NCBI GenBank assembly: GCA_964644035.1
Contig: CAZXUH010000001.1
Span: 259,712-323,711 of the forward strand
From: an uncultured Candidatus Saccharibacteria bacterium
Lineage (GTDB): Bacteria; Patescibacteriota; Minisyncoccia; Phycocordibacterales; DAORIS01
DNA length: 64,000 nt
Reading direction: 5' to 3'
Shown: positions 1 to 64,000 of the stretch, in pieces
Position numbering within the stretch: position 1 is the first letter of the stretch
How the letters are laid out: every line of letters begins with the position of its first letter
The notes under the pieces: model-generated
Told to the model about the DNA's origin: nothing
Databases searched by the model: none
Seen by the model: only the letters and a program-made list of their open reading frames with translations
Translations under genes and position numbers: made by a program

Positions 1-740
1 TTGGAGGTTTTGTGGGACTTATCGATGATTTATTGGAAATCAAAAAGGGAGCGGGGGGACTATCTTTGAAAAAGCGCCTGCTTGTCGTCGGCGCACTTGG
101 ACTTGTCTGGGGATGGTGGTTTTATACCAAGCTCGGTGTCACCAGCATTGGTATTCCTTTTAGTGACGACTTATTTATCGGTGTAGGAATTATTCCTCTT
201 TTTGCTCTGGTAATGATTGGCTTGTATTCAGGTGGAGTGATCGATGGTATCGATGGTTTGGCGGGAGGAATATTTGCCACCATGTTTACTGCATATGCTG
301 GTATTGCCTTTTTCCAAAATCAAATCAATCTCGCTGCATTTTGCGCAACCGTCGCTGGAGGTATTTTGGCATTTCTTTGGTTCAATATTCCTCCGGCGCG
401 CTTTTACATGACCGAAACCGGCAGTATGGCACTGACTATGACCCTGGCAGTAGTGGCATTTATGACCGATGCAATCGTAAAGACCAATAGTACGTCGGTC
501 CGCGGAGGATATGGTTTGCTCGTGCTACCGATTATTGGTTTGCCACTGATTGCAACTGCCGCTTCAAATATTTTACAAATACTTTCAAAAAGATTTAGGA
601 AAAAGAAATTGCTCCGCATTGCTCCACTACATCATCACTTTGAAGCACTTGGCTGGCCTGCATACAAAGTGACCATGCGATATTGGATTATTGGCGTGGT
701 CGCGGCAATTCTTGGTTTAACCCTCGCAGTAGTCGGCTAA
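1..740 (+). CDS. mraY: Phospho-N-acetylmuramoyl-pentapeptide transferase MraY, C-terminal part (gene starts before the window).
   Basis: Polytopic membrane protein with the MraY C-terminal motifs 'FYMTETGSMALT' and 'APLHHHFE'. It sits immediately upstream of ftsW and murG. Confidence 0.8.
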   Translation, partial: GGFVGLIDDLLEIKKGAGGLSLKKRLLVVGALGLVWGWWFYTKLGVTSIGIPFSDDLFIGVGIIPLFALVMIGLYSGGVIDGIDGLAGGIFATMFTAYAGIAFFQNQINLAAFCATVAGGILAFLWFNIPPARFYMTETGSMALTMTLAVVAFMTDAIVKTNSTSVRGGYGLLVLPIIGLPLIATAASNILQILSKRFRKKKLLRIAPLHHHFEALGWPAYKVTMRYWIIGVVAAILGLTLAVVG

Positions 741-744
741 CTAT

Positions 745-1836
745 ATGATAAAAGGCAAGACCATAGATCGCAGACTTCTCTTTATCGTACTCATACTTGT
801 CGTAGTAGGGTATATTATTTTCTCGTCGGCATCTTTGGGTAGATTGGCTCGAGAAGAATCACTCTATGCATCATTGGCATTCAAACAAGCCATCATTGGC
901 ATTGTCGGCGGAGGATTGGCCATGCTTACCTTGGCCAATATTCCTTACAAATATCTACGTAGGTTTGCATTGCCACTCTTATTGGGCGGAATAGGTATCA
1001 ACCTTCTTATTTTTATTCCAGGACTTTCACAATCATACGGTGGAGCGTCACGATGGCTTTCGATTGGAGGCTTTTCATTTCAACCTTCGGAAATTCTCAA
1101 GCTCGTAGCGGTTATTTATTATGCAGCGTGGCTTTCGGGGAGAATCAAAGACATACAGACGTTTGAAAACGGATTCATTCCTCTAGCACTTATTTCCGGC
1201 CTGATCGAAGGTTTGCTTTTACTCCAACACGATACCGATCCAATCATTATTTTGGCATTTATTGGTATGTTCTTTATTTCAGGCGGCAAATGGCGACATA
1301 TAGGATTGTTGATGCTTGTCGGACTTGTCGGTTTGGCTGGACTGGCATTTTATCGGCCATATATTCAGCAACGTATATTATCGTTTGTTGATCCATCGAG
1401 AGATGCTCAGGGTTCGAGCTATCAACTTCAACAAGCACTGATTGCCGTCGGTACGGGAGGATTCTTTGGTAGAGGCTATGGACAGAGTATACAGAAGTTC
1501 AATTATCTTCCTGAAGCAATCGGCGACTCGATATTTGCTGTCGAGGCAGAGGAGTTTGGTTTTGCCGGATCAGTCATACTTATCACGCTCTTCTTACTTT
1601 TTGCATTACAAGCGCTTAAGATTGCTTCCAACACTACTGATGTTTTTGGATCAAATCTGGTTATCGGTTTTGTCATTATTATGATCGGGCAATCCTTTAT
1701 GAATATTGGAGCGATGCTCGGAATATTGCCCCTGACAGGCGTACCACTGCTGTTTGTCTCACAGGGTGGTACTTCGATGCTTGTCGGCTTGGCCGAGGTG
1801 GGTATTATCCTGAGCGTTTCGAGATTTAAAAAGTAG
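745..1836 (+). CDS. ftsW: SEDS-family lipid II flippase/peptidoglycan polymerase, FtsW/RodA.
   Basis: About 10 transmembrane segments with the conserved FtsW/RodA C-terminal region 'GGTSMLV'. Lies in the dcw context between mraY and murG. Confidence 0.8.
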   Translation: MIKGKTIDRRLLFIVLILVVVGYIIFSSASLGRLAREESLYASLAFKQAIIGIVGGGLAMLTLANIPYKYLRRFALPLLLGGIGINLLIFIPGLSQSYGGASRWLSIGGFSFQPSEILKLVAVIYYAAWLSGRIKDIQTFENGFIPLALISGLIEGLLLLQHDTDPIIILAFIGMFFISGGKWRHIGLLMLVGLVGLAGLAFYRPYIQQRILSFVDPSRDAQGSSYQLQQALIAVGTGGFFGRGYGQSIQKFNYLPEAIGDSIFAVEAEEFGFAGSVILITLFLLFALQALKIASNTTDVFGSNLVIGFVIIMIGQSFMNIGAMLGILPLTGVPLLFVSQGGTSMLVGLAEVGIILSVSRFKK

Positions 1837-1850
1837 GTTATAATTTACTT

Positions 1851-2975
1851 ATGAAAATCCTTTTCACGGGCGGCGGTACTGGCGGACATTTCTATCCTAT
1901 TATTGCAGTCGCAGAAGAGGTCAATCGCATTGCTCAAGAGAAAAAACTTCTCAAGCCAGAACTCTATTTTATGGCTCCAAAGCCATATGATGAAAATGTC
2001 TTGTTTGAAAACAATATCAATTTCATACCTGTCACTTCGGGCAAGGTTCGCAGATATTTCTCATTGCTCAATATCATTGATGCGATAAAGATGCCTTTTG
2101 GGGTCATAGGAGCCTTTTGGAAGCTTCTTTTGCTCTATCCTGACGTGATCTTCAGCAAAGGTGGCTATGGCAGTTTTCCCACGCTTTTTGCAGCTCGATT
2201 TTTGCGTATTCCAATCATTATTCATGAATCAGACACTGTCCCAGGCAAGGTCAATGCATGGTCAGGAAGATTTGCATATCGAGTCGCGCTTTCGTATCCA
2301 GAAACTGCAGAGTATTTTAAGAAACGACCTATCGCAGTAGTCGGCAATCCTATTAGAAGGGAAGTACTGATCGCGCCTCGTGAGACAAGCAGGGAATATT
2401 TTGGCTTCGATGGCTCGACTCCTGTCGTACTTATTCTGGGTGGTTCTCAAGGTTCAAAAATAATCAATGAATCGGTTCTCGACATTTTGCCTGAACTAGT
2501 AAAAAAATATTATGTCATTCATCAGACAGGCTCGCAGAATATAGAAGAGATCAAACGTACGGCTGGAGTAGTGCTCAGTGAGAGCGAAAACAGCGATCGA
2601 TATCGTCCATACGATACGCTCAAGCCGCTCGATCTCAAGATGGCGGCCGGGGCAGCGCATATTGTCGTTTCAAGAGCTGGCTCAACCATTTTCGAAATCG
2701 CCCTTTGGAGTCTTCCAAGTATTTTGATACCGATTACCGAATCCAATGGCAATCATCAACGTACCAATGCCTATACCTACGCTCACACCGGTGCATGCAA
2801 GGTGATAGAGGAGAACAATTTGAAGCCTCACGTACTACTTGCAGAAATAGATCATATCCTCGGTGACAACACACTCAAAGAAAAAATGATTGCTGGTGCA
2901 AAAACATTTGCTAAGCCCGATGCAGCCAAACAGATTGCTGAACAACTCGTCGCAGTTGGCCTCAGCCACGAATAG
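1851..2975 (+). CDS. murG: UDP-GlcNAc:undecaprenyl-PP-MurNAc-pentapeptide GlcNAc transferase MurG.
   Basis: N-terminal 'ILFTGGGTGGHFYPIIAV' motif and a GT28 fold; follows ftsW. Confidence 0.85.
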   Translation: MKILFTGGGTGGHFYPIIAVAEEVNRIAQEKKLLKPELYFMAPKPYDENVLFENNINFIPVTSGKVRRYFSLLNIIDAIKMPFGVIGAFWKLLLLYPDVIFSKGGYGSFPTLFAARFLRIPIIIHESDTVPGKVNAWSGRFAYRVALSYPETAEYFKKRPIAVVGNPIRREVLIAPRETSREYFGFDGSTPVVLILGGSQGSKIINESVLDILPELVKKYYVIHQTGSQNIEEIKRTAGVVLSESENSDRYRPYDTLKPLDLKMAAGAAHIVVSRAGSTIFEIALWSLPSILIPITESNGNHQRTNAYTYAHTGACKVIEENNLKPHVLLAEIDHILGDNTLKEKMIAGAKTFAKPDAAKQIAEQLVAVGLSHE

Positions 2976-3212
2976 AATAGTTGACCACACCCACATTTCT
3001 ATTTCATAACTATTTTTAATGCTTGCATGGTTTTGCTGAGTTGATATTATGTACATGTATCCGATGTTCGACAGAGTCAGCAAACGATACCTCCGACTTC
3101 GGTCGGTGTGAAGACCCTTCAGGTAATTATTCTTTCGAGAATTATTACCACAAGGGTCTTTTTTTATGCCACATTTTAGCTGCGTCTCCTTTAATATTTT
3201 TGATATAATACA

Positions 3213-4538
3213 TTGATGCCAGCAAAGGTAGTTACGCGATTCGCACCAAGCCCTACGGGGCTTTTGCATGTAGGTTCAGTCCGAACTATGCTTTTCAGCT
3301 ATCTCTATGCCAAGCAGCAGGGTGGGAAATTCCTATTGCGCATCGAAGACACCGACAAAGAGCGTTCATCCAAAGAACACGAGCAATACATATTTGAAAG
3401 TATGAAGTGGCTTGGTATCGAAGCCGATGAAACGTTTATTCAATCAGAAAATGTAGCTTCGCATAAAAAAGCTCTACAGAAACTCATCGACAGCGGCCAT
3501 GCCTATATTTCTAAAGAAACTCCAAAAGAAGAAGGTCAAAGAAGCGAGGTCATACGTTTCAAAAATCCAAACAAAGAAATAACCTTTAGAGATGAAGTCA
3601 GAGGTGATATTACATTTGATACGACGGATCTCAAAGACTTTGTTATAGCTAAAACTCTTGAAGAGCCGCTGTACCACATGGCCGTAGTTGTCGACGATAT
3701 CGATGAAGGAGTAACACATGTAATACGAGGAGAAGACCATATTTCCAATACGCCTCGCCAGATCCTTATTATCGAGGCTCTTGGCGCCACACGACCCATA
3801 TATGCCCATTTACCCCTTATTTTAGCGCCAGATAAGACCAAACTCTCCAAGCGCAAGCATGCCGAGCTCGTAGCTACGCTTTCATATAGAGACAAAGGCT
3901 TTCTCCCAGAAGCCCTTATCAATTTCTTAGCACTTTTGGGTTGGAATCCTGGCACTGACAAAGAGATCTTTAGTATGGATGAATTGATCAAAGAATTTAC
4001 TCTACAGAAAATCCAGAAAGCTGGAGCAGTCTTCAATGTAGAGAAACTTCGTTGGATGAATAAAGAATACATCAAACTCATACCCGAAAAAGAAATACAG
4101 AACCTGATCGAAGAAAAATTCGGTCAGAAAAAAATCAATCCCAAAATTCTTTCTCTTATCAAAGAGAGAATTGAAATACTTTCTGACATAGATACTATGA
4201 AAACCTCAGGAGAATTTTCATATTTCTTCGAAAAACCTGCATATGATGCTGGCAAATTTATTTGGAAAGACAGTACCACTGACCAAACAATCACTCGACT
4301 CGAAAAACTTTCAGAAATATTGAATGATCAGAAAGATTTTGATGCTGGAGCAATCAAAGAAGCAATTTGGCCTTATGCCGAGAGCGAGGGGAGAGGAGGA
4401 GTGCTCTGGCCACTTCGATATGCGCTATCAGGCAAAGATAAATCGGCCGATCCCTTTACCCTTGCAGATATTTTGGGAAAAGAAGAGAGTTTAGAAAGAA
4501 TTAAAGGGGGAATTGCCTTCCTAAAAAATCATGCGTAG
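3213..4538 (+). CDS. gltX: Glutamyl-tRNA synthetase.
   Basis: Class I aaRS HIGH-type motif 'PSPTGLLHVG' and KMSKS-type 'KLSKR'. An upstream extended -10 (TGaTATAAT) lies at about 3193–3202. Confidence 0.85.
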   Translation: MMPAKVVTRFAPSPTGLLHVGSVRTMLFSYLYAKQQGGKFLLRIEDTDKERSSKEHEQYIFESMKWLGIEADETFIQSENVASHKKALQKLIDSGHAYISKETPKEEGQRSEVIRFKNPNKEITFRDEVRGDITFDTTDLKDFVIAKTLEEPLYHMAVVVDDIDEGVTHVIRGEDHISNTPRQILIIEALGATRPIYAHLPLILAPDKTKLSKRKHAELVATLSYRDKGFLPEALINFLALLGWNPGTDKEIFSMDELIKEFTLQKIQKAGAVFNVEKLRWMNKEYIKLIPEKEIQNLIEEKFGQKKINPKILSLIKERIEILSDIDTMKTSGEFSYFFEKPAYDAGKFIWKDSTTDQTITRLEKLSEILNDQKDFDAGAIKEAIWPYAESEGRGGVLWPLRYALSGKDKSADPFTLADILGKEESLERIKGGIAFLKNHA

Positions 4539-5811
4539 TACGTCCAGAAATTTTCTTTTATTTAGTTTAATACTGTGCGCAGGCATGCTTATAAATGCAC
4601 GCACCAATGCAGCTACTATCGACGAACTCAAACAGAAAATCGAAGAAAGAAACCTCATTATCAAGCAGCTCGATGCCGAGATTAGCCAGTATCAAACCCA
4701 AATTGGCGAAACAAGTAAAAAAGCTCAAACGCTTCAAAATACCCTCAATACGCTCAATGCTTCTATTAAAAAACTCGGTGCAGAGCTTTCTAAAACAGAA
4801 AACAATCTCGTAAAAACAACATACACCATTACGGCTCTTGATACAGAAATCGATCAGAAAGAAGAGAATATTGATACACGAAAAGAAGCTCTCAAAACGC
4901 TTATCAAGCGACGTTCTCAAGAAGAAGATATGTCAATGATACAGTCTATGCTCATGTACAAAACACTCAGCGAAGCCTGGAACTATCTGAGCGAATCATG
5001 GATGATACAAGATTCTATCAATGACAACCTCGAAGATATTAGGGATACAAAAGATAAACTCGAGACAGATAAAATATCCAGAGAAACTCAGAAGAAACAG
5101 CTTGAGACGTATAAATCTACACTCAATGACCAGAAAAAACTTGTTGAAATAAGTCAGAAAGATCAGAACAATCTTTTGAAAGCGACAAAAAATACTGAAG
5201 CAACGTATAAAAAAGAATTGGCAGCTCGTCAGGCAAAAAAAGAAGCCTTTGAAAAAGAATTACGACAGTTTGAATCGGACCTTAGTATCGCCATCGATCC
5301 AAGCAAGATTCCTACTTTCGGTGGTGGACTTTTGTCTTGGCCACTTGAAAAACGCACAATTACGCAAACATTCGGTGACACGGAATTCTCTCGTACACAC
5401 GCTCAAGCCTATAGTGGAAAAGGTCACAATGGTATTGATATAGCCAGCCCTGTCGGCTCACCAATCATGTCAGCTGCCGAAGGTACAGTGATAGGAGCAG
5501 GAGACACTGATACAGCCTGTCCTGGGGCTTCCTACGGCAAATGGGTGCTTATACAGCACCCTAATGGCCTTTCAACGCTCTATGCCCACCTGTCCCTTAT
5601 AAAAGTCTCTCAAGGTCAGACTGTAGCACGTGGCGAACTCCTTGGATATATAGGTATGACAGGATATACAACAGGTCCACACCTCCACTTCACCGTCTAT
5701 GCATCTGAAGGTGTCAAAGTCCTCAGCAGAAAAAGTATAGCCTGCGGCTCGACGTACACCATGCCGATTGCCGATCTTAAAGCATATCTCAATCCACTCT
5801 TGTATTTGTAA
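4531..5811 (+). CDS. M23 (LytM) peptidase with an N-terminal signal peptide and a long coiled coil (EnvC-like murein hydrolase activator/hydrolase).
   Basis: Coiled-coil N-terminal half. The C-terminus carries 'HNGIDIA', 'HLHF' and the 'GYIGMTGYTTGPHLHF' M23 signature. Confidence 0.75.
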   Translation: MRSTSRNFLLFSLILCAGMLINARTNAATIDELKQKIEERNLIIKQLDAEISQYQTQIGETSKKAQTLQNTLNTLNASIKKLGAELSKTENNLVKTTYTITALDTEIDQKEENIDTRKEALKTLIKRRSQEEDMSMIQSMLMYKTLSEAWNYLSESWMIQDSINDNLEDIRDTKDKLETDKISRETQKKQLETYKSTLNDQKKLVEISQKDQNNLLKATKNTEATYKKELAARQAKKEAFEKELRQFESDLSIAIDPSKIPTFGGGLLSWPLEKRTITQTFGDTEFSRTHAQAYSGKGHNGIDIASPVGSPIMSAAEGTVIGAGDTDTACPGASYGKWVLIQHPNGLSTLYAHLSLIKVSQGQTVARGELLGYIGMTGYTTGPHLHFTVYASEGVKVLSRKSIACGSTYTMPIADLKAYLNPLLYL

Positions 5812-5983
5812 ATTTATTTAAAATATATCTGGAAAACTTTTAAAAATATTTCTTTTCACGGTGTTATAATTAATAAATGATTAGAGGAATTTTACTCACC
5901 ATTTTTGTACTTGCAGTTCTTAGCTATTTTGGCTTCGATCTCAATGTTGTAGTTCACAAAGTAGTAGCTTACGCGATAGACGC

Positions 5984-7315
5984 ATGGAACGCCCTCAGAC
6001 AATCATTCGCCGCATAGCAATACGTGCGAGCTTCGCACTCGTATTTACATACATGCTGGCATGTAGTTCTGTTTCTGCACAAACAGCTTTTCATGGACTC
6101 ATCTATCAGTACACGCAAAACATCATTGCACCCAACAATAGTAGTGTGGGAACTAGCACACCGATATATTCCGGTATTCGTATTACCTATGATATAGCTT
6201 CACACACCTTCAGTGGCGGTATTAGAATCGTCGACGATCTAGGCAATGCTGCTCCTGCAGTATCTATTACATATCCAAACAGCAATGAATGGTCTTCGGC
6301 ACCCATTATCGATCGTTTTAGAGTGGTAGGGAAAGATATTATGGTCGTCGATATGGGTCTCAATACATCCAGACACTCGACAATTGATATAGATATCAAT
6401 GAAGACAGCGGCGAAGGTATTCTTTCTGCATTTAGCACTGCTGAATACTATGGAATAGAATTTAGCACCTGGGATGTACTCGGACGAGATATCACTGTCT
6501 ATAAAAATACTGATACCGGCAATGGCACGTTCTCCAATACAACCATTGAATATCCTGAGAGTCGTAATCGATACGTCATGTTGGTCCTTAAGAGCGATAT
6601 GGAAAAATCATTTACCATAGCCAAGGCGTATAAAAAGAATCCCGACTATACCGACAGCCGAGAGCAGTTTTATGCCGAGGCTGAGATCGAAGAAAAAGAC
6701 AATAAAACAGTCATCACGATCGATACCAAGTCCAACTTCATCACGCACAATCGCGTCGATATAATCATGTACAACGAATCAATCATGACATCGGCAACTA
6801 TAGAGACCAGCACCGACAACAATCGCTGGGTCAATCGCGGCAATGACAATATCTACCATTTTCTTCAAGGTAAAAAAGAAATCACCAAAACATGGATTGG
6901 TTATAAGGAAAATAAAGATCGCTTTATAAAGATCACTATTCCTGAAAAGAAACTCCTCATGCACAAGCTTATATTGGTAAGTGGTACGGCAGAATTCCTG
7001 ACATTTAACTATGATCAAAACAGAAAGTACACACTTTTTTATGGCAATGAATTGGCAGCTGGCCAAGAGTGGGGAACAGGGGACAATACCCTCTCCTCTA
7101 CTACAAAATCTGCACAAGAGACCTTCGATTCTATGACCGAACTCAAAGTAGGTATCAGAGAAGACAATCCGAAGTACATTTCATTTACGCAAGATCAAAC
7201 CACGCCATTTGGACTCAATATAGACTATCGATATTTCAATTATGTCGAAACGGTCATTATAAGCATGATTGCACTTGCGGTACTGGCCGGAATATTAAAA
7301 ATCATTAGGTTATGA
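5984..7315 (+). CDS. Hypothetical secreted protein with a C-terminal membrane anchor.
   Basis: N-terminal signal-like hydrophobic segment and a C-terminal TM helix. No recognisable catalytic motif. An upstream extended -10 'TGTTATAATTAATA' lies at about 5866–5880. Confidence 0.4.
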   Translation: MERPQTIIRRIAIRASFALVFTYMLACSSVSAQTAFHGLIYQYTQNIIAPNNSSVGTSTPIYSGIRITYDIASHTFSGGIRIVDDLGNAAPAVSITYPNSNEWSSAPIIDRFRVVGKDIMVVDMGLNTSRHSTIDIDINEDSGEGILSAFSTAEYYGIEFSTWDVLGRDITVYKNTDTGNGTFSNTTIEYPESRNRYVMLVLKSDMEKSFTIAKAYKKNPDYTDSREQFYAEAEIEEKDNKTVITIDTKSNFITHNRVDIIMYNESIMTSATIETSTDNNRWVNRGNDNIYHFLQGKKEITKTWIGYKENKDRFIKITIPEKKLLMHKLILVSGTAEFLTFNYDQNRKYTLFYGNELAAGQEWGTGDNTLSSTTKSAQETFDSMTELKVGIREDNPKYISFTQDQTTPFGLNIDYRYFNYVETVIISMIALAVLAGILKIIRL

Positions 7316-7400
7316 GATCTGGAGAAATAAAATTTATTCTGAATACTTTTATAGTCAATAAAAACCCTACAGGTGTAGGGACTTCAATATTTTAAAGGAT

Positions 7401-7622
7401 ATGGTATACGCACCCAAGGAGCATAGGAACCAATCACTTGTACAGTTGCGCGTTAAAAACCCAAAGAAATGGACATGGGGCAAACTCGGCGAGCACTTTG
7501 CAGTACATAGATCAGTAGCTAAGCAGATATTTGAGAGAGACATGGAAAAGTTTGCCAACGAATACGAGATAGAGGCGTATGAATTGAAAACAAAGAAGTA
7601 TAAAGCTGCACGTAAAGAATAA
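7401..7622 (+). CDS. Hypothetical small basic protein, possibly HTH.
   Basis: 73-aa ORF just outside the left prophage boundary with no recognisable family. Confidence 0.2.
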   Translation: MVYAPKEHRNQSLVQLRVKNPKKWTWGKLGEHFAVHRSVAKQIFERDMEKFANEYEIEAYELKTKKYKAARKE

Positions 7623-7722
7623 AACTATTGCATAGGGAAGAGTATAAAGAGAAATAAAATATTTTGAGCGGCTCATAGGGCGTTCTTCATGCCTTTATTA
7701 GGCATATAGAGTCGTAAAAGAT

Positions 7723-7800
7723 ATATTGTGCGACGTTCTAAGGTCTTTTAAAAATGTGGAGTTATCCACACCCTACCCTACAACACCATACAACAAATCT
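7723..7800. repeat. Left copy of an imperfect direct repeat flanking the prophage (attL candidate).
   Basis: ATATTGTGCGAC (7723–7734) and AGTTATCCACA (7760–7770), plus a weaker ACACCA..CAAATC block. They recur with the same spacing at 48003–48080. Confidence 0.5.
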
Positions 7801-7906
7801 TTTGGCAATAACCCGACAGGTCAAACGATATTCAACAAACTTTCTTTCTGAATTAATTATATCGTTTGTGTTACATCAAGCAACAAACTTATCCCCACCT
7901 CCCCCA

Positions 7907-8770
7907 CTAGAGGGTGTACTTCTTCAAGACAGACAATGCTTCATTCCTATTCAACTTAATGTATTGGAACGCCGCACGTGGATTTTCTTCTGAATGTCCT
8001 AGTACAACCTGTAATTCTTTCACATCTGCACCATTCGCTAACATGGTGTGAGCTTTATAATGTCTGAAACTATGTGGTGTAAGCCTAGACAGTATACCGG
8101 CCTTTTTTCTCAATATCTCAATCCACCTTTCAACCGATCGTGGCGTGATTCTTTTTTTAATCCTGTAACTAATGAGAAGCGGATTCGTCTTTGTCAGGTT
8201 TTGCCTGATCTCAAGATATTTCAACAACATCTCATGTGTCTCTTTCCCCCACATTACATACCTCTCACTTCCATTTTTTTTCGTAACGACAACGCAATAA
8301 TTTTTGTCCTTATGAATATCGGAAATATTCAAGTCTGTGAGTTCGGAAACTCTCATGCCAGTATCTTTCATCATGTACAACGAAAGTTTTTTTAGAAGAT
8401 CATCATATGTCCAATCGTTAAGATATTTACACATTCTGTTTATATGATCTTCTTCTGCTACCGGCATTTTCTTTGGAAGGAACTTTGGAACCTTAATCAT
8501 GAAAGGATCGATCACTGTCTCCCCTTCTGACTTAAGGAACTTTATGAAGTCTCTGACAATGGTCACAATATACGAGACGTTTGACGGGGCGTACTTCGTG
8601 CGGATGCCGACTTGAAACTCCGACAGATTTGATAACCTTAGTTTTGCGACCTGAATGTCGCCAAAGTACTCTACGAGCTTTTTCAAGTTCGGTCGATACG
8701 AGTATGCTGCACGATTTGTATGGGCTGATTTCCATGTCAGATACTTCTCTATTGCGACAGTTAGTTGCAT
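7907..8770 (-). CDS. int: Phage tyrosine integrase/recombinase.
   Basis: C-terminal catalytic region 'HSFRHYKAHTMLANGADVKELQVVLGHSEENPRAAFQYIKL' carries the H-x-x-R, LGHS and catalytic Tyr pattern. It is adjacent to the left boundary repeat. Confidence 0.85.
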   Translation of the reverse strand: MQLTVAIEKYLTWKSAHTNRAAYSYRPNLKKLVEYFGDIQVAKLRLSNLSEFQVGIRTKYAPSNVSYIVTIVRDFIKFLKSEGETVIDPFMIKVPKFLPKKMPVAEEDHINRMCKYLNDWTYDDLLKKLSLYMMKDTGMRVSELTDLNISDIHKDKNYCVVVTKKNGSERYVMWGKETHEMLLKYLEIRQNLTKTNPLLISYRIKKRITPRSVERWIEILRKKAGILSRLTPHSFRHYKAHTMLANGADVKELQVVLGHSEENPRAAFQYIKLNRNEALSVLKKYTL

Positions 8771-8781
8771 CAGAGTAGTAT

Positions 8782-8809
8782 ACTTTATTGGGTGAACGTT
8801 CGTTCACTT
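8782..8809. promoter_or_regulatory. Perfect inverted repeat GTGAACGTTCGTTCAC plus a third CGTTCAC half-site, 12–40 nt upstream of the integrase start; operator-like.
   Basis: Palindrome read directly from the sequence; it sits over the int RBS/promoter region. Confidence 0.4.
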
Positions 8810-9090
8810 TTCCGTTCACCGGATTGTGGATAAGTACGACCTATAGCACAAAATCCCAAGGTTCTTAGGACTTGGGATGATAACCGATTAGTTATCTTAC
8901 GACTTGTGTCGCTTCTGGCATAGAGCCAGTGCGTAAACACATTATACACCTCACAGTTTTTCTATTATAGTGTCCCTGTGGGTGAATAATATGCTACGCA
9001 TCCCCATTGCTAAGAACGGCTTTTCAGCCTCAATGGAATATGTGTACAGGATATATCTATCACAGGCTAATTTTCCTGTCAATAGACTTC

Positions 9091-9471
9091 CTAACCCCAG
9101 CAAGGTTTGCTGGCATTCCAAGGTTTTGTTCCCTGCGATTCGTAAAGAATCTTTGCGTATTTAAGATTGTCATTGAGTTGTTCAATGTTCAATCCCATTT
9201 TTGTTGCAGAATCAAGGTGATACCTTTTGTTGATCTGCATGACACCAGTGTCATCAGGGTCTACTCTACCCTGTAACACGTTGCCATTTTTATCATACTG
9301 TCTGAATTGTGATTCACACCATGCGATTTCAGAAAGAATGGGAGTATCTTTATAATACTCCCTCACCCTTTCTTCCGTAGTCATTTCTTTTTTTGCGGGA
9401 GCGACTACGTAAGCCCCTTGGCTTGGTTCGGTTGATTCTGGTCCGCCAATAAGGCAGAACAGACCTAACAA
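9091..9471 (-). CDS. Small secreted lysozyme-like/transglycosylase-like protein (prophage copy).
   Basis: Signal peptide; 'CES..FR..DKNGNV..G.VD..DTGVMQIN.RYH' resembles the E-S...G-[LV]-M-Q lytic transglycosylase/Rpf-like catalytic region. It is about 65% identical to the chromosomal paralog at 48276–48755. Confidence 0.5.
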   Translation of the reverse strand: MLGLFCLIGGPESTEPSQGAYVVAPAKKEMTTEERVREYYKDTPILSEIAWCESQFRQYDKNGNVLQGRVDPDDTGVMQINKRYHLDSATKMGLNIEQLNDNLKYAKILYESQGTKPWNASKPCWG

Positions 9472-9586
9472 GCAAATGATAATCTGTTTTATACCTGTAA
9501 CTTAGGGAGTACGGAATATTCTCAGCTCTGTAATCCTCGTAGCGACACTACGGGGCAAGCTCTTGCAATGCAGTATAACCCGTTCG

Positions 9587-9802
9587 TTATTCAGCTCTGA
9601 AATACTTGTCCAAAGCAAGGAGTCCACCAGTGATACCAGCAGCTACACCCAAAACACCGAGTGTATTGAGGTTAGTAAAAAGGGATTGCCAAGTTGTTGA
9701 AGTCGTAAGTACGAGCGTCGATGTTGCACCGACAAAAGCCGCACCAAAACCTCTGACAAACCTTAATACCAGACTCTTTACCAAACTGTAATCATTGTTC
9801 AT
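9587..9802 (-). CDS. Small two-TM membrane protein (holin-like).
   Basis: 71 aa with two hydrophobic helices and a charged C-terminus, located in the lysis-proximal region. Confidence 0.3.
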   Translation of the reverse strand: MNNDYSLVKSLVLRFVRGFGAAFVGATSTLVLTTSTTWQSLFTNLNTLGVLGVAAGITGGLLALDKYFRAE

Positions 9803-9976
9803 ATACTTTCTTAATTAACTTATAACTGCCCATTCGGGCTTTAGCTTTTAACAAAGGAAGTTAGAAGAATCACCAACTAACTTCCTTCTATGACGGTCAT
9901 TTGCAATGTGACCGTAACAGCGTGGTGTACCACGATACCAAGTTGATTAGACTTGGAAAGATAGGAGATCACCTCC

Positions 9977-10201
9977 TTAGTGTAGTTGCCCTGCGCAACC
10001 TTGCAGGCAATATTCCTTGACCCAATCAGGAAGTGCCTTGTAGCCTTCCCGATGCCATAGACGGTTTAATGCAGCCGCCCGATCTGCGGGATTTGGGAAT
10101 CCCTGACCTCTTGAGGCTTCATAGAACACCTGTTCGATGTACTTGAAGCCAAGACGTTTTGCACAGTCTGTGACTGTGTCTTGGACGATGTCTGGGAGCA
10201 A
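9977..10201 (-). CDS. Hypothetical protein.
   Basis: 74-aa ORF with balanced composition; an overlapping alternative-frame ORF (10066–10281) was judged less likely. Confidence 0.2.
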   Translation of the reverse strand: MLPDIVQDTVTDCAKRLGFKYIEQVFYEASRGQGFPNPADRAAALNRLWHREGYKALPDWVKEYCLQGCAGQLH

Positions 10202-10363
10202 GTTCCACCTCCAAAGGCGTTAGCCCTGTAAGAAGATGACTGTCGAGCAACGTATCTACGAGATACGTCAATCTTATTCATGTGACCTCCTAAAAAAGAA
10301 CTATCTACTTGTGAACGTCACAAGCAGGGTATAAGGGAATGGCGGCATTCCCCTACTCTCTGC

Positions 10364-11374
10364 CTACGAGTACAATTCTTTTAACTTTGCGGTTGTCTTT
10401 GGTCCGACTTGTCCTGTCTGTTCAAAGCCATACTTTTTCTGAAACTTTTTAACTGATTCAATAGTGATGCTTCCGTATACTCCACGACTTGTGACATTTG
10501 CTGGAAACACACCTTCATATGTAAGACAGTCTTGAAGTGATGCTGTGGAGCCTGTGTAGACTGGTTTAATATTTATGGGAGCCGCATCAAACTTGAAGTT
10601 GATTGGATACCTTGCGAGATAGCAACGGGCTTGGAAGAAATCACGATCGATAAGCTTCTGGTATATATTCTCCTGATCCGCTGAATCTTCGATCAAGATG
10701 TATTTCTTGTTGTCGTAGGTAAAAGCGTCGATAGCGGTAACATCATGTCCCCAAGGCTTATTTGTACCTGCAACTCTAGGATATTGAGTACCAAAGAACT
10801 CGTTTGGGCCGAACTGGAACCAAAGCTTGATCCCCTTCCCTGTCTTCTCAATAGTTGATGCGACAGTTTCAAAATCAATTGGCATCTCTACCCAATTTTC
10901 TGGAATAGCGAAAGCGTCTGCTGCATCTCTGTGGTATTGTTCGATTTTTGTTGAGTTGATCTGCGCCTCCGTCATACCTTCGCAAGGAAGCAGGTCGTAT
11001 AGAAGTGCTCCAGTGTTAGCAAGTCTGGCAATATCACTAAAAACCATACCTTCACTTGGTTTGTTAGCTCTCTGTGTGTAGAAAAATGCTGGAGAAAACT
11101 TAACAATTCTATCAGTCTTTAAGAAGTAAAGAATAGTGCATAGCTTTGATGTGCCATACGCAACACAAGCAGACGATGAGAATTGGTACTGGTATGGAAA
11201 CTTTCTCCACTGACTAGGTTGTTTTGCTTTAAACTCAGGTATGGAAGCAGATGCCACAGCTTCATTAAATTGGTGTACTGTAGATAGTTCCTCGCCCAAC
11301 CCTAAAACACCGAGAAATCTTTCTTTCTCTTTAGTCTTCGTTAAAAGATTTTTTATTGATTTAAATATATTCAT
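10364..11374 (-). CDS. Endolysin with a cysteine peptidase domain (CHAP/NlpC-P60/papain-like) and a C-terminal peptidoglycan-binding domain.
   Basis: Candidate nucleophile 'SSACVAYG' and His 'WGHDVTAID'. The C-terminal 'KKFQKKYGFEQTGQVGPKTTAKLKEL' matches the PG_binding_1 pattern. Next to a holin-like gene. Confidence 0.6.
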   Translation of the reverse strand: MNIFKSIKNLLTKTKEKERFLGVLGLGEELSTVHQFNEAVASASIPEFKAKQPSQWRKFPYQYQFSSSACVAYGTSKLCTILYFLKTDRIVKFSPAFFYTQRANKPSEGMVFSDIARLANTGALLYDLLPCEGMTEAQINSTKIEQYHRDAADAFAIPENWVEMPIDFETVASTIEKTGKGIKLWFQFGPNEFFGTQYPRVAGTNKPWGHDVTAIDAFTYDNKKYILIEDSADQENIYQKLIDRDFFQARCYLARYPINFKFDAAPINIKPVYTGSTASLQDCLTYEGVFPANVTSRGVYGSITIESVKKFQKKYGFEQTGQVGPKTTAKLKELYS

Positions 11375-11376
11375 AT

Positions 11377-11604
11377 TTATTGACTTAACCTACTTTTAAT
11401 CCACTGGAGGTCTGTTTGCATTTGACTTAGCTGAACTAGGATTTGAATATTTTGTGCAGTCTGTGCTTCTAATTTTGTTTCCAAAACTCCGGTCCGAACT
11501 TCAATATTTTTAATAGTGCTTTGAATGTTTGCCCATGCAGTAATAAAGGCGACCCCTAACGCTATTAATTGCCAATATTTTTGTAGAGATTTTACTTGTT
11601 CCAT
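11377..11604 (-). CDS. Holin/spanin-like small membrane protein.
   Basis: 75 aa with one TM segment followed by a coiled coil, immediately upstream of the endolysin. Confidence 0.4.
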   Translation of the reverse strand: MEQVKSLQKYWQLIALGVAFITAWANIQSTIKNIEVRTGVLETKLEAQTAQNIQILVQLSQMQTDLQWIKSRLSQ

Positions 11605-11605
11605 T

Positions 11606-13828
11606 TTAAATACCTGTTGTGTCTATTAATATCCATGCTGAACCATTCCAATAATAGAGAGGCATTTCTTGCCAACCACTTGAAACCGGTGATGGTGATG
11701 AACTTGGTGATACTGAGGATGACGGCGAAACTGAGCTGCTAGGACTATGTGAAACTGATGAACTTACCGATGACGAAACTGATGTAGATGGTGACACCGA
11801 TGAACTTGGAGAATGACTTATTGAACTAGATACACTGGACGACGCCGAACTTGAGACAGAAGAAGAAATAGAAGTACTTGGGCTAGTGCTGCTCGAAACT
11901 GATGACGAGACACTTGAAGATACAGAGCCTGCGATCTGGTAGCAAACCTTCATTGAAATGGAATCCACTTGGACTGTACCTGCTGGGTTTGCGTAATCTA
12001 CATTGACCTCAACTCCCTCAATAACTGCATCAACTGGTATAGAGAAACCAAAGTCAGTCATTGCTAGGTACTTACCAGTTCCCATGTTTCCGATGATGCT
12101 CCATCCAAAACCGAAGTTGCTTGCATTTATATCAGCCGGTGTTAAAGAAAGACCCCATAATTCTGTTGGTCCCCCGTACACCCTAGGACTTCCAGCTCCT
12201 GAAATAGCTACACCTGTATGTAGACTTGTACCCGAAATACTTCCTCCTACTATTAATTTTGCGCTATTATCAGTTGTTGATCCTGAAGCCCTTACTGCAC
12301 ATGTAGTTGAGGTTGATCCATTATCAGTTTTTGCATCATTTGGATTCAACCAATCGATAGTTCCGACTGTTGCATCATTTGCGGCTACGTTAGGAAATTG
12401 AAAGTTTGTGCATACAGACACTACGGAAGATGGTGACGGACTTACACTACTCGATACGCTAGTCGATGGAGAAACTGAGGAACTTGTCGAACTGCTGACC
12501 GAAGATGAAGTTGAGCTTGATACCGACGTTGACGGACTTACTGATGAGGATACCGAAGACGAAACGGAAGAACTAACACTTGATGAAACTGAGGTCGAGG
12601 GACTTACTGATGAACTTACAGAAGAAGAAACTGATGATGACACCGACGATGAAACTGAACTTGAAACCGAGGTCGAGGCTGATCCTGCTGCATCATATGT
12701 TGCATAGATCGAGGCAGTAAATAAGTTTACACCCGCACTCATTACCCAAGGAGATTCGGGGCTAGCGTACGTGACACTGATGTCATAGTATTCTTGATCT
12801 GATGTATTGTCGTAACTTATGTAGTAGCCTCTTGTGCCTGAAATATCTGCGGGATCACCCTGAGCATTTAATATGTATTCAGTTGCATCCGAAAAAGCTT
12901 CTGAACCCATAATGAACGTTTTCCAACCAAGGGCTTCTGCTTGATCTAGTCCGGTTTGTGTTGCGATTTGTCCATGAGTTCCTGTACCACCAGAGTCCCT
13001 TTCATTCATGAAAACTTTAACGTCAACAGCAGTAGAGCCTGTATCACCCCCCAAATAAGCATCAATGGCTGTGAGAGTTCCTGCTTCTGTTGTGAGAAAT
13101 GATGTACCAAAGCGTTCGCTTTCAGCTACACCAAAGCGTTCTGCGATAGCAATTTGAAGCGCACCAATACTTGTGTATCCAAACGTAGGGTCAACTGTTA
13201 CCGGAAATACTGCTTCTTCTAGAAACTTTTGAGGTACAGTGACAGTGAGTAAATCTACATTCTCGTAAATATTCAAATCACACCATGTCCTATTCCCCTC
13301 TGCATCAACTGCCTCTGGTCTATATATATGAAAAGCTTTACCAGTTTTGTATTCTTTACCAGCAGAATTATTTATACGTCCTTTAGTTTTGTGATACACA
13401 GCATAAGAGCCAACAGTGTTCTCAGGCTGCTTGAATCGTTTGGAATCGATTTGTTCTTGAGTAAGTGGCGGCTGGTAGAAGAAATCAAGTCCTTTTGTAT
13501 TAATTGTTGCGGTTAGAACATTGTTTTCAGGTATTTGCTTGAGGACCCATTCAAACTCAAAACCACCATCTTCACCGGCTTCTGGCTTTTCGTACTGATG
13601 CACTTCGTAATCAGGCGTAATGTACTTAATTACCCCGTCAGTCTCCTCGATAGTTGCATCTGGATGTTCCTCTGCTCGAAGTGAAAAGTTTACCTCGTTG
13701 TCCCATCTTTGAATCTTTACTTGGGGTTTGAAATCAATCTGCTTGTCATCACCTATAATGATCTCAATTTTATCTTTGGGATTGGACTTTACCTCTTTTA
13801 GAAATGTTGTGTCGTTTAATTTATCCAT
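11606..13828 (-). CDS. Tail fiber/virion surface protein with two long serine-rich repeat tracts.
   Basis: 740 aa. The N-terminal globular domain is followed by (SSSVSSSVSPSTSV)n tracts in the middle and at the C-terminus, and it sits beside the LamG fiber gene. Confidence 0.55.
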   Translation of the reverse strand: MDKLNDTTFLKEVKSNPKDKIEIIIGDDKQIDFKPQVKIQRWDNEVNFSLRAEEHPDATIEETDGVIKYITPDYEVHQYEKPEAGEDGGFEFEWVLKQIPENNVLTATINTKGLDFFYQPPLTQEQIDSKRFKQPENTVGSYAVYHKTKGRINNSAGKEYKTGKAFHIYRPEAVDAEGNRTWCDLNIYENVDLLTVTVPQKFLEEAVFPVTVDPTFGYTSIGALQIAIAERFGVAESERFGTSFLTTEAGTLTAIDAYLGGDTGSTAVDVKVFMNERDSGGTGTHGQIATQTGLDQAEALGWKTFIMGSEAFSDATEYILNAQGDPADISGTRGYYISYDNTSDQEYYDISVTYASPESPWVMSAGVNLFTASIYATYDAAGSASTSVSSSVSSSVSSSVSSSVSSSVSPSTSVSSSVSSSVSSSVSSSVSPSTSVSSSTSSSVSSSTSSSVSPSTSVSSSVSPSPSSVVSVCTNFQFPNVAANDATVGTIDWLNPNDAKTDNGSTSTTCAVRASGSTTDNSAKLIVGGSISGTSLHTGVAISGAGSPRVYGGPTELWGLSLTPADINASNFGFGWSIIGNMGTGKYLAMTDFGFSIPVDAVIEGVEVNVDYANPAGTVQVDSISMKVCYQIAGSVSSSVSSSVSSSTSPSTSISSSVSSSASSSVSSSISHSPSSSVSPSTSVSSSVSSSVSHSPSSSVSPSSSVSPSSSPSPVSSGWQEMPLYYWNGSAWILIDTTGI
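11653..11905 (-). repeat. Coding tandem repeat (Ser/Val/Pro/Thr-rich tract, C-terminal) of the fiber gene.
   Basis: Nucleotide-level tandem repetition of Ser codons; likely slippage-prone. Confidence 0.6.
12418..12718 (-). repeat. Coding tandem repeat (central poly-Ser-Val tract) of the fiber gene.
   Basis: About 100 aa of SSSVSSS repeats; the antisense strand reads as an acidic DELTDE artefact ORF. Confidence 0.6.
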
Positions 13829-13829
13829 A

Positions 13830-15437
13830 TTAGTCTAGGAAAACTTTTAGAGGTGCTTTGATCCAAGTCAATCCGTTAAATCGATAAAGAGTTCCGCCAT
13901 ATAGACTTGCTGACGGTGATGAGCTGGGTGAACCAGATATAGAAGAACTCACAGAGGTTGACGGACTCACTGAGCTACTTACAGAGCTGGAAACCGAACT
14001 TGAAATACTGGATGAAACCGAGGTTGAGGGTGACACAGATGAAGACACAGAACTGCTCACAGACGAGCTTACAGAGGTCGAGGGACTCACTGATGACGAT
14101 GGTGAATGACTTATACTGCTCGATACGCTCGTTGACGGACTTACTGAACTTGAAGGTGACGAGGAGATCGAGGAAGAAACGGACGTGCTCGGTGAAGATG
14201 AAACAGAAGAAGATATAGAAGTCGATGGAGAAACTGAGCTGCTCACTGATGAGCTAACCGAACTACTTACGGATGAACTTACCGAACTTGAAACTGATGT
14301 GCTTGGTGAAACTGACGAAGATGGAGAGCTGCTGATGGATGAAGATACTGACGTTGATGGGCTAACGCTCGAAGAAACCGAACTCGACACGGAGCTAGAT
14401 ACACTGGAAGAAACAGATGTTGATGGAGAGACAGATGATGAAACGCTGGACGATACCGAGGAACTTACCGAAGTTGAAGGGCTGACAGAACTACTTGGTG
14501 AACTTGATACCGACGAAGACACGGATGAAGACACCGAGCTGGACACTGAACTTGAGACAGACGACGAGACAGAGCTGCTAACGCTTGTTGAAGGTGAAAC
14601 GGAAGAACTAACACTTGATGAAACGCTCGTACTTGGAGAAACCGAGCTTGAAGGAGAGCTACTGACCGAAGATGAAACAGAAGTTGAAGGACTGACGCTT
14701 GAACTTGGCGAAGATGATACTGAGGATGAAGGCGAACTGCTTACCGATGAAACTGCAAGTGGATATGCTAGACCAGCACCACCATTATAAAGAGATGTAA
14801 CTTCCGCATCTGAAAGTTGTCTGCTCCATATACCTACTTCGTCGATGTATGCATTCGAAAATGCGGCCAGAACGTTGTCTGATCGATCAGCACCAACAAC
14901 AAAGTTGTTAAATGTTGTTCCACTCGTACCAGCACCTGAACTGGCTTGCGTTCCTCGATTGACACCATCTGTATAACCAGTAATAGTTGATCCGTCATAT
15001 GTCAGTACCAAATGATGCCAGCCTGCCGTTCCGAGCGTAATGTTGTATATAAAATTGTCTTGAGCGACACCCTTCTTCAAACGTGAGAAGAATAGACGAC
15101 GAGTACCACCATTATGCTGATAGATAATGTAATAACCGTTTTTATTCGTAACACTTTCTTGAAATATAAAAGTCTGTTGGCTGGCCGCAATTTCAGTTCG
15201 CATCTTGACCCAGAGCGACATAGACATTGCGCCTCCTGTAATACCCATGTTTGCAGCACGTGTGAGACTCTTGTTGGTATTAGCCGTGCCAAAGTCTGCA
15301 CCATTGTTTATAAGTGCGGCAGCAAAACCAACGGTGTTGTTGTTGGTTAGTGTGAGAGCTGCGCCGGAAGAATCGGCTGGGTTGCCGCTTGATTCGTCGA
15401 GCTTATAATATGCTAATAGGTTTGTTGTTAACGCCAC
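13830..15437 (-). CDS. Tail fiber/receptor-binding protein with an N-terminal LamG (concanavalin-A-like lectin) domain and a ~300-aa serine-rich repeat.
   Basis: The N-terminus 'LLAYYKLDESSGNPADSSG...LVLTYDGSTITGYTDG...IDEVGIWSRQLSDAEVTSLY' is the LamG pattern common in phage fibers. It is followed by (SSSVSSSVSPSTSV)n. Confidence 0.65.
   Translation of the reverse strand: MALTTNLLAYYKLDESSGNPADSSGAALTLTNNNTVGFAAALINNGADFGTANTNKSLTRAANMGITGGAMSMSLWVKMRTEIAASQQTFIFQESVTNKNGYYIIYQHNGGTRRLFFSRLKKGVAQDNFIYNITLGTAGWHHLVLTYDGSTITGYTDGVNRGTQASSGAGTSGTTFNNFVVGADRSDNVLAAFSNAYIDEVGIWSRQLSDAEVTSLYNGGAGLAYPLAVSSVSSSPSSSVSSSPSSSVSPSTSVSSSVSSSPSSSVSPSTSVSSSVSSSVSPSTSVSSSVSSSVSSSVSSSVSSSVSSSVSSSPSSSVSPSTSVSSSVSSSVSSSVSPSTSVSSSVSSSVSSSVSSSVSPSTSVSSSISSSPSSSVSPSTSVSSSVSSSVSSSVSSSVSSSVSPSTSISSSVSSSPSTSVSSSISSSPSSSVSPSTSVSSSISHSPSSSVSPSTSVSSSVSSSVSSSVSPSTSVSSSISSSVSSSVSSSVSPSTSVSSSISGSPSSSPSASLYGGTLYRFNGLTWIKAPLKVFLD
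13884..14765 (-). repeat. Coding tandem repeat (about 295 aa poly-Ser-Val-Pro-Thr) within the LamG fiber gene.
   Basis: Highly repetitive Ser codons; the antisense acidic ORF 14185–14790 is an artefact of this tract. Confidence 0.6.
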
Positions 15438-16357
15438 TTTTCTATCTCAGTTTCTGTCCATCCCGTAACTGGTGAAAACTTTTCTATGAGCCATGCCAGA
15501 GGATACTTTTGTAAACTCCAGCTTCTATCTTTAAATTGATTAAGGACTGTCTTCTTGGCGTGTTCTGTTTGTCGTCCTGATATTGGATATGGGAATCCAA
15601 AATCATTTGCTGCTTTTGTTCTGAACATGTGTGCGTACCAAGTCGTGTGATTGACTACTACCCTTCCTCCTGAGAGCCATGTCTTACATGCCACCTCTAT
15701 TCCTTGAGATCCCCAAGAACCAAGAGCCTCATCACAAATATTGAGTTCCCAATATTTTTCTCTGGTCATAAGAAAACAAGAACCTTGGATACTCATTGAA
15801 TCCGTGAGATCACCTCCATACCCTTCTCGTTTGGTGTACTCATTGAAATATTGGAAGTGTGGTTCACTATCAAAGCAAAATGAATTGCTTTCTGGCCTTC
15901 TCTTGGCAATCCACACAATGTCCTTAGTCATTATCTTTCCGCACTTGTCGCACTTAGAACCTTTGTCCTGATATTTCCTTTCTCCGCACTCACAGACCCA
16001 ATCAAAGGCGTGTAGGTTTCGCATTGTAGGAACCATAGTCCAATCGTCCTGCATCTTCTCGATCAACTTCCTATCAAAGCCCTTATCGAAAGCACAATGA
16101 GCGTCTACCTTCACCACATACTTTGCTTGTGAGAGTTTGCAGGCCAAATTGGTTGCTGCTCTCTGCCCAATACTTTCAGGAAGATAGATGACGTTTACTC
16201 TTTCATGTTGAGGGATAGCTGGATTAGCCCACTGCCCATCTAGAACAACGATTACTTCTGTATCTGCTTCAATATTGGATACAATATCCTCAATCGTTCT
16301 CGCTAAAAATTCCTCGTTGCGAGCAGGAATCAGAATACTTAAATCTCTTGCTGCCAT
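15428..16357 (-). CDS. Family 2 glycosyltransferase (GT-A) with a C-terminal Cys-rich (Zn-ribbon-like) region.
   Basis: N-terminal 'LSILIPARNEE...VIVVLDGQW' GT2 signature. Paralogous to 18120–18899 (both have the 'HC[AS]F[DG]KG[FY]DR' motif). C-terminal 'CECGER...CDKCGK'. Confidence 0.65.
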   Translation of the reverse strand: MAARDLSILIPARNEEFLARTIEDIVSNIEADTEVIVVLDGQWANPAIPQHERVNVIYLPESIGQRAATNLACKLSQAKYVVKVDAHCAFDKGFDRKLIEKMQDDWTMVPTMRNLHAFDWVCECGERKYQDKGSKCDKCGKIMTKDIVWIAKRRPESNSFCFDSEPHFQYFNEYTKREGYGGDLTDSMSIQGSCFLMTREKYWELNICDEALGSWGSQGIEVACKTWLSGGRVVVNHTTWYAHMFRTKAANDFGFPYPISGRQTEHAKKTVLNQFKDRSWSLQKYPLAWLIEKFSPVTGWTETEIEKWR

Positions 16358-16899
16358 TTTGTTACATCAACGAAGTTAGAAAGAACTGTTGTGTGCGGTG
16401 TAGCTCCGGTCCAGTCGTATCGATACTTGAACTGCGAGTAGAGTTGGTCATAACCGTACTTCTGCTTTCCGTTCACACCGGCGTCATGCAAAACCACGTA
16501 ATCAGCCTTATCTTTGAAAAGAAGGGCGTCATCTCCCCTTGTTCGGGGCTTCTTCGGTGTATGGTCGATAAAGACAATACTGTAGTGTTCATTCAAGTCA
16601 GCCTTCTCAAGTTCCTTAATGTGTAGGACTTTGTGACTGAGTGTCTTGAACTTATTTGCAAAATCTAAGTAATGAAGATGTCTTTCGACGGTGATGAGAC
16701 TTCTCTTGTTCTCAAAACACATCCAGTGCAAGAGGGGTGTACTGAACATTCCAGAACCGACTTCCATAATCGTCCCCGTAGTGTTCTGGACCAGTTTCAT
16801 GAGTATTGGAAAGTGCGTGGACGTTTCCATTTCCAAGCTTGTGTGCTTGTACTTCTCATTCTTCTGCTCCCTTGATTGAAATACTCTTTTTTTACTCAT
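16339..16899 (-). CDS. Class I SAM-dependent methyltransferase (Methyltransf_24/TylF-CmcI-like O-methyltransferase).
   Basis: 'IMEVGSGMFS' glycine-rich SAM motif, 'IVFIDHT' (DGDH-like) and 'VVLHDAG'. Paralogous pattern to 38956–39537. Confidence 0.5.
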   Translation of the reverse strand: MSKKRVFQSREQKNEKYKHTSLEMETSTHFPILMKLVQNTTGTIMEVGSGMFSTPLLHWMCFENKRSLITVERHLHYLDFANKFKTLSHKVLHIKELEKADLNEHYSIVFIDHTPKKPRTRGDDALLFKDKADYVVLHDAGVNGKQKYGYDQLYSQFKYRYDWTGATPHTTVLSNFVDVTKWQQEI

Positions 16900-17572
16900 A
16901 TTTTTTAATTAATTCCCTTGCATGTCCCCAGTGGTAAAGATCGTATGCTTTTATCTGTCCAAGCCTCTTTCGTTGCGTTCTTTGCCTGTCCTCAGAAGCA
17001 TTCTCATGATTGATTTGGATGATTGAAACTTCTCCAAAGACCTCTACTGATTTCCTTTCTGTAATATTTAAATTTCTTTCGATAATCCCCCGCCCTACTT
17101 CTCCAGTGAACTCATGAGGTGTACCGTTTGGCCATTTCTCGAATCTTTCTTCTAGGGCTTCGATCAGTAATTTCCTTGGAGCGATCAATGAGCAGTTACT
17201 CTTTCTGTTTCGCCATGAGTAGATGGGTTCTCCCCATGTAAATAGAGCAAAGCGATTCTGGTCATAGGCAAATTCATCTAAATTTGGCCTGTAGAAGTTG
17301 AAATGATTTTCATGATACAAACAATCATCTTCTGCTGTAGCAATGAACTCGGTCGTAGCTAATTTGGCGGCTCGTAGCATCTGACGGTAAATGTTTGACA
17401 TGCCTTTTTCTCCGTCATCTAATATGTTCTGTCCGAAATCCAATGGTTTACGAGAAACACTTATGAGTGGGTAATCTCCTATTGCTGAACTCAAGACTTC
17501 TCTCTGATAGGATGAGAACTTATCGGGCATCTGTGAGGCTGTCAGATAGATCACTGTTAAGTCTTTTGCCAT
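16892..17572 (-). CDS. Hypothetical protein within the glycosylation cassette (possible GT-like).
   Basis: 226 aa with an 'EDDCLYHENHF' acidic motif and no confident family assignment. Confidence 0.3.
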   Translation of the reverse strand: MAKDLTVIYLTASQMPDKFSSYQREVLSSAIGDYPLISVSRKPLDFGQNILDDGEKGMSNIYRQMLRAAKLATTEFIATAEDDCLYHENHFNFYRPNLDEFAYDQNRFALFTWGEPIYSWRNRKSNCSLIAPRKLLIEALEERFEKWPNGTPHEFTGEVGRGIIERNLNITERKSVEVFGEVSIIQINHENASEDRQRTQRKRLGQIKAYDLYHWGHARELIKKYE

Positions 17573-18168
17573 GTGGATACAATTAAGTCGTCCTCTAGAT
17601 ACGTTGCAAACTCTCTTGTTGAGACTGTTTCCTTACCATTTGAGAATCCATCAACCGATGCATTCCAAGCGTGCATACCTCCATATCTTTTCTTTTGATC
17701 TGGTGCATGTCTGAGATATACCCAGCCACCTTTTTTGCAAACTCTTTTCATCTCCTCGATCGCCTTCTGACAATCGGGAGTGTGATCGAGTGCGTTTACA
17801 CAATGAACTATGTCGAACGTTTCATCTGGATACGTGAGATTCTCCATATCCTGATATTCAATTGGAACCAGTGGAACTTTTCCGTTATTAACCCAGAATT
17901 TCTTATATTCATCTGAGAAGATGTCGGATGCGAATATGGTCACATCTACTCCTTCACAATGATCCCCGATCGTATTAACTGGACCAGCCCCTAACTCCGC
18001 TATCACCACTTTTTTCTTGTCTCCAATTAAATATTTAAAATACTTTGGTAGTGGTGCTGGTTTGTTAAACTCTCTTTCTTTTGAACCGAACTTAACCCTG
18101 TAAAAAAACGTTGTTTTATTTATATCCGCCATTTTGGTCGTATTTCTTTCTCGTAATAGTCCCCCCAC
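17557..18168 (-). CDS. Class I SAM-dependent methyltransferase.
   Basis: Motif I 'VVIAELGAGPV' and motif 'FDIVHCVNALDH' typical of Methyltransf_11/23-like enzymes. Confidence 0.6.
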   Translation of the reverse strand: MGGLLRERNTTKMADINKTTFFYRVKFGSKEREFNKPAPLPKYFKYLIGDKKKVVIAELGAGPVNTIGDHCEGVDVTIFASDIFSDEYKKFWVNNGKVPLVPIEYQDMENLTYPDETFDIVHCVNALDHTPDCQKAIEEMKRVCKKGGWVYLRHAPDQKKRYGGMHAWNASVDGFSNGKETVSTREFATYLEDDLIVSTWQKT

Positions 18169-18899
18169 AATTCAAGTGAATACTTCCAGCCCGGCTCTGC
18201 TTCCTTCGTGCCGTAGTTGTGGGTTCGTGGAAAGTCCCTGTGCTTGTGGGCGTGCCATGTATTCTTGTTGACCATGAGCCTGCCTCCTGCTTTCCATGTC
18301 TTGAAGACCATCTCATGCGAATCACCGTAATGAGTGCCGTAGCCTTCGGATTGCAGCTCTACGATCACTTTGTCCCACCACGAACGCTTCATGATCCAGC
18401 AGGAACCCTGCATAGCCATTGTTTCGTCAATCATTTTGTCTGCCCTTTGCTTGGCTCTGCTTTTCCAATCAACACCCGAGAACTTGTTTCTCGAAGTGTC
18501 TATGACTAGCTTGTTGTAATCGTTTGGAGGTAAATCCATTACTTCCCATTTGTCCACATCCAAGAAGTAGCGGCGTGGCGTGACAATCCAGTTGTCCTTA
18601 AACCTTTCTGTCAAAATACGATCGTAGCCTTTACCGAATGAGCAATGCTCGTCAGTACGCATTATGAACTGTCCCTTTGAGACAGACACACCGGCATTGA
18701 TTGCTCCTCTCATACCCCTTGTCTTTCCAAGGTGTAAAACTTTTACTCTTGGATCATCAATGGGACCAGTCCAGTACCCATCAAGAACACAGATAATTTC
18801 CAGTTGATCCTTTGGTAGTTCAGAGTTTTCTAAAAGCGATTCAACTGTATTCTTAAGGAGTGGGTCCTTGAAACTTGGAATAATGACGCTTAATAGCAT
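18120..18899 (-). CDS. Family 2 glycosyltransferase (paralog of 15428–16357).
   Basis: 'LLSVIIPSFKD...ICVLDGYW' GT2 N-terminus and a shared 'HCSFGKGYDR' block. Confidence 0.65.
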   Translation of the reverse strand: MLLSVIIPSFKDPLLKNTVESLLENSELPKDQLEIICVLDGYWTGPIDDPRVKVLHLGKTRGMRGAINAGVSVSKGQFIMRTDEHCSFGKGYDRILTERFKDNWIVTPRRYFLDVDKWEVMDLPPNDYNKLVIDTSRNKFSGVDWKSRAKQRADKMIDETMAMQGSCWIMKRSWWDKVIVELQSEGYGTHYGDSHEMVFKTWKAGGRLMVNKNTWHAHKHRDFPRTHNYGTKEAEPGWKYSLELWGDYYEKEIRPKWRI

Positions 18900-18906
18900 G
18901 AGTGAA

Positions 18907-19602
18907 CTACGTTATCTGAACCCACAAATCGTGGAGTTCTGGGTTTATTGGTGCTGTTGCTGATACTGTTATACCGATCACATCTTTAAGGTGCGTCGTC
19001 CTTGATGATGGTTTGAAAATAGTTGGTTTGTCTTTGAGACTATCGTATGAAAATTTGCCATCAATCTTTTGGATGATCTGCTCTGCTGTGTCAGGGCTGC
19101 CGTCTTCCCCCTTGTCACCTTTCTCACCCTTAGGACCCTGAGGTCCTTGTGGACCTTCTGGACCTATTTCCCCGACCTGACCCTCCGGTCCCTGTTCACC
19201 TTGATCCCCTTTAGGACCAGCGACAGTTGAATCAGCTCCGGTGTCGCCCTTGTCACCCTTTTCTCCTTGTGGACCAGTGGGTCCAACTTCTCCTCGTATT
19301 CCCTGTATACCTTGCTCACCCTGCTCTCCTTTTGTTGCTTTAAGAAAACCCTCAATGAACTCAGCAGCGCTACCTGCTCGTTTGATCTCTGGTTTGATAC
19401 CATCAATAGCACCGACCACTTTGTCGGTGTTTTCGTTGTTTTGGATAAGCATCGCCTCCAAAGCTGGTTCAGGATTGTTCTTCTCGTTTTGCTGGACAAT
19501 AGTCTCTAGAAGACCGTTGGTTTCGTCGGTTTTCTGACTGTTGGAGGTTAGAATCGCTTCTAGTACTGGCTCTAGGTTGTTTTCTTGGTCTTGTTCAGGC
19601 AC
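18907..19602 (-). CDS. Collagen-like (Gly-X-Y repeat) tail fiber protein.
   Basis: About 100 aa of uninterrupted G-X-Y triplets ('GEQGEQGIQGIRGEVGPTGPQGEKGDKGDTG...') flanked by non-collagen N- and C-terminal domains. Confidence 0.6.
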   Translation of the reverse strand: MPEQDQENNLEPVLEAILTSNSQKTDETNGLLETIVQQNEKNNPEPALEAMLIQNNENTDKVVGAIDGIKPEIKRAGSAAEFIEGFLKATKGEQGEQGIQGIRGEVGPTGPQGEKGDKGDTGADSTVAGPKGDQGEQGPEGQVGEIGPEGPQGPQGPKGEKGDKGEDGSPDTAEQIIQKIDGKFSYDSLKDKPTIFKPSSRTTHLKDVIGITVSATAPINPELHDLWVQIT

Positions 19603-19640
19603 GTAATGAATCCCCGTTCATTACCCCGATTTATATCTAT

Positions 19641-19657
19641 TAATTATACCACATTTT
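19641..19657 (-). promoter_or_regulatory. Conserved phage extended -10 promoter, copy 1 (upstream of the collagen-fiber/glycosylation/fiber/lysis operon).
   Basis: Minus-strand reading is AAAATGTGGTATAATTA; the -10 hexamer corresponds to + coordinates 19643–19648. Confidence 0.55.
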
Positions 19658-19674
19658 CGAGTTTTTTGCCTCTA

Positions 19675-19866
19675 CTACCCATAGGGATTGACTGAAAATA
19701 AGTAGATGGAGTAAAATACGAGACAAGGTAGCACTGAGCGGAAGCTTGGGGTTACATTAGTAGGCCCATCAAGGGCATAATCAATTTTTTTATGACATTC
19801 ATAGCAAAATTGAGCAGTGCCATCTTGTGCCAGAGTGACTTGCCTTTTGCACAATAGGCTCGACAT
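19675..19866 (-). CDS. Hypothetical small ORF downstream of promoter copy 2.
   Basis: 63 aa with a 'CYECHK' motif and weak coding evidence. Confidence 0.15.
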   Translation of the reverse strand: MSSLLCKRQVTLAQDGTAQFCYECHKKIDYALDGPTNVTPSFRSVLPCLVFYSIYLFSVNPYG

Positions 19867-19995
19867 TAAGGATTTACTCTGGCCTGCGATATTGTGCCGA
19901 TGCTGAGCAACAGTAGGTGTACAAACTCAGAGCAACTCATCAAGTTGCCGAGAGGGGTCATGCAGATCACCACCAAAAATACAGGGGCTAGGTAC

Positions 19996-20046
19996 AAGAC
20001 AAAAGCCGTTAGAGTTGATACCTCTAGCGGCCTTTTGTTTTTTTGC
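19996..20046. terminator. Strong bidirectional intrinsic terminator hairpin.
   Basis: 10-bp stem GCCGTTAGAG/CTCTAGCGGC (one G·U pair) with a 7-nt loop. It is followed by CTTTTGTTTTTTT on + and preceded by an A-run, which reads as a T-run on the minus strand. Confidence 0.6.
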
Positions 20047-20075
20047 GGAAGCTTATTTTTGTAACGTTACACATA

Positions 20076-20092
20076 TAATTATACCATATTGA
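20076..20092 (-). promoter_or_regulatory. Conserved phage extended -10 promoter, copy 2.
   Basis: Minus-strand reading is ATATGGTATAATTATAT (-10 = + 20078–20083). It fires toward the terminator hairpin about 35 nt downstream. A plus-strand TATAAT (20075–20080) overlaps it divergently. Confidence 0.5.
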
Positions 20093-20112
20093 CTTATGGC
20101 GTGTAAGAGCTA

Positions 20113-20322
20113 TTGTACATACATATGGATAACTTTTTAAAACTACACTGGTTCAAAGTCGGTATCCTTATACTACTTGTCGGTATTCTTGGTCAACTTC
20201 TTTTTATAAATATGAAAATGGAATCTGCCTATCAAATGCAGGAGTATTTCATGCAACGTCAGGACACCAATATTGGTGCTTTAGTTGAGTACATTTTACA
20301 ATTTGAAGAACCATCAATATGA
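20113..20322 (+). CDS. Small membrane protein; one of only two plus-strand ORFs inside the prophage (moron candidate).
   Basis: 69 aa with one strong TM helix ('VGILILLVGILGQLLFI'). Confidence 0.35.
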   Translation: MYIHMDNFLKLHWFKVGILILLVGILGQLLFINMKMESAYQMQEYFMQRQDTNIGALVEYILQFEEPSI

Positions 20323-20471
20323 AAATGCTTATACATGTAGAGGGTTGGATACTCATGCTTTGTCCGATTATAGTAATTGTTGCAGTCATATTAGACTTTA
20401 GTTCAACAAATCTTATCCTAGCCTGCATAGCCCTACTTGTTTGGAAAATAGGAAATAACGCTTTAGATTGA
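20319..20471 (+). CDS. Small (50-aa) two-TM membrane protein overlapping the previous ORF by ATGA.
   Basis: Hand-translated as MKMLIHVEGWILMLCPIIVIVAVILDFSSTNLILACIALLVWKIGNNALD. It lies below the track's 60-aa cut-off. Confidence 0.25.
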   Translation: MKMLIHVEGWILMLCPIIVIVAVILDFSSTNLILACIALLVWKIGNNALD

Positions 20472-20472
20472 T

Positions 20473-23181
20473 TTATCTAAATAACTTCTTCTTGTCGTCA
20501 AAAGTGATCGATTCGTCCTTGTTGTGAATATAGTAAGAAGCACCATTCGTAATATCTTTAAATGTCTGCGAACCCAATTCAGCAAGTAACTTCTTAGTGA
20601 TGGCTTCTATCTCCTCAGCTTTCTTACCTCCCTTACCAGCCATGTATATATTATATTGCTTACCAGCATAGGCTTGGTATTGGTTCTTTTCACTAAGAAT
20701 CTGAGCAAGGGTTCGTTTGGTTCCCCTCTTTGAATGTTCCCTGATTCGGTTGAGAGCTGTGCCAAGAATGACACGTGCTTCCAATTCCTTCTTCTCTGTT
20801 GGACGATTACTAATTTCACCGTAGAGAATAGGTAGGAGAATATCCAAATCAGACTGAGTTATTTTAAGGTCCTGATCTTTGTATTTAGTTTGGACTACTG
20901 TGTTCTTTGGAAGGTCTACCTTCTTTGATCCTGTAGCTTGGATAGGTACTTCTGCCTGAGGTTTAGCTGGAAGGGTTTGAGGAGTACTTTCAGAAATCTT
21001 AGTGTCAGAAGCTGTGTACTTCTCCTTGCTTGGAAGCTGTGCAACTAAAGCTGCTGCACCCACTAGACCACCCGCACCCACAACAAACTTCTTAGAAGCT
21101 GAACCTTTCTGTAGGTTGACTTTATCTAGCTGTGATGGTATTTTATTTGGAACGCCACGTTCAGTATTACTAGGTAATTTATTATTTATGGAATTAGCAT
21201 TTTCTATAGCACTCGGAATATTATTGGTTCCAGTCTTGTTGCTTGTTATTGGTTTACTATTCAATATAGTCCTATCGCCTTTTGTGTTTGTAACTTGGCT
21301 TTTTGATAAGTTTATTGGTTTTTTAGCTTCAAGGCTTCCTAAAGCAGAGGCTCCTGTTGACGCAGAGGGTCCGGAAATAAACTCTTCTAATTTCTGAATC
21401 ATCTGTGTTTCAGGTAATTCTTTTTCTATTAACTCTTGAATCTTCTTTAGATTCTTTTCAAGAATAGCTTCTAGATCGAGTGCATTCATGGTTTTATAAC
21501 CCTGACCTCTAGGAATCATCTGTTCAACAAATCCTTTTATACCGCCACCAGTAATTTTATTAAGAATACTTGAGACGTTTCTACCTAATTTTTCGAATAG
21601 ACCCCTTTCAATTATCTTCTGTTGGAGATTATTTACACCTTCTTCTACCTTCTTAACAAGATCTCTGGTCCTAATGAGGTTTGATATTTCTTTGTCCGTA
21701 GCTTCATATATATCGTTTCCAAACAAATTACGAGCTGTACTCTTTAAACCTGCACGTGTATTTTCAAACGACTGGGCATTTACACTCGTAAACGGCTCAC
21801 CGGTCTTGCTGAAAGCTTTTGTACTAAACTCTGTGCCATGCAAACGAGCAAGATCATTCACTTCTTGAATAGTAATGCCGTTAGTTTTCGCATTATTCTT
21901 TAATTGATTTATTTTTGCTTGTCCAATCGGATCATTTGTCTTTTTATATAATTCCTCAAGTTGATTTATTGCATCATCAACATAATTATGTGAAACAACT
22001 TCCTCACCAACCTTTGTATCAAACTTTAGGTTATCAAGTAGTATTTTTTCCTTCTTAGTTGAAAGAACTTCATCAAGTTTTGTCTTTAATGTAGTAGCTT
22101 TATCGTTTAAAGCCTTTGTGAGGTCTTTATAGGTCTTTACACCATCAAAATCTATGTTTGATAATGCTTTCTTAGCACGAGGAATATCTGATATTTTTCC
22201 TTGAGTAATTTTTCCAACCAAATCATCAAATTGATTGACGGCTTTTGTAGCTCTCTTTTGCATCAAACTTGAAACTTTATTAGTACCCTCTGCAACAGCA
22301 GGGATAGCTACACCTGTTAGTGTCCCTAAGCCCGGAATAAGAGCTTTTTTACCAGTCCTGTCCTCACCTCTAGCACCTTGAAGTCCCTGCGCCACGTCAG
22401 ATGTGTAACCAATGGCTGCACCTCCTAATACCTTTTTAGCAGCACCTCCTTTACCACCAGCAATACTTGCGATTTTACCCAATTCCGGAGAGATAGCTGT
22501 AGCTGTTTTAATAACTGCACTACTCTTTTTGGGTATTACTTTGAAAGATTGAGCACCTTTTACAGCTTTTCCATAAGCTCCAGCCGTAAGAACATCTAGT
22601 GCAGTGCCACCAATTTCACCACCAACTTTTAAGTTTGATTTTTTAGTTGCAGATAAGTTCTCGTCAATAAATTTATTTACATCAAGTGATTCACCTGTGA
22701 GTTGGTTATATGCTTTTTCTAATCTTGAGGTATCCTTACCATTTTTTTTATTTTCCCTGATCCTTTTAATAAGATTCACTTTTATATCTTCCTGTCCCTG
22801 CTGAGCAGCAGAAAGTGCAGGAAGCGTATTCCTTGCAGCCAAAGACTCACCAATAGTTTTACCAAGTCCTACTTCCGATGATGCAATATTACCTACAAAT
22901 GCTTTACCGAAATTAGCAGCCATACCCCCAAAAGAGTTGGCTTTTTTAGATTCTTTTGCAGATGCTGCCGCTTCATTTTGAAGCTTTAATATCTTAGCTT
23001 TCCTATCCTCAGGCTGATTGTATTTAAATTCTTTAGACTCGATAGAAGCCTCTGGTTTCGTTCCATATTTAGCTTCGTACTCAGCACGTGTCATCTGGAT
23101 CGGCTCTGATTTCACAGGCTGAATAGGCGGAGGTGTTCCGTATTTAGCCTCGTATTCTGCTCTCGTCATTTGTATAGCCAT
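20473..23181 (-). CDS. Large internal virion/tape-measure-like protein with a C-terminal cell-wall hydrolase (SleB/Hydrolase_2-like) domain.
   Basis: 902 aa, Lys/Ala-rich with a central Gly-rich hydrophobic segment. The N-terminal motif 'IQMTRAEYEAKYGT' is duplicated. The C-terminal 'ELEARVILGTALNRIREH...QYQAYAGKQY' resembles the EARGE...VIxNR...QF pattern of SleB-type hydrolases. Positionally analogous to T7 gp16. Confidence 0.4.
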   Translation of the reverse strand: MAIQMTRAEYEAKYGTPPPIQPVKSEPIQMTRAEYEAKYGTKPEASIESKEFKYNQPEDRKAKILKLQNEAAASAKESKKANSFGGMAANFGKAFVGNIASSEVGLGKTIGESLAARNTLPALSAAQQGQEDIKVNLIKRIRENKKNGKDTSRLEKAYNQLTGESLDVNKFIDENLSATKKSNLKVGGEIGGTALDVLTAGAYGKAVKGAQSFKVIPKKSSAVIKTATAISPELGKIASIAGGKGGAAKKVLGGAAIGYTSDVAQGLQGARGEDRTGKKALIPGLGTLTGVAIPAVAEGTNKVSSLMQKRATKAVNQFDDLVGKITQGKISDIPRAKKALSNIDFDGVKTYKDLTKALNDKATTLKTKLDEVLSTKKEKILLDNLKFDTKVGEEVVSHNYVDDAINQLEELYKKTNDPIGQAKINQLKNNAKTNGITIQEVNDLARLHGTEFSTKAFSKTGEPFTSVNAQSFENTRAGLKSTARNLFGNDIYEATDKEISNLIRTRDLVKKVEEGVNNLQQKIIERGLFEKLGRNVSSILNKITGGGIKGFVEQMIPRGQGYKTMNALDLEAILEKNLKKIQELIEKELPETQMIQKLEEFISGPSASTGASALGSLEAKKPINLSKSQVTNTKGDRTILNSKPITSNKTGTNNIPSAIENANSINNKLPSNTERGVPNKIPSQLDKVNLQKGSASKKFVVGAGGLVGAAALVAQLPSKEKYTASDTKISESTPQTLPAKPQAEVPIQATGSKKVDLPKNTVVQTKYKDQDLKITQSDLDILLPILYGEISNRPTEKKELEARVILGTALNRIREHSKRGTKRTLAQILSEKNQYQAYAGKQYNIYMAGKGGKKAEEIEAITKKLLAELGSQTFKDITNGASYYIHNKDESITFDDKKKLFR

Positions 23182-24690
23182 TTAGTCGGTGATGATTATC
23201 TCTTGACCGTCAGGAGCTGTGATTACTTGCGAACCATCTATATTACTTGGTGATCCCCCGGGATTGTATCCACCACCAACATAACCTGTATCAATTCCAA
23301 ATTTCTGTGCATAACTTACTGCCCTTGATTTTTCCTCATCTATAGAAGCTTGGGCTTTCTTTGCGAATGTATTACCCAAATTAACAAACTCATTCAATGA
23401 AGCTGGTGTCAAACCTGCTCCACCTTGCATGATTCTCTGTGCCTTTCCTTCTAGTTGAGCAAGGAATGACTGGCCTTCTGGAGAACGTGCATATTCTGAT
23501 TCTCTAACAACTGATGTTGGGTCAAGAATCTTGTTGAAGTTAGTGATAACTACTTGGGAAGTTGCATTTAAATCTTTTACCTCACCACGGTTATATCGGT
23601 CTAATGCTTGTTGAGCAAGACTAGCTCGATTAACTACCTCTTTACTTGCCTTGACTAAGTTATCCACTTTCGCACCTAATGTAAGACCCCCCTGAAACTG
23701 CTGATAGGGTGTAAGACCACCTGCTCCGGCTCCCGCAACTTTTGCTTTTCTATTTGCATCTTCATTTTGGTATTCAGTAAACGAACCTGTGTATCCATTT
23801 TGTTTTGCAAACTCGTATTCCTCGGCAGAAGCTGGAATCTTTGGGTTACCACTTGCAATCAAATTTCCTTTTGAGTCGTAACGATTTTGACCTTCTGAAA
23901 GCGCAAATCCGTTATCAATATCTTCTGCATCCTTTGCTCGCTTTGCGGTCAAATATGAAGTCTTAATATCCCCTTCTGATACTCCGTATGATGTAGCGAT
24001 CTTTTGAAGTTCACTTGGGTCAATGTCCTCAGGTGAAAGACCTTGTAATAGAAGTGCTTGGCCAAGTTCCGTGAGCTTTCCTTGTTTTCTCTCCTTTGAT
24101 GAAGTGAGGAATTTAATATATGAATCAGCACCTTCTTGTTTAGCTTTAGTTTTGGCAGCAATTTCATCTACTGATGCTTGGTCCGCTTTTCCCAAGATAG
24201 CTGAAATAGTAGCCATCTGTTGATCCCTAATGCTGTTTGTAATATCTGTATTGTATGCAGTGACCTTATCAGTCTGAGCTGCACCGAAGTCTGATCCCAA
24301 AAGACCGCCACGGGCTTGTGAAGCACGGGAAGTACCAAGTCGGCCTTGTCCTTGAAACGCTGCCTCAGCAATTTTATCAGCATATACTCTATTAGTTGCA
24401 TCAATTTCAGCCTGAAAACGTCCAAGTGTTGCTCGTCTAATGTTGTCTTCGTTTACGTCTGAGTTCGCAAGTCCTTCGTAGTACGAACCAATTTTATTTA
24501 ACGAAGCATCCCCTGCATCCGGAGTTGGGGCCTGAAATGGTTTATACATCTCACCAACTGTAGGGTTAGTCGGAGATGCCACTGGTGTAGATGTTGGGTC
24601 ACCAATCTTTTGACCAGTGTTCATGTTGTAAATAGATTGCTGATCCCCCGGCCGTAGAAGCTTTCCTGTATTGTAGTCGTATCTATCCAT
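23182..24690 (-). CDS. Virion structural protein (internal core or tail protein).
   Basis: 502 aa within the structural module; no motif assignment. Confidence 0.35.
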   Translation of the reverse strand: MDRYDYNTGKLLRPGDQQSIYNMNTGQKIGDPTSTPVASPTNPTVGEMYKPFQAPTPDAGDASLNKIGSYYEGLANSDVNEDNIRRATLGRFQAEIDATNRVYADKIAEAAFQGQGRLGTSRASQARGGLLGSDFGAAQTDKVTAYNTDITNSIRDQQMATISAILGKADQASVDEIAAKTKAKQEGADSYIKFLTSSKERKQGKLTELGQALLLQGLSPEDIDPSELQKIATSYGVSEGDIKTSYLTAKRAKDAEDIDNGFALSEGQNRYDSKGNLIASGNPKIPASAEEYEFAKQNGYTGSFTEYQNEDANRKAKVAGAGAGGLTPYQQFQGGLTLGAKVDNLVKASKEVVNRASLAQQALDRYNRGEVKDLNATSQVVITNFNKILDPTSVVRESEYARSPEGQSFLAQLEGKAQRIMQGGAGLTPASLNEFVNLGNTFAKKAQASIDEEKSRAVSYAQKFGIDTGYVGGGYNPGGSPSNIDGSQVITAPDGQEIIITD

Positions 24691-26234
24691 TAGATTTTGA
24701 TGATGTAGTTAAGAACAAGGAAAGGATTCATGACATTCATAGCTGCGTTACCTCCTTTTGAACTTGGATTAGCAGAAGCAGCATCGTTAGTACTTGAGAG
24801 TGCAACAGAGCCTGAGTTGAATGTACCTGTAGCACCATGCGTGTGAGCCAAAAGTTCTGTAACAGACATGGCATGATTTTCTTCACCACCAGTTGTACCA
24901 GCCGTTCGAGCTGTGAGTGTGAGAGTGAATGTTTGTGTACCTGTGCCATCACTTGAAAGTGAGATGACTGTACCGTTTTGAGCGTTTGCTAGAGATGTAG
25001 CAAGTGAGAACGTTAAGTTACTTACACGAACAACATAGTAAGTTGTGTTGTCTGTGAGACCTGTCATAGCACCAGATGGAGCTGCATAGAGCACCGCCTG
25101 ACCAGTCTGAAATTCATTGTTTGCAGCATTTGAAAGACCGGTAACTGTAATGACGTTTGAGGAACGTGATGCAAATGTTGCAACCTTAGTAGGTGCTGTA
25201 CCTGCACCAAGAACCGATCGTGATCGGAGATCAGGAAGATTGAACGTTGTTGAGCCGTTACCTACTCCGTATGTAGTGCTTGTAACAGCAAAGAGTGCAG
25301 CGTAAGTTGTTCTTGAAACTGCCGAGCCATCACAGAGTAGAAAGCCCGTTGGAGCTGCTGAACCTGCGTAAGGAATTACGATACCTGTAAGAGCCGTGTA
25401 GTTTGTAAGAAAATCCTTTTCTAGTTTTGTAGGCCAATAGATTTCCTGAGGTGTGAACTTGATTGTTGTTGTATTGACTGCGACACCAAGAAAGACAGTA
25501 TTTGTGCCACCGCTTGTGACTACAGCTCCTGCTGTGTTTGATAGGAAGTACTTAGTACCAGCACTTAGTCCTGAAAAGTTTGCTGCAAGACCGGAAAGGA
25601 GAATGGTTACTCCTGCACCACCTGCGGCTGTGCCTTGTGCAACACCGAGTTGGACCTGATCAAAAGTAGCTGAGAGATCAGCGTCAGCTTTCCACCAACG
25701 TTGATCCGATTCTTTAAAATAGACAATGTTACCGGCAACAAGTGATTCACCTGCTGTGGCTGAGATTGTTTGAGATGAGAAAGAGACTGCGCCGCCATTA
25801 ACAACTGACAAAACGTAGGCCACGGTAGCAACTTGTTTAGGATCAGTCAGTGTTGGGGCTGTGTCATATGAAAGAGGAGTAGTACCATCGAGTGTACCTG
25901 TCCCTCGAAGTATGTCAGCCAAGTATCGAATATGTGCGAAATCAGTAAGAGTTACCTTTGCGCCAATTTTATGTAGTCGAGCAGCACCAGTAGTCTCAAC
26001 TCCCTGTCTAGAAATAGACTTAAGATCAGTAAGAGCAGTACTTGTAAGTTGGCAAGAGAAATGTTCTCTGCGACCGTTATCACGATCAACAGTAAAAAAG
26101 TAGCGGCCTGTTGGAAGGGCTACTCCATCATCGTCTGTTGCTGATTGTAGGGTTGCTGTTGTATCCCCTACATTGATTTTCGTAGCCAATGCTGTCTGAA
26201 AATCTGCTACTACCGTACCGAGTTGAGTTGACAC
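24690..26234 (-). CDS. Virion structural protein, fiber/spike-like (Thr/Gly/Ser/Ala-rich β-rich composition).
   Basis: 514 aa, the first gene after promoter copy 3; composition typical of fibers and tailspikes. Confidence 0.35.
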   Translation of the reverse strand: MSTQLGTVVADFQTALATKINVGDTTATLQSATDDDGVALPTGRYFFTVDRDNGRREHFSCQLTSTALTDLKSISRQGVETTGAARLHKIGAKVTLTDFAHIRYLADILRGTGTLDGTTPLSYDTAPTLTDPKQVATVAYVLSVVNGGAVSFSSQTISATAGESLVAGNIVYFKESDQRWWKADADLSATFDQVQLGVAQGTAAGGAGVTILLSGLAANFSGLSAGTKYFLSNTAGAVVTSGGTNTVFLGVAVNTTTIKFTPQEIYWPTKLEKDFLTNYTALTGIVIPYAGSAAPTGFLLCDGSAVSRTTYAALFAVTSTTYGVGNGSTTFNLPDLRSRSVLGAGTAPTKVATFASRSSNVITVTGLSNAANNEFQTGQAVLYAAPSGAMTGLTDNTTYYVVRVSNLTFSLATSLANAQNGTVISLSSDGTGTQTFTLTLTARTAGTTGGEENHAMSVTELLAHTHGATGTFNSGSVALSSTNDAASANPSSKGGNAAMNVMNPFLVLNYIIKI

Positions 26235-26269
26235 TTTGGGTTAGTTCGAATTAACCCCGTTCGTTTATA

Positions 26270-26286
26270 TAATTATACCATATTTT
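26270..26286 (-). promoter_or_regulatory. Conserved phage extended -10 promoter, copy 3.
   Basis: Minus-strand reading is AAATATGGTATAATTAT (-10 = + 26272–26277), about 30 nt upstream of the 26234 start. Confidence 0.55.
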
Positions 26287-26294
26287 GAGCCTTT

Positions 26295-28199
26295 TTAGAA
26301 CTCTGGATTAGGTAAATCCGTTTGTGTTCCGTCAAGGGACACATTTTGTTTGACACGCAATCGTCTTGGCATTCTGTCCTCGAAAAGGAATACATCATGG
26401 TCGATCGCTTTGTTGATTGAAACGTATCCAAATCCCAAAGCAACGAATCGCAACTTCCTTGTCTTGAACTTTGGCGTCTTGAGTTTGAGTTCGTGATAGT
26501 AAGGATAGACTGTTATTAAATCACTGCCTCCTACCATCTCATCCCCTACCATATTTCCACCAATTGTCTGTGGAGACGTAGTATCTACATACTCACCTGT
26601 ACCAAGTACCGTACCTACTAAGTTAAAATCTCCCTTGTCATATGATATATAGACTTCATAGCTTTGTGTTGGGTCAATCAAGCCCCCAAGCCTGAGCTTT
26701 CGATACTTCTTAAGGTTTTCAGTCTTAAACTTGTCGTCCATTCCGGTCCAGTTGTTGTCTATTTCTACCCCATCATCATCGAAATCAACAAAGATTTGGT
26801 AGACGCTTTCACTTACCGGAGAGCCTATATAGAGATTACCTGCATCTTTGGCGAAGGTAGCTGCTCCGTAGTTTGTAATGTCTACTGTGTTTTGTGTAAG
26901 GTCACAGAGTAAAGTTGTGTCATTACTGTCTGCACCCAAGGTCTTGCAAGATACCACAACGAACTGGCCGTTTGTATCAAGCACTGTATTATCATGTTCA
27001 TAATCAGCGAAATTAAATTGAGGAAAGAGAGGAAATGGTTCTACATTACCTCCTATTGGATTCTGTTGAAGAATAGTAAGTTCAGGTGCATTTGGATTAC
27101 CAGTATTCAAGAAAACAATACCCTTTTGAGTCGATACTGCTGCTCTAAAATATGGAATACCAATATCCCTTCTAAAGACTTGGTTATCTGGGTCCTCATC
27201 GGTTGGGTCAAGGAGAAGTCTGTATGCACTTCTGCTCTTGAGTGAGTAATATGCACCATCAAGACCAAGGAGAACGTTGAGAATTGGATCACCACCTTCG
27301 TCTTGCCTTAATACAAATCCTTCACCCGGAAGACGTGTACCTGATTTAGTGAAGTCAGTAACACCAAGGGCATTAGCATTCTCCCACTGATAGTCTGCTG
27401 TAACGTTACCAGCAGTCACGACACCGTTGAACGTTACACTGTACGCACCGGACACGTAGTTGACCGTGCCTGTACCACCAAGTGAACCTGTGAGCACACC
27501 ATTGTAGTTGTCAGTGAAGGTTTCTACACCGCCACCTGTTGTACCAGTAACTACAAGACCAAAAGCGTTCCGAGTTGCTCCACCTGCTTTGAACGCAAGT
27601 GTACCAGAATAAGTAGCATTACCAGATGCACCTAGAACTTCTGCTGATACGGTCGTGTAAACAGTAGAATCCTGACCATCAATCCTTGAGCCATAGAGGC
27701 CTGTTCTGTCCCTCTCGCTTCCCCACGCAATCATTCTTCCTTTATCTATGAATGCACCACGGAATTTTTGGTTCTTAGATGAATCATATAGTGAGATGTA
27801 CGAGCTAGGATTACCATTGTGCATCTTATAGATACCATCAAGACCAATTGCGAAAGTGAAGTTACCTGCTAGAGAGGAATAGTTTGTGAAGACGTACTCG
27901 TAGCTTGCTGTGAGGCCGGTAATCGTATCCTGCCATGTCGTACCATCAAAGTACTGAATCCTCGTGTTGTTTTTTCTCCACATGACGGTCGTACCATCTG
28001 CTTTGTATCCAAAATGAAGTCCTTGGTTTGGACCCTGTGCTCCTTCTGCACCTACGATTGCTTTACCGTGCGTAAGAAAAATAGAACCGTCTTCGGTAAT
28101 CCAGTTTAATGAATCACTTGCTGAATCAGCAGGTGTGTTTTCACTATCTATCAGATTATGAACACCTGATACAAATTGTGGGATTGTATTGTCTGCCAT
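26295..28199 (-). CDS. Large virion structural protein (tail tubular B/nozzle-like by synteny).
   Basis: 634 aa, two genes downstream of the MCP in a T7-like gene order. Confidence 0.3.
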   Translation of the reverse strand: MADNTIPQFVSGVHNLIDSENTPADSASDSLNWITEDGSIFLTHGKAIVGAEGAQGPNQGLHFGYKADGTTVMWRKNNTRIQYFDGTTWQDTITGLTASYEYVFTNYSSLAGNFTFAIGLDGIYKMHNGNPSSYISLYDSSKNQKFRGAFIDKGRMIAWGSERDRTGLYGSRIDGQDSTVYTTVSAEVLGASGNATYSGTLAFKAGGATRNAFGLVVTGTTGGGVETFTDNYNGVLTGSLGGTGTVNYVSGAYSVTFNGVVTAGNVTADYQWENANALGVTDFTKSGTRLPGEGFVLRQDEGGDPILNVLLGLDGAYYSLKSRSAYRLLLDPTDEDPDNQVFRRDIGIPYFRAAVSTQKGIVFLNTGNPNAPELTILQQNPIGGNVEPFPLFPQFNFADYEHDNTVLDTNGQFVVVSCKTLGADSNDTTLLCDLTQNTVDITNYGAATFAKDAGNLYIGSPVSESVYQIFVDFDDDGVEIDNNWTGMDDKFKTENLKKYRKLRLGGLIDPTQSYEVYISYDKGDFNLVGTVLGTGEYVDTTSPQTIGGNMVGDEMVGGSDLITVYPYYHELKLKTPKFKTRKLRFVALGFGYVSINKAIDHDVFLFEDRMPRRLRVKQNVSLDGTQTDLPNPEF

Positions 28200-28835
28200 T
28201 TAGTTATTGAAAAATTGGCTGTTGTAATAGCAGAGGTCTTTGAGATAGTTGTCGTGCAACGTCTGGTTCTCGTTTTTATAAGAACGTGCCTTTTCGAAGA
28301 GTTGTAATATGTTATCCTCTACCGCCATACCGTGATAGATCATTGGATGGAAGTCTGAATGGAATACTGGAGCTGTTGCTAACGTGAGATCATCTGGCTT
28401 GTAGATGTAATCAAATTCAACTGTGTTAGCGGTTGTAGGTTGCTTCGTGAAATAGAGGCGTGAATTTACAAGATCAGCATATGCATAGCCGTCTTTATCT
28501 CTATACTGTCTTCGATCAGAGAAGTTGATGATTTGATACGGGGCATAACTTGGACCCACAAAGACAACCTTTGGAGAAGCATTGTTGTCTACCTGACGTG
28601 TGTTGTCAGTAAAGTTTCCGTTCTCTGTGAAATACTTGAAATCTGATGGGAGAGCAATGTATGGAACAGTGGTTGATTGAGTTCCTGTACCGGCTTTCTT
28701 GAGAAATTCCCAAGGCTTATAGTTGAGAATCCATCGGTATCTTTTGTTAGCTAGAGCAAGTTCCTCAACGTCTGAGAGTTCACTCATATCGTCAACATAT
28801 AACTCGAATCCAGCGATAATTTCAGAACCTATCAT
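28200..28835 (-). CDS. Virion structural protein (tail tubular A/adaptor-like by synteny).
   Basis: 211 aa, immediately downstream of the MCP. Confidence 0.3.
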   Translation of the reverse strand: MIGSEIIAGFELYVDDMSELSDVEELALANKRYRWILNYKPWEFLKKAGTGTQSTTVPYIALPSDFKYFTENGNFTDNTRQVDNNASPKVVFVGPSYAPYQIINFSDRRQYRDKDGYAYADLVNSRLYFTKQPTTANTVEFDYIYKPDDLTLATAPVFHSDFHPMIYHGMAVEDNILQLFEKARSYKNENQTLHDNYLKDLCYYNSQFFNN

Positions 28836-28878
28836 AATGTTTTCATCCCAATCCCCTTAAAGGGACTGAGGGGAAACA

Positions 28879-30090
28879 CTAGGCGTTGATGAGAACGTCG
28901 AGGAACTTCTTAGCACCGTCTGCGAAGGTTTTGATACCTGCGAGATATGAGCTAAATACGTTCGTACCACGTCTGTCAGCAGTTACTCTCATGTCAACTT
29001 CCTTCAAATCTTGGATAACAAGATCAATTGCACCTTTCTTACCGAAGTAAGCGTGGATGAAGTTCTTGGACCAAGTGTTGTTGGTGTTCGTGAGAGTACC
29101 AGCGAGTGTCAAACGACCTGAACCTGTACCGACGAGGGTAGCAGTGTCAGATGCGGCTGAGCCGTTAGTTGCAGCAATTCGGAGAACATCACCAAGGATG
29201 ATCTGACTAGCTGTTGAAAGGGCTGTACCGTAAGTTGTCGTTGTACCCGGAGTGTTGATGAGAGCAACAATGTTTGCTCTTGCAGCATCAGCAGAACCTG
29301 AGATCAAGATAGAACCCGGAGTTGTCGTCAAAGTCGTGTTGAATGTGAATACAACACCACCAATTACAACTGTGTCACCATCTGTAGGTGTCTGTGGAAG
29401 GTAGAGATTAGCTTCACCAGTTAGGTTTTCAGAAACGTACATCTGTGCGTTTGATACGTCACCAGTGTAACCATTTTTGAATACTGAACCAGCAAGGTCA
29501 ATGTTCTTACCCAAGAGGTACTGAGCAATGTCAGCAGCAGCGTAAGAGTCAACTACGAAGGCAAGACTTGAGGTAATGTCTTGGTTGTTGAGTCTTCGTA
29601 GCTTTGCTGGCATACGAGTAACCATCTGAGGAACAGTTGTCGAGTTAAGAGTGATAGCTGTACCAGTTGAAGCTGTACCAGCAAGGTCACCATTATCGAA
29701 GTCATAAAGAGCGTTTGTGACTTCATAGAAGCAACGAGCATCGAGGTCAAGAGAAACTTTCTTTGCAATTTCTGCACCGATAGTTTCACCTGGATTCAAT
29801 GGACCAGCCTGTGTGACTTCACCATCTGAGATGTGGAAGACAGCTTCTTTTTCAAGGTTGATTGTAATAAGTTCACTTGTGTCGCTGATAGTATCAATTG
29901 TTGATGCTGAACCGCGAGTAACTGTGCGAACTCGGACGTTGGACATGTCGAATGCGACACGTTCAACTGACTCACCAAACTTAAGCGTAGGCTCAAATCG
30001 AGTGTTCATGATTGGCTTTGCAACAAGTACCTTCTGGAAAACTTCCTGGTACGCATTATCAAAGGCTTCTTTGTAAATAGAGAGAGACAT
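28879..30090 (-). CDS. Major capsid protein (putative).
   Basis: 403 aa, directly downstream of an acidic scaffold-like gene and portal. Gly/Thr/Ala-rich with a probable inserted domain. Assigned by position and composition. Confidence 0.5.
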   Translation of the reverse strand: MSLSIYKEAFDNAYQEVFQKVLVAKPIMNTRFEPTLKFGESVERVAFDMSNVRVRTVTRGSASTIDTISDTSELITINLEKEAVFHISDGEVTQAGPLNPGETIGAEIAKKVSLDLDARCFYEVTNALYDFDNGDLAGTASTGTAITLNSTTVPQMVTRMPAKLRRLNNQDITSSLAFVVDSYAAADIAQYLLGKNIDLAGSVFKNGYTGDVSNAQMYVSENLTGEANLYLPQTPTDGDTVVIGGVVFTFNTTLTTTPGSILISGSADAARANIVALINTPGTTTTYGTALSTASQIILGDVLRIAATNGSAASDTATLVGTGSGRLTLAGTLTNTNNTWSKNFIHAYFGKKGAIDLVIQDLKEVDMRVTADRRGTNVFSSYLAGIKTFADGAKKFLDVLINA

Positions 30091-30126
30091 TTAGGGATAT
30101 TTAATCTAATATCCCCGTTCTAAAGA

Positions 30127-30870
30127 TTAGTTAGAATTTTGTATTCGCTCAATCATAGTCTTGTTGTACTCCTTCTTGAGAGTTGGGTTTGCCATAATCT
30201 CACGATAGTAAGTAGGATCAGATTTTGCTTTGCGATAGTCAATACTTTCAGGCTCCTTTCCGCCTCCTGGGGTTGTTGTCTCTATAGTGCGCTTACCAGT
30301 GAGCATTTTGCTATAGGTTTTTTCAATAAGTTCTGGGAGAGTAAGTTTAGCGTTTTTAGGGTCAAGTGAGAGGCTTTTTATAACCTCTGGATCAACATAG
30401 TCTTTGTACTCAGTCATGTTCTCCATTGTTTTGGTGAAATGCCTTTCAAATACTTCGTCAATCTTTGCTTTCTTGTCCTTCTCTTTAAGAGGAGCTACCT
30501 CATTGTCGAGATCGGCTTTATACTTCCTTTCGAGTTTAGATTCCAGAGCACCAGTAAGCTTCCTAAGAAACTTTGGGTCTACATCAAACTCATCAGCGAG
30601 TGCGTCTATATCTTCTGATACTTCCTTATCGGGAGCACCTTCATCAATACGAGCTTTAAGTTCATTGAGTTCCTTAGTAAGGGCCTTTCGAGCCTTCTTT
30701 TCAGCTAAAAAAACACTTTCAGGAATCATATTAGGCTTCTCCTCCGGTTCTACCTTTGGGTTAGCCTTCTCAAGAACTTCGCCGATAGTTTCTTTTTTAT
30801 CTTCAGTGGAAACATCTGGAGCTATCTTCTTGTCCTCCGTAGCAGGAGTATTCTTAGCTTCATCAGCCAT
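30127..30870 (-). CDS. Scaffolding protein (putative).
   Basis: 247 aa, highly charged (K/E/D-rich) with predicted helical/coiled-coil character, located between portal and MCP. Confidence 0.45.
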   Translation of the reverse strand: MADEAKNTPATEDKKIAPDVSTEDKKETIGEVLEKANPKVEPEEKPNMIPESVFLAEKKARKALTKELNELKARIDEGAPDKEVSEDIDALADEFDVDPKFLRKLTGALESKLERKYKADLDNEVAPLKEKDKKAKIDEVFERHFTKTMENMTEYKDYVDPEVIKSLSLDPKNAKLTLPELIEKTYSKMLTGKRTIETTTPGGGKEPESIDYRKAKSDPTYYREIMANPTLKKEYNKTMIERIQNSN

Positions 30871-30973
30871 AGATTTTCACCTTTATTACACAGTGGCCTG
30901 TGGAGCTTTTTCACCCGAAGGTCCGTTTCTCAGACGTAATAGATTTGAGCATCCCTGCTCCCCGTAGTTAATA

Positions 30974-30990
30974 TAATTATACCACAATTG
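30974..30990 (-). promoter_or_regulatory. Conserved phage extended -10 promoter, copy 4 (upstream of the scaffold–MCP operon).
   Basis: Minus-strand reading is CAATTGTGGTATAATTATAT (-10 = + 30976–30981). Confidence 0.55.
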
Positions 30991-31067
30991 GCACGAAAAT
31001 GAAAATTGCGGAGTAAGTTGCGATCCCCTCGGAACGGGGGGCGAGAGGACCACGACTTACCCAACAA

Positions 31068-31400
31068 TTATTCTTCGTTGAGTATCTTTTCTAGAGCAAT
31101 GAGTGCTCCTTCTTTATTCTTCTTTGCGTTAGTGAGTGACCGATATATATTTAAACGCTCTGTGAGAGTTGCACAGGCTGCCATAAGCTCTGCATGCGAG
31201 GCTGTTTTGTACTTATTAAGAGAGCCGATAGCGGATAGAATATCCAGTCTAAGTGATTCAAGTATGACCTTCCCCCCATCAGTGGACGCTAGGACCGCTA
31301 AAGGTTCATATCGGTCCAAGTCATCCGTAACAGCTCTGACACTCTCGTTTTCTACGAGATCGGGACGCTTAGACTTTACCCTCTGTATTGCTTTCGTCAT
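31068..31400 (-). CDS. Hypothetical protein (head-associated by position).
   Basis: 110-aa ORF between portal and scaffold. Confidence 0.3.
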   Translation of the reverse strand: MTKAIQRVKSKRPDLVENESVRAVTDDLDRYEPLAVLASTDGGKVILESLRLDILSAIGSLNKYKTASHAELMAACATLTERLNIYRSLTNAKKNKEGALIALEKILNEE

Positions 31401-31800
31401 TAGTTTCGAGGTCCTTCAAGTTGATTACGACCCCGCACTGCTTAGTGATCTCTTGCTTCTCAAGCTCTGACTGATCCAAAGCTTCTTGTAGTTGTTTTTT
31501 CTTTATTTCACATGCCCGTGCAAATGCAAAAGACTCTTGGTACATGTGTACTGTGAAACGATCCTGCTCTGTCATCTCAAGAACAAAGGGGTGATTATCA
31601 GCAATGTTCTGCATAGTTGCCTTCCTGATCTCAATCATTCCATCGAGTTCTCTGAGGTTCTTCCTATTAACATTTTCAGCCGCTTCGATTTCAGCCATTG
31701 TGAACTTAGCTGATATACCTTTCTTTTCAATTATGTTTAGTTTCGGATCCTCAGGGTTCTTTTCTACCACTGTATATTCGTATTGTTCGTGATTTGTCAT
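31369..31800 (-). CDS. Hypothetical protein (head-associated by position).
   Basis: 143-aa acidic ORF immediately downstream of the portal. Confidence 0.3.
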   Translation of the reverse strand: MTNHEQYEYTVVEKNPEDPKLNIIEKKGISAKFTMAEIEAAENVNRKNLRELDGMIEIRKATMQNIADNHPFVLEMTEQDRFTVHMYQESFAFARACEIKKKQLQEALDQSELEKQEITKQCGVVINLKDLETNDESNTEGKV

Positions 31801-31802
31801 TA

Positions 31803-33716
31803 CTACATTCTTACTTTATTACTAAAAATATCCTGCCCCGGTGCTACAGGTTTTGTAGGTTGTACTGGAGCTGCGGCTGCTGCCATACGTTGTCGAGCAA
31901 TAGCCTCGTTCATCTTTCTCACCATGTTCTGCATGATGACTGGCTCAAGAGCCTGTACATATGCAGCCATGAGAGCAAACTGGTCCTCATCAATGTCCTC
32001 TTGGTGATCCTGCATGTAGTCAACAAACTTCTGTTTGTATGCAGTGTTTGCCATTCTGTTAGGTTCAATTGACTTTCCATCAAGGAGAGATTCAATATCC
32101 CTTTCAGCCTCTGACATAAGCTGTGCATCACCAAACTCTGACGTGTCCATAAGTTCTTTAATTTCGTCCTCACTGAAACCTGCTATATTTGCACCAATTT
32201 CATACGACTTCTTTGGACTCTGTATTGGATTCATTAGGTTGTTTGTGAGATAGGTCATCTTAGTTCGCTTGTCTCCAAGTGACATTTGCAATTCGGCATC
32301 AGATGCTTCGATCATCACACCAAATTGGTCATCCTTTCTGAAAATATCTCGCTTTGATACCATCTCAACTTCCACACCTTCTGGACCAAGAATGTCCACT
32401 GCCACCTTCTTATTTAAATGTTCTCGTACTCCCCATTCATAGAGCTTTGCAAATCGTTTGTATCCAAATGAATACGATTTATTGAGCAGTCCGAAACGAT
32501 CAGCAGTATTGGCTTGGTTACCCTCGTAAATACCAACTTTCTCCTCACCAGCTACACCCTTAGATGCGGCCGTAATACCAGAAGCCTTTTCTTGAATACC
32601 TTCCAAAGCTTCGAAGACTTTGAGAGGAGTATCGATTGATGGGACAGTTACTAACTGGAGTGCTTTATTAACATCGAAATCACCCTTTACCTTGATGTAT
32701 CCATCACGTCTGTATTTAACTTCGGCTAGGTTCTCAATTGCTGAAACATTTATCAATTTCTGAGGCTTGTTAACACGTTCTGCGTTATCAAGCATTTGGT
32801 TGATCGATACATGCTGTGCCATGAATATTTCACGTACATAATCGCAATATGAAGGGGTCCAAAATTCTGTAAGGTCTGGAAATGCTGCCCATGACCAGTA
32901 AGGCCATAGACTAGAACCGAAGACATCTTCAAGCTTCTCAACCCGAATAGCACGTGCGCCTGTTTCTTGGAGAAGAAGATAGTATCTCTGTCCTTCGTAT
33001 GTTGTGAACCACCTCCAGAACTTAAACTTGTCTGTGTCTTCAATCTGTTTCTCTGAAACCGTATTCTGACCATATGACCTTGAAAGCTTGTTGGTTTCTT
33101 CCGGACTAGATTCAGTTGAGTTACCTGAACCTTCCATTAATTCCTCAGTTTCAGTCTTTAGGAATACTTTATCCTTTATACCTTTCTTGAGTTCCGAACG
33201 GTCCAAGACGACACCATAGTCGCCCATGTTTCGGGCCTTTTCCATATCAATACCTCCACCAGAAGGATCAATAAGGAAGTCGTAAACGTCAGAGTTATTT
33301 AAATGAGCTGCATATTGGCCATCAATCGAATCTGCATAGTATGAATAGATTGCACGGCCGTATATTACAGCCTGCTTCTTTCCTACAAGGTCCTTAATAT
33401 CCCAATCGTCCTTCTGCTGGTCAACGATCCGGAGAGCGTTAAGTCTTTGAGCACGTCTTAATTGTGATTCCTTTCGCTTAGTGAATTTGAATACAAGAGG
33501 TTCGTCTATCTTTGAGAGAAGACTGTGTACGAACTCTTGCATCCTTCCCAAGTCTACATTCGCTACTGATTCAGTAGAAGTTTCCTTCTTTCCGTAGTAA
33601 AGATTCTCATTTTTTCTCCAATTCGATACCTTTCCCTGCTTGTAGGTACGGTCAAATTGAATCTCTTGCAGTGCTTGAGCTACTATTTTGTCTCGGAGGG
33701 TTTTGTTGATCGCCAT
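31803..33716 (-). CDS. Portal protein (putative).
   Basis: 637 aa, immediately downstream of terL and upstream of scaffold/MCP; size and position are typical of portals. Confidence 0.5.
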   Translation of the reverse strand: MAINKTLRDKIVAQALQEIQFDRTYKQGKVSNWRKNENLYYGKKETSTESVANVDLGRMQEFVHSLLSKIDEPLVFKFTKRKESQLRRAQRLNALRIVDQQKDDWDIKDLVGKKQAVIYGRAIYSYYADSIDGQYAAHLNNSDVYDFLIDPSGGGIDMEKARNMGDYGVVLDRSELKKGIKDKVFLKTETEELMEGSGNSTESSPEETNKLSRSYGQNTVSEKQIEDTDKFKFWRWFTTYEGQRYYLLLQETGARAIRVEKLEDVFGSSLWPYWSWAAFPDLTEFWTPSYCDYVREIFMAQHVSINQMLDNAERVNKPQKLINVSAIENLAEVKYRRDGYIKVKGDFDVNKALQLVTVPSIDTPLKVFEALEGIQEKASGITAASKGVAGEEKVGIYEGNQANTADRFGLLNKSYSFGYKRFAKLYEWGVREHLNKKVAVDILGPEGVEVEMVSKRDIFRKDDQFGVMIEASDAELQMSLGDKRTKMTYLTNNLMNPIQSPKKSYEIGANIAGFSEDEIKELMDTSEFGDAQLMSEAERDIESLLDGKSIEPNRMANTAYKQKFVDYMQDHQEDIDEDQFALMAAYVQALEPVIMQNMVRKMNEAIARQRMAAAAAPVQPTKPVAPGQDIFSNKVRM

Positions 33717-33753
33717 TTAGTGAACCCCCGTCCACTTCTTGCGTAATTACTAT

Positions 33754-33770
33754 TAATTATACCACATTTT
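33754..33770 (-). promoter_or_regulatory. Conserved phage extended -10 promoter, copy 5 (upstream of the portal).
   Basis: Minus-strand reading is AAAAATGTGGTATAATTAATAG (-10 = + 33756–33761). Confidence 0.55.
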
Positions 33771-33786
33771 TTACTTTAAATCACGC

Positions 33787-35265
33787 TTAAATACCTATAT
33801 CTGGGTACAAAGGCTTGTCTTCCACATAATCATCAACGATTTTGTATGGCGGTTCAGCAATTTGTAACTGATATGCAAGTGAATCAGCACAGTCGTCATG
33901 TACTCCCTTGGGAAAGCGTAGTAATTCACCCTCTAGATCGCTTGTTTTGCCCTCTAGGTGATAGATATGACCCGCTTCGTACTTAGGTATAAGACCTCGA
34001 ATGCGAGTTTCTTTCATTATTCCACCGTGCTTGAGCTTTACAATGTATGGATACTTATTCCTGACCCGACATTCATCTTGGAAGAATGGTTCTACCGCTT
34101 GAGTGAACGCACCTTCTTCAATTCCAATCTTCTCAAACCCATCATCATGAAACTGGAAGATCAGGTCCACTAAAGACTTGGAGTTAATCTTGTACTGACG
34201 TGATTCGATATTCCAATCGTTAGCTTCAGTGACATAGTTCTTGGTGATACCTGTATTATCTGAATCAGCATTACGAGTGAGAGCCGAATCGATTGTAACG
34301 AACTTACGAAGACGCATATCCTTAAGGTCCTCAAGTTTTCTCACCTTCCAGTCCTTCTTATGGAACTCCTGTGTTGCTTCATCTATGGGTTGATTCATCA
34401 TTTCTGCACTGAATACCTGTGAGCCAAGCTGACGCTTCTTGTCCTCAAGTGATACTTTATTGGTTAACCTTGCTTCCTCGTCAGTCATAGCATACTTGGC
34501 TGGCCATGTGGGTTGTCCATCTTTAATGACTGGTACGGACCGGATCAATAGCCTATGGTCCGTCTTAGCCCGATCAATAAGAGTTTGGATTGAACCGTAT
34601 TCAGTGATGTAGTTACCGAGGTATAGGACTAGAGCAGTGGAATCTAGACCTGCTTTGAACTCATCAATATGTTTTATGACTTGCTCAGTATATGCTTTAG
34701 AATCCTTTGTTTTGTTCGTCTCGAAGTCGTCGAGTAATAGGAAATCAGGTCTTTGCTCAGCGTGTAAGCGTCCTCGAACAGATTCTTGGGTAGAATGAGC
34801 TTCGACTCGGACCCCGTTGTTGGTGAGGAAGTTGTTAACTCTTTTTTGTGTGATCTCGTCAGGGTTTTTCTTTGCATTGAATAGCTCACCAAAGTCTGAC
34901 TTAATCAGATCGTTGGTTTGGAGTTCCAGTACTATGTCGAATAGGATACGTTCAGCATTCTCCTTATCAAACGAGTCCACGTTCACGTACTTACGCTTCT
35001 TGTAGAGGATGATCCATGTCAGTAATCCCTTAGAGAGTGATGTCTTAGCTGATTCACGGAACATAATCCATGCAGCCTCACGATACTTGCCATCGAACAA
35101 GTCCTTAACATCCCCAAACATTTCGTAGTGGAAGGGAGCGTAGGGGTACTTAACGTATTTGAGAAAGTAGTAGCAGAAGAACAATGAGAAATCCTTTGAG
35201 CATAGGTATCTTCGCTCCTCTGGTGTGCCGTTTATTACCCGATCTAGTGCTGCTTTATTTATCAT
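33787..35265 (-). CDS. terL: Terminase large subunit.
   Basis: 492 aa with an N-terminal ATPase-like region. The C-terminal nuclease region contains the acidic 'GVHDDCADSLAYQLQ' motif typical of terminase RNase-H-like domains. It is adjacent to terS and portal. Confidence 0.6.
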   Translation of the reverse strand: MINKAALDRVINGTPEERRYLCSKDFSLFFCYYFLKYVKYPYAPFHYEMFGDVKDLFDGKYREAAWIMFRESAKTSLSKGLLTWIILYKKRKYVNVDSFDKENAERILFDIVLELQTNDLIKSDFGELFNAKKNPDEITQKRVNNFLTNNGVRVEAHSTQESVRGRLHAEQRPDFLLLDDFETNKTKDSKAYTEQVIKHIDEFKAGLDSTALVLYLGNYITEYGSIQTLIDRAKTDHRLLIRSVPVIKDGQPTWPAKYAMTDEEARLTNKVSLEDKKRQLGSQVFSAEMMNQPIDEATQEFHKKDWKVRKLEDLKDMRLRKFVTIDSALTRNADSDNTGITKNYVTEANDWNIESRQYKINSKSLVDLIFQFHDDGFEKIGIEEGAFTQAVEPFFQDECRVRNKYPYIVKLKHGGIMKETRIRGLIPKYEAGHIYHLEGKTSDLEGELLRFPKGVHDDCADSLAYQLQIAEPPYKIVDDYVEDKPLYPDIGI

Positions 35266-35615
35266 AATGCAAGCTTGCGCATATCCTCCAAGTGCTTCTC
35301 AGTCGCTTCAAGTTTCCCTTCAAGATAGCCTTGTTTTGGTTTGATACCAATATTATTAAGAGCATCAGCAAATACTTGTAATTGATCTAGTGTCAATTCA
35401 AGCGTTGGTTTTGATACCGCCACACCACGATGAACAGTCTCGCCGTCAAGAAACTCTACCTTTTCACCTATCTCACGAAATATGTACACATCTTTAGTGA
35501 GTTTGTACCCACTGTCTACAATTTTTATGTTCCATTCATTATTGTTCATATTGTGCTGGTACTGAGAATTGAACTCAGTCTCACTGTTTGGAAAACAGTA
35601 GTGCTGCCGTAACAC
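35262..35615 (-). CDS. Hypothetical protein.
   Basis: 117-aa ORF overlapping the terL start. Confidence 0.3.
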   Translation of the reverse strand: MLRQHYCFPNSETEFNSQYQHNMNNNEWNIKIVDSGYKLTKDVYIFREIGEKVEFLDGETVHRGVAVSKPTLELTLDQLQVFADALNNIGIKPKQGYLEGKLEATEKHLEDMRKLAL

Positions 35616-35623
35616 TTCACCAA

Positions 35624-35827
35624 CTATGCATAGTAAACTCCCTTAGTCGCCTTCTTGTTTGATTTCCAATTCCTTATCTTTCTTTGGACTTTATGAGCCA
35701 TACGAACGCCATGCTTTCTAACATACTTGCATTGAGTGCAATGACAAACACCGAGGGGGTTTCCCCTTCCTTGTGGTCTACCCTTCATAGGCTTCGACTT
35801 TGGGTTGTGTGCAATCGTTCTACTCAT
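35624..35827 (-). CDS. Small, very basic protein with a CHC..QC motif.
   Basis: 67 aa; its start codon lies 2 nt downstream of the tRNA-like gene. Confidence 0.25.
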   Translation of the reverse strand: MSRTIAHNPKSKPMKGRPQGRGNPLGVCHCTQCKYVRKHGVRMAHKVQRKIRNWKSNKKATKGVYYA

Positions 35828-35828
35828 G

Positions 35829-35900
35829 CGGGACCTGTGGGATTTGCACCCACAACCGCTTAATCGACAATCAAGTGCTCCACTGTTGAGCTAAGGTCCC
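35829..35900 (-). tRNA. Phage-encoded tRNA-Asp(GUC)-like gene with a non-canonical T-loop.
   Basis: Hand-folded cloverleaf with acceptor GGGACCU/AGGUCCC, a D-arm, the anticodon arm CUUGA-UUGUCGA-UUAAG (anticodon GUC), and T-arm GUGGG-UGCAAAU-CCCAC. Position 55 is G instead of U and CCA is not encoded. Confidence 0.55.
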
Positions 35901-36487
35901 TAACACAGTGCGTTTCAGCATCTATAACGCACAAACTGTTTTCAGTGTACCGCCATGATATTTCAGACGCTCTTTGTGAAGATAGCGAGGATTTGACAAG
36001 TTGCAAACTACTTTCTAAGGTGGGCATCGCTCCCACTGCCTACTTGTATAGTCACCTCGCATGATTGGCTCACCACGGAACGGCATACCAATCTCTGTCC
36101 GTTTACCCCATAGCGTCTACACTTTTCCGCCATATCTTCACAGAAAGCACCTAAATGAACTGATGGGGAGGTTCCTACCTTTAGAAGATGTTGCTGGTTA
36201 CCCATGCAGCAACCGGACTCGAACCGGTATTACTCCCCCCATCAAATCACTTACATGTTCATGGACAGTTGGGGAAAAGGAGTACTGCTCTCTTTAGAAA
36301 GGACTAATATGAGACTTAGTGCACCTATCTCTCAAAGCCAAGCCGTTCCCCCAACAATCCACGAAAGAGAAGCAGAGAGGGAAAGGGTAGTAAATCGCTA
36401 CGCAAGTTTTTTAAGCCTACCCCTGCTTACTATAAGTATTATTTGCGTAATAATTTAACCACAATAAGGATTCCCCTCCCTACTTCC

Positions 36488-37045
36488 CTATCCAAGTAAC
36501 TGATCCAGTCGCTGCCTTTCTTCCTCAGATAGGCCAGTAACTTTAATCTCCTTCCTTTCGATAACACGATTTTTAACCTTGTTGTACTCTGATATAGCTC
36601 TCATCTTTGAACCTAGGTCCCTATTCTGCAAAATCACTTTTGATATTTCTGCATCAACGTTGTGATCGGTCAGCATCTCATTGAGCAACACACTTAGTCT
36701 TTGGTCAATCTTGGGATTTCTTAGAAGCTTACTGGCCCCAGAAGCACATATATTACACATAACATCATAGGTAGATGGTCGAACGAGCTTTCGCTTCTTA
36801 GATGCCTTAACTGGTTCATCTAATTCAGAATCAGCATAGTCTTCACCCTCTACTTCATCTACTACAAACTCATACTCGGCGTCATTTCTGTTGGCACTAT
36901 CAAGGTCATAGCCATAGGCCTCAGCATACGAGAGCGTCCCATTGCCAAATAACTCAGTGTTCTGTGTGTAGAAACGACAAAAGGCCTCTTGCTTGAGAGT
37001 CAGTTCGTCGCCTATTTTGTTTTCATCTATGAGTAGTTCAGTCAT
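36488..37045 (-). CDS. terS: Terminase small subunit.
   Basis: The N-terminal 'LTLKQEAFCRFY...GNGTLSYAEAYGY' matches the Terminase_2/small-subunit HTH pattern; it lies upstream of terL. Confidence 0.6.
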   Translation of the reverse strand: MTELLIDENKIGDELTLKQEAFCRFYTQNTELFGNGTLSYAEAYGYDLDSANRNDAEYEFVVDEVEGEDYADSELDEPVKASKKRKLVRPSTYDVMCNICASGASKLLRNPKIDQRLSVLLNEMLTDHNVDAEISKVILQNRDLGSKMRAISEYNKVKNRVIERKEIKVTGLSEEERQRLDQLLG

Positions 37046-37310
37046 GTTTTACTAAGTTGTTGTCTACGATTACTTGGAATAAGGCGTTTGATAGGAACTC
37101 AATTCGTTCCTCAGTGAAGTTGTGGTTGATTGCATGTAGGACTTCATGTATGACTGTCTCAAGCTTCTGGCTCTCTGGTAGGTCATCTCTAATGAGTATC
37201 GTATTGCGGCTTCGGTTGATTTCACCACAGTTTCCATTGATCTTCTCAGAATCAACGAGTTCTACTTTATATACGTGACCACCGATCTTAAGTGTTTCTG
37301 GTATTACCAT
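37038..37310 (-). CDS. Small hypothetical protein with an HExxH motif.
   Basis: 90 aa containing 'HEVLHAINH'; a possible mini zinc-metallopeptidase-like fold or coincidental. Confidence 0.25.
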   Translation of the reverse strand: MVIPETLKIGGHVYKVELVDSEKINGNCGEINRSRNTILIRDDLPESQKLETVIHEVLHAINHNFTEERIEFLSNALFQVIVDNNLVKHD

Positions 37311-37311
37311 G

Positions 37312-37632
37312 TTATTTTTTGTTAAGTGCTAACCAGAATTTTGCAACTGCAACATCTAGATTTGGGTCAAAGATAAAAACTTTCCAATCAAGAGGATTTA
37401 GACTTCCTTCTGTATCTTGGCCAACAATCCATCCATCTTCACCCTTATAGCTTCCTTGTCGTATTGTCCATAAATTCTCCCCACATGCTTCTATAAGCTC
37501 TGAGAGAGTTGGATAAGAAAGCTGTTCGACATCTTTAGGAGTATTAAGAATTTCATTCTGAAAATAAATCCTTAGTGGGTCTTGAGGGTAGCCAGAATCT
37601 TTAAGTTGTTTTGCGAGTTCGTAAGTTACCAT
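37312..37632 (-). CDS. Hypothetical protein.
   Basis: 106-aa ORF. Confidence 0.3.
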   Translation of the reverse strand: MVTYELAKQLKDSGYPQDPLRIYFQNEILNTPKDVEQLSYPTLSELIEACGENLWTIRQGSYKGEDGWIVGQDTEGSLNPLDWKVFIFDPNLDVAVAKFWLALNKK

Positions 37633-38270
37633 ATAATTGATTTATTATGTTGAGCTATTACCGAAGTATCTGCGTATGCTTTGAATCCTAGGCCAATAGC
37701 TTTAGCTATGAAGTGTGTGTCTTCCCCCATGAATATATCTTTGCCTCTGTCATCCTTGTAGAGGAAGCGATACCAAGGCTTAGGCATTTTTTCAAAGACT
37801 GCTCTTTTAATGAGAACACATGAGCCACCGCATCCTTTGATCTGAATTAGCCCTACATTTGGCTCAGTGAACTTGTCATTCATATCCACAGCATTCCATT
37901 TCTTGTAGTAGCCATTTGATTCATTCTTCCTGTTAGCATCGTGCTCTATGATGGGGGTAATGCCTGAGACAATATCCTTATCATGCGAGAGTAGTTTATA
38001 GAGTGCATCCATAGGCGGAATCGTATCTGAGTCTATAAAGAACAGGTGTGTGCAGTCTGATTGAAGAAACTGTTCAACGATCTCGTTACGGGCATTGTCT
38101 ACCGGACACACTGCCATCGTAGGATATATGGACATATTTATATCTCCTTTCAATTGAGCTTGGGCCATCCACTGTAGGACGGTCATAGCAAGAAAAGTAT
38201 GCATACTTCCCATTGTGGGGATTCCTATGAGTATCTTTGGCTTCATGACATTTTGTGACGTAGATTCCAC
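37626..38270 (-). CDS. GT-A fold glycosyltransferase (DxD).
   Basis: 'ILIGIPTMGS' and the 'FFIDSDTIPP' DxD region. Confidence 0.5.
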   Translation of the reverse strand: MESTSQNVMKPKILIGIPTMGSMHTFLAMTVLQWMAQAQLKGDINMSIYPTMAVCPVDNARNEIVEQFLQSDCTHLFFIDSDTIPPMDALYKLLSHDKDIVSGITPIIEHDANRKNESNGYYKKWNAVDMNDKFTEPNVGLIQIKGCGGSCVLIKRAVFEKMPKPWYRFLYKDDRGKDIFMGEDTHFIAKAIGLGFKAYADTSVIAQHNKSIIW

Positions 38271-38389
38271 GGGGTTCTTTTATATATTTTCTTAGACCTC
38301 CTAAATATTGCGTTGGTAAATTCGATTCCCCTTGCTTGGCATAGTGCTTTAATAGTTTGTCGCAAAGCTTTTGATTTTTTCTCGCTCAT

Positions 38390-38959
38390 TTATGTAAAGT
38401 TAGTTGCCTTCCTCTTGCTAAATAGTTTGCTGTCATGCTCGTAGTTATCTGTATTCAGGACGATCTTGTATGTCTCATCCATAGGAGCCTTTCCATTGTT
38501 GACGTGGTTGTGTTGAATCTTTGCACTTGGTACAAAGATAAGTTTGCCTTCGCTTCTAAGTCGTTCTGTAAACTCATTATCTGAGAAGTTGTGGATGTAT
38601 CCTTCGTGTAAGTATTTTCGTATTGTGTCTGTATGAGCTAAAGGATGTTGGCAAAGTTTTTCTCCATGTAATTCATTGAAAGGTTCTGCTGCACCGTCAC
38701 CTTTTGGAAAGGCGGTAATGAACGTATTCCAAAGATTCCAGAGCCAATCTTTCTCGACAACTGTATCGCTCCCTAAGACCACTACGTATCCGTTGATTCC
38801 TTGAAGTGCGTTATGAATTGCTTTTACCCAACCTCCATCTGCGTTTTCATAGATCACTACACAATGCTGGACGTTCTGTGTGTGTTCCTCGATAGATGCA
38901 AGTAACTCTTTAAGTCTTGGTCGGCGATCCTTGGTTGTTGGTATGAGGATATAGATCAT
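38390..38959 (-). CDS. Glycosyltransferase family 2-like protein.
   Basis: 'MIYILIPTTKDR' N-terminus typical of GT2-like enzymes; 189 aa. Confidence 0.4.
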   Translation of the reverse strand: MIYILIPTTKDRRPRLKELLASIEEHTQNVQHCVVIYENADGGWVKAIHNALQGINGYVVVLGSDTVVEKDWLWNLWNTFITAFPKGDGAAEPFNELHGEKLCQHPLAHTDTIRKYLHEGYIHNFSDNEFTERLRSEGKLIFVPSAKIQHNHVNNGKAPMDETYKIVLNTDNYEHDSKLFSKRKATNFT

Positions 38960-39537
38960 AGTTTGACGTATCTCTGTAAGAGAGTTATTCCATGCCTGAC
39001 TGCCCTGTTTGAGTGGAAGTGAATTTGCTGGAACTCTGGGTATGCTTCCTTGATCCAGTTAACGAATGTCAGTTCATCCGGACAGTGGACCCATTCTTTC
39101 TTCTCATTCATATGTCCGAACTCTGCGTTGAAGACATTGCCCCCTATCCATGTACCTGTGTCGTGGACTGCGATGATAGCCTTCTCAGTCAGATCAGGAA
39201 GCATCTTGATAAATGTCTGCTGGTTTAAACTAAGATCATGAGAAGCATCTAAGAAAGCAAAATCAATATTTCTAACATCTACCTCCTCCTGTGACTTGCG
39301 ATAGAAGTGAAAGCGTTGATCTGCGAATACTGGTTGCTTGGTGTTGTCGTAGCTGTGAAGTTCTGAATCGTGATCCATCACTTCGAGCATTTTCATTGCT
39401 GACTTACCCCAGAAGTGTCCAATCTCCACAACAATCTTAGGGTTAGTCATTCGTATCACTGCCTGTAAGAGAAGTGCATCCTCATCAAGTAGCGGCCCCA
39501 ATTCAATATCTCCAAAATAATTACTTCTCATCTCCAA
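38956..39537 (-). CDS. Class I SAM-dependent methyltransferase (Methyltransf_24/TylF-CmcI-like).
   Basis: 'VVEIGHFWGKSA', 'AFLDASHD' (DGDH-like) and 'IAVHDTG'. Pattern paralogous to 16339–16899. Confidence 0.45.
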   Translation of the reverse strand: MEMRSNYFGDIELGPLLDEDALLLQAVIRMTNPKIVVEIGHFWGKSAMKMLEVMDHDSELHSYDNTKQPVFADQRFHFYRKSQEEVDVRNIDFAFLDASHDLSLNQQTFIKMLPDLTEKAIIAVHDTGTWIGGNVFNAEFGHMNEKKEWVHCPDELTFVNWIKEAYPEFQQIHFHSNRAVRHGITLLQRYVKL

Positions 39538-40076
39538 GTTCCTTTGTATTTAGTTATTAAACCGTTATAGAGAACCATGTTCTGTCTTCCATGTTTTATT
39601 TCAAAGATTTCACTCTGAATCGGTAGTACGGGATCAAACTGTAAAGCGTTTGGATCAAGCTTTAAGTACTCCATGTTCCAATGATGCTCTGCGGTGATCG
39701 CTGCTTCCTTATTATCAATCTTTGGAATCCCTATAGCATCGAGGACAGACTTTTTATACTTTCCTAGATATGAATAGAAGCCGGGTGAGAGATGGACTGA
39801 GCCTTCATAGTCAAAGAGCATGTCGAGTAACTTTGGTTCCTTTAAGACGCACGTGTCCATAAGGTGAACAAATTCCGTGAAGATCTCAGCCCCACGCAGA
39901 ATTCCCCCAAGTTCAAACCCATTCCAATCATTGATAACGTTATACGTTCCTTCGATCTCAGGTTTGTATCCACCGTTGGATACAATAAGGACCGGATACA
40001 TATCAGGGATTGAATCAAAACATTCCTTAAGCCAATCTTTAGTATGTTCAGATGTAGTGATTACTATTCCTCTCAT
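39528..40076 (-). CDS. Hypothetical protein within the second glycosylation cassette.
   Basis: 182 aa with no motif. Confidence 0.3.
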   Translation of the reverse strand: MRGIVITTSEHTKDWLKECFDSIPDMYPVLIVSNGGYKPEIEGTYNVINDWNGFELGGILRGAEIFTEFVHLMDTCVLKEPKLLDMLFDYEGSVHLSPGFYSYLGKYKKSVLDAIGIPKIDNKEAAITAEHHWNMEYLKLDPNALQFDPVLPIQSEIFEIKHGRQNMVLYNGLITKYKGTWR

Positions 40077-40912
40077 TTTGTCTCTGCTCCCGTAAGGAGA
40101 TTAAACCATCGTGTTCTGAGTTTTTCGTATTCTATGAAGTAGTCTCCTTCCCCATATTTTTCATTCATCGATACTCCCCTTGCTTCTTTTTGTAAGTTGA
40201 TAAATGGATCACTTGCCCTGTTGTGATGAACTGTAGCGTATCCGGTGACAGCAGCCCAACCTCTCGCATCTATAACTTTCTTCACTTCTATACCACTCCA
40301 TATATCTGCAAAACGATTAATGTTTCCATACATAGGAGCTTGGTAGAAGTACGGTGTCAGTTCTCGCTTAAACGCCACGTTCATAATGCACATAGGAAAG
40401 AGTACTCCCTTAGGGATAGGCATTCTTCGAGGAGTGACCTCAGGTGTTCCGATAACTAACTGAGTTGAAGCATCGAAGTCTGCCACTCCTTTCCACGCAC
40501 CATGAGATAGGACACATTCTGATTCATCTCTGAGGCTGTAAGGGAAACCTCGCATAAATACTTCATGGACTGTATTCATCCATGATATAGGGTATTTCTT
40601 TGAAAGAGCATCTAGGTGATCTTGAATTGTATCCCCATCTGGCAGAACATCGTCGTCAAGGGAGATGATAATATCCGCACCATCTTTGTATGCTTGATAG
40701 AAACCAAGATTACGGACACCATCATTGAAGTTGTAGATAAGGTCCTTATCCTTCCCCATCACACTCTCAAGTGTCGTACCATTCACAGTTGGATTTTCTC
40801 CATCTTTGACAATGTACAAACTGACGTTATGTTTTTTGAATAGAGATTCCCACGCCTCAAGAAACTTTTTAAGCTGTTCTTCCCTAATCGTCGGTACGAC
40901 GACTGCTATCAT
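40073..40912 (-). CDS. Reversibly-glycosylated-polypeptide/UDP-arabinopyranose-mutase-like (GT75-like) protein.
   Basis: The N-terminus 'IAVVVPTIREEQLKKFLEAWESLF' matches the RGP family 'IVIPTIR...FLE.W..FF' signature, and a DxD-like 'LDDD' region is present. Confidence 0.4.
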   Translation of the reverse strand: MIAVVVPTIREEQLKKFLEAWESLFKKHNVSLYIVKDGENPTVNGTTLESVMGKDKDLIYNFNDGVRNLGFYQAYKDGADIIISLDDDVLPDGDTIQDHLDALSKKYPISWMNTVHEVFMRGFPYSLRDESECVLSHGAWKGVADFDASTQLVIGTPEVTPRRMPIPKGVLFPMCIMNVAFKRELTPYFYQAPMYGNINRFADIWSGIEVKKVIDARGWAAVTGYATVHHNRASDPFINLQKEARGVSMNEKYGEGDYFIEYEKLRTRWFNLLTGAETK

Positions 40913-41024
40913 TTACTGACAACTATCGCAAAGCGCTGCTTCCGCAGGATCGACAGGACAAACTGGCTGGTTATTGCTAACTGGATTTGATACTTGTGAT
41001 GTTTCTTGATTCATAAATAGTTAG

Positions 41025-41041
41025 ATTAGTGTATATATTAT
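41025..41041 (-). promoter_or_regulatory. Conserved phage extended -10 promoter, copy 6 (upstream of the GT75-like/glycosylation cassette 2 operon).
   Basis: Minus-strand reading is AAAAAATGGTATAATATAT (-10 = + 41027–41032). Confidence 0.5.
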
Positions 41042-41301
41042 ACCATTTTTTTATCTTTTTTCCTAAGACAAATTAGGCATATTTTCGAACCTTTTATAGC
41101 CACAAATGGGTTTCCACACTTAATACATTTTGGGTACTTCTTTTGCTTTTTCGTCACCACATATTCCTCTGGCGGTACAGGGTCCATGAATGGGGGTTTG
41201 AACTCCAGCAATGGTTTCTCAGGTACGATCTTAATATTTAGTAGGTACTTCTTTTTCATTTCAGTATCTGAGGCAATTCTGTAACTTTTCCTGTTGGCCA
41301 C
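41038..41301 (-). CDS. Small Zn-ribbon protein.
   Basis: C-terminal 'CIKCGN...CLICL' CxxC pairs. Confidence 0.3.
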   Translation of the reverse strand: MANRKSYRIASDTEMKKKYLLNIKIVPEKPLLEFKPPFMDPVPPEEYVVTKKQKKYPKCIKCGNPFVAIKGSKICLICLRKKDKKMV

Positions 41302-41990
41302 TTACCACAATTAATACACCAGTACTTCTGACGTGTTCCACTGATTGTTTTGAATGTACCTCTTTTCTGTAGTCGATCACTTCCACAATTAGGGCAGCAA
41401 TCTAACTGGTACAAGCGAGGATGGTTCTTGATCCAAGGACGAAGCTGTTTGTAGACCAATTCAAGTAACACCACATCTTGCTTGTTATACTTGACCATCT
41501 TTCTCCAAGATTCACTGTCACCATCCATACATCCTTTCCAAAGTCCAAATCCACCTGTTTCGTATTTCCTGCCGATTCCCAAATAATCCCCCAGATCATC
41601 CAGCTTGTTTGAATTAAACTTAAAGTTGTTTCTGGCTACCTTTAGAGTATCTACTGTCTGATACGGTGAAGGAGGTGTTAGGCCAGCTTTAGCGAAGAAA
41701 GCATTTACCTTCTTAATGTCGAAAGCGTCTCCGTTGTGAGCAATAACTACGTCTGCTTCATCGAGCAAGTCCCAAAGTTCTTTTATAAGTTCCTTGTCAT
41801 TGAATTTGTCCTTCTTGTACAGAGGAAAGTCTGGGAGTGAACGAGCGTGTACAAACTTTTCATCAAGCCATTTATAAGCGAATGAAAGCATACTGCCCTG
41901 TCTTACGTACTGGAGTACGTCCTGTTCATACTTACCCCAGATGTATCCTAAATTTGGTGATGTCTCTATGTCGAATAATAATATCTTCAT
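41256..41990 (-). CDS. DEDDy-type 3'-5' exonuclease (DnaQ-like) with a C-terminal zinc ribbon.
   Basis: Exo I 'LLFDIETSPN', Exo II 'VIAHNGDAFD' and Exo III 'YNKQDVVLLELVY'. C-terminal 'CCPNCGS...CINCGK'. Confidence 0.7.
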   Translation of the reverse strand: MKILLFDIETSPNLGYIWGKYEQDVLQYVRQGSMLSFAYKWLDEKFVHARSLPDFPLYKKDKFNDKELIKELWDLLDEADVVIAHNGDAFDIKKVNAFFAKAGLTPPSPYQTVDTLKVARNNFKFNSNKLDDLGDYLGIGRKYETGGFGLWKGCMDGDSESWRKMVKYNKQDVVLLELVYKQLRPWIKNHPRLYQLDCCPNCGSDRLQKRGTFKTISGTRQKYWCINCGKWPTGKVTELPQILK

Positions 41991-42016
41991 TTTTCATGGC
42001 CCCGTTTTTGTTATGT

Positions 42017-42337
42017 TTAATGTTTCTTCTTTAACAGATTGAAGTCTGGATAAAAGTAATCTCTGGTCTGCGTAACCCACTTGATCTTCCTGCAGTAATC
42101 ACACTTACCTTTATAATAGGTAGATAGATCAAACTTTGCTCTCTTAGGTTCTTGGCCGTGGTCCCTTAGGTATGTTAGGCGGTTAGCTTCAATACCGCAA
42201 TCGTCACAGACAATGGTAATGATCGAATCGGTATTGTTTGAATCCAATTCCCTTCGCATCTCCCTTTCTTTGAGGTCAGCCTTTATGACTTGGTGCTCGA
42301 AGATTGCATCTTTCTTTTTCTTATTTGCCTTTTTCAT
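42017..42337 (-). CDS. Hypothetical Zn-finger protein.
   Basis: 'CDDCG...C..C' motifs in a basic 106-aa protein. Confidence 0.3.
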   Translation of the reverse strand: MKKANKKKKDAIFEHQVIKADLKEREMRRELDSNNTDSIITIVCDDCGIEANRLTYLRDHGQEPKRAKFDLSTYYKGKCDYCRKIKWVTQTRDYFYPDFNLLKKKH

Positions 42338-42527
42338 CGTTTTTCCGTTTGATTATTTCTTTCTCGAGGTTTCGAAACTCCTGCTCGTTGAGATGTATGG
42401 TCGTGGAGGAACAGTCGTACGAAAGTGCGACTCGCTTCCTGTAAAAATTGATATTAAACACCCTGGAATCAACAACATTGTTCTTGAGCGTCACAACCTC
42501 ATCGATCTCTATTAAATTATCATTCAT
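42321..42527 (-). CDS. Hypothetical protein.
   Basis: 68-aa ORF. Confidence 0.2.
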   Translation of the reverse strand: MNDNLIEIDEVVTLKNNVVDSRVFNINFYRKRVALSYDCSSTTIHLNEQEFRNLEKEIIKRKNDEKGK

Positions 42528-42802
42528 ACCTTGATATTTACCTTAGCTAATTCCACGTCCATATCATCGACTGATATGTCTATGCCATGATACTCGTCCT
42601 TAGTGATGATCGTGGCGTCAAACAATCCCAGCTTTTCCGCCCATTGCTGAGCGTATTCGACACCTCCCCCTGACCATACATACATATGACAACCATGAGA
42701 CTGGAACCATCTGTAGAGGTCCAGCACGTCGTGTCTAGGCACTTCTCGGCCAGTGATTCCTTTCTTTATAAGAGTTGAGTCAACGTCAAATGCTATTCTC
42801 AT
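42524..42802 (-). CDS. Small HAD-like hydrolase-related protein.
   Basis: N-terminal 'IAFDVDSTL' DxDx[TS] phosphatase motif I; only 92 aa, so possibly a truncated or minimal HAD. Confidence 0.35.
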   Translation of the reverse strand: MRIAFDVDSTLIKKGITGREVPRHDVLDLYRWFQSHGCHMYVWSGGGVEYAQQWAEKLGLFDATIITKDEYHGIDISVDDMDVELAKVNIKV

Positions 42803-43028
42803 TTTTTATCCCCTTGTGTTTATCCGAACATTCCTGACACCAAGCCGATCCATTTCTCCTTTGGTTTTTACACCCTGAGTTTTTGGGGGTAAAAATATAG
42901 ACGGAGTTTTTTTCATCATCCTTAGTAAGCTCAAGTTCAAAGAAACCATTTTTACAAATTATATTCTTTTGAACACTCAGATCATGCCAACCTTTCTTTT
43001 CTGCTAACGTTCTTTGATACGATTCCAT
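42786..43028 (-). CDS. Hypothetical Cys-containing protein.
   Basis: 80 aa with 'CKNQ...CQEC'. Confidence 0.25.
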   Translation of the reverse strand: MESYQRTLAEKKGWHDLSVQKNIICKNGFFELELTKDDEKNSVYIFTPKNSGCKNQRRNGSAWCQECSDKHKGIKNENSI

Positions 43029-43031
43029 AAT

Positions 43032-43313
43032 TTACATGTTTTTTCTTAATCCGATACTCTTAAGTGTCCCCAGAATCCTTTTTATTTCTTTCGACATTCT
43101 AATAGGAACGTAAGGTGCGAAATGGATTGTTCTAGTTCTATCTGTAAAGAGGTCATAGTGAAGATTTATTCCTTTAGAATCTTCGATATATGCATGAAAC
43201 CTACCATCTCGATCCTCACGAATATAATCACCCCTTGATGACTTTTTTCTGTAACCAACAATTCTTAGGGCAGTAAGTGCATTAACTTTGTACTTCTCAA
43301 GTCCAACTCGCAT
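43032..43313 (-). CDS. Hypothetical protein.
   Basis: 93-aa ORF. Confidence 0.25.
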   Translation of the reverse strand: MRVGLEKYKVNALTALRIVGYRKKSSRGDYIREDRDGRFHAYIEDSKGINLHYDLFTDRTRTIHFAPYVPIRMSKEIKRILGTLKSIGLRKNM

Positions 43314-43314
43314 G

Positions 43315-43647
43315 TTATCTACTTATTTTGTTATTAACGTACTCATAAGCTGCTATGTTGAAGAAGACTGCTGCAGCGTGATCCTCGTCTACATCTCCTT
43401 CTGCCCACTGGAAGAAGTGACGGTAGGCTGATGCCCTAAAACGATTCATTTCTTCTTCTGAGTTGGCCAACTGCCAATTCCTTTCCCCGTACTTCACTGC
43501 GCCTCTAGCATAGAGTTCAGCAATCCTTTTAAGCATAGGGACCGGAATAAGATCGTAGCGAGGTTTATCATCTGCCACATCACGATTCATCCCAGACTCA
43601 AACTTCACACGTTTTCCAGAATCCTTAGTTAGATACGTAGTAGGCAT
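43315..43647 (-). CDS. Phage-associated protein resembling the N-terminal domain of dATP/dGTP diphosphohydrolases.
   Basis: 'RYDLIPVPMLKRIAELYARGAVKYGERNW' matches the conserved RYDLIP...GA.KYG..NW core of that domain family. Recalled from memory, not searched. Confidence 0.35.
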   Translation of the reverse strand: MPTTYLTKDSGKRVKFESGMNRDVADDKPRYDLIPVPMLKRIAELYARGAVKYGERNWQLANSEEEMNRFRASAYRHFFQWAEGDVDEDHAAAVFFNIAAYEYVNNKISR

Positions 43648-43828
43648 AACTCCTTGGTATTACTTTGTTAATTTTTCCTTTCTTTAAACCTTGACCACAA
43701 TCAGGACAACCCTGTCCTCGACACGCAAGCTTCCAACAATTACAGATAAACATCACGCCTTCCTTTTCTTTAGACTTCAGAGATAATATTGGAGATTTTT
43801 TCTTTGTAATAATTAATTTTTGACTCAT
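43625..43828 (-). CDS. Small Zn-ribbon protein.
   Basis: 'CNCWKLACRGQGCPDCGQ'. Confidence 0.25.
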   Translation of the reverse strand: MSQKLIITKKKSPILSLKSKEKEGVMFICNCWKLACRGQGCPDCGQGLKKGKINKVIPRSYAYYVSN

Positions 43829-44192
43829 ATTCTAATTGGGTAAATTCTTTTGTAATCTTTCCCTTGTATTGATTATCTTTGAACCTTTCGTACAAGGAAT
43901 CTGCTGTACCTTCTCCAAACCTCCTATCAAGCTCATACTTGTATCCGACAGAAGCATCTGGGGTCCATTTAGGGTTATTACACCTTTTGCACTGTGCGTT
44001 GACATTCTTCTCGTCAAATAAAAGACCAAACCCACAATGACCTGCCGCAATATAATGACCAGCATCACAGAGTTTCCAGTGAGCTAGGGGCAAACCACAT
44101 GAGACACAAGTCCCATACTTGTAGTAGTCACGCATCCGGATGAACTGACTGAACACTTTCCAGAACTTTCCTTTATTTCCTTTGTATCTCAA
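43770..44192 (-). CDS. NinG/HNH-like zinc-binding nuclease-related protein.
   Basis: 'C.SCG...CDAGHYI.AGHCG...DEKNVNAQCKRCN' Cys/His pattern resembles NinG-type recombination proteins/HNH nucleases. Confidence 0.35.
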   Translation of the reverse strand: MRYKGNKGKFWKVFSQFIRMRDYYKYGTCVSCGLPLAHWKLCDAGHYIAAGHCGFGLLFDEKNVNAQCKRCNNPKWTPDASVGYKYELDRRFGEGTADSLYERFKDNQYKGKITKEFTQLEYESKINYYKEKISNIISEV

Positions 44193-44533
44193 TCAAGTCT
44201 GGCTTTAATATTTTCAATAGCTTTATTCATATTTTCTCGATAGAAGACTTCAAACTCACCTTTCTTGCCCTCTTGCTGCCAGAGAATGAATAGGACACTC
44301 CTAAGCCTTTTACTCGGTGTCTTTTGACCTTCATCTGCATCCTCTTTTGGTAGGTCTGCTGAGGAGAAGGTATTTTCCTTGAAACAGAGATACCCAAACT
44401 TCCCTTGCCTTCGTTTAAGTTCAAGAAAGTCTGTATCTGATAGTTCGTTAGTGGAGAAACTGATACCTGCGCTTCCGTCCGCCTTCGAGGAGAACCGATC
44501 AAGTGTTGCTGGTACTTGAAATGTCTTGTCCAT
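44189..44533 (-). CDS. Hypothetical protein.
   Basis: 114-aa ORF. Confidence 0.3.
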   Translation of the reverse strand: MDKTFQVPATLDRFSSKADGSAGISFSTNELSDTDFLELKRRQGKFGYLCFKENTFSSADLPKEDADEGQKTPSKRLRSVLFILWQQEGKKGEFEVFYRENMNKAIENIKARLD

Positions 44534-44534
44534 G

Positions 44535-44747
44535 TTATTTAGTTATGTACTCCCATACTTTCACAATGAGAGCCAACACTAGAAAGACAGCTATCAGACC
44601 AGCTACCGCCATTAACGGAAGAAGGATTGGTGATAGGACCCAAAACCACGACCACTCCACTACTCCGCAGAGTTTTAGGCCTATGAACAGTATTGCCAGA
44701 AAACCTAGAAAGCTTGGCGTATTATTTACACCTCGGTTGTTTTCCAT
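44535..44747 (-). CDS. Small two-TM membrane protein.
   Basis: 70 aa with two hydrophobic helices. Confidence 0.3.
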   Translation of the reverse strand: MENNRGVNNTPSFLGFLAILFIGLKLCGVVEWSWFWVLSPILLPLMAVAGLIAVFLVLALIVKVWEYITK

Positions 44748-44749
44748 GA

Positions 44750-44956
44750 TTAGAGTATTTTTCCAATAATAGCCTCTACATGTTCACGCTCCATTGTGTT
44801 CTTTTCGAGTTCAAACTTTACATCCAATGCTTCGTGTTCATCCTTGATATGACTCTTGAGAGTTGCGACCTTTATATCGAATGCTTTTTGTGCGTCTGCG
44901 ATCTTTTCTTTTATTGCCGCCATTACTGCCTTATATATTGTGCTTTTACCGAACAT
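44750..44956 (-). CDS. Hypothetical protein.
   Basis: 68-aa helical ORF. Confidence 0.25.
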   Translation of the reverse strand: MFGKSTIYKAVMAAIKEKIADAQKAFDIKVATLKSHIKDEHEALDVKFELEKNTMEREHVEAIIGKIL

Positions 44957-44960
44957 ATGT

Positions 44961-45245
44961 TTATTTGTTAGCTTTATTAACTTTTAAACCTGCTTTGTTT
45001 CTTAAAATCCCCATAAAGTACTTGAACGAATTTGTTCCTCCTATCTTGAGCCACTTCTGGTATGCAATCCAACTGTCTCTGATTAGCGGGACTGAGAACT
45101 CTTCTTTATAAAAAAGTCCCCAAATCTGTGACGGCCGTGTATTTGTGAAATGGTCTTGCAGTTCTTTACCTAATGATTGAAACTCGTGCATTTCCTTCTG
45201 TGACACCGAAAACTTACGTAGATACTCGTCTGCCTTAATGTCCAT
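44961..45245 (-). CDS. Hypothetical protein.
   Basis: 94-aa ORF. Confidence 0.3.
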   Translation of the reverse strand: MDIKADEYLRKFSVSQKEMHEFQSLGKELQDHFTNTRPSQIWGLFYKEEFSVPLIRDSWIAYQKWLKIGGTNSFKYFMGILRNKAGLKVNKANK

Positions 45246-45295
45246 TGCTTTATAACGGAGCGTTAGGTTAGTTGGTAATCCCGATTTTTTACAAA

Positions 45296-45538
45296 CTACT
45301 TCTTTACTTTTATATCCATCAATCCCAAAAGTTTATCTGCGCTATAATCACCATAAACTGCATCTGTGATGTGTCCGTAATAATCAATTCCTAAATCTGG
45401 TTTCTCTTTAAGAACTTCTGCAATCAACTTTTCGCATTCTTTTAGTTTTTCATTTTGCATTCTCGCAATCGCAATCACACCGACTATAACTAAATAATCC
45501 TTCTTGCTTATCGTGCTTTGTTTTTTGACTTTATTCAT
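45296..45538 (-). CDS. Hypothetical protein.
   Basis: 80-aa ORF. A degenerate promoter-like TGGTcGATAATTA sits just upstream at about 45555–45575. Confidence 0.3.
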   Translation of the reverse strand: MNKVKKQSTISKKDYLVIVGVIAIARMQNEKLKECEKLIAEVLKEKPDLGIDYYGHITDAVYGDYSADKLLGLMDIKVKK

Positions 45539-46519
45539 TTACAATCTTATTTTTTCATTTTGTAATTATCGACCAAGGCGCACTCCCCACTTTTCCTTCT
45601 GATAACCAATATGAGGCCAAATACTTACTGCTCTATATCTCTACTTCTTCCTCTTATATCTAGAATAAAAAAGGCGCAATTTATTTTTTTAAGATACAGA
45701 TCAGACGGCTCGGACAGAGTGGTCAACTGTTTTACCGAGCTTTCGCATCAATACCCTAAAAAAACTTTTGTTTTACAGACATTTTTGTTTGAGATGAACA
45801 AGGACCGTGGGGTGAGCTACTCTCCCCTTTCTTAAGCACCGGTTAACGCCGAAGCGTAAAGGACTTATACCTTTAGTGCTATGCATGGCTCAATGCACGG
45901 TCTTTATTCACCTCACGGAGATACACCTGACTACTCCGTTCGTATTTGACAATGTGCCTTGATAGGCATGTGTGACCCGTAAACTTTTACTGACCCCGTA
46001 TACAAGGCGTGGAAGACTTTATGTTCGTCTACCAGTTGACGAGTCGCATCTGCTTACCAAGTTCCGTTTTCACGGGTGCTATGGATAGGAGTCGAACCTA
46101 TCTTTGACCACTCACAGCGGGCGGGGTTTTTGTCCTGATCCGTCGATCAGATTTTGTCCCCCTCAAAACGATAATGGTCTCTATTGTTCGGCTGGTTGTA
46201 CTACCAGCTAAGACTCTCCGATCTTCTGAACTCGTCGGTCCTCGGAGCAATAAAGATGCCCTCACGTCGACTTTTTGATGTACTTGTTGCTTTTCTTCTT
46301 CTCCCTTAGACTCACTATTTGTCCATAACTCGCAAGAAGAAGACCGTCCATTCTTTCGGCTATAGCTTCTGAAAATTTGACATGGAAGCCAACAAGTGAC
46401 TGGTACTTAACCGCCAGCGACTCCTTCTTTGGCTTCCTTCTCCTTATTCTTGTTGCCATAGTTTGAGAGCTAAAGCCCTCATCTCTACCCCCGTTCTCGC
46501 TAGGGGCAGGATGATGGTT

Positions 46520-47131
46520 CTAGAAAGGTATATCGTTAGGATCGATTGTCGCTCCGGACACAGCATCCTTTGAGACAAATCGTGCTTGGTATTCCTTAGA
46601 AGACTTGATCTTCTTCTGGATGAACTCGGGCAAGTTAGTAAAGATGTCCTTATCCCAATGACTGAATGAGAGTACTTTGGGAGCATTGAATGCTGGAGGA
46701 CATACTTGGTCATCCATGAGAGGCATAGCACCTTCAATGTTTGCGTATGTCTTCTCACCCTTACTTTCGTGGACCACACGAATGAGGCAGGCCTTTCCTA
46801 CCACATCTTCTACATCAAAGGCATAGGCTTCATCTTCTGTGAAATGAACGTCTAACATTCCTTCAATAAACTTTCGGAGGTATGCTTTCTCACCCATTGA
46901 TAGTGTGAACTCAACTGAAATAACCATAGGCTTCATTTCTTCCTTTTCTCCAAACGCTTTAAGCTTTGTAGGAAGTTCAAATCCTAGTCTGATTTTGTAG
47001 TATTCTTTTGGCTGACCTTTCCATTCACCCTGAACTGTTCCAATGTTAATAAGTTCAAAGCATCGAGCCATGTGTGTTCCTTGTGGAACTAACTCATATG
47101 ATTTTTCTGGTCTTGGTGCGTGCGTAGGCAT
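46520..47131 (-). CDS. Hypothetical early protein (possibly an ssDNA-binding/annealing accessory protein).
   Basis: 203 aa with no confident motif; it is the first sizeable gene at the right (early) end. Confidence 0.3.
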   Translation of the reverse strand: MPTHAPRPEKSYELVPQGTHMARCFELINIGTVQGEWKGQPKEYYKIRLGFELPTKLKAFGEKEEMKPMVISVEFTLSMGEKAYLRKFIEGMLDVHFTEDEAYAFDVEDVVGKACLIRVVHESKGEKTYANIEGAMPLMDDQVCPPAFNAPKVLSFSHWDKDIFTNLPEFIQKKIKSSKEYQARFVSKDAVSGATIDPNDIPF

Positions 47132-47135
47132 GTTT

Positions 47136-47417
47136 TTATTCTTCGTATTTAATGTTTAGTAATTCTTCTATGTCTCTTTCTTCTGATTCGGTCTTTGGAG
47201 AGTATTCAGGTTCTGCACCATCATCAAATCCAGGTATGTAATCTGGCGAGTAACCTAGTTCCTCTGCAATTTGGATGAGATAAGGATTTTTTCTTCCTTT
47301 AGCAATTTGCTTTTGGAGATACCTTTCTTTCCATGAAATTGGTTTCTGTGCGATTGTTGGCATTTTGTTATAGACCGTAGTCGTTAACCTTGGCGTTAGT
47401 AAAGTCTGATTCCTCAA
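47136..47417 (-). CDS. Hypothetical protein.
   Basis: 93-aa ORF. Confidence 0.3.
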   Translation of the reverse strand: MRNQTLLTPRLTTTVYNKMPTIAQKPISWKERYLQKQIAKGRKNPYLIQIAEELGYSPDYIPGFDDGAEPEYSPKTESEERDIEELLNIKYEE

Positions 47418-47646
47418 AGTCTGATCGGATTCTTTCCGCTACTTTCTTTAGATTCAATCTTTCAATGAGCTTTTCTTCTGGAGTTTTAAGTCTCCACATG
47501 ATTTCTCCGTCAAACTCTCCTGTTACAACCACTTCGTTTCTGTCGTACCTCATACTTTTATATTTATGCTCTGCGTGTCTTAACGTGGTGTGTTTTGTTT
47601 CTGTCGTCCCAGCCGCTTTGCGAGAGGCCGAGGCGACAGAACGCAA
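47368..47646 (-). CDS. Hypothetical protein.
   Basis: 92-aa ORF. Confidence 0.25.
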   Translation of the reverse strand: MRSVASASRKAAGTTETKHTTLRHAEHKYKSMRYDRNEVVVTGEFDGEIMWRLKTPEEKLIERLNLKKVAERIRSDFEESDFTNAKVNDYGL

Positions 47647-47896
47647 AGCTATCTAGTAATTTCGACTTCTTGTCTTCCAACAATGTAGTCACCAGCTTTT
47701 CTTACTGCGGAAGATAGAACTATCACCGCAATACATACAATGAGGATGATATTTGCCGTTCTATTCATCCTCTCCTTCTTGAACTTATCGACTTGCGATA
47801 TGTCAAAATGTGTGTCCATATGTTATTTCTATTAATTTGGTTTGACCTTGAAGTGTTTTCACACTCCAAGCTGATGAGATCGGGGGAACTCAACAG

Positions 47897-47931
47897 TTGG
47901 GAAAGAAAAAAGACCCGACATAAATCGGGTC
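47897..47931 (-). terminator. Intrinsic terminator (minus-strand orientation) near the right prophage boundary.
   Basis: GACCCG-ACATAAAT-CGGGTC hairpin followed, on the minus strand, by TTTTTTCTTTCC. It lies downstream of the chromosomal lysozyme-like gene. Confidence 0.5.
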
Positions 47932-48002
47932 ATTTCTCAAAATTTTTTCTGGTTTTAGTCTAAGCGTGGAAGTATTTAACGACAGAATGGCTCTCTAAAG
48001 CC

Positions 48003-48080
48003 ATATTGTGCGACACTACCATAGCTCTGCCCTCAAGAAGTTATCCACAGGTACCTTATTACACCACAAATCACTTTTCA
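48003..48080. repeat. Right copy of the imperfect direct repeat (attR candidate).
   Basis: ATATTGTGCGAC (48003–48014), AGTTATCCACA (48039–48049) and ACACCA.CAAATC, colinear with 7723–7800. Confidence 0.5.
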
Positions 48081-48275
48081 CTCACTCTCCTACCAAATAA
48101 TCCTACAAAAAATAATTTTTATAATATATTCGTGATGAATATCTACACACAAATTATTTTAGGGAATTAAATAATGAAAAAGGAGAGAGACCCCTTCCCT
48201 GCCACAACGCAAAACCCGCCTCAGGGAATACCTGAAGCGGATTTGCTTGTCTGAGATTAGATTGATTTTTCAATG

Positions 48276-48755
48276 TTACTGATACTGACCCCAACATGGT
48301 TTAGATGAGTTCCAAGGTACGGTACCCTGATTCTCATACAACCACTTGGCATACTGAAGGTTACCTTCAAGTGTATCAATGTCGTAACCGAGCTTCTTGG
48401 CGTCTTCACGGTGATATCGTTCGTTGATCTGCATGACACCAGTGTCGCCCTTGTCCACCTTACCTCGAACGACGTTGCCGTTCTTATCAAGGTGTCGGAA
48501 TGTAGATTCACAAAATGCAATCTCGGCAAGGATAGGAGTTTCTTCATAGAAATCTCGAACCGCTTCCTCGATAACAATTTTGTTGTTCTGGTCTGCGAGA
48601 GGGACAGCAATGACTGAAGCATCTCGTGAGACTGAGAGAACCGTTTCCTTTGAGGTAACGCTATTGAGTGCATCCTGACGTACGGGAATCGAACCAGAAG
48701 ATACTATCGGGGACACAAGCATCGCAAACGCTACGGCAATAGTTGTGAATGGCAT
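48276..48755 (-). CDS. Secreted lysozyme-like/transglycosylase-like protein (chromosomal paralog of 9091–9471).
   Basis: Signal peptide and the conserved 'CESTFRHLDKNGNVVRGKVDKGDTGVMQINERYH...NSSKPCWG' block. Confidence 0.5.
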   Translation of the reverse strand: MPFTTIAVAFAMLVSPIVSSGSIPVRQDALNSVTSKETVLSVSRDASVIAVPLADQNNKIVIEEAVRDFYEETPILAEIAFCESTFRHLDKNGNVVRGKVDKGDTGVMQINERYHREDAKKLGYDIDTLEGNLQYAKWLYENQGTVPWNSSKPCWGQYQ

Positions 48756-48969
48756 AGGTTTAAATTAAAAAATCCAGTCGTCGACTGAATTAGGTATATT
48801 GTAACATAATTTGAACCACTTTGTCAATCCTTTTCTGTTTTGATTTAGTATAGGTCCCCTTTTTGTAGGTCTGGAATCAGGCCTATACAGAGCCATATAT
48901 TATCCAATAGATTGGACAGTACTGCCTAAAAGATGGTCTAAATTTGACCTCTTTTTGCACGTGTTTTTA

Positions 48970-49284
48970 CTACTCATTTCCTTTGCACTGCTTCCCTGCC
49001 TCATACCCTGCCCTTTTGGCCTCATCTTTGCTTAAAAATACCTCTTTATTGTCAGGTTTTAGACGTCTTGCACCATAACACCAAGGGAAATAATACTTTT
49101 TTGAGCTTTTAGAGCCTATTACTATGGCATCTGGTGTATATATAGTCTCTATAACTACCCCTGTACGGCTCGATTCGCCTTGTATAAGGTAAAAAAGCAG
49201 TGCCGCTAGTATTAAGACCAGTATACTGATTGACAGTATGAAAAGCTTGTATTTTGGCGCGGTTTTAGGTATACTCTTGTTCAC
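48970..49284 (-). CDS. Membrane-anchored protein with an Ada-like Zn-binding domain.
   Basis: N-terminal TM helix. The C-terminal 'YFPWCYGARRLKPDNKEVFLSKDEAKRAGYEAGKQCK' resembles the Ada N-terminal metal-binding domain pattern. Confidence 0.4.
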   Translation of the reverse strand: MNKSIPKTAPKYKLFILSISILVLILAALLFYLIQGESSRTGVVIETIYTPDAIVIGSKSSKKYYFPWCYGARRLKPDNKEVFLSKDEAKRAGYEAGKQCKGNE

Positions 49285-49323
49285 GTTTTAAACATAGCAA
49301 ATCAGCGATAAAATAGTAATAAA

Positions 49324-49596
49324 ATGGCAACAAAGAAAGCCGGTGGTTCGTCCAAGAACATGCGTGATTCGAACCCTAAGTATTTAGGGGTCAAAATCAC
49401 TATGGGCGGCAAGGCAAAAGTAGGTTCAATCATCATAAGGCAGCGCGGTACCAACTTCATGTTGGGTAGAAACGTTGCTATGGGCAAGGATCATACTATC
49501 TATTCCCTCAAGGACGGTATCGTAGAATTCAAGAACAAGCGCAAGCTCAATTTTGACGGTTCGTCTTCTGTCAAAAAGCTTGTTAGTGTAAACTAA
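49324..49596 (+). CDS. rpmA: 50S ribosomal protein L27.
   Basis: '[24 protein letters not shown]...[10 protein letters not shown]...GKDHTI' L27 signature. Confidence 0.85.
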
Positions 49597-49616
49597 GTCA
49601 ACTAACTCTAAACAAC

Positions 49617-49652
49617 AAAAAAACACCTCCGGAATTCGGAGGTGTTTTTTTA
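49617..49652. terminator. Bidirectional intrinsic terminator between rpmA and rplI.
   Basis: AAAAAACACCTCCG-AATT-CGGAGGTGTTTTTTT. Confidence 0.7.
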
Positions 49653-49659
49653 TTACCGC

Positions 49660-50103
49660 CTACTCAGCAACGATCTTTACGGTAAAGAATCCGTTATTGT
49701 CCCCTATCTTGACGCTGATCTTGTGATCACCTACTTCCTTGATTGGCTTTTCGAGAAGCATGTAGACAGGATTGATATCTATCTTGCTTGAAGCTTTGAG
49801 AGCAGCAGCGACTTCTTCTTTTCCAATACCCTTGAACAAGTGACCTTTTTCATTGGCTGGAGCAGCGATCTCTACTACCACTTCGCTGATCTTCTTGAGA
49901 TTTTTGATAAGAGCTGCTTCTTGTTCTGCCTTGAGCTTGGTTTCTGTAGCTCTGAATGCTTCGAGCTTTGCAATCTCCTGAGCATTGGCCTTTACTGCCA
50001 AGTTGCGAGGCAAGAGAAAGTTGGTGGCATATCCGTCTGAAACTTCCTTCATGTCGAAGCGTTTGCCGACGCCTGACACATCTTTGTAAAATATGACTTT
50101 CAT
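49660..50103 (-). CDS. rplI: 50S ribosomal protein L9.
   Basis: 'MKVIFYKDVSGVGKRFDMKEVSDGYATNFLLP' L9 N-domain and length. Confidence 0.8.
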   Translation of the reverse strand: MKVIFYKDVSGVGKRFDMKEVSDGYATNFLLPRNLAVKANAQEIAKLEAFRATETKLKAEQEAALIKNLKKISEVVVEIAAPANEKGHLFKGIGKEEVAAALKASSKIDINPVYMLLEKPIKEVGDHKISVKIGDNNGFFTVKIVAE

Positions 50104-50127
50104 AATGAGCTTATATACTACTGATTT

Positions 50128-51354
50128 TTAACGAGAAAGCAACTCGACAGCTTTCAGAAACTGAGCGTCTTTTTTGGCTGCAATATCTTCCTGAGTGACC
50201 TTCACTTCGACGTCGGGTATGAGCCCTCCTTCTGATATAGAAACACCTTTTGGTGTGAGCCATCGCGCAACCGTGATCTTGAGAGAGGTATCAGCCGATG
50301 TCGACATGTATTCCTGCACAGAACCCTTGCCAAAGGTCTTTGCACCGACAAGTTGAGCTTTATTGTATTCACGAAGTGCCCCAGCCAAGATTTCTGCCGC
50401 AGAAGCTGAGCCACCATCGACAAGAATAATCGTCTTTACGTCATTGCCTATCACATTGTAGCCCTTGCTACGGTGATAGACGTTCTCTACTCCACCCTTG
50501 AACTCTTCGGTCACGACCGTACTACCTACAGGCAAGAACCAACTTGCCATATCGACAGCAGCATCGAGATATCCACCAGGATTGCCACGGAGGTCAATAA
50601 TCAGCTTTTTATTGCCCGAAAGGACAAATTGCCTTATTGCCTGCTGGAAGAGCCCTGGAGACTGAGCGGTAAATGAATAGAGTCTAATACTAAAGATACC
50701 GTTGGGAAGGACTTCGGTTTCAATCGTAGGAATACTAATCACATCTCTTGTAACAGAAATTTCTTGAGCATGATCACTCTGAGCTCGAAGAATCGTAATT
50801 CTGACGACCGTGCCCTTCTTACCTTTTATAAGTTTGATCGATTCATCAATCGTAAGATTGTTGGTAAGCGTATCATCGATCTTCAAGATCTTGTCTCCTG
50901 GCAATATACCTGCCTTTTCAGCTGGACTGCCTTTGAGAGGTGCGACAACCGTCAAAATATCGTCTTTAATAGACACTTCCATACCTACACCTTCAAAACT
51001 TCCTTCTATTTCACTTTCAAATGATTTGGTTTCTTCTGGTGGGAAGAATGTTGTATATGGATCGCCATATGCTGCCGCAAGGCCTTGGATTGCTCCGTAG
51101 AGTTTCTCCTGATCGGTAATAGGCGGGCGATTCTTTGTATCAGCATACTTTTGATCGAGAAGATTCCAGACTTTCCAGAAAAGGGTGAAGTCTGTGGTTG
51201 TAGCATTTGGATTGTAGACACCAGTAAGTGTTGTGGGGACCTGCACCGACTGAGCCTCCGTATTGCCCCATCGATAACCAACAACGACGGCAACAATAAC
51301 GATGATCAATGTCGATACAATACGTCCAGTATGATATTTTTTGGTTGTGTCCAT
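50128..51354 (-). CDS. ctpA: Carboxy-terminal processing (S41, tail-specific) protease.
   Basis: PDZ-like middle region, 'IDLRGNPGGYLDAAV' S41 motif and an N-terminal anchor. Confidence 0.75.
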   Translation of the reverse strand: MDTTKKYHTGRIVSTLIIVIVAVVVGYRWGNTEAQSVQVPTTLTGVYNPNATTTDFTLFWKVWNLLDQKYADTKNRPPITDQEKLYGAIQGLAAAYGDPYTTFFPPEETKSFESEIEGSFEGVGMEVSIKDDILTVVAPLKGSPAEKAGILPGDKILKIDDTLTNNLTIDESIKLIKGKKGTVVRITILRAQSDHAQEISVTRDVISIPTIETEVLPNGIFSIRLYSFTAQSPGLFQQAIRQFVLSGNKKLIIDLRGNPGGYLDAAVDMASWFLPVGSTVVTEEFKGGVENVYHRSKGYNVIGNDVKTIILVDGGSASAAEILAGALREYNKAQLVGAKTFGKGSVQEYMSTSADTSLKITVARWLTPKGVSISEGGLIPDVEVKVTQEDIAAKKDAQFLKAVELLSR

Positions 51355-52321
51355 GCGCCTGATTTTCTCAAAATTGCGGCGTTACGTCAAAGCACGCTAT
51401 AATATATTCATGACCAATAAGCGGACCTACAACGATATCATTTGGATAGACATGCTCTCTCCAACTCCCGAAGAAGTCCGCGAGCTGATTGAGACCTACA
51501 ATTTGAACCCTGATGTGAGCAATAACATGCTCCTTCCCTCCCCCAATGAGCAAATCTATGATTATAAAGGCTTGGTTTATCTTGTCTTACATTTTCCCCA
51601 CAAAATAAAAAATCGTGAAGAAGTGATCATTCACGAAGTCGACTTCTTAATGAGTAAAAATGTCATTACAACGATTCATTATGATCATTCCGATGCAATT
51701 GATCGTTTTGCCAAATATTTTGAAGTCAGTTCAGTATTAAAGAAGAATGAAATCCCTGATGCTGGCTATCTTTTCTTCGAACTCATCAAGCAGCTCTATG
51801 GCGCTGTAAAGGATGCTACGGAAACGATCGACAGTGAATTGCAGAGTATAGAGCCCAAAGTCTTTCATGGCCGAGAAAAAGAGGTCGTAAGTCACCTCTC
51901 CGTGCTCAACCACTCACTTTTGCAATTTAAGCAAATCGTAAGTCCGCAAAAAGAATTGTTGGAAATGGCTGCTATTTATGGAGAAAATATGTTTGGTAAA
52001 GAATTCAAAGATATAGGCAAAATGCTTTTGGCCGAACATGCCAAAGCGCTCAAAGAGATCGAATATCGCAAAGAAAATCTCAAAGAACTCTGGGATACCA
52101 ACGATACTCTTCTTTCTACCAAGCAAAATGAAATCATGAAGAATTTGGCCATGATTTCCTTTATCACCTTCCCTCTCACTCTTATTGTCGCCATCTTTGA
52201 ACTCTTCACTAGTCTCGAGGGTCGCACCGGCGGAGCTGATTATTTCTGGAAGCTCATGAGCCTCTTGCTTATCGCTACTGGTCTCATGATCTTCTTCTTT
52301 AAACGAAAACGATGGATATAA
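51341..52321 (+). CDS. CorA-family divalent cation transporter-like protein; true start probably downstream at about 51410.
   Basis: Soluble N-terminal domain with two C-terminal TM helices in a CorA-like arrangement ('AIYGENMF...MISFITFPLTLIVAIF'), but the canonical GMN motif is absent or degenerate. Confidence 0.45.
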   Translation: MVVSMRLIFSKLRRYVKARYNIFMTNKRTYNDIIWIDMLSPTPEEVRELIETYNLNPDVSNNMLLPSPNEQIYDYKGLVYLVLHFPHKIKNREEVIIHEVDFLMSKNVITTIHYDHSDAIDRFAKYFEVSSVLKKNEIPDAGYLFFELIKQLYGAVKDATETIDSELQSIEPKVFHGREKEVVSHLSVLNHSLLQFKQIVSPQKELLEMAAIYGENMFGKEFKDIGKMLLAEHAKALKEIEYRKENLKELWDTNDTLLSTKQNEIMKNLAMISFITFPLTLIVAIFELFTSLEGRTGGADYFWKLMSLLLIATGLMIFFFKRKRWI

Positions 52322-53718
52322 CAGACATACGCCTTACCAATACTCTCTCCGGCACCAAGGAGCGTTTTGAGCCTATACAGCCAGGACATGTCGGCATGTA
52401 TCATTGTGGCCCGACGGTCTATCACTATGCTCATATCGGCAATATGCGTGCCTACGTGCTTGCAGATTTGCTTCGCAAGACATTTGAACTTCATGGCTAT
52501 CAAGTGAAGCAGGTTATAAACATTACTGATGTTGGACATCTTACCGACAGCGATACGAGTGATCTTGGTGATGACAAAGTAGAAAAAGCTGCCAAAGCAG
52601 AAAATAAAAGTGCTAAAGAAATTACAAAAAAATACTACGATGTATTTAGAGATGATTTGTCAAAACTCAATATAAAGACCGACAGCACCATATTCCCTTG
52701 GGCGACTGAACATATCAAAGAGCAGATTGATATGATTTCTACGCTTGAGAAGAAAGGCTATACCTATAAAACATCAGACGGTATTTATTTTGATACTTCA
52801 AAATATGAAGCCTATGGCATGCTAGGTAATATTGATATTAAAGGATTAAAGGAAGGCGCGAGAGTGACGGTCAATGAAGAAAAGAAAAATCCTACTGACT
52901 TTGCTCTTTGGAAATTCTCCAAGAAAGGCGAGCAGCGTCTACAAGAATGGGAATCACCGTGGGGCAAAGGTTTTCCTGGTTGGCATATAGAGTGCTCGGC
53001 GATGTCTATAAAATATCTCGGCCAGACTTTTGATATTCATACTGGGGGCATCGATCATATTCCTGTTCATCACAACAATGAAATCGCTCAATCTGTCTGT
53101 GCCACGGGCGAACCTTATGTGCGATTCTGGCTTCACAATGCATTTATCAATATTACCGATGAAAAAATTTCAAAATCTCTCGGCAATACCATTACCCTTT
53201 CACAAATCATAGAAAAAGGTTTCTCTCCCCTTGCACTGCGGTATTGGTTCCTTGGTGCACGATATAGCACGCAAATGAATTTTACTTGGGAAGCACTCGA
53301 AGATAGCCAGAGATCTTTGGAAAAGCTCAATCGCTGGTACAGTACCCTCGAAAAGCCATCTCAGAAAATCGCAACCACAAGCAATACCTATGAGCAGTCT
53401 TTTATTTCTAAAATTAGTGATGATCTCGATACACCACAAGCTCTAGCCACACTTTGGCAGCTTACCAAGGACACTGAACTTTCAGATGAAATAAAATACA
53501 GCACAGCAAACAAAATCAACAGTGTTCTAGGTATTCTTTCAGAAAACACTCAGAGCGCCGATGTATTTTCAGATGAAGTATTTGATCTTATTGAGAAACG
53601 CAATGAAGCTCGAAAAAATAAAGATTTCAAAGCATCAGACGAACTCCGCGATGCTTTACTTAAACACAATATCCAATCAGAAGATTCCAACGATGGTAGT
53701 AGATATTTTCACGCATAA
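52312..53718 (+). CDS. cysS: Cysteinyl-tRNA synthetase.
   Basis: HIGH-type 'YHYAHIGNMRAY' and KMSKS-type 'KISKSLGN' motifs; Zn ligand pattern. Confidence 0.85.
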   Translation: MDITDIRLTNTLSGTKERFEPIQPGHVGMYHCGPTVYHYAHIGNMRAYVLADLLRKTFELHGYQVKQVINITDVGHLTDSDTSDLGDDKVEKAAKAENKSAKEITKKYYDVFRDDLSKLNIKTDSTIFPWATEHIKEQIDMISTLEKKGYTYKTSDGIYFDTSKYEAYGMLGNIDIKGLKEGARVTVNEEKKNPTDFALWKFSKKGEQRLQEWESPWGKGFPGWHIECSAMSIKYLGQTFDIHTGGIDHIPVHHNNEIAQSVCATGEPYVRFWLHNAFINITDEKISKSLGNTITLSQIIEKGFSPLALRYWFLGARYSTQMNFTWEALEDSQRSLEKLNRWYSTLEKPSQKIATTSNTYEQSFISKISDDLDTPQALATLWQLTKDTELSDEIKYSTANKINSVLGILSENTQSADVFSDEVFDLIEKRNEARKNKDFKASDELRDALLKHNIQSEDSNDGSRYFHA

Positions 53719-53916
53719 TAATGGAAAATAAAAAGAAACATAGAATATTCCAATACCTACTCGGCACTGGTATGGCTGTAGGTGCAGCATTTGTTTCAGT
53801 CTTTGATTTTATAACAGGAAAAACGGATCACCCTATTACCTTTGAACAAAAGACTGGCGAGAAAACGGAAAAGGAAGACGAGATTGGTTTGGATCAATAA
53901 ACTGATCTATTAAAAA

Positions 53917-54492
53917 CTACTTAGAAAGAGTCTGACAGAATTCTTTGACTTTCTGCTCAAAAGCTTCGAGCGTGCCACCATTGTCTATGGTCACATCAGC
54001 ATTGGCCGCGATCTTAGGAATATCAAGCTCAGTTCTGACTTTTTCTTCTTCCAGAAAGGTCTCATAGCTCGCTGTCGCCTCTCCTACATATACCTTGCGA
54101 GCTTTGGTGCGTTCATAGCGTACTTCAGGAGGTGCAGTTACATACACAATCATATTTTTAGGGAATTCTCTGATCATTTTTTCATCCGAGAGCCAGCGCA
54201 CACCATCGAGTACGATTATGTCGGCATCAGTGGCTTTTATTCGCGCAGATACAGCATTGGTAAGCGTTCCCAGACCAAATTTTTCATTCATAACAATCGC
54301 CAATTGCTGAAGATTGTGTCGAGTTCTTTCTATACTCCACAAAGCTAATGTTTCAGAAAGAATATCTGAAAATGTAATATGAACGACTTTTTTATCTTTT
54401 ATATATTGAGCGAGAAATTTTGCACATGTCTCTTTGCCGCTTCCCTTCTCTCCGACAATTCCGATCAAGAGTGGCTGCTTGTCTGTAGTCAT
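53917..54492 (-). CDS. P-loop NTPase, nucleoside/nucleotide kinase-like.
   Basis: Walker A 'IGIVGEKGSGKET'; 191 aa. Confidence 0.5.
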   Translation of the reverse strand: MTTDKQPLLIGIVGEKGSGKETCAKFLAQYIKDKKVVHITFSDILSETLALWSIERTRHNLQQLAIVMNEKFGLGTLTNAVSARIKATDADIIVLDGVRWLSDEKMIREFPKNMIVYVTAPPEVRYERTKARKVYVGEATASYETFLEEEKVRTELDIPKIAANADVTIDNGGTLEAFEQKVKEFCQTLSK

Positions 54493-54612
54493 ATATAAAT
54501 AGTAGCATATAAATTTTCATAAAATAAAAATATCACTCTTGCATTTATTGACATTTAAGATAAGATGGTGTCTGGTTTAGTTCATTTAAACTCACATAAG
54601 GAAAGGATTCGT

Positions 54613-55116
54613 ATGAATCTGAGACACGTACGTGACCATGCTCAAGAACTGTTTTACCGTCTTTTTGGTAAGAGCCATGTGTGTGGCTGCGGTCACAAGA
54701 CCAAAAAGAAAGCGTTACTAACCATTCATGGAAAGAAAGGTGTGTACCACGTCACTGATTTGGACTACTGCCCGCAATGTTGGGCAAATGCCGCAATCAA
54801 ATGCGCGTGGTGCGCCGACACGATCGTGCCAGGAGAAGCGATAACTCTCAAAACTCCTGCGAAGGATTTCCAAGTTCCCAACCATGCGCAGATCTACAAA
54901 AAAGAACCGCGTCTGCAGTTAGTTGGTTGTATGCATTGCGACCCTGACGCAATCATGGATAGAGCGGGCTTCTGGGTCATGCCCGGCAAAGTCCTTCGTG
55001 CGGCTTCACCGACTGAAATAATTGCTAATGGAATGCTTGGCGAAGATGAAGTCTATACGTGCAACAACATTATGGATCCGACTCAAGCGATCCTGATCCC
55101 TGATGAAGTGTCTTAA
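54613..55116 (+). CDS. Cys-rich (putative Zn-binding) hypothetical protein, member of a paralogous pair.
   Basis: 'CGCGHK...CPQCW...CAWCADTIVPGE...CMHCDP'. Paralog of 61187–61636. The start is chosen at the Met after a GGA-rich RBS (the track ORF begins at 54565). Confidence 0.45.
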   Translation: MNLRHVRDHAQELFYRLFGKSHVCGCGHKTKKKALLTIHGKKGVYHVTDLDYCPQCWANAAIKCAWCADTIVPGEAITLKTPAKDFQVPNHAQIYKKEPRLQLVGCMHCDPDAIMDRAGFWVMPGKVLRAASPTEIIANGMLGEDEVYTCNNIMDPTQAILIPDEVS

Positions 55117-55390
55117 CTCACACAATTACAAAGGAGATTCTATGTCTATTACTCCAGCCCAATTGATTTTCATTCTGATAGCGATAGCTGCAGCAGCACT
55201 TATATGGATTGCTGTGTTTATATCCTATGTCCGAGAACACTGGAAGAGGTGTCCTGACAAAGACTGTGGCAGCATGTGGTGTTGGAAAAAGACCAAGGAA
55301 TATGGGGGTCCTCAGTGCGAAGACATTCAGGTCTATTCATGCTTTAGTTGCGGGAAGCAAACTCCGCACTTCGACGGGTATGTGAATTGA
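55103..55390 (+). CDS. Small membrane protein with a Cys-rich C-terminus.
   Basis: TM helix 'LIFILIAIAAAALIWIAVFI' followed by 'CPDKDCG..CW...CFSCG'. Confidence 0.35.
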   Translation: MKCLNSHNYKGDSMSITPAQLIFILIAIAAAALIWIAVFISYVREHWKRCPDKDCGSMWCWKKTKEYGGPQCEDIQVYSCFSCGKQTPHFDGYVN

Positions 55391-55543
55391 AGCCTTATTC
55401 TAAGCGCGAAATCTCAATGGTTTCGCGTTTTTTTATTGCATATTATATAAGAAAAAGTACTCTACACACTTAATACACACCTTTTACACCTCCACAAGTG
55501 GTGCCCCATTTTCAATAGATGATAAAATAGTTCTCAAACATCT

Positions 55544-56923
55544 ATGAAACAAGTTGTAAGGCAAAAAATTGTTCGCACACCACCGCAAGGCCTCGAAGCC
55601 GAGATGGCTCTTATCGGTTCTATTATGTTGCGTCCCGATGCCTTCCATGAAGTCATCGATATTATCAAACCTGAATGTTTTTATTCCGAACGCAACAATG
55701 TCATTTGGAATACTATTCTCGAACTGACCAATAAAGGTGCACCTGTCGATCTCCTATCTCTTTCTTCACGCCTGACCGAACGCAATCTTATAAACAACGT
55801 CGGTGGTTCTGCCTATCTAGCTGAAGTGGTCAACAGCGTTCCCTCTTCAGCCAATGTCCGCTACTATGCCGAACTCATTCATAAGAAGTTCATTATGCGC
55901 GAGCTTATCAGAGCTTCTGAGCGCTTGTCTGATCTTGGATATGAAGAAGTAAGTGATATTCAAGAAATCATGGATCAGGCTGAGAAACTTGTCTATGATA
56001 TTGCCCACAAAGGCACCACACACAAGTTTATCGAGCTCAAAGACGCTCTTGGAGAAGCGTGGGATCGTATTGATAAGCTTCACAAGACTCAGGGCGAGAT
56101 TCGCGGCGTACCAACAGGCTTCAAAGAGCTCGATCACAAGCTTGCTGGTTTGCAAAAAGCCGATCTCATCATTCTCGCTGCTCGACCTTCGATGGGTAAA
56201 ACCTCTCTCGCTCTCGATATTGCTCGTCAAGCAGCTATCATGCACAAGATTCCTGTCGGTATCTTCTCTCTTGAAATGAGCTCGCAACAACTCGTCGATC
56301 GTATGGTTGCTGCCGACGCTCAAGTCGATGCTTGGAAACTACGCACCGGCAAACTCACCCAAGAAGAAGAATTCGACAAGATTCAGGAATCACTTGGTCG
56401 CCTCTCCACCGCCCCTATTTATATCGATGACCAGCCAGGTACCAATATTCTCAAAATGCGCAGTACCGCTCGCAAACTCAAGGCAGAAAAAAATCTTGGT
56501 CTTATTGTCGTCGACTATCTCCAACTTATCTTACCTACTCAGTCGAAGAACAATGACAATGTCGTCCAGCAAATCACTGAAATCTCGCGTGCCCTCAAAC
56601 AACTCGCAAGAGAAATGGAAGTGCCAGTCCTCGCCCTCTCACAGCTCTCCCGAGCCGTCGAACAGCGTGGAGGCCGCCCAAGACTCTCTGACCTTCGAGA
56701 TTCCGGTTCTATTGAACAGGACGCCGACGTGGTCATGTTCATTCACCGTGAAGACAAACAAAAAGAAGACTCAGGTCGTCCAAACATTGCCGAAATCATG
56801 ATCGAAAAACACCGCAATGGTCCGACCGGCAAAGTAGAACTCTTCTTCGACGACAAGAAAACAAGCTTCCTTTCTATCGACAAGAACTTTGGCAGTATGG
56901 CTGGCGGCAGTGACGATTTCTAA
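55544..56923 (+). CDS. dnaB: Replicative DNA helicase DnaB.
   Basis: N-terminal DnaB domain, Walker A 'ARPSMGKTS' and RecA-like C-terminal motifs. Confidence 0.85.
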   Translation: MKQVVRQKIVRTPPQGLEAEMALIGSIMLRPDAFHEVIDIIKPECFYSERNNVIWNTILELTNKGAPVDLLSLSSRLTERNLINNVGGSAYLAEVVNSVPSSANVRYYAELIHKKFIMRELIRASERLSDLGYEEVSDIQEIMDQAEKLVYDIAHKGTTHKFIELKDALGEAWDRIDKLHKTQGEIRGVPTGFKELDHKLAGLQKADLIILAARPSMGKTSLALDIARQAAIMHKIPVGIFSLEMSSQQLVDRMVAADAQVDAWKLRTGKLTQEEEFDKIQESLGRLSTAPIYIDDQPGTNILKMRSTARKLKAEKNLGLIVVDYLQLILPTQSKNNDNVVQQITEISRALKQLAREMEVPVLALSQLSRAVEQRGGRPRLSDLRDSGSIEQDADVVMFIHREDKQKEDSGRPNIAEIMIEKHRNGPTGKVELFFDDKKTSFLSIDKNFGSMAGGSDDF

Positions 56924-56924
56924 T

Positions 56925-57539
56925 ATGTCACCTTTTGACCGACTGATTGAAATATTTAGAAAATTCCCAGGCATTGGTCCTCGCCAAGCTCGGCGTTTTG
57001 TCTATCATCTTATTCGTCTCTCAGAAAACGACACCAAACAGTTTGCCGAAGGTCTTCTGTTACTCAAAAAAAGTTTTAAAGAATGCACGGGTTGCCACCG
57101 ATACTTCTCTTCGTCACACAATGATACCCTCTGCTCAATATGTTCAGACAAAAATCGCACTGATAAAGAACTGATGATTGTCAGTCATGACAGCGATCTC
57201 GATGCTATAGAAAAAAGCGGTACCTATAAGGGTCAATATTTTGTCCTTGGCGGTACGATACCAATACTGGAAAAAGTTCCTACGTATATACGAGAAAGAG
57301 AACTCAAAGCTCGAGTCAGTGATCTTGCATCCAAAAATCTCAGCGAGATTATTATTGCCATGAGTGTCACCGCAGAAGGTGAACAGACTGTTTCGTATAT
57401 TAAAAATATCATCACACCTATTGCTGGAGAAAAAGTCTCTATTTCAACCCTTGGCCGTGGTGTCTCCACTGGCAGCGAACTCGAATATGCCGACAGCGAA
57501 ACTATTTCATACGCATTGGCTGGAAGGAAAAAGGTATGA
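56925..57539 (+). CDS. recR: Recombination protein RecR.
   Basis: 'FDRLIEIFRKFPGIGPRQARRF' HhH, C4 zinc finger 'C.GC...C..C' and Toprim region. Start taken at the Met directly after the dnaB stop. Confidence 0.8.
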   Translation: MSPFDRLIEIFRKFPGIGPRQARRFVYHLIRLSENDTKQFAEGLLLLKKSFKECTGCHRYFSSSHNDTLCSICSDKNRTDKELMIVSHDSDLDAIEKSGTYKGQYFVLGGTIPILEKVPTYIRERELKARVSDLASKNLSEIIIAMSVTAEGEQTVSYIKNIITPIAGEKVSISTLGRGVSTGSELEYADSETISYALAGRKKV

Positions 57540-57544
57540 CGCCT

Positions 57545-57640
57545 CCTCCCTCATTCCCTCCTCTAAAGAGGAGGGAGGTCTCTGAAGGGTGCGCACTGTT
57601 TATTGTTCCCCTCCTCATTCTGAGGAGGGGTTAGGGGAGG
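57545..57640. terminator. Pair of CCTCCTC/GAGGAGG palindromic hairpins between convergent recR and rplU.
   Basis: CCCTCCTC-TAAA-GAGGAGGG and CCCCTCCTC-ATTCT-GAGGAGGGG stem-loops. Confidence 0.45.
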
Positions 57641-57645
57641 AGGTG

Positions 57646-57960
57646 TTAAATACTCTTTACCTTTACCTGAAAGAAAGGCTGGCGGTGGCCGTTTTTGTTG
57701 AAATATCGGCTCTTTTGCTTGTATTTGATAATAGTTACCTTTGGAGCGCGGCCAATAGCTGTAAGCTCTGCTGTAACCTTGGCACCTGAGATATGAGGAG
57801 TACCGATATCGGCCTTTTCGCCTTCAGACTTGAGGAGAACCTTGTCAAAAGTAAGGGTATCGCCTACCTTGAAATCACCCGAAATCTTCTCGATTTTGAG
57901 CATTTGGCCCTCTTCTACCTTATATTGCTTGCCGCCTGTGGCGATAACTGCGAATTTCAT
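57646..57960 (-). CDS. rplU: 50S ribosomal protein L21.
   Basis: 'MKFAVIATGGKQYKVEEGQ' L21 N-terminus and length. Confidence 0.85.
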   Translation of the reverse strand: MKFAVIATGGKQYKVEEGQMLKIEKISGDFKVGDTLTFDKVLLKSEGEKADIGTPHISGAKVTAELTAIGRAPKVTIIKYKQKSRYFNKNGHRQPFFQVKVKSI

Positions 57961-58039
57961 AGAAAATTATATTACCCTATTTATCGAAAATAATCAAATA
58001 AAAAGCCTGTCCGCACCCAATGGTACAGACAAGCTCATG

Positions 58040-58675
58040 TTACACAGAAAGGCGCTTTTTTGCCTCTTCGAAGTAACGCTTAAATCCTGGTTCAAGGAGT
58101 TCGGCCTCCACAAACATTTTATTGTATTGCCAGAGCTTATTTTTCAAATCTAAATAAGCCTCTGTTAGATTGTCAGGATTCTCCATTTTCATTATCTCTC
58201 GAGCCAACTTCGTCATAACTTCTGTTGCTTGTTTGGTGAGTTCTTCAGCAGTCCACCGAAGGTACGACTGATCTGACTCCACCCCATCCAATCGAAGACA
58301 CAACATTATATCCGTATGATGCTTTGAAAAAAGATTCATCTCTTTTTTGCAAAGTTCGATTTCCCCCTCCAAAAAACGAACTATTCGAAAAAGGGGTATT
58401 CCGATCGTTACCATCGCCCCTCCAACAATCACCATTAAAAATAATTGCTGACTGTTGGAAGAAAAGAAGTAGGTGGCAAAGAACGCTATAACCAGGAAAT
58501 AACACATCACAGCTGGTACAACCCAAGGCAAAATACGAGATTTCATCTTATCCATACGTATTGTGCGCGAGGCTACCTCTTCTAAATTACAATTCATCCT
58601 TTTTTGCCATCTGCTTTTAAGAACACCATTAAAGCAGCGTGTTTCCAAATTACGCAAGAAACTTTCGACGTTCAT
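58040..58675 (-). CDS. Hypothetical membrane protein.
   Basis: Two TM helices in a 211-aa ORF. Confidence 0.35.
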   Translation of the reverse strand: MNVESFLRNLETRCFNGVLKSRWQKRMNCNLEEVASRTIRMDKMKSRILPWVVPAVMCYFLVIAFFATYFFSSNSQQLFLMVIVGGAMVTIGIPLFRIVRFLEGEIELCKKEMNLFSKHHTDIMLCLRLDGVESDQSYLRWTAEELTKQATEVMTKLAREIMKMENPDNLTEAYLDLKNKLWQYNKMFVEAELLEPGFKRYFEEAKKRLSV

Positions 58676-58836
58676 ACAAAGAACTCCTTTGCTTTTGAAT
58701 ATAGAAATGGACGGTTCATTCCATCATTACTCCAGGATTCCTGCCCCAGTGCAATACTTCATTTCTAGTGCATCTGAAAAGCACACAGATACGTCTGTTT
58801 TTTACCTTAAAAATAGTACTTGGTCAATAAATCCTA

Positions 58837-59907
58837 TTATTCAATTTCAGGCTTCTCTATAGTGAGCACTTCAAACTCTGAGGTTGTATCAGTGATTTTG
58901 GCTATGTCTTTGTCTATCTTTTTAAACTCTTTTTGAGAACTCATAAAGTGGTTGACGGTCGTACCGAGCGAAGTACCAAGCTTAGCCTGATAATCTTCGT
59001 AGATTTTGAGGTGTTTTGAGAGCTCGCCTACCTTGTATACGATCTCACTCGCCTGTTCTTCTATTTGGAGTGCCTTGAGGCCTTGTAGCACTGTCTGTAG
59101 ATATGCCAAAAATGATGTCGGCGAAACGATAATAACATGATACTTGCTTGCCGCTCTCTGAATGAGATTTTGTGAATCTTCGTCGAGCATGCCGATTTTA
59201 TTGACCAACAAATCATAATAAATCGCTTCGTGTGGCACAAACATAAAGGCAAAATCGAGTGTTTTTTCACCTGGACGAATATATTTTGCAGTTTCTTGTA
59301 TACGCATCTTCAAGTCATTGAGAAAGACTTTATAGAGTTTCTCTTTAGCATCTTCCGATTTTTCTTCTATAAAACGATTGTAGTTTTCGAGTGAAAATTT
59401 AGAATCAATAGGTATCAATCTATCTTTGATCATAACCACAGCATCGACAATCTCCCCGTCCTTGAACTTATATTGCATCTGATATCCCCCAGGCAGTGTA
59501 TTTTGCAGAAGGGTTTCCAAATAATATTCACCGAGCACTCCTCTTTGCTTGGGATTTTTAAGAATATCTTGGAGCGACTTGAGTTGTTCTGTGACTGTCT
59601 GCACTTGCTTGTTACCTTCTTTGACCTCGACAAGCTCACGAGTGATGTCACGAATGAGACGTTGCGATTCTCCAAATTGTTTTGAAAGAGAATTTGAGAG
59701 AATATCCGAAGATTTACCCAAACGATCATCTACCCTACCCAATTTGTCATCGACAGTCTTGTGCAAATCATTCATTTGCTGCATGAGGATCTTCATTACT
59801 TCAGAATGCTCACCCCCGTGTGACACAGGACGACGAACGACAAAAAAGATACCTCCTGCAAGGAGGACTATGAAGATACACAGCAAAATAACGATCACAA
59901 TTTCCAT
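58837..59907 (-). CDS. rmuC: DNA recombination protein RmuC.
   Basis: N-terminal TM anchor and a long coiled coil, with C-terminal nuclease-like conserved blocks in the usual RmuC arrangement. Confidence 0.6.
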   Translation of the reverse strand: MEIVIVILLCIFIVLLAGGIFFVVRRPVSHGGEHSEVMKILMQQMNDLHKTVDDKLGRVDDRLGKSSDILSNSLSKQFGESQRLIRDITRELVEVKEGNKQVQTVTEQLKSLQDILKNPKQRGVLGEYYLETLLQNTLPGGYQMQYKFKDGEIVDAVVMIKDRLIPIDSKFSLENYNRFIEEKSEDAKEKLYKVFLNDLKMRIQETAKYIRPGEKTLDFAFMFVPHEAIYYDLLVNKIGMLDEDSQNLIQRAASKYHVIIVSPTSFLAYLQTVLQGLKALQIEEQASEIVYKVGELSKHLKIYEDYQAKLGTSLGTTVNHFMSSQKEFKKIDKDIAKITDTTSEFEVLTIEKPEIE

Positions 59908-60113
59908 TCACCTAGTATATCAAATGACACTTGAATTGTTATTTAAAAGGAGTATTATAAGCGCAGTTATCGGTCGTTCAAGATTGCTTGGCCTGAGTCC
60001 GCGTGTGCGGCTCTCCTTCCCAGTGCCGGTACAGGACCATCCTGCTACCGGCATTTTCAATGACACATCTTTGCTTGCTTCAAGCAAAGATGGTCTGACC
60101 CGCCATAGCATTT

Positions 60114-60629
60114 ATGCGACGGCGGGTTTTTATTCATCTTAATTTTATATATACTGTACCTACTAACACAAAACATATGTTACAAAACGATATCAAAGGA
60201 CAAATCAAAGAAGCAATGCTTGCAAAAGATGCTGTCAGACTGGCTGTACTTCGCGGATTGTCAGCAGCATTTACCAATGAACTCGTCGCTCAGAAACGCC
60301 CTCCTCAAGAAGCACTTTCCGATGAAGATTGTCTCAAAGTTATCGAACGTTCAGTCAAACAGCGCCGCGAATCGATCGATCAATTTACCAAAGGCGGCCG
60401 ACCAGATTTGGCTGACAGTGAAAAAGCTGAACTTGCAATACTCGAAACCTATTTGCCTACTATGATGTCGCAAGAAGAGATTATGCCTATTGCCCAAGCA
60501 AAGAAAACAGAAATGGGTATTGATGACAAATCAAAGGCAGGCATGCTTATGGGTCTTATTATGCGAGAGCTCAAGGGCAAAGCTCGTGGTGATGACGTGA
60601 AGGTAGTCGTAGACAAGCTTTTTAGCTAA
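60114..60629 (+). CDS. GatB/YqeY domain protein.
   Basis: 'IKEAMLAKDAVRLAVLRGLSAAF...LSDEDCLKVIERSVKQRRESIDQF' matches the YqeY family. Confidence 0.7.
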   Translation: MRRRVFIHLNFIYTVPTNTKHMLQNDIKGQIKEAMLAKDAVRLAVLRGLSAAFTNELVAQKRPPQEALSDEDCLKVIERSVKQRRESIDQFTKGGRPDLADSEKAELAILETYLPTMMSQEEIMPIAQAKKTEMGIDDKSKAGMLMGLIMRELKGKARGDDVKVVVDKLFS

Positions 60630-60706
60630 TTGACAAAAGGGTATATTTTGGTGTATAATATACACATATAGTTCGATTACATTTACTTGCTTGAAAGGAG
60701 ATCTCG

Positions 60707-60943
60707 ATGAGTACCTTCGTTTATTCAAGTGATGAAATTGCAGTGTTCGCTGCCGCAAAGGCCACGGCCGACAAGCAGAGAACACTTTCCGCCAAATTGC
60801 GCAAATGGAAAAAGGAATTGCGGGACCGAGTGGTCAGTCGACCGCTAGGCATGGTCCTCGATCCGATTACCCTTTGCCAAAAAGGCAATGCCTGGTTACG
60901 AAACAATCCGTTCCAAATTATCGAAAAGCCTACCGCAAGGTAG
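60707..60943 (+). CDS. Hypothetical protein.
   Basis: 78-aa ORF. Confidence 0.25.
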   Translation: MSTFVYSSDEIAVFAAAKATADKQRTLSAKLRKWKKELRDRVVSRPLGMVLDPITLCQKGNAWLRNNPFQIIEKPTAR

Positions 60944-61010
60944 GCCTTTTCTTTGTCTGTATTGAATAATGACAGAAATATAGGTATATTTCCTATGCAT
61001 TGCGTAGCAT

Positions 61011-61082
61011 GGCCCTATCGTCTAGCGGCTAGGACGGAAGCTTCTCAAGCTTCAAACCAGGGTTCGATTCCCTGTAGGGTCA
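61011..61082 (+). tRNA. tRNA-Glu (anticodon CUC).
   Basis: Hand-folded cloverleaf with acceptor GGCCCUA/UAGGGUC, the GUCUAGCGGCUAGGAC D-arm typical of tRNA-Glu, anticodon loop UUCUCAA and a canonical T-loop UUCGAUU. An upstream σ70-like TTGAAT/TATATT lies at about 60962–60990. Confidence 0.8.
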
Positions 61083-61186
61083 CAAATTAGAAAGCCATAT
61101 ATTTTATACTTGATATTTTGACACATACTGATAGTGTGTCAGTTAGATTGAAATAAAGCCTTAACATGTACCGAAAGGAGAACGTA

Positions 61187-61636
61187 ATGGCTCGACCAAT
61201 TCACTCGATGGGGCTGCAAGTAATTGCCAGCAGCCGAACTCCTGACCCCAGCAAGCTTCCCAAACCAACACAGGAATGTAAGGTCCTGTGGCGGAGCTGG
61301 TTCAAACGTGATTATAAATGCGGCCATCGTGACAGCAGACGATTCCGTGTTTCCATGTTTGGAATGGAAACAAAGAAGCTTAGTCAGCACGAACAGTGCC
61401 CACAGTGTTTTATGGAAGAGGTTAAGAAGCACACCATTTTCTGTGCATTGTGCGGCCTACCCATCATGCCTGGCGACGGAGTGGCACTTTACGATGATGA
61501 CAATGACGGCATTCGTGAAAACGCCACCCACATCGACAACTTTGTCATCGGCTGTATTCGATGGGAATGCTGTCCATCGGGAGGTTTTTTCTCCGGATAC
61601 TGGACAAAACAAGGTTTCAAATCTGGTCTTAGTTGA
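61187..61636 (+). CDS. Cys-rich (putative Zn-binding) hypothetical protein, paralog of 54613–55116.
   Basis: Shares 'CGH...QCPQCF...CALCGLPIMPGD' with the paralog. An 'AAAGGAGA' RBS lies 6 nt upstream of this Met (the track ORF begins at 61166). Confidence 0.45.
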   Translation: MARPIHSMGLQVIASSRTPDPSKLPKPTQECKVLWRSWFKRDYKCGHRDSRRFRVSMFGMETKKLSQHEQCPQCFMEEVKKHTIFCALCGLPIMPGDGVALYDDDNDGIRENATHIDNFVIGCIRWECCPSGGFFSGYWTKQGFKSGLS

Positions 61637-61658
61637 CCCTGTTTTACCAAGATCACAA

Positions 61659-61687
61659 CCCCACCATTTCTGGTGGGGTTTATTTTT
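61659..61687 (+). terminator. Intrinsic terminator.
   Basis: CCCCACCA-TTTC-TGGTGGGG followed by TTTATTTTT. Confidence 0.7.
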
Positions 61688-61778
61688 GCAAACAAAAACA
61701 GCCCCTTTCGGGACTGTTTTGCGAATTCAAGCCTTACCAATAACGTAAGTATATACTTCTGAAAATCCTAGTCAATAT

Positions 61779-64000
61779 TTATTTTACCGACAATGAGTAT
61801 TGGTCGACATTGAGCTCACCGACTGACTTTATAAGATGAAAGACGGTGAAACCGACTGCACCAGAAGGCATAGTGACTTCCCTTTCATACTTGGTCCAGT
61901 TTGCCGCAGCTGGAACTGTTGCAAGGTCAACATACATGAACGCACCAGTAGACATCGTATAACGAGCTGTAAGTGTCGTTGCTACGGTTGATTTGTAATA
62001 GTTCGAGTAGACATAGGTCGTACTTGCAGTGACAAGCTCTGAAGCGAAGAACCATTTTGCATCGCCGCTCGTGTAAGCAGAGACCACTACCTTTGCAGCC
62101 TTCGTGCCGTCTGACCCAGCGACTGGGTATGTGAAGACTGGAGTGATTGTTCCCCATGAATTCTTAGACCATCCTGTAGGGTTGCCACTGGCATCGGTCA
62201 TTTCAAGAGAAGGATTATCAACCATGTTTGGATTGGTTGAAGTGCTGTTATTTACTGTGACAGAAATAGTGTGAGTGCTGTTATTGCCTGCAGCATCGTG
62301 CGTCGTAGCCTTGAGCGTGTGTAGACCGTTGGCAACAGTCTTGGTATCCCAGACATAGTTGTATGGTGCGGGAAGATTTGCTGTAACAGGATTACCATCA
62401 ACAGCAAACATGACACCAGTCACTCCGACATTATCAGATGAGCTTGCCACAACCGTAACAGTATTACTTACTACAGCATTGTTTGCTGGTGAAGTGATCT
62501 GGACGACTGGAGCAATGATGTCGTTGGTCGAAGTCGCCGAACCGGTGATCACAAGAGACACATCATCAGTCGTTAGTGTACCAATCGAGCTTATCAAGTG
62601 AAATGGAGTGAAATTGACTGCATTTACCGGAGGAGTAAAGGTAGCATTGAAGAATGTCCATCCTGTAACTGGCGGCAATTCTTTTATCACTCCAAAATAA
62701 TGCTGTGTGCCATCGGTAAGTGTATAAGCCCCTATTACATCTGAGATTACATCTGATTTGTACCATGAGCTAAAGGTGTATTCTTTGCCAAACTGCATAG
62801 GCACTCGATCTGGGAACCATTTCACATCACCATCACTATATGCCGTCACTCTAACTTCAGCAGCTTTGTTACCATCGCGGCCTGTAACCGGATAGACATA
62901 GTTTGCAGTGTTTACTCCCCAACCACCATGATTCCAACCCAAAGGATTGGCACCATTGGCTGTTTCAAATGAAGCATTGTTGATGAGATTGCCTGGGGTA
63001 GATGTCGCCTCTTCTTCCTCAGTGTGATTGTGTACGAAGACAGTAACAGGAGTTGAAGTTGCAATATTTCCTGCAGTATCTCGAGCAACTGCTCTGAGAA
63101 TATGGTTGCTGTGGTTGGTGACTGTTGTGGTGTTGAAATTGACTTCATATGGCGAGACAGTATCTTCTGCACCAATCTGAGTCGAATCGACAAAGAATTT
63201 TACACCAGCGACACCTCCCGCATCGGCAGCATTGGCCTTGATCGATACCGCTGTACCGCCTATTTCCTGAGCAGCTGTCGGTGAAGAAATAGATACAGTA
63301 GGAGCTGTCGTGTCGGCAGGTGCACCACCAGGGCCAGTAATACTGTAGAGATCGGTAGTAAGTGTGCCAACTTTATTGGACATATGGAATGCTGTTACAG
63401 AAACTGTATTGACTGGAGGTGTGAAATTGTATGTAAGCTTCTTCCATGTAGCTGAAGCTGGAACAGTCGCAGCAAGAGCAACGTATGAAACGCTGCCGTT
63501 GGCAAGTGTATATCGAAGCGTCAAATTGCTTGTTGAAGATGCCATGTAATAACTCGAATACGTGTACTGAGTGCCGGGAGTAACTGGAACATCCTTGAAG
63601 AACCATTTTGCATCGCCATTGGTATATGCAGTTGTCTTGACCTGCATTGCTTTAGCGCCATCAAAACCTGCTACCGGATAAGTAAAGGTTGTGGTATTTG
63701 TTCCCCATTTACCATTGAACCAATCTTGTGGAACCGTTGTTGGACTACCGGCAGTTTCAGCCGAAGGATTGAGCACAAGGTTACTACCACCTGGAGTACT
63801 TGTGCTTGTCTGATTGAGAACAGCAAATGTGACAGGGGTTGAAGTTGCAATATTTCCTGCAGCATCGCGAGCAACAGCAAGGAGTGAATGATTGCCATTT
63901 GCTACTGATTTGCTATTCCATGCAAAGGTATATGGAGAAGTCGTATCAGTATTTACAACTGTTGCATCAATTAGGAATTTTACATCTACTACCGCAACAT
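61779..64000 (-). CDS. Giant secreted/surface protein built from tandem ~266-aa units (carbohydrate-binding-module-like + Ig-like); it continues beyond the window end.
   Basis: Three unit copies are visible (aa blocks beginning 'NPS.E...GNPTGW..N.WG'). The nucleotide repeat ACAGG[AG]GTTGAAGTTGCAATATTTCCTGCAG occurs at about 63040 and 63838. The reading frame stays open upstream of the GTG at 63776. Confidence 0.5.
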   Translation of the reverse strand, partial: VAVVDVKFLIDATVVNTDTTSPYTFAWNSKSVANGNHSLLAVARDAAGNIATSTPVTFAVLNQTSTSTPGGSNLVLNPSAETAGSPTTVPQDWFNGKWGTNTTTFTYPVAGFDGAKAMQVKTTAYTNGDAKWFFKDVPVTPGTQYTYSSYYMASSTSNLTLRYTLANGSVSYVALAATVPASATWKKLTYNFTPPVNTVSVTAFHMSNKVGTLTTDLYSITGPGGAPADTTAPTVSISSPTAAQEIGGTAVSIKANAADAGGVAGVKFFVDSTQIGAEDTVSPYEVNFNTTTVTNHSNHILRAVARDTAGNIATSTPVTVFVHNHTEEEEATSTPGNLINNASFETANGANPLGWNHGGWGVNTANYVYPVTGRDGNKAAEVRVTAYSDGDVKWFPDRVPMQFGKEYTFSSWYKSDVISDVIGAYTLTDGTQHYFGVIKELPPVTGWTFFNATFTPPVNAVNFTPFHLISSIGTLTTDDVSLVITGSATSTNDIIAPVVQITSPANNAVVSNTVTVVASSSDNVGVTGVMFAVDGNPVTANLPAPYNYVWDTKTVANGLHTLKATTHDAAGNNSTHTISVTVNNSTSTNPNMVDNPSLEMTDASGNPTGWSKNSWGTITPVFTYPVAGSDGTKAAKVVVSAYTSGDAKWFFASELVTASTTYVYSNYYKSTVATTLTARYTMSTGAFMYVDLATVPAAANWTKYEREVTMPSGAVGFTVFHLIKSVGELNVDQYSLSVK

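Follow-up and report, generated by a model that had tools for sequence, protein, structure and literature searches.

How a large prophage came to occupy its place in a bacterial chromosome, and whether it is a living element or a remnant, is the question raised by the 64,000-nucleotide stretch of DNA analyzed here (the window). An earlier note on this DNA had described a podovirus-like prophage of about 40 kb, bounded by an imperfect direct repeat of about 75 bp, and had read the imperfection as the mark of degraded or ancient attachment sites. The evidence assembled below indicates that the element, whose host is a CPR bacterium of Parcubacteria type, is probably an intact temperate podovirus that has moved recently, integrated at a putative dif site by its own Xer-like recombinase.

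The insert is 40,280 bp long and is flanked by an exact 12-bp direct repeat, ATATTGTGCGAC (7723-7734 and 48003-48014), of which the window holds only these two copies even with one mismatch permitted. In the Logan contig SRR14271360_3045 (L001), positions 1-7734 of the window are fused directly to 48015-57902, with 0 mismatches in the 7734 nt on the left and 1 in the 9888 nt on the right; two further contigs, L002 and L003, have the same 7734-48015 join. The prophage is real, its ends are exact, and the same strain exists without it. This comparison with an empty site, which the earlier note had asked for, places the join at exactly the coordinates proposed there and proves the first of its two exact blocks to be the recombination core. 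The insertion point has a 73-aa gene on one side and a conserved SLT-like gene on the other, and the left end of the island adjoins the integrase, as had been described.

As given by the empty site, attB is a 24-bp imperfect palindrome, GTCGYAAAAGRTATATTGTGCGAC, composed of GTCGTAAAAGAT-ATATTGTGCGAC. In the lysogen, attL (7711-7734, core copy 7723-7734) is the complete palindrome, GTCGTAAAAGAT followed by ATATTGTGCGAC, identical to the attB of L001-L003; attR (47991-48014, core copy 48003-48014) is a hybrid in which the left arm of the phage, CTCTCTAAAGCC, precedes ATATTGTGCGAC. The reconstructed attP runs from the phage right end through CTCTCTAAAGCC and ATATTGTGCGAC into the P' arm and int, and matches contiguous sequence of the relative L065 at 34 of 39 aligned positions across the junction. 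The exact attP junction of this phage was not found in IMG/VR; homologous contiguous attP sequences are carried by the relatives L065, L067, L076, and L078. In the central region attP and attB differ at 2 of about 6 positions. From the two sequences the crossover is therefore placed inside the shared 12 bp or at their margin, with the complete palindrome in attL and the hybrid in attR.

What had been taken for a longer repeat has a different structure. Both exact blocks are present, ATATTGTGCGAC as given above and AGTTATCCACA at 7760-7770 and 48039-48049; their start-to-start spacings are 37 and 36 nt rather than the 38 and 37 nt reported, the 1-nt difference itself being correct. The duplicated part is the 12-bp core only, so that the imperfect repeat of about 75 bp does not stand as an att duplication: on the left, block 2 belongs to the P' arm of the phage, and on the right it is part of the host DNA and is retained in the empty site. 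The likeness of the two edges beyond the core is nevertheless non-random, as banded local alignment of the 120 nt right of each core gave a score of 27, a value that 2 of 5000 dinucleotide shuffles and none of 5000 real window segments attained. The P' arm (7735-7906, minus strand), which extends from the core to int and is absent from the empty site, carries the motif GG(T/G)G(T/G)GGATAA(C/G)T twice, at 7760-7770 (block 2) and 7885-7899, the first of these inside a hairpin followed by a T-run (7750-7771, minus strand). The related elements L065, L067, L071/72, L076, and L078 have the motif in their P' arms as well, and these GGGGATAACT-type motifs are probably accessory or regulatory sites. 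The host copy of AGTTATCCACA (48039-48049, plus strand), 24 nt right of the site, includes a perfect DnaA-box consensus and has a counterpart in a single further host, L016. An intrinsic terminator (47912-47931, minus strand) lies a short way inside the right end and directly follows int-attP in the circular form of the phage; L065 and L067 have terminator-like hairpins at the equivalent place after the core. The SLT-like gene beside the site (48276-48755, minus strand) is conserved host sequence rather than phage DNA, being present in the empty-site contigs and having syntenic orthologues in L005, L006, L016, L021, and L038.

These observations bear directly on the age of the element. An old, decaying prophage whose att repeats of about 75 bp have diverged would account for two 75-bp regions that are only partly alike, yet the right half of that "repeat" is host DNA found also in the empty site, the ORFs and integrase are intact, and the same-strain empty-site contigs differ from the window at no position in the 7.7 kb of left flank and at one position in the 9.9 kb of right flank. 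The structure of the empty site and the identity of the flanks refute this reading, which is left with a very small probability. Recent movement of the element follows from the near-complete identity of lysogen and non-lysogen flanks and from the intact phage genes, and the earlier view of its att sites as degraded or ancient is abandoned. The prophage ORFs are full length, encoding proteins of the same lengths as those of relatives, and on this sequence evidence the prophage is intact. Scarcely any probability attaches to an assembly chimera in which a free phage genome was misjoined into a host contig: the prophage-bearing configuration is on record for one contig only, but an assembler would not be misled by a repeat of 12 bp, both junctions have the hybrid structure predicted from attB and the natural attP of relatives, and the same attL occurs in other elements with this integrase family.

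The gene content supports the description of a podovirus-like prophage of about 40 kb, which the portal, adaptor, nozzle, and empty site bear out. All supported genes are on the minus strand, as had been described, the few small plus-strand ORFs being without support; the coordinates that follow refer to that strand. The terminase large subunit (33787-35265; phrog_38, 3e-58) is clearly recognized and the small subunit (36488-37045) weakly (phrog_51, 2e-8; PF03592 below cut-off). The portal protein (31803-33716) matches PF23899 SU10_portal at 41.3 bits against a cut-off of 30 and has 25 IMG/VR relatives at 51-67% identity, and the head-to-tail adaptor (28200-28835) matches PF24175 SU10_adaptor at 31.6 bits against a cut-off of 27. 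Between them, a scaffolding protein (30127-30870) is assigned by position, kept between portal and major capsid protein in 17 relatives, and a major capsid protein candidate (28879-30090) by position and conservation; homologues of the latter number more than 1,740, many of them on contigs of 37-41 kb, and the protein has no family or PDB match to show an HK97 fold and an AlphaFold model of pLDDT 44. For the 634-aa tail hub or nozzle (26295-28199), an AlphaFold model of pLDDT 82.9 has podovirus tails as its top Foldseek matches in the PDB (Pa223 at 1e-14, P22 gp10, Sf6, SU10 7z47_G, and T7 gp12), with E values of 1e-14 to 1e-9 and 6-11% sequence identity to solved nozzles. Further downstream are a 514-aa tail fibre with a phage tail-collar domain (24690-26234; PF07484, 78 bits; phrog_9116), large virion proteins of 902 and 502 aa (20473-24690) that are conserved in relatives, have no family matches, and by position would be internal or ejection proteins, a collagen-repeat tail fibre protein (18907-19602; PF01391 and tail-fibre PHROGs), and two fibre-like proteins of 740 and 535 aa (11606-15437) with long serine-rich SSVSSSVSPSTSV repeats, the 535-aa protein having a Laminin_G_3 lectin domain.

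A short-tailed morphology is thus supported by the SU10-type portal and adaptor domains together with the confidently predicted nozzle. PHROG and Pfam scans covering every ORF of at least 80 aa detected neither a tail tube nor a sheath, tape measure, or chaperone, an absence weakened by the divergence of the phage. The order portal, scaffold, major capsid protein, adaptor, nozzle, and fibres/internal proteins is shared with the tails of SU10 (Kuravirus), P22, and T7, as are the SU10-type domains and a nozzle model that superposes on P22 gp10, SU10, and T7 gp12. Of the earlier T7-like label only the tail gene order survives. No T7-type RNA polymerase or DNA polymerase was matched, a 244-aa exonuclease being the sole replication-type gene; the repeated promoters are of the host-type extended -10 form (TGGTATAAT), and the phage is temperate. 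Membership of the Autographiviridae was rejected, given that neither a single-subunit RNA polymerase nor a phage-encoded DNA polymerase found a match.

The remaining genes concern lysis, surface modification, and DNA metabolism. A 336-aa lysin (10364-11374) has a C-terminal peptidoglycan-binding domain (PF01471, 37.8 bits; endolysin PHROGs), a 71-aa membrane protein with hydrophobic segments and no family match (9587-9802) is a holin candidate, and a small SLT-like muramidase (9091-9471; weak PF01464) is 58% identical to the host gene at 48276-48755 (blastp 5e-48). Gene identities are thereby confirmed for the integrase, the terL, portal, adaptor, and nozzle proteins, the fibres, and the peptidoglycan-binding lysin; terS has weak support, and major capsid protein, scaffold, and holin are assigned by position. 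Two clusters for sugar and methyl transfer are present, one within the fibre module (15428-18899: GT2, two unknowns, Methyltransf_11, GT2) and one at 37626-40912 (two GT-like genes, Methyltransf_24, an unknown, and an RGP-type glycosyltransferase). The phage also carries tRNA-Gly(TCC) and tRNA-Asp(GTC) (35553-35900; ARAGORN, Rfam) and DNA-metabolism genes (41256-44192): a DnaQ-like exonuclease (41256-41990), a dATP/dGTP diphosphohydrolase-like protein (43315-43647), and NinG (43770-44192). No repressor or excisionase was recognized among the prophage genes.

The integrase (7907-8770, minus strand; PF00589, 95 bits; phrog_1) is a tyrosine recombinase of 287 aa, the size of Xer proteins, encoded 172 nt from the core. 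Residues R140, K165, H233, R236, H259, and Y270, which make up a full catalytic set, are invariant in the alignment. Its best NCBIfam matches are XerA, XerC, and XerD, at 137, 124, and 123 bits, below the respective cut-offs of 220, 335, and 330, so that by profile scores it is Xer-like and outside the curated Xer families. Eight distinct elements, with integrases 33-53% identical, have an exact copy of the 11-mer GTCGCACAATA at a distance of 128-430 nt downstream from int, a proximity with a chance of about 1e-4 per element. Another CPR genome has at the syntenic site a defence island with a 40%-identical integrase, with the full palindrome at attL.

The target of these integrases appears to be a feature of the chromosome in its own right. 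The host is, by sequence, a Patescibacteria (CPR) bacterium of Parcubacteria type, all relatives of its gltX being from Patescibacteria/Parcubacteria MAGs, and the phage makes up about 7% of the 568,144-bp source contig. The earlier note had recognized neither the CPR host nor the deep conservation of the palindrome that serves as attB. About 20 genome loci carry this palindrome, GTCGYAAAA-GRTATA-TTGTGCGAC, with up to 3 mismatches, and at least 120 metagenome contigs carry it exactly; it has one syntenic position across Parcubacteria and one match per contig, including contigs of 0.34-0.91 Mb. It marks the exact switch point of GC skew and gene orientation. Across 17 genome loci the skew is +0.097 in the kilobase to the left (16 of 17 positive) and -0.124 in the kilobase to the right (0 of 15 positive), genes number 143 plus and 17 minus on the left as against 22 plus and 68 minus on the right, and GC3 skew shows a side effect of -0.098+/-0.019 with a strand effect of -0.002+/-0.019. 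The same switch in skew and orientation is seen in the independent set of 120 metagenome contigs, one site each, among them contigs of 0.47-0.91 Mb; the host of the window shows a weak change in skew (-0.013 versus -0.045). With its 24 bp, the palindrome matches E. coli dif at only about 17 of 28 positions. We infer that it is the chromosome-dimer resolution (dif) site of Parcubacteria, previously undescribed, at a replication terminus whose placement derives from +/-9 kb around the palindrome. As in the single-recombinase Xer systems (XerS/difSL, XerH/difH, and archaeal XerA/dif), the palindrome shows fair symmetry and its arms resemble each other, which would point to one species of recombinase; in L113, as in those systems, a Xer-like gene adjoins the site, 284 nt from the palindrome. 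The palindrome differs from difSL and difH in sequence and in that most Parcubacteria loci have no xer gene beside it.

That last feature, together with the moderate identity to canonical dif, would also suit a conserved cis element of another kind, taken over as attB by this integrase family, for example the site of a replication-termination protein or a hairpin or terminator between convergent operons. The palindrome does sit between convergent transcription units, complementarity is frequent in the sequence immediately beyond the 24 bp, and G-U-compatible pairing on the plus strand survives in both the C/T and the A/G variants. Terminators, however, keep structure rather than 22-24 of 24 bases among genomes whose gltX is 41-57% identical; there is one site per contig up to 0.91 Mb, and the strand-independent skew switch coincides exactly with it; the two arms and spacer are the layout of a tyrosine-recombinase site, Xer-like enzymes target it, and in L113 a Xer-like gene adjoins it. 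A function other than dif is accordingly considered unlikely. Equally doubtful is that the phage is a true IMEX, integrated at dif by host Xer recombinase(s) rather than by its own Int, with the phage Xer-like gene serving a purpose such as phage multimer resolution or acting as an activating partner for the divergent arm. In favour of this, the phage attP retains one dif arm and some of the central region while its second arm is degenerate, an arrangement shared with TLC-phi and the gonococcal genetic island (GGI), both of which rely on host XerCD (PMC5357621). Its centre is not fully identical to that of attB, as in single-strand-exchange IMEX pathways, and the phage Int is Xer-like in sequence. 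Against this, Int has the full catalytic set, int lies directly beside the half-site in 8 of 8 elements examined, the usual int-attP module, and published dif-targeting IMEX are defined by the absence of an integrase (PMC12715192).

Under the preferred reading, integration by the phage's own recombinase, the Xer-like enzyme encoded beside attP would recognize the conserved XerC-like arm and catalyze integration, and an intact dif would stay available to the host afterward. With the polarity of attP fixed, the single-strand gene array would always be co-directional with replication. The design of attP, in which one arm is conserved, the other is divergent, and dif is regenerated, agrees with the published IMEX sites of TLC-phi and GGI (PMC5357621, PMC12715192). 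The mismatch of attP and attB at 2 of about 6 central positions is awkward for a classical two-step tyrosine-recombinase exchange. The phage resembles known IMEX (CTX-phi, VGJ-phi, TLC-phi, the gonococcal genetic island, and dif-type DJR vibriophages) in its terminus dif-type target, if the site is dif, in an attP that mimics one arm and part of the centre, and in having one intact junction (attL, full 24 bp) and one hybrid (attR). Those elements are mostly filamentous or DJR phages or islands of Proteobacteria, whereas this is a 40-kb tailed dsDNA podovirus of a CPR host with a Xer-like recombinase of its own. With lambda-type phages it shares int beside attP, a short identical core at attL and attR, repeated motifs in the int-side arm, and a terminator past attP that integration would separate from int, comparable to lambda sib; unlike them, its Int has no recognizable arm-binding N-domain, it inserts into a palindromic recombinase site and not into a tRNA or ordinary intergenic site, and neither Xis nor repressor is recognized.

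There is a slightly better than even case that this previously undescribed dif of Parcubacteria/Paceibacteria is a principal integration hot spot for a guild of elements with their own Xer-like integrases. If so, the guild would comprise a widespread podophage lineage of 38-41 kb, other CPR phages, and defence islands, its members would in effect be IMEX with a private recombinase that do not borrow host Xer, the replication terminus of these minimal genomes would be a hot spot, and the half-dif attP would offer a sequence signature tying uncultured phages to CPR hosts.

Prophages of Paceibacteria of about 44 kb with methylase and glycosyltransferase genes have been published (PMC12455944), and this phage resembles them in host group, size, and auxiliary genes; the searched text of that publication gives no integrase, att sites, or integration target, whereas for this phage the junctions, the empty site, and the target are defined. 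As a separate observation, this same pairing of integrase and half-site is also seen in contigs of Bacteroidota type.

The prophage was delimited by an exact-protein look-up with the 73-aa gene at 7401-7622, which returned three contigs from the Logan assemblies (SRR14271360, SRR14271361 and SRR14271354) in which the next gene, 373 nt further on, is the 159-aa gene found in the window at 48276-48755. One of these, L001, equals window 1-7734 without mismatch and 48015-57902 with a single mismatch in 9,888 nt; the other two, L002 and L003, are identical across their full lengths. An uninterrupted site, which the earlier note had proposed to look for, is thus present, and because these contigs join 7734 directly to 48015, the insert measures 40,280 bp with a duplicated core of 12 bp. 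The core, ATATTGTGCGAC, lies at 7723-7734 and 48003-48014, and the window has no further copy even at one mismatch. The empty site attB reads ...CATATAGA GTCGTAAAAGAT ATATTGTGCGAC ACTACCATAGC...; attL (7711-7734 and beyond) has the left part of attB and the core, followed by GTTCTAAGG..., and attR (47991-48014 and beyond) reads CTCTCTAAAGCC ATATTGTGCGAC ACTACC.... Insertion occurred by conservative site-specific recombination, inside the shared 12 bp or at their margin, and the full palindrome of attB is regenerated at attL. The reconstructed attP junction is ...CGACAGAATGGCTCTCTAAAGCCATATTGTGCGACGTTCTAAGGTC....

The element is polymorphic within one strain. A cluster look-up records the phage proteins on a single contig of 568,144 bp, of which the phage makes up 7.1%, and the flanking host protein on five contigs; GC content is 41.8% in the phage and 42.5% in the flanks. 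The coexistence of lysogenic and non-lysogenic states in one strain shows recent mobility and therefore excludes the ancient or degraded attL/attR pair that had been suggested from the imperfect match of the two ends. The exact 31-nt attP junction has no match in IMG/VR, and exact-protein look-ups with Int and the major capsid protein (MCP) candidate were empty.

That suggestion had arisen from two exact blocks at the island edges, both of which are present: the core and a second block, AGTTATCCACA, at 7760-7770 and 48039-48049, with a spacing from the core that differs by 1 nt. Plain local alignment of the two 130-nt regions returns only the first block plus AAAG. When the 120 nt to the right of each core are aligned from the core outward, the alignment beats 4,998 of 5,000 dinucleotide shuffles and all of 5,000 real window segments, so that the original estimate of about 1e-4 for the chance occurrence of co-linear blocks is reasonable. 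The left copy of block 2 belongs to the phage P' arm, the DNA between the core and int, and the right copy is host DNA, also found in the empty site. On the int strand the motif reads GG(T/G)G(T/G)GGATAA(C/G)T, with copies in the window P' arm at 7760-7770 and 7885-7899; short forms of the motifs in this arm are GGGGATAACT and TTATCCACA. Because comparable copies recur in the P' arms of relatives (L065, L067, L071/72, L076 and L078), the element has conserved this motif. The window's motif coincides in part with a hairpin and T-run that lie downstream of int, and it holds a perfect DnaA-box consensus, TTATCCACA, a 9-mer that occurs three times in the window, always beside int or attB. On the host side, the exact motif stands 23-24 nt beyond the right end of the site in the window host and one other genome (L016), and in many further hosts that place is taken by a C-rich, TTCCCC-like stretch. 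Block 2 could be a binding site for an accessory protein or DnaA, or could play a part in the regulation or termination of int.

The host flanks contain genes for MraY, FtsW, MurG, GltX and an M23 peptidase on the left and for L27, L9, Ctp, CorA, CysS, DnaB, RecR, L21 and RmuC on the right, and close GltX relatives (41-57% identity) are all from MAGs of Patescibacteria/Parcubacteria. A small SLT-like protein of the phage (9091-9471) is 58% identical to the product of the host gene at 48276-48755 that flanks attB, and both genes have equal orientation relative to the core. A stump of an older, related prophage, comprising this host gene and the host copy of block 2, was considered as an explanation and rejected, since the host gene is syntenic in at least five divergent Parcubacteria; from this comparison, the pair looks like the product of gene exchange between phage and host rather than a prophage remnant.

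The attachment site itself is an imperfect palindrome, GTCGTAAAAGAT|ATATTGTGCGAC, that recurs with up to three mismatches in about 20 of 30 Parcubacteria gltX loci (consensus GTCGYAAAAGRTATATTGTGCGAC), always in one orientation and 1.5-6 kb downstream of gltX-M23. As in the window, an SLT-like gene, a 104-aa gene, rpmA, rplI, ctp, corA, cysS and dnaB follow on its right. This intergenic 24-mer is near-invariant though GltX is only ~50% identical across the genomes. In windows of ±9 kb round the site, on which the terminus reading rests, GC skew averages +0.097 in the last kb to the left (positive in 16 of 17 loci) and -0.124 in the first kb to the right (positive in 0 of 15). The change in GC3 skew follows the side of the site (-0.098±0.019) rather than the coding strand (-0.002±0.019), and gene orientation is convergent (143+/17- to the left of the site, 22+/68- to its right). 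In the window host itself the change in skew is weak. An exact-pattern scan of metagenomes found at least 120 contigs with one site each and none listed twice, those of 0.34-0.91 Mb included, with the same synteny and skew change as the genome loci; site-bearing contigs of 0.47-0.91 Mb are ERZ761580 NODE-1, Ga0208896_1000001, Ga0209475_10000026 and Ga0315912_10000014.

A dif site, at which chromosome dimers are resolved, is defined by a unique, deeply conserved two-arm palindrome at a switch in skew and gene orientation. Because the palindrome combines these properties, we infer that it is the Parcubacteria dif at the replication terminus. Framed as 11-6-11, it is identical at about 17 of 28 positions to the reverse complement of E. 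coli dif, and its conserved right arm, TTGTGCGAC, resembles XerC arms. A Vibrio motif for comparison with this arm is quoted in PMC12715192. Our literature search found no paper on dif in CPR bacteria. In one metagenome contig, L113 (ERZ795052 NODE-1044), a gene for a 309-aa XerC/XerD-like recombinase lies ~284-1213 nt to the left of the palindrome and adjoins a GyrA/ParC-like gene, a layout resembling the xerS-difSL and xerH-difH modules; the best families for this recombinase are XerC and XerD, at 243 and 239 bits, below cut-off. Three loci have extra half-sites on the left side of the main site, at a distance of 0.2-1 kb (L004 at 10249, L024 at 12696, L029 at 2505), composed of a divergent left arm and ATTGTGCGAC and extending to ATATTGTGCGAC in L004 and L024; these may be accessory sites, or traces that earlier integrations have left. 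Among metagenome loci L080-L199, an integrase-like gene occupies the window's position at one (L150) of the 92 sites whose right flank extends for 1 kb or more, and occupied sites are therefore rare or break assemblies.

The phage integrase (287 aa, PF00589) has the full set of catalytic residues and is Xer-like, scoring below curated Xer cut-offs and sharing 30% identity with the site-adjacent protein of L113. Peptide patterns found no relatives of Int in IMG/VR. Homologues at 33-53% identity were then located in the contigs that encode them. In eight of eight distinct elements, an exact copy of the 11-mer GTCGCACAATA (the core in reverse complement) lies 128-430 nt downstream of int, a position with a chance probability of ~1e-4 per element. 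Four of these contigs (L065, L067, L076 and L078) have the attP form, in the order lysin, int, P' arm, core, terminator and early genes. The reconstructed window attP matches L065 at 34 of 39 positions across the junction (E 1e-9) and so validates the prophage ends independently. In attP the right arm and part of the centre are kept and the left arm is divergent (CTCTCTAAAGCC, CTCTATAAAGCC, TACGTTAAAGGG and others), a design shared with TLC-phi and GGI, for which it has been described among the integrase-less elements that exploit host Xer recombinases (IMEX). IMEX, for which dif targeting is known, are mostly filamentous or DJR phages or islands and lack an integrase, whereas the window phage is tailed and encodes its own Xer-like recombinase.

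Other kinds of element are found with the same pairing. Scaffolds L071/L072 (ENA GROS21) contain an int at 10001-10945, with a product 40% identical to Int, and a site at 11374, in a defence island with type I restriction-modification, a ThsB-like TIR protein, a PD-(D/E)XK nuclease, T5orf172 and an S49 peptidase. This island is in another CPR genome, at the syntenic site beside M23-gltX-murG-ftsW-scpBA, and its attL palindrome is complete. The contigs of two further homologues, with 36% (L200/L201) and 33% (L202) identity, contain genes of Bacteroidota type (Por_Secre_tail, SprB, conjugation-like and restriction-modification). As exact GTCGCACAATA follows int there by 142 nt in L200/L201 and 133 nt in L202, with 17 nt equal to the CPR site in L200, the pairing of integrase and half-site reaches beyond CPR.

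Integration would then target dif, with the phage Int as the probable catalyst; alternatively, host Xer could catalyze the reaction, alone or together with Int. Because the polarity of attP is fixed, the phage genes, all on one strand, would come to lie co-directional with replication of the right replichore. A terminator (47912-47931) would follow int-attP in the circular form, and integration would part it from int, which would permit differential control of int analogous to that of lambda sib.

Prophages of Paceibacteria of ~44 kb with methylase and glycosyltransferase genes have already been reported (PMC12455944), so that a CPR prophage as such is not new. What appears to be new is the set of base-exact att sites together with the empty site, the recognition that a class-wide terminus palindrome is the target, its use by a tailed phage as well as by further phages and a defence island, each with an Xer-like integrase of its own, and the retention of the half-site by distant Int homologues in contigs with Bacteroidota-type genes. 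This is among few CPR phage-host pairs with base-exact attL, attR, attB and attP and a natural polymorphism of lysogen and non-lysogen. It would extend dif-targeted integration from integrase-less filamentous and DJR IMEX to tailed phages and defence islands with their own Xer-like recombinase, and the half-site beside int offers a simple means of matching phages and islands from metagenomes with their hosts. The predicted dif, and hence replication terminus, of a large uncultured bacterial class should help in closing and orienting MAGs, in estimating replication rates and in studying chromosome segregation with a minimal division machinery.

Every supported phage gene is on the minus strand. 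Transcription from attR passes through small early genes; NinG, a dATP/dGTP-diphosphohydrolase-like protein and a DnaQ-type exonuclease; a glycosyl/methyl-transferase cluster; terS (weak support); tRNA-Asp and tRNA-Gly; terL (phrog_38, 3e-58); portal (SU10_portal), scaffold (by position), a 403-aa MCP (by position) and adaptor (SU10_adaptor); a 634-aa protein, a tail-collar fibre and virion proteins of 502 and 902 aa; a collagen-repeat fibre and another GT2/methyltransferase cluster; a pair of serine-rich-repeat proteins, of which one has a Laminin_G_3 lectin domain; a PG-binding lysin, a holin-like protein and the small SLT-like protein; and finally int. No repressor or excisionase (Xis) was recognised among these genes. 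A model of the 634-aa protein built from 20 homologues (pLDDT 82.9, pTM 0.81) has as its best PDB matches only podovirus tail hubs and nozzles (Pa223, cyanophage A4, P22 gp10, Sf6, VP1, SU10, T7 gp12 and crAss001), and sequence-level PDB searches with nozzle and portal were empty. Since, in addition, searches of the phage detected neither a tail tube or sheath nor a tape measure, the earlier description of a podovirus-like prophage is supported. Its likeness to T7 holds for the order of the tail genes; membership of the T7-like group is rejected, as phage RNA and DNA polymerases were not found and host-type promoters are present instead. The lytic domain attributed to the 902-aa protein was not confirmed by Pfam, and by eye there is just a SleB-like YGE...LNR motif. 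The MCP is a candidate by position: its AlphaFold model is unusable (pLDDT 44.5), and at E up to 5 neither profile nor sequence searches of PDB and Pfam gave a hit.

The lineage is widespread. Homologues of the MCP (>1,740) and nozzle (1,519), with best non-self identities of 85% and 65%, sit in many cases on contigs of 37-41 kb, and relatives in IMG/VR share the synteny of the module from terL to the 902-aa protein. When 16 kb of the structural module were compared by megablast with 50,697 GenBank phages, no match was returned.

The phage has six to seven sugar- and methyl-transferase genes at 11606-19602 and 37626-40912: four to five are glycosyltransferase-like, three of these with support from Pfam, and two encode methyltransferases. 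One cluster lies between fibre genes, beside proteins of 740 and 535 aa that consist largely of SSVSSSVSPSTSV serine-rich repeats, an arrangement suggesting that the fibres are glycosylated or that the host surface is modified. The host is of a type thought to live attached to other cells, and with these six to seven transferases and two repeat proteins the prophage is a candidate modifier of the cell surface.

The host-type extended -10 element TGGTATAAT stands on the minus strand ahead of late operons at 20073-20090, 26267-26284 and 30971-30988. More broadly, a ATATAATTATACCATATT-type motif repeats at these positions and at 19643-19667 and 41037-41061; it lies upstream of late and middle operons and, on the minus strand, reads as an extended -10 promoter. 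A similar promoter precedes the host gene at 48755. Phage-borne tRNA genes for Gly-TCC (35553-35624) and Asp-GTC (35828-35900) lie between terS and terL; the former overlaps the 5' end of the mechanical ORF 35262-35615, which therefore starts later or is no gene. In the phage early region, ~730 nt of the minus strand (45540-46270) have no convincing ORF. Rfam was empty for this stretch at E up to 1, tRNA and tmRNA calls gave none, blastn against the fetched loci found no match, and an exact 24-mer was absent from IMG/VR. It holds a tRNA-like T-arm, GAUAGGUUCGACUCCUAUC, and folds far more stably than its shuffles (MFE -233 kcal/mol, z = -6.65), making it a candidate for a new large structured RNA.

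Follow-up and report, generated by a model that had tools for sequence, protein, structure and literature searches.

The staphylococcal Ser-Asp repeat proteins (ClfA/B and SdrC/D/E) possess a stalk with Ser at every second residue, which is glycosylated by two adjacent transferases, SdgA and SdgB, and this glycosylation shields the stalk from proteases. In Gram-positive bacteria, the serine-rich repeat proteins (SRRPs) receive glycans on their Ser-rich repeats in the cytoplasm, through the action of linked transferases (PMC6973325). In mycobacteriophages, capsid and tail-tube subunits are glycosylated by phage-encoded transferases (Freeman et al, 2023, as summarized in PMC12619734 and PMC12582341). 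Here, we analysed two genes, g1 and g2, in a window of 64,000 nucleotides (the whole stretch of DNA under analysis), and, on the basis of sequence and gene linkage, we consider it reasonably likely that their Ser-rich tracts (T1, T2, and T3) are O-glycosylated in the cytoplasm to give mucin-like stalks on virion fibres. If this is true, the phage builds sugar-coated, mucin-like fibres of a kind not described for cultured phages.

The genes g1 and g2 were confirmed to be abutting minus-strand genes, the last structural-type genes of a late prophage operon. The preliminary description had also claimed three giant tracts of Ser, Val, Pro, and Thr and, in one gene, a LamG head; all were found as described (Table 1). 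The Ser content of the tracts was 62-66%, with SSSV and SPSTSV as the units, and the period was four residues, the probability of Ser at position i+4 given Ser at position i being 0.85-0.91. No comparable tract was present among the other real genes of the window. The same architecture was observed on more than 60 independent contigs.

Table 1. Positions in the window of g1, g2, their parts, and the surrounding genes.
Feature	Position	Strand	Basis or remark
Collagen-like (G-x-y) protein	18907..19602	-	Pfam Collagen, E = 3.2e-12; PHROG tail-fibre families
GT2b, second soluble GT-A glycosyltransferase, GT2a paralogue	18120..18899	-	Pfam Glycos_transf_2
SAM-dependent methyltransferase	17557..18168	-	Pfam Methyltransf_11, E = 3.3e-14
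226-aa cassette protein, conserved E81-x-D83 motif	16892..17572	-	Fusion to GT2a orthologues
186-aa cassette protein	16339..16899	-	Found again at 24/80 GT2a loci
GT2a, soluble GT-A glycosyltransferase	15428..16357	-	Pfam Glycos_transf_2; PDB profile matches
g1, 535 aa: LamG domain, T1, 23-aa C-terminal tail	13830..15437	-	ORF list, homologues
Laminin_G_3 (concanavalin-A-like) domain, g1 residues 64-213	14799..15248	-	Pfam PF13385, E = 1.6e-21
T1, 287 aa, 66% Ser, g1 residues 226-512	13902..14762	-	190 Ser, 49 Val, 23 Pro, 13 Thr
g1 C-terminal tail SLYGGTLYRFNGLTWIKAPLKVFLD	13833..13901	-	One copy of aromatic-Gly-Trp motif
g2, 740 aa: N-domain, T2, middle domain, T3, C-terminal tail	11606..13828	-	ORF list, homologues
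g2 N-domain, residues 1-380, two beta-sandwich domains	12689..13828	-	AF2 pLDDT 94.3
T2, 93 aa, g2 residues 380-472	12413..12691	-	Ser-rich
g2 middle domain, residues 473-630, beta-rich	11939..12412	-	AF2 pLDDT 73
T3, 89 aa, g2 residues 631-719	11672..11938	-	Ser-rich
g2 C-terminal tail ...GWQEMPLYYWNGSAWILIDTTGI	11609..11671	-	Motif comparison
Antisense acidic ORF (DELTDE), artefact	14185..14790	+	Reading register
Antisense acidic ORF, artefact	12408..12707	+	Reading register
75-aa protein (tentatively holin/XhlA-like) and endolysin-like protein with PG_binding_1	10364..11604	-	Context genes

The start codon of g1 is GTG, and the resulting N-terminus, MALTTNLLAYYKLDESSGN, agrees with those of its homologues. 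A total of 381 LamG homologues were found; because most of the best 120 listed were 230-245 aa long and a Ser tract was present in none of the 14 inspected, T1 appears to be an insertion in g1. The tail behind T1 bears a hairpin-like aromatic-Gly-Trp motif, [YK][YR][WF]xGxxW[VI], of which tandem copies in relatives match Pfam DUF2510; the single copy in g1 gave no match to Pfam. The N-domain of g2 has more than 1,500 homologues among metagenomic phage proteins, and in this family a conserved N-terminal part of 225 aa is followed by variable C-terminal modules; in g2 itself, residues 1-225 are highly conserved and residues 226-380 are variable, ending in SIYATY. Its fold matches were weak, to phage tail proteins and jelly rolls. 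Those to the binding regions of SdrG/ClfB/Srr, with TM values of 0.15-0.26, were rejected as no evidence for homology. The middle domain is circularly permuted compared with standalone homologues of about 180 aa, and a PDB fold search with it returned no match. The motif in the g2 tail also closes the Ser tracts of two related loci (L001 and L013).

The genes g1 and g2 close the late structural operon directly before a holin-like gene and an endolysin gene. From this position and from the modular architecture of g2, it is plausible that both belong to an integrated tailed phage and encode fibre-like proteins of the virion surface. Their earlier designation as fibre genes is thereby tenable, but neither protein matched a PHROG tail-fibre family, and the fold matches were weak.

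The strict period of four with Val at one position, the conserved short aromatic C-terminal motif behind the tract, and the resemblance of its tandem copies to DUF2510 hairpins could suggest that the tracts fold as a regular fibre (for instance, a beta-solenoid, or a trimeric polar-zipper rod whose nucleus is the C-terminal hairpin), with glycosylation being secondary. We regard this as unlikely, as Pro breaks the pattern every 12-30 residues and relatives replace Val with Pro, Ala, Leu, Glu, or Lys and keep only the alternating Ser, for which an acceptor or spacer role is a better fit than a packed core.

At the DNA level, the proposal that the tracts are encoded by nucleotide-level tandem repeats was not confirmed. 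Tandem Repeats Finder, applied to positions 10000-17000, detected only one weak array of 55 nt (24-nt unit, 74% matches), and most copies of the repeat families were only about 60-77% identical in their DNA. The longest exact repeats within T1, T2, and T3 were 16, 14, and 11 nt, compared with 15.5, 12.7, and 11.3 nt in synonymous shuffles, and nucleotides matched at lags from 6 to 48 nt as often as expected from such shuffles (|z| < 1.8). Furthermore, all six Ser codons are mixed through the tracts with fully scrambled synonymous sites, and Ser codon use is flatter there than elsewhere in the phage (entropy of 2.46 vs 2.23 bits, chi-square p = 1e-8). Slipped-strand hypervariability of the tracts had also been suggested; as contingency-type regions, they would alter fibre length at high frequency. 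Homologues do differ enormously in tract length (58 to over 1,000 aa), T1 and T2 have one exact block of 29 nt in common, and about 40 of 111 tracts of related loci contain exact nucleotide repeats beyond the synonymous-shuffle length, up to 170 nt (in L188), indicating that duplication drives tract expansion in the group. Nevertheless, the tract DNA in the window, with its mixed codons, short exact repeats, and shuffle-like lags, is not repetitive and offers no substrate for slippage, making this explanation very improbable here. For the same reason, collapse during assembly is unlikely. That misassembly or low complexity produced the tracts as an artefact is scarcely credible: the peptide is of low complexity, but the DNA is complex, and the frame is continuous from the conserved N-domains via each tract to C-terminal motifs that are found, like the architecture as a whole, on independent contigs.

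The two antisense ORFs exist and are artefacts, as had been supposed, and they are kept open by the register of the tract codons. Their register combines the third base of the preceding sense codon with the first two bases of the next, and a stop in it requires a sense codon beginning with TA or CA. As the tracts contain neither Tyr nor Gln and only rare His residues, both ORFs are bound to remain open.

The best clue to the role of the tracts is a glycosyltransferase/methyltransferase cassette immediately upstream of g1 and g2, which the preliminary description had missed and in which a methyltransferase and two further proteins accompany two GT-A glycosyltransferases. One minus-strand string runs from GT2b through the methyltransferase, the 226-aa protein, the 186-aa protein, GT2a, g1, g2, and the holin-like gene to the endolysin gene, with spacings of a few nucleotides at most or overlaps, that between the GT2a stop and the g1 start being 10 nt. 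The collagen-like protein, a possible further fibre component, is at the head of this string, and the holin-like and endolysin-like genes mark the end of the structural operon; the 75-aa product of the former has one hydrophobic segment. The cassette lies in the late structural operon, away from the integrase.

GT2a has a DxH motif (D85, H87), H243, and a Gal/GalNAc-T-like motif (W215 G216 ... E221 ... W227 ... G230 G231), all invariant in the orthologue alignment, together with a Cys zinc-ribbon insert. Pfam places GT2a and GT2b only in the generic Glycos_transf_2 half-domain, and NCBIfam matches were below threshold. A profile of GT2a orthologues searched against the PDB retrieved the polypeptide GalNAc-transferases T1, T9, T7, T10, T2, and T4 (E = 2e-8 to 2e-5) above most other solved transferases, in a match that spans the DxH region and the Gal/GalNAc-T motif plus His and is modest at 37 bits. 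When GT2b was searched on its own, 8 of 10 PDB matches were polypeptide GalNAc-transferases, over residues ~50-252. As judged by sequence similarity, the nearest solved relatives of both enzymes are these animal mucin-glycosylating enzymes. Two ORFs of the GT2a/GT2b type were present at 59 of 61 related loci. At three loci (L003, L005, and L007), GT2a orthologues carry the 226-aa protein as a C-terminal fusion, and the GT2a ORF exceeds 1,400 nt, long enough for such a fusion, at 42 of 80 loci. The 226-aa protein matched neither Pfam nor PDB entries; it is probably a third glycosyltransferase. No transmembrane segment or signal peptide was found in GT2a, any other cassette enzyme, or g1 and g2.

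The association between GT2a and the tracts was evaluated from both sides. Among 146 loci with the g2 N-domain, a Ser tract was present at 6 of 7 with a GT2a orthologue vs 3 of 92 without it, the latter being required to have at least 5 kb of upstream DNA (Fisher p = 5e-7, a test that ignores shared ancestry); a neighbour-joining tree showed 9 and 8 changes in the two traits, which fall mostly in shared lineages. Conversely, GT2a was present at 80 public viral loci (57-69% identity), and 63 of them had an ORF on the same strand with 40 or more Ser-rich residues. Of the 51 with at least 3 kb downstream, 45 had such an ORF, and in 26 loci it began less than 100 nt from the GT2a end. Only 9 of the 63 carried the g2 family; therefore, GT2a follows the tract, not the protein family. 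GT2a and Ser-rich ORFs thus travel together in viral contigs across unrelated carrier proteins. With regard to the earlier remark that poly-Ser stalks are unusual for phage receptor-binding proteins, they are absent from cultured phages, and GT2a had no match in 50,697 GenBank phage records, but they occur commonly within one uncultured phage group.

Modular extracellular proteins often have Ser/Pro/Thr linkers, and the tracts could be plain, unglycosylated flexible linkers (entropic tethers), with the transferases serving the host envelope in lysogeny, phage DNA, or the collagen-like protein. In line with this, GT2a was not found within 10 kb of two Ser/Thr-rich relatives (L051 and L085), and about 10 of 51 GT2a loci with enough flank had no Ser-rich ORF downstream (6 had none on either side). 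We consider such linkers rather improbable, however, given the two-way linkage across unrelated carriers, the direct adjacency and overlap of GT2a and tract genes, the location of soluble enzymes in the late structural operon rather than beside the integrase, and the closer similarity of these enzymes to protein O-GalNAc transferases than to lipid- or DNA-directed enzymes.

In the favoured explanation of glycosylated stalks, the Ser tracts of g1 and g2 would be acceptors for O-glycosylation by the upstream cassette, which comprises the two polypeptide-GalNAc-transferase-like enzymes, the probable third transferase, the methyltransferase, and one further protein. Because enzymes and substrates lack signal peptides and membrane segments, the sugars, whose identity we infer along with glycosylation itself, would be added in the host cytoplasm ahead of virion assembly. 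Dense glycans, possibly methylated, at about 326 Ser/Thr sites may stiffen and protect the tracts, giving stalks with predicted lengths of about 70-100 nm (T1) and 20-30 nm (T2 and T3, each). With one end presumably attached to the virion, these would hold out the folded modules, namely, the LamG domain, the middle domain of g2, and the short aromatic hairpins at the C-termini. Alternatively or additionally, the cassette may have the neighbouring collagen-like protein or some other molecule as its substrate.

Like phage tail fibres and receptor-binding proteins, g1 and g2 end the late operon beside the lysis genes, g2 combines a conserved N-terminal region with exchanged distal modules, and the string also includes a collagen-like gene; unlike known tail fibres, they match no tail-fibre family, and the shaft is poly-Ser, not collagen, coiled-coil, or beta-helix. 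The polypeptide GalNAc-transferases of GT27, found in animals and certain protists and closest to GT2a and GT2b among solved enzymes, share with them the DxH, the downstream His, and the Gal/GalNAc-T motif, and the substrates of mucin-type GalNAc-transferases resemble g1 and g2 in having long Ser/Thr/Pro-rich tandem-repeat tracts. In contrast, the phage enzymes lack the ricin-B lectin domain and type II membrane anchor, have the extra zinc-ribbon insert, and occur in a cytoplasmic context with limited similarity. ClfA/B and SdrC/D/E are wall-anchored bacterial adhesins served by GT4-type enzymes, unlike the GT-A enzymes of the phage. In SRRPs (GspB, Fap1, Srr1/2, and PsrP), as in g1 and g2, long alternating-Ser tracts flank a folded binding region, and the tract-domain-tract order of g2 echoes their SRR1-BR-SRR2 order. 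Cytoplasmic glycosylation by locus-encoded transferases, among which the extending ones vary in number, is also common to SRRPs (PMC6973325) and, as predicted, to the phage locus, although the latter is a structural operon instead of a bacterial adhesin locus and has no aSec signal peptide, LPXTG anchor, or SecA2/SecY2/Asp genes, and its GT-A, GalNAc-transferase-like enzymes contrast with the GtfA/GtfB (GT4 plus DUF1975) priming pair, which it lacks. Finally, mycobacteriophages, as far as the summaries cited above describe them, modify their own structural proteins with their own glycosyltransferases, as predicted for this phage; their glycans are on the C-termini of capsid and tail-tube proteins, whereas the predicted acceptors here are giant, dedicated Ser tracts in fibre-like proteins.

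Both ORFs of the preliminary description, the neighboring genes g1 (535 aa) and g2 (740 aa), were confirmed and are separated by a single base (for coordinates, see the table). The g1 product consists of a Laminin_G_3 domain, the Ser-rich tract T1 (287 aa, residues 226-512; 190 Ser, 49 Val, 23 Pro, and 13 Thr), and then 23 ordinary residues, and the g2 product of a 380-aa N-domain, tract T2 (93 aa), a 158-aa middle domain, tract T3 (89 aa), and a 21-aa tail. The tracts are 62-66% Ser with a peptide period of 4 (SSSV) and SPSTSV interruptions, the probability of Ser being 0.71-0.74 at i+2 and 0.85-0.91 at i+4, and such a tract is absent from all other real genes of the window. The LamG domain announced for g1 proved to be real, as residues 64-213 matched Pfam PF13385 (Laminin_G_3; concanavalin-A-like lectin superfamily) with E = 1.6e-21 and 77.5 bits (cut-off, 27.6), covering profile positions 12-150 of 151. 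A search with this domain found 381 relatives, mostly of 230-245 aa among the best 120 of them, and a Ser tract was present in none of the 14 inspected; T1 is, therefore, regarded as an insertion.

The N-domain of g2 defines a family of over 1,500 unnamed proteins from metagenomes, mostly of 380-420 aa, in which residues 1-225 are very conserved and the variable second half, ending in SIYATY, is followed by diverse C-terminal extensions. Its excellent AlphaFold model (pLDDT 94.3) has two beta-sandwiches, for which a fold search gave weak matches to phage tail proteins and jelly rolls. The middle domain has eight homologues and a mediocre structure model, with no fold match; together with P0241, it represents a circularly permuted form of the standalone homologues of about 180 aa (P0242-P0248), the segment KYLAMTDFGFSIPVDAVIEGVEV being C-terminal in the former and N-terminal in the latter. 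Neither g1 nor g2 matched a PHROG family, and g2 and the 186-aa and 226-aa proteins encoded upstream matched nothing in PHROG, Pfam, and NCBIfam. A short motif, [YK][YR][WF]xGxxW[VI], stands once at the C-terminus of g1 and once at that of g2, and it recurs behind Ser tracts in other contigs, at times three in tandem. The triple copy of one relative (L176) matched DUF2510 (PF10708) at 24.9 bits against the Pfam cut-off of 24 (E = 1.7e-5), and the single tail copies of g1 and g2 matched neither DUF2510 nor a PDB entry. A likeness of the tail to the T4 fibritin foldon was considered and dropped for want of a PDB match, a weak DUF2510-like repeat being preferred. The two genes close the late operon just ahead of a small hydrophobic protein and the endolysin, and in an unrelated contig (L009) a g2-family gene likewise lies after the head genes and before the endolysin. 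A fiber or receptor-binding role, which we infer for g1 and g2, would fit this position, the conserved N-terminal 225 aa, and the modular C-terminus.

The tracts had been described as nucleotide-level tandem repeats, hence as slipped-strand hypervariable regions, and the DNA does not bear this out. Tandem Repeats Finder gave only one weak 55-nt array, and most copies of the direct-repeat families are 60-77% identical. The longest exact repeats in T1, T2, and T3 were 16, 14, and 11 nt, compared with 15.5, 12.7, and 11.3 nt in synonymous codon shuffles; nucleotide identity at lags of 6-48 nt was at the shuffle level (|z| < 1.8), and successive Ser codons were no more alike than by chance. Ser is encoded by all six of its codons, and their usage is more even than elsewhere in the phage (entropy 2.46 versus 2.23 bits, p = 1e-8). 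The sole excess is a 29-nt exact block common to T1 (14596-14624) and T2 (12561-12589), which occupies the same codon frame in both and is flanked by sequence of only 56% identity. It was reached by 0 of 200 synonymous shuffles and may represent a small gene-conversion patch. Slippage-driven variation, a lesser explanation of the tracts, would need perfect or near-perfect head-to-tail DNA repeats, and these are absent; therefore, there is no substrate for it in the window. In relatives, about 40 of 111 tracts have exact repeats longer than expected, up to 170 nt, indicating that tracts in the group grow by duplication followed by synonymous-site decay. Because the tract DNA is not repetitive, assembly collapse is also improbable, and an artefactual origin of the tracts is likewise a lesser explanation. 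As a separate observation, about 10 Ser tracts of related contigs (including L005 14412, L013 11095, L157 13205, and L176 6171) combine near-perfect peptide repeats with exact nucleotide repeats shorter than in any or nearly any synonymous shuffle, which hints at selection against DNA repeats in these tracts. The codon scrambling of the window tracts is a natural case in which a long peptide repeat arises from DNA that is not itself repetitive.

The suspicion that the long acidic antisense ORFs are artefacts was borne out by their register. Both plus-strand ORFs run in the register that spans base three of a sense codon and bases one and two of the codon after it, so that a stop needs a sense codon starting with TA or CA. 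No codon for Ser, Val, Pro, Thr, or Ile starts in this way, and the frame is forced to stay open. In this register Asp/Glu is read from TCN, Leu from AGY, and Thr from GTN, which gives the "DELTDE" sequence.

Features of the window and their coordinates
Feature	Coordinates	Strand	Remark
MraY, FtsW, MurG, GluRS, M23 peptidase	12-5811		host genes, one end
Integrase	7907-8770		phage gene
g2	11606-13828	minus	740 aa
g2 middle domain	11939-12412	minus	158 aa
g1	13830-15437	minus	535 aa
GT2a	15428-16357	minus	stop overlaps g1 start by 10 nt
GT2a Cys insert	15989-16041	minus	residues ~106-123 onward
186-aa protein	16339-16899	minus	
226-aa protein	16892-17572	minus	
SAM methyltransferase	17557-18168	minus	
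GT2b	18120-18899	minus	second in string
Collagen-like protein	18907-19602	minus	first in string
ORF-poor stretch	19603-20472		870 nt
Two promoter-like sites	about 20141-20078	minus	within ORF-poor stretch
Strong hairpin + T-run	20005-20031	plus	within ORF-poor stretch
902-aa protein	20473-23181		
Tail-fiber-like gene	24690-26234		phage gene
Large terminase	33787-35265		phage gene
tRNA-Gly(TCC), tRNA-Asp(GTC)	35553-35900		just upstream of terminase gene
S41 peptidase, CysRS, DnaB	50-57 kb		host genes, other end
665-aa protein	61779-63776		host side

The window is a segment of bacterial chromosome carrying an integrated tailed phage, with host genes at each end and nearly all phage genes on the minus strand. 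The MAG labels of related loci hint at a CPR/Patescibacteria host, which is no more than a guess. GenBank phages gave no megablast match to window positions 9-24 kb and included none resembling the region, and, in look-ups of exact products, g2, GT2a, the host M23 peptidase, and a 75-aa protein had no record, the host DnaB alone being on record. Promoter and terminator scans were at the background level. Some further features of the prophage and its surroundings were noted. The stretch that separates the 902-aa protein from the collagen-like gene has no ORF of more than 70 aa, and the promoter-like sites and the hairpin are found within it. The 902-aa protein itself has a duplicated N-terminal motif (IQMTRAEYEAKYGT, twice) and, by eye, the look of a cell-wall hydrolase in its C-terminal region, with no family match. 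The prophage carries two tRNA genes and no tRNA-Ser, against 304 Ser codons in the tracts, and a host-side protein combines CBM_4_9 carbohydrate-binding modules with two Big_7 Ig-like domains.

Directly upstream of g1, on the same strand between the tail genes and the g1/g2/lysis genes, is a cassette with overlapping or abutting ends that encodes two GT-A glycosyltransferases, GT2a (309 aa) and GT2b (259 aa), a methyltransferase, and the 226-aa and 186-aa proteins; the adjoining collagen-like G-x-y protein is possibly a further substrate or fiber component. Pfam assigned both transferases only to Glycos_transf_2. With the profile of eight GT2a orthologues (A2), the best solved relatives were the polypeptide GalNAc-transferases T1, T9, T7, T10, T2, and T4 (E = 2e-8 to 2e-5), and the alignment took in the DxH region (vDAHC) as well as the Gal/GalNAc-T motif and the His behind it. 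D85-x-H87, H243, and W215 G216..E221..W227..G230 G231 are invariant in the eight orthologues and align to the corresponding segments of GalNAc-T1, and GT2b gives a similar picture; 8 of 10 PDB matches of GT2b alone were also GalNAc-transferases. The similarity is modest. The phage enzymes share with GT27 the GT-A domain, DxH, the third His ligand, and the Gal/GalNAc-T motif, whereas they have no C-terminal ricin-B lectin domain by Pfam and no type II membrane anchor, there being no hydrophobic segment in any enzyme or substrate (g1 and g2). Furthermore, GT2a and all its orthologues have, within the GT-A domain, a Cys-x2-Cys ... Cys-x2-Cys insert (A2 positions 133-172) weakly resembling the zinc ribbon of ribosomal protein L37e, which is absent from polypeptide GalNAc-transferases. 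In view of the missing domain and anchor and the extra insert, membership in GT27 is not claimed. The 226-aa protein, with a conserved E-x-D motif, is fused to GT2a orthologues in three related loci (L003, L005, and L007), and the GT2a ORF is long enough for such a fusion (>1,400 nt) in 42 of 80 related loci; the fusions place this protein in the same pathway.

The association between the transferase and the tracts was evaluated from both sides. Among 146 g2-family loci from viral contigs and MAGs, a Ser tract was found in six of the seven with a GT2a orthologue, the seventh being cut off, compared with 3 of the 92 that lack GT2a and have at least 5 kb of upstream DNA (p = 5e-7, shared ancestry being ignored). 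In a tree built from the conserved 225 residues, the Ser tract and GT2a change 9 and 8 times, respectively, largely in the same lineages; since the window phage otherwise has almost nothing in common with these loci, the cassette and tract behave as a mobile module. Conversely, GT2a relatives are encoded in 474 viral stretches, and 63 of the best 80 of these loci have a same-strand Ser-rich ORF, a count of 45 of 51 when at least 3 kb of downstream sequence is available (kinship being ignored), with the ORF starting within 100 nt of the enzyme gene in 26 loci. Of the 61 loci whose upstream DNA was long enough, 59 had two GalNAc-transferase-like ORFs. The g2 family was present in only 9 of the 63 loci with a Ser-rich ORF; the linkage, therefore, holds across carriers, and the enzyme follows the tract, not the carrier protein.

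Several tracts in this set were noted in their own right. The Ser-rich tract is 1,074 aa of a 1,715-aa ORF in L003 (4844-9989) and about 1,500 aa of a 1,921-aa ORF in L198 (14711-20474). A conserved protein of about 530 aa that follows the g2-family gene (L002 4452-6050, L003 12811-14416, L005 15903-17496, L010 4840-6472, and L042 1936-3637) has its own N-terminal Ser-x tract of 70-80 aa and a conserved C-terminus (...IFRxRTYFD). In two distant family loci (L051 8252-13249 and L085 8571-11728), pure homopolymer-like Ser/Thr tracts (about 50% Thr and 45% Ser) occur in two or three neighboring proteins, and a GT2a-like gene is absent over a distance of 10 kb.

Taken together, the tracts are probably acceptors for dense O-glycosylation by the cassette, a reading from gene content and linkage that is also the most economical. 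The host cytoplasm would be the site of this modification, ahead of virion assembly, and the glycosylated tracts could then form mucin-like stalks that hold the folded modules outward. The genomic linkage may lend indirect support to the predicted reaction, in which GalNAc from UDP-GalNAc would be attached to Ser/Thr of proteins. Two other explanations carry less weight. The tracts might be plain linkers beside enzymes of unrelated role; some GT2a loci have no obvious Ser tract, and the counts in both directions tie the enzyme to the tract. They might also adopt a regular fibrous fold, for which the four-residue period could speak; in relatives the tract flavor varies (SPSASLSPSAS, SASESKSAS, and SSSPSSSP), and Ser at every second position is what stays constant. 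A far broader scenario, to which we give little credence at present, is that a large group of uncultured tailed phages has its own mucin-type O-glycosylation, with initiating transferases of GT27-like type, extending transferases, and sugar methyltransferases acting on portable Ser-rich cassettes insertable in any surface protein to give glycan "bottle-brush" fibers, and that the eukaryotic polypeptide GalNAc-transferases have the phage enzymes as a sister lineage from prokaryotic viruses or possibly as their source.

If glycosylation is true, a GalNAc-transferase-like pair with an alternating-Ser tract could serve as a sequence rule for glycosylated phage surface proteins, and the small, soluble, bacterial-type enzymes, which may O-glycosylate Ser-rich peptides, would be of biotechnological interest. 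It would also be relevant to how mucin-type glycosylation arose, which has been considered eukaryotic until now. No GT2a relative was found in 50,697 GenBank phage records, which held one metagenomic relative of the g2 family (28% identity), and our literature searches turned up no account of a link between Ser-rich tracts of phages and GT27-like enzymes. Such a phage system would work like eukaryotic mucins and the serine-rich repeat glycoproteins of Gram-positive bacteria (SRRPs; PMC6973325), whose long Ser-rich repeat regions with alternating Ser are also seen in the g1/g2 tracts. SRRPs have a long aSec-type N-terminal signal peptide and a C-terminal LPXTG anchor, and their loci encode the GtfA/GtfB priming pair and SecA2/SecY2/Asp components (PMC6973325). 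In contrast, the N-termini of g1 and g2 are polar (maximum Kyte-Doolittle(19) <=1.16) with no LPxTG, and the phage locus has two GT2-type enzymes, a methyltransferase, and two proteins without assigned family, with neither GtfA/B nor Sec components; as read from its genes, the locus lacks the defining features of SRRPs. In mycobacteriophages, virion glycosylation is reported on the C-termini of capsid and tail-tube proteins (as cited in PMC12619734 and PMC12582341). There, as here, the transferase genes lie within or next to the structural module. If the tracts are glycosylated, virion glycosylation would not be peculiar to actinobacteriophages and, given its scale (474 viral contigs with the enzyme and, in a library of 1.84 billion proteins, 256 cluster representatives at 50% identity matching at E <= 1e-30, among which multi-transferase fusions are numerous), could be a widespread modular strategy of uncultured phages.

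Follow-up and report, generated by a model that had tools for sequence, protein, structure and literature searches.

The window, i.e. the complete stretch of 64,000 nucleotides that was analysed, contains a prophage of ~42 kb (~7.9-50 kb of the window), recognizable by an integrase, TerL, an SU10-type portal and adaptor, a tail collar and an endolysin, and bordered on its flanks by host housekeeping genes. Within this prophage lies a cassette of five overlapping minus-strand genes (Table 1), with a collagen-like fibre gene on one side and two poly-Ser fibre genes on the other, an arrangement that had been claimed in a preliminary description and that held.

The late gene block and its poly-Ser fibre proteins

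The first large gene of the block is the collagen-repeat gene, which is located upstream of the cassette at a distance of 7 nt from the GT2-B gene. From there through the endolysin gene adjacent genes are separated by no more than overlaps or gaps of -49 to +7 nt, and the stop of GT2-A overlaps the start of fibre protein 1 by 10 nt. The five cassette genes and the two fibre genes together were thus shown computationally to constitute a single late block of tightly overlapping genes. The block closes, with gaps of 1-2 nt, on the genes for a protein of 75 aa that has a single hydrophobic segment and may be a holin, and for an endolysin-like protein; the presence of this pair marks the block as a late structural/lysis module. 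A terminator-like site is present on the minus strand (10327-10305); such sites are not more common than in shuffled sequence.

Table 1. Genes of the late block, with window coordinates, strand and main evidence
Gene product	Position	Strand	Evidence
Collagen-repeat fibre-like protein, 231 aa	18907..19602	-	PF01391 Collagen (3.2e-12); tail-fibre PHROGs (down to 4e-23)
GT2-B, 259 aa	18120..18899	-	PF00535 Glycos_transf_2 (3.5e-14); soluble GT-A, GT27-like
Class I SAM-dependent methyltransferase, 203 aa	17557..18168	-	Methyltransf_11 (3.3e-14) and related families
ORF3, third glycosyltransferase (predicted), 226 aa	16892..17572	-	GT-A fold by AF2 model and Foldseek
ORF2, conserved, possibly class-I-like methyltransferase, 186 aa	16339..16899	-	Weak signals only
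GT2-A, 309 aa	15428..16357	-	PF00535 Glycos_transf_2 (5.6e-15); soluble, GT27-like
Fibre protein 1, 535 aa	13830..15437	-	Laminin_G_3 (1.6e-21) and poly-Ser tract
Fibre protein 2, 740 aa	11606..13828	-	Sequence; two poly-Ser tracts
Block end: 75-aa protein and 336-aa endolysin-like protein	10364..11604	-	PG_binding_1 (2.2e-9), endolysin PHROGs

The claim that the two fibre genes carry hundreds of Ser-rich residues was confirmed. Fibre protein 1 consists of an N-terminal LamG/ConA-like domain, a poly-Ser tract of 282 residues (230-511, window 13905-14750, 67% Ser) and a C-terminal YxFNGxxW tail; its LamG domain alone matches the PHROG 'virion structural protein' (7.9e-14), and neither a TM segment nor a signal-peptide-like N-terminus was found in the protein. 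In fibre protein 2 two tracts (61-66% Ser) lie between globular domains, one of 89 residues (~383-471, window 12416-12682; its start was trimmed from 373 to ~383 by removal of non-repeat lead-in residues) and one of 83 residues (635-717, window 11678-11926), and the protein ends in a YYWNGSAW tail. Its globular parts yielded no match in Pfam, PHROG or PDB; homologues of the N-terminal domain do occur in the cassette-adjacent poly-Ser ORFs of 8 other loci. The Ser frame is the true coding frame: it runs on into the non-repetitive domains without a change of frame, the tracts make use of all six Ser codons and TRF detected no DNA tandem repeat in the poly-Ser region. An antisense ORF (14185-14790) is a shadow of this coding frame. 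That the poly-Ser proteins are located in the virion has not been shown; the inference rests on the position of their genes and a single PHROG match.

The enzymes encoded by the cassette

GT2-A and GT2-B are paralogues (28% identity, E 3e-34), as had been proposed. Their nearest solved structures are the polypeptide GalNAc-transferases (ppGalNAc-Ts, family GT27), animal enzymes that act on Ser/Thr and start mucin-type O-glycosylation. These enzymes topped the PDB sequence matches (15 of the 22 listed for GT2-A and 8 of the 10 listed for GT2-B, the best for the latter at E 1e-5), and the GT2-A family profile recovered ppGalNAc-T1 (3.4e-8) with the motifs aligned: vkvDAHCaf with LDAHCE, and sWGsqGiE...WlsGG...aHlFR with iWGGENLE...WQCGG...GHVFR of GalNAc-T1. 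In GT2-A the DxH is found at D85-A-H87 and the Gal/GalNAc-T-like motif at W215...E221...H243-x-F-R, all of these residues being invariant across 34 GT2-A sequences; in GT2-B the DxH is found at D83-E-H85, and D83, H85, Q164-G-S166, G205-G206 and H218 each reach ≥95% conservation among 96 family members. With the AF2 model of GT2-A (pLDDT 84) the top 50 Foldseek matches in PDB were all ppGalNAc-Ts (E 2.6e-16 to 7.5e-13). The two proteins were thereby shown, on computational grounds, to be soluble GT-A enzymes with the GT27 catalytic signature (DxH, Gal/GalNAc-T motif, third His ligand). However, they share only 13-18% sequence identity with the ppGalNAc-Ts and the lectin domain of the latter is missing. 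Without biochemistry, the inference is that the motifs point to a polypeptide acceptor, but they do not prove one. Homologues of GT2-A are numerous (4925, the best 120 being 64-79% identical). The Zn-ribbon that had been placed at the GT2 C-terminus was mispositioned: the Cys cluster of GT2-A (C122/C124/C136/C139) is an internal insertion, and GT2-B has no such cluster.

ORF3, described initially as 'unknown', is a further GT-A glycosyltransferase according to the computational evidence, which rests on a predicted model. It was not matched in Pfam and PDB sequence searches. The AF2 model (pLDDT 95.4) retrieved in the Foldseek PDB top 50 exclusively GT-A-fold nucleotide-sugar enzymes (best E 2e-6), with few exceptions glycosyltransferases such as SpsA, WrtF and TarP, and the invariant residues E81 and D83 (AEDD) occupy the DxD position. 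ORF3, GT2-A and GT2-B fall within one BLAST single-linkage cluster, and the fusion of an ORF3-type domain to the C-terminus of GT2-A in ~85 matched ORFs from many loci provides a Rosetta-stone link between the two.

The 203-aa protein was shown computationally to be a class I SAM methyltransferase, in line with the preliminary description, and its presence in just 11 of the 149 loci compared marks it as an accessory module. Its gene starts at GTG; an ATG 12 codons downstream may be the true start. The TylF/CmcI-like methyltransferase claimed for ORF2 was not upheld: of the domains proposed for the five window proteins GT2 and Methyltransf_11 were confirmed, and ORF2 had no Pfam match, including none to Methyltransf_24/TylF. 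A weak PHROG methyltransferase match (E 0.007), an ExGxG motif (E46/G48/G50) and a weak collinear match to the neighbouring Methyltransf_11 protein (hhalign, probability 1.5%) leave a class-I-like methyltransferase as no more than a possibility, and the function of this family, which is present in 81 loci, is not established.

All five cassette proteins are soluble, without any TM segment. ORFs with ≥3 hydrophobic segments were absent from the 1084 ORFs inside the cassette spans of the 149 loci, versus 41 of 1501 outside, which implies that Gtr-type partners are absent. The sole GtrB-like PHROG match (E 1e-3) was confined to the generic N-terminal nucleotide-binding part. The computational analysis thus shows a cassette without membrane, flippase or lipid-carrier component, and the GtrB-like enzymes with GtrA/GtrC partners that would have refuted the original proposal were not encountered.

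Association with poly-Ser ORFs across related loci

For comparison we used 148-149 loci from IMG/VR and CPR genomes. At least one same-strand poly-Ser ORF accompanied 39 of the 41 fully covered cassettes, usually just downstream; in 82 of 98 loci such an ORF began no more than 8 kb downstream of GT2-A, with a median gap of 320 nt, and 166 poly-Ser ORFs were on the cassette strand versus 4 on the opposite one. Small proteins with poly-Ser tails are encoded directly upstream of GT2-B in 18/82 loci, so that tracts occur on both sides of the cassette. Two large GT islands (L105 and L108) had no poly-Ser ORF in range. The MCP, portal and TerL of the window and the MCP of locus L001 were undetectable by BLAST in the other loci, where GT2-A was still 48-69% identical. 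The GT family and the poly-Ser ORFs were thus shown computationally to travel together over very diverse CPR phages; no homologue was detectable in any cultured phage. In the reverse direction, loci with a poly-Ser tract ≥190 aa had the GT family in 5 of 7 cases and the remaining loci in 2 of 113 (Fisher p = 2.2e-6), within a sample of IMG/VR stretches that were selected by the DNA pattern of SPSxSPSxSPS; this test rests on the 7 long-tract loci only. In other phages the cassette is located between MCP and lysis genes, and in several relatives directly after the MCP gene. In Andersenbacteria genomes a cassette plus poly-Ser island occurs without any other phage gene nearby, and a cellular role is therefore possible there. 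A common hot spot of insertion could also account for part of the synteny, because fibre genes and 'moron' cargo often co-occur at the ends of structural modules.

A putative fibre glycosylation system and its alternatives

We favour, with a probability of roughly 0.6 and in the absence of biochemistry, the interpretation that the cassette is a phage-encoded cytoplasmic O-glycosylation system that modifies the phage's own fibres at their poly-Ser (Ser/Pro-rich) tracts. All computational tests that were run support the initial proposal of a fibre glycosylation/methyl-sugar system, but an attached glycan was not shown. In this view, one or both GT27-like enzymes would, late in infection, use a nucleotide sugar as donor and attach the first sugar to the hydroxyl groups of the tract Ser residues, in a reaction that by analogy would be Mn2+-dependent and retaining; the donor sugar was not identified. 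ORF3 would then extend the glycan and the methyltransferase(s) would O-methylate the sugars. Such O-methylation is a likely accompaniment, although inferred without biochemistry, whereas the division of the two GT2s into a 'priming' and an 'extension' enzyme, as suggested before, is not supported. The product would be an extended, hydrophilic, protease-resistant, mucin-like 'bottle-brush' stalk that sets the globular domains, LamG among them, at a distance from the virion. Mucin-like sugar-coated fibres are likely for this CPR/Patescibacteria prophage and for over a hundred related phage/genome fragments, but this has no experimental support, and biochemical or proteomic evidence is lacking for every member of the family.

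An unlikely alternative is auxiliary or lysogenic conversion, in which the glycosyltransferases and methyltransferases would alter the host surface (S-layer, pili or cell-wall glycans), with changed attachment or a superinfection block as purpose and with the poly-Ser fibres as unrelated neighbours. It agrees with the groundwater-virome literature, where glycosyltransferases, LamG proteins and nucleotide-sugar genes of CPR phages are read as host-surface AMGs (PMC11310336, PMC12911398), with the weak GtrB-like match, with the integrated state of the element and with the island in Andersenbacteria chromosomes. Against it stand the absence of GtrA/GtrC, flippase, polymerase and multi-TM proteins among the cassette ORFs, the translational coupling with the late-strand genes for fibres and lysis, which does not suit a separately transcribed moron, the poly-Ser synteny that is tight in both directions, and the signature suggestive of a polypeptide acceptor. 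We likewise consider it improbable that the poly-Ser proteins are glycosylated by the cassette as non-virion adhesins or matrix proteins, released by lysis or displayed on the cell, analogous to serine-rich-repeat adhesins. The LamG/ConA-like domains are typical adhesion modules, the Andersenbacteria island retains cassette and poly-Ser protein without surrounding phage, and some poly-Ser ORFs of CPR genomes reach a giant size, with a maximum of 2615 aa. However, signal-peptide-like N-termini were found in 0 of the 154 poly-Ser ORFs across loci, as would be expected with cytoplasmic modification and assembly, the Pfam matches of the flanking genes in the window included no accessory Sec or sortase-type partner, the genes occupy the tail-fibre position, with tail genes on one side and lysis genes on the other, and the LamG domain matches a virion-structural PHROG.

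A coincidental neighbourhood, which we also doubt, would mean that the poly-Ser tracts are flexible linkers and that the cassette acts on a small molecule or on another part of the virion, such as the capsid or the tail tube, with tracts and cassette alike accumulating in the variable stretch that closes the structural module. In mycobacteriophages it is indeed subunits of the capsid and the tail tube that carry glycans (Freeman et al. 2023, as cited in PMC12619734), and the cassettes directly behind the MCP gene fit this reading. Poly-Ser linkers without known glycosylation also occur among bacterial glycoside hydrolases, which speaks for it as well. Yet the association outlives complete turnover of the structural genes, the reverse test was also positive, and tracts are found upstream of GT2-B too. 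The least probable option is hypermodification of phage DNA against restriction by the glycosyltransferases and methyltransferases. Glycosyltransferases with DNA as their substrate are well known from phages (cited in PMC12619734), but the cassette resides in the late structural/lysis block and outside the replication module, the searches matched no family of DNA methyltransferases (the only confirmed methyltransferase being of the Methyltransf_11 type), the nearest structures and sequences are polypeptide glycosyltransferases, and there are ~5 GTs per locus, with amino-sugar and heptose-type genes in addition in the relatives.

For the preferred reading of fibre glycosylation, the cargo of the related cassettes bears on the nature of the glycan. 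It includes genes for an epimerase/dehydratase, an NTP-transferase, a UDP-Glc dehydrogenase, a GHMP kinase with SIS, a DegT aminotransferase, a TOD1/MUCI70-like GT and Methyltransf_24, and a sulfotransferase-like gene. The variable nucleotide-sugar synthesis genes are enclosed by a constant scaffold (GT2-B ... GT2-A), which suggests that each phage would make its own glycan.

Gene block and prophage setting

The glycosyltransferase/methyltransferase cassette (GT2-B, a Methyltransf_11 protein, ORF3, ORF2 and GT2-A) lies within a prophage of ~42 kb that is bordered by host housekeeping genes, with FtsW, MurG and GluRS at one end and S41 peptidase, CysRS and DnaB at the other. The gene order is shown directly (see table): the cassette is found between tail/fibre and lysis genes, and thereby met the test for phage-encoded glycosyltransferases beside structural genes. 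From the collagen-like gene to the endolysin gene the neighbours overlap or nearly abut (-49 to +7 nt); at its stop, GT2-A shares 10 nt with the start of fibre 1. The block has the layout of one late operon; a promoter-like (20107-20078) and a terminator-like site (10327-10305) flank it, and such sites did not exceed their frequency in shuffled sequences.

Location of the features in the window and in related loci (L numbers: loci around GT2-A homologues from IMG/VR and CPR genomes)
Feature	Position	Strand	Remarks
Collagen-repeat, tail-fibre-like protein	18907-19602		upstream of cassette
GT2-B	18120-18899	minus	259 aa; Glycos_transf_2 3.5e-14 (Pfam)
Methyltransf_11 protein	17557-18168	minus	203 aa; Methyltransf_11 3.3e-14 (Pfam)
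ORF3	16892-17572	minus	226 aa; no Pfam match
ORF2	16339-16899	minus	186 aa; no Pfam match
GT2-A	15428-16357	minus	309 aa; Glycos_transf_2 5.6e-15 (Pfam)
Fibre 1, LamG and poly-Ser	13830-15437		tract at residues 230-511, 67% Ser
Fibre 2	11606-13828		740 aa; poly-Ser tracts at about residues 383-471 and at residues 635-717
75-aa protein			beyond fibre genes
Endolysin-like protein	10364-11374		follows 75-aa protein
Integrase	7907-8770		prophage gene
Tail-collar protein	24690-26234		prophage gene
SU10-type adaptor and portal			prophage genes
TerL	33787-35265		prophage gene
Two tRNAs	35553-35900		prophage genes
Tails after poly-Ser tracts, window	11606-11680, 13830-13900		C-termini of both fibres
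Tails after poly-Ser tracts, relatives			L009, L010, L015, L019, L041, L081, L096, L116
GT2-A/ORF3-type fusions	L007 10001-11611, L090 10004-11629, L091 9998-11734		examples; protein P0024
Andersenbacteria island	L004 7446-13650		order: 199-aa protein, GT2-B, ORF3, ORF2, GT2-A, sulfotransferase-like protein, 687-aa poly-Ser protein
Acidic ORF calls opposite poly-Ser tracts	L001 4162-4587, L004 12825-13481, L269 5389-5940 and 11883-12497	minus	

Several other genes of the stretch were inspected. Upstream of the fibre block are a 902-aa protein without family match (20473-23181, minus strand) and a 502-aa protein (23182-24690, minus strand) with one weak PHROG match of unknown function. The latter was sought in IMG/VR as a source of same-lineage controls with and without the cassette and no relatives were recovered there; the phage backbone is sparsely represented in public viral collections. 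The tRNA-Gly(tcc) and tRNA-Asp(gtc) genes (35553-35624 and 35828-35900 (-)) adjoin the terminase gene on its upstream side, and there is no tRNA-Ser in the prophage, despite the Ser-rich fibres. Unrelated to the cassette, a 665-aa protein on the host side (61779-63776, minus strand) carries CBM_4_9 and Big_7 domains and probably binds carbohydrates at the surface of the CPR host.

GT27-like glycosyltransferases and their partner enzymes

GT2-A and GT2-B are paralogues (28% identity, E 3e-34), and for both the best sequence matches in the PDB were polypeptide GalNAc-transferases (ppGalNAc-Ts, GT27; E about 1e-6 and 1e-5, respectively). These enzymes made up 15 of the 22 listed PDB matches for GT2-A and 8 of the 10 for GT2-B, and a profile of 34 GT2-A homologues raised the match to 3.4e-8. 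Both proteins passed the test for a DxH motif: D85-A-H87 of GT2-A aligned with LDAHCE of GalNAc-T1 and was invariant in the 34 homologues, and D83-E-H85 of GT2-B was ≥ 95% conserved among 96 homologues. The Gal/GalNAc-T motif and the His ligand were recovered as well, with W215-G-S-Q-G-I-E221 ... S229-G-G231 ... H243-M-F-R of GT2-A over WGGENxE ... CGG ... GHVFR of GalNAc-T1; the residues W215, G216, E221, G230, G231, H243, F245 and R246 were invariant in the 34 homologues, and within the GT2-B family QGS, G205-G206 and H218 were kept in ≥ 95% of the 96 sequences. When the AlphaFold2 model of GT2-A (pLDDT 84, pTM 0.87) was compared with the PDB using Foldseek, the top 50 consisted entirely of ppGalNAc-Ts (GalNAc-T1/2/3/4/7/10/12 or PGANT9; E 2.6e-16 to 7.5e-13, query-normalised TM 0.55-0.71). 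This structural-neighbour test covers GT2-A only.

Fold and motifs are thus shown. The identity to the ppGalNAc-Ts is just 13-18%; moreover, GT2-A and GT2-B contain neither the ricin-type lectin domain nor the type II membrane anchor (PF00535 is the sole Pfam domain and there is no TM segment) and are therefore described here as GT27-like catalytic domains and not as strict family members. That they would transfer GalNAc from UDP-GalNAc to Ser/Thr is inferred, with respect to donor as well as acceptor, and is supported only by the context, i.e. the adjacent poly-Ser ORFs; there are no enzyme data. The C-terminal Zn-ribbon assigned in the preliminary description failed on position: the Cys cluster (C122, C124, C136, C139) is an internal insertion of GT2-A and is missing from GT2-B.

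At E ≤ 0.001 we recovered 4925 database proteins homologous to GT2-A, from CPR bins (Paceibacteria, Woese-, Levy-, Collier-, Andersen-, Zambryski- and Saccharibacteria, and others) and from IMG/VR contigs of mostly 38-50 kb. A tblastn search with GT2-A against 50,697 INPHARED records of cultured or deposited phages gave no match at E 1e-3, and blastn with the whole cassette against the 50,697 phage genomes found nothing; in BFVD a Gordonia phage glycosyltransferase, at rank 38, was the only such phage enzyme to appear.

ORF3 was placed by structure prediction only, as the family profiles of ORF3 and ORF2 gave nothing usable against PDB sequences and Pfam. The best structural matches of the ORF3 model (AF2, pLDDT 95.4) were all GT-A-fold nucleotide-sugar enzymes and nearly all glycosyltransferases (SpsA, WrtF, TarP), and the invariant E81 and D83 (AEDD) occupy the DxD position. 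By hhalign ORF3 matched GT2-A weakly, N-terminally and in register (probability 10.8%). ORF3-type and GT2-A-type domains are separate genes in the window; in about 85 GT2-A homologues, a C-terminal ORF3-type GT-A fusion brings the length to 510-650 aa. BLAST single-linkage brought ORF3, GT2-A and GT2-B together in one cluster of 729 ORFs from 149 loci, with a median of 5 glycosyltransferases per locus.

The 203-aa protein passed the test for a class I SAM methyltransferase (Methyltransf_11, 53.7 bits against a cut-off of 21.2), with four more families over cut-off (Methyltransf_25, _31, _23 and Ubie_methyltran). The TylF/CmcI (Methyltransf_24) identity proposed earlier for ORF2 was not confirmed. 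ORF2 represents a conserved family (81 loci) with an ExGxG motif, and its methyltransferase signals were weak: the window protein had no Pfam match and hence none to PF13578, the PHROG methyltransferase match had E 0.007, hhalign to the Methyltransf_11 neighbour gave a probability of 1.5%, and among 23 family members only single matches to RrnaAD (0.018) and Methyltransf_3 (0.23) were obtained. True Methyltransf_24 genes do occur, as separate genes within the cassette of a relative.

The lack of membrane parts is shown too: the five cassette proteins have no hydrophobic segments, and ORFs with ≥ 3 TM segments numbered 0 out of 1084 inside the cassette spans of 149 loci vs 41 out of 1501 outside. 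The cassettes therefore encode no GtrA/GtrC, flippase, polymerase or polyprenyl-phosphate glycosyltransferase.

Association between cassette and poly-Ser ORFs

We analyzed 148 loci around GT2-A homologues by means of our own ORF calling and BLAST, where a poly-Ser tract was defined as ≥ 50% Ser over 40 residues. Among the 98 loci with ≥ 3 kb of sequence downstream of GT2-A, 82 contained a same-strand poly-Ser ORF that started within 8 kb (median gap 320 nt), and the poly-Ser ORFs lay on the cassette strand in 166 cases and on the opposite strand in 4. A small poly-Ser-tailed protein was encoded directly upstream of GT2-B in 18 of 82 loci. For fully covered loci (cassette plus ≥ 3 kb upstream and ≥ 6 kb downstream) the fraction with a poly-Ser ORF was 39/41; the exceptions, L105 (500-11800) and L108 (5100-15500), from Woesebacteria and Levybacteria contigs, are large glycosyltransferase/methyltransferase islands with GT2-A and no poly-Ser ORF in range. 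The co-occurrence is hereby shown, and it persists through complete turnover of the phage backbone. The MCP failed as a lineage marker, since those of the window and L001 were BLAST-undetectable in the other cassette loci; portal and TerL of the window likewise had no BLAST match there, and across loci that lack backbone matches GT2-A remains 48-69% identical.

In annotated relatives (L001, L269) the cassette sits between an SU10-type MCP and lysis genes. The relatives' cassettes enclose various additional genes: epimerase/dehydratase, NTP-transferase, UDP-Glc dehydrogenase, GHMP kinase and SIS, DegT aminotransferase, a TOD1/MUCI70-like glycosyltransferase, Methyltransf_24 and a sulfotransferase-like gene. 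Small HNH/NUMOD3 homing-endonuclease-like ORFs were seen between GT2-A and the fibre gene in L012 (2801-3289) and about 10 other loci.

The association was also approached in reverse. Because the tracts show no tandem repeat at the DNA level, an exact repeat-unit search was impossible and IMG/VR was scanned with a degenerate SPSxSPSxSPS codon pattern, which picks up only 45 of the 148 known loci. The 120 stretches returned were mostly chance matches (98 without poly-Ser ORF). The glycosyltransferase family was present in 5 of the 7 stretches with a tract of ≥ 190 residues vs 2 of the 113 others (Fisher p = 2.2e-6), and one of the two exceptions is truncated directly upstream of the poly-Ser ORF. 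The test argues against plain coincidence, albeit on the small sample of 7 long-tract stretches.

A 6-kb island in Andersenbacteria (L004, with the same layout in L005, L006 and L089) lies between tatA and tatC, amid housekeeping genes and without another phage gene within 10 kb; it may represent the remains of a prophage, a satellite or a module that has been domesticated.

The frame that reads as poly-Ser is the coding one and continues into non-repetitive domains without a shift. All six Ser codons occur in the tracts at fairly even frequencies (fibre 1: TCA 58, TCT 40, AGT 34, AGC 31, TCG 30, TCC 16), and TRF detected no tandem repeats in the DNA of the window's tracts (11678-14750), which suggests that selection acts on the repeat in the protein and disfavours recombinogenic repeats in the DNA. 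Over the loci the tracts consist of 52% Ser, 17.5% Pro, 7% Ala and 7% Val and range from about 80 to > 2000 residues. None of the 154 poly-Ser ORFs has a signal-peptide-like (hydrophobic) N-terminus, and the globular parts of fibre 2 had no PDB or PHROG match. The tracts are followed by short conserved tails, those of the YWNGSxW type often repeated 2-3 times; other loci have KTVNGLxxxSIKTVNGLxW, (T/N)KYxxxGNxYTDKY repeats or a DSDNxxxxDTDFxLT...CRVYQL module. The function of these tails is unknown; docking or receptor-binding tips are one possibility.

Proposed role, known systems and alternatives

The reading that we favour, at a probability of roughly 0.6, is fibre glycosylation as put forward in the preliminary description, with the cassette O-glycosylating the poly-Ser tracts in the cytoplasm. 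No member has been characterised biochemically. In the late phase of infection, soluble GT27-like enzymes would add the first sugar to Ser residues of the tracts, after which ORF3-type GT-A enzymes would lengthen the glycan and the methyltransferase(s) would modify the sugars; the order in which GT2-A and GT2-B act and the target of methylation are inferred. The predicted product is a mucin-like, extended and protease-resistant stalk that bears LamG and other globular domains, and its location in the virion is again an inference. Against this reading stand the low identity to GT27, the small size of the reverse test, the L105/L108 islands and the chromosomal island of the Andersenbacteria.

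GT27 enzymes initiate mucin-type O-glycosylation in animals and Toxoplasma. The cassette enzymes share with them the GT-A domain, DxH, the Gal/GalNAc-T motif (WGxxxxE ... W-x-x-GG ... H-x-F-R) and the third His ligand; GT27 enzymes are by sequence the nearest neighbours of both GT2-A and GT2-B, and for GT2-A also by structure, and the dense Ser/Pro-rich tracts that are the presumed substrates resemble the PTS domains of mucins. The differences are that the cassette enzymes are cytoplasmic and not Golgi-located, that GT2-A carries the extra internal Cys-cluster insertion and that the linked tracts are rich in Ser and not in Thr. The mycobacteriophages Che8, Corndog and Myrna (Freeman et al. 2023, Cell Host Microbe, cited in PMC12619734) provide the precedent of phage-encoded soluble glycosyltransferases with which a phage modifies structural proteins of its own within the cytoplasm of the host, as is inferred for the cassette, and some cassette relatives encode small proteins with C-terminal poly-Ser tails beside the MCP gene. 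However, the mycobacteriophage enzymes have no detectable homology to GT2-A (tblastn, 50,697 phage records, E 1e-3), they act on capsid and tail-tube subunits, at short extensions of the C-terminus, whereas the presumed substrates here are fibre-like proteins, at tracts that measure 80 to > 2000 residues, and the hosts are Actinobacteria instead of CPR. Chlorovirus PBCV-1 encodes cytoplasmic capsid-glycosylating enzymes, including A064R with glycosyltransferase and methyltransferase domains. The likeness resides in virus-supplied soluble glycosyltransferases, sugar methyltransferase(s) and, partly, nucleotide-sugar synthesis, with decoration of structural proteins without host membrane pathways; PBCV-1 differs as a eukaryotic giant virus with atypical N-linked glycans on its major capsid protein and unrelated substrates, and homology was compared no further than the generic GT-A fold. 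The full-text literature searched contained no account of phage fibres with poly-Ser tracts alongside GT27-like enzymes, and what would be new is virion glycosylation with a new enzyme family, substrate type and host clade.

Various alternatives were weighed. The cassette could modify the host surface, either as auxiliary metabolic genes (AMGs), the reading given in PMC11310336 and PMC12911398, or by lysogenic conversion. Like the O-antigen-converting GtrA/GtrB/GtrC modules it is prophage-borne with a GT2-domain enzyme (weak PHROG match, E 1e-3), but it lacks the C-terminal TM helices of GtrB, the GtrA flippase and the GtrC membrane glycosyltransferase, and its genes sit inside a late structural operon. 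Gtr-type partners had been named beforehand as the finding that would refute virion glycosylation, and they did not turn up: with no hydrophobic segment in the five proteins and no multi-TM cassette ORF the Gtr-module reading was set aside, and we consider host-surface modification unlikely.

It is also unlikely, in our opinion, that the poly-Ser proteins are glycosylated but serve as non-virion adhesins. The nearest such system, the glycosylation of SRRP adhesins (GtfA/GtfB, GalT1, accessory Sec), also has several dedicated glycosyltransferases encoded beside the substrate gene and cytoplasmic O-glycosylation of hundreds of Ser in repeat tracts (inferred for the cassette), and in the PDB the N-terminal half of GT2-A weakly matches the GalT1 GT2 domain (5hea). 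In contrast to that system, no GT-B-type GtfA/GtfB was seen in the cassette (Pfam: GT2 and GT-A only) and no SecA2/SecY2/Asp genes in the window, the presumed substrates are without signal peptide and the product would be part of a virion and not a cell-wall-anchored adhesin; the SRRP/aSec-type reading was set aside on the absence of a GT-B pair, of hydrophobic N-termini and of Sec genes in the block. A merely coincidental neighbourhood, with another target for the cassette, is improbable as well, and the reverse test speaks against it, within the limits of its sample. DNA modification by the cassette, i.e. DNA glycosylation, was considered and set aside as very unlikely.

Beyond the favoured reading of fibre glycosylation, a bolder one is slightly more likely to be wrong than right: CPR phages would make true 'phage mucins' by means of soluble prokaryotic-virus homologues of the GT27 ppGalNAc-Ts, with a cassette that is swapped among otherwise unrelated phages and comprises about 5 glycosyltransferases with sugar-nucleotide, methyl- and possibly sulfo-transferases. 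Dense cytoplasmic O-glycosylation would affect fibre and head-associated proteins whose Ser/Pro tracts span hundreds to thousands of residues. The many 'glycosyltransferase/LamG AMGs' described for CPR phages would then be virion-building and not host-metabolism genes, and GT27-type initiation would have a large, previously unrecognised prokaryotic/viral branch.

To our knowledge, virion glycosylation by phage-encoded enzymes has not been demonstrated beyond a few actinobacteriophages. If fibre glycosylation holds, it would be a widespread trait of CPR phages, with thousands of GT2-A homologues in groundwater, soil and wastewater metagenomes; its enzymes would belong to another family, in which the GalNAc-transferases that initiate mucins in animals have their closest prokaryotic-virus relatives, and its substrates, very long poly-Ser stalks, would be of another kind. 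The 'auxiliary metabolic genes' for host cell-surface modification of several virome studies would need re-annotation, a compact, soluble and membrane-independent toolkit for dense Ser O-glycosylation would be at hand, and the system would be relevant to host recognition or evasion by phages of ultra-small episymbiotic bacteria.

Poly-Ser fibre genes are systematically called on the wrong strand in public records. There, acidic E/D/L/T-rich ORFs are called opposite the poly-Ser tracts and the long poly-Ser ORFs are left uncalled, and because of this many poly-Ser fibre genes are probably missing or wrong in protein databases. The acidic plus-strand ORF at 14185-14790 of the window is such an antisense shadow of a poly-Ser tract.
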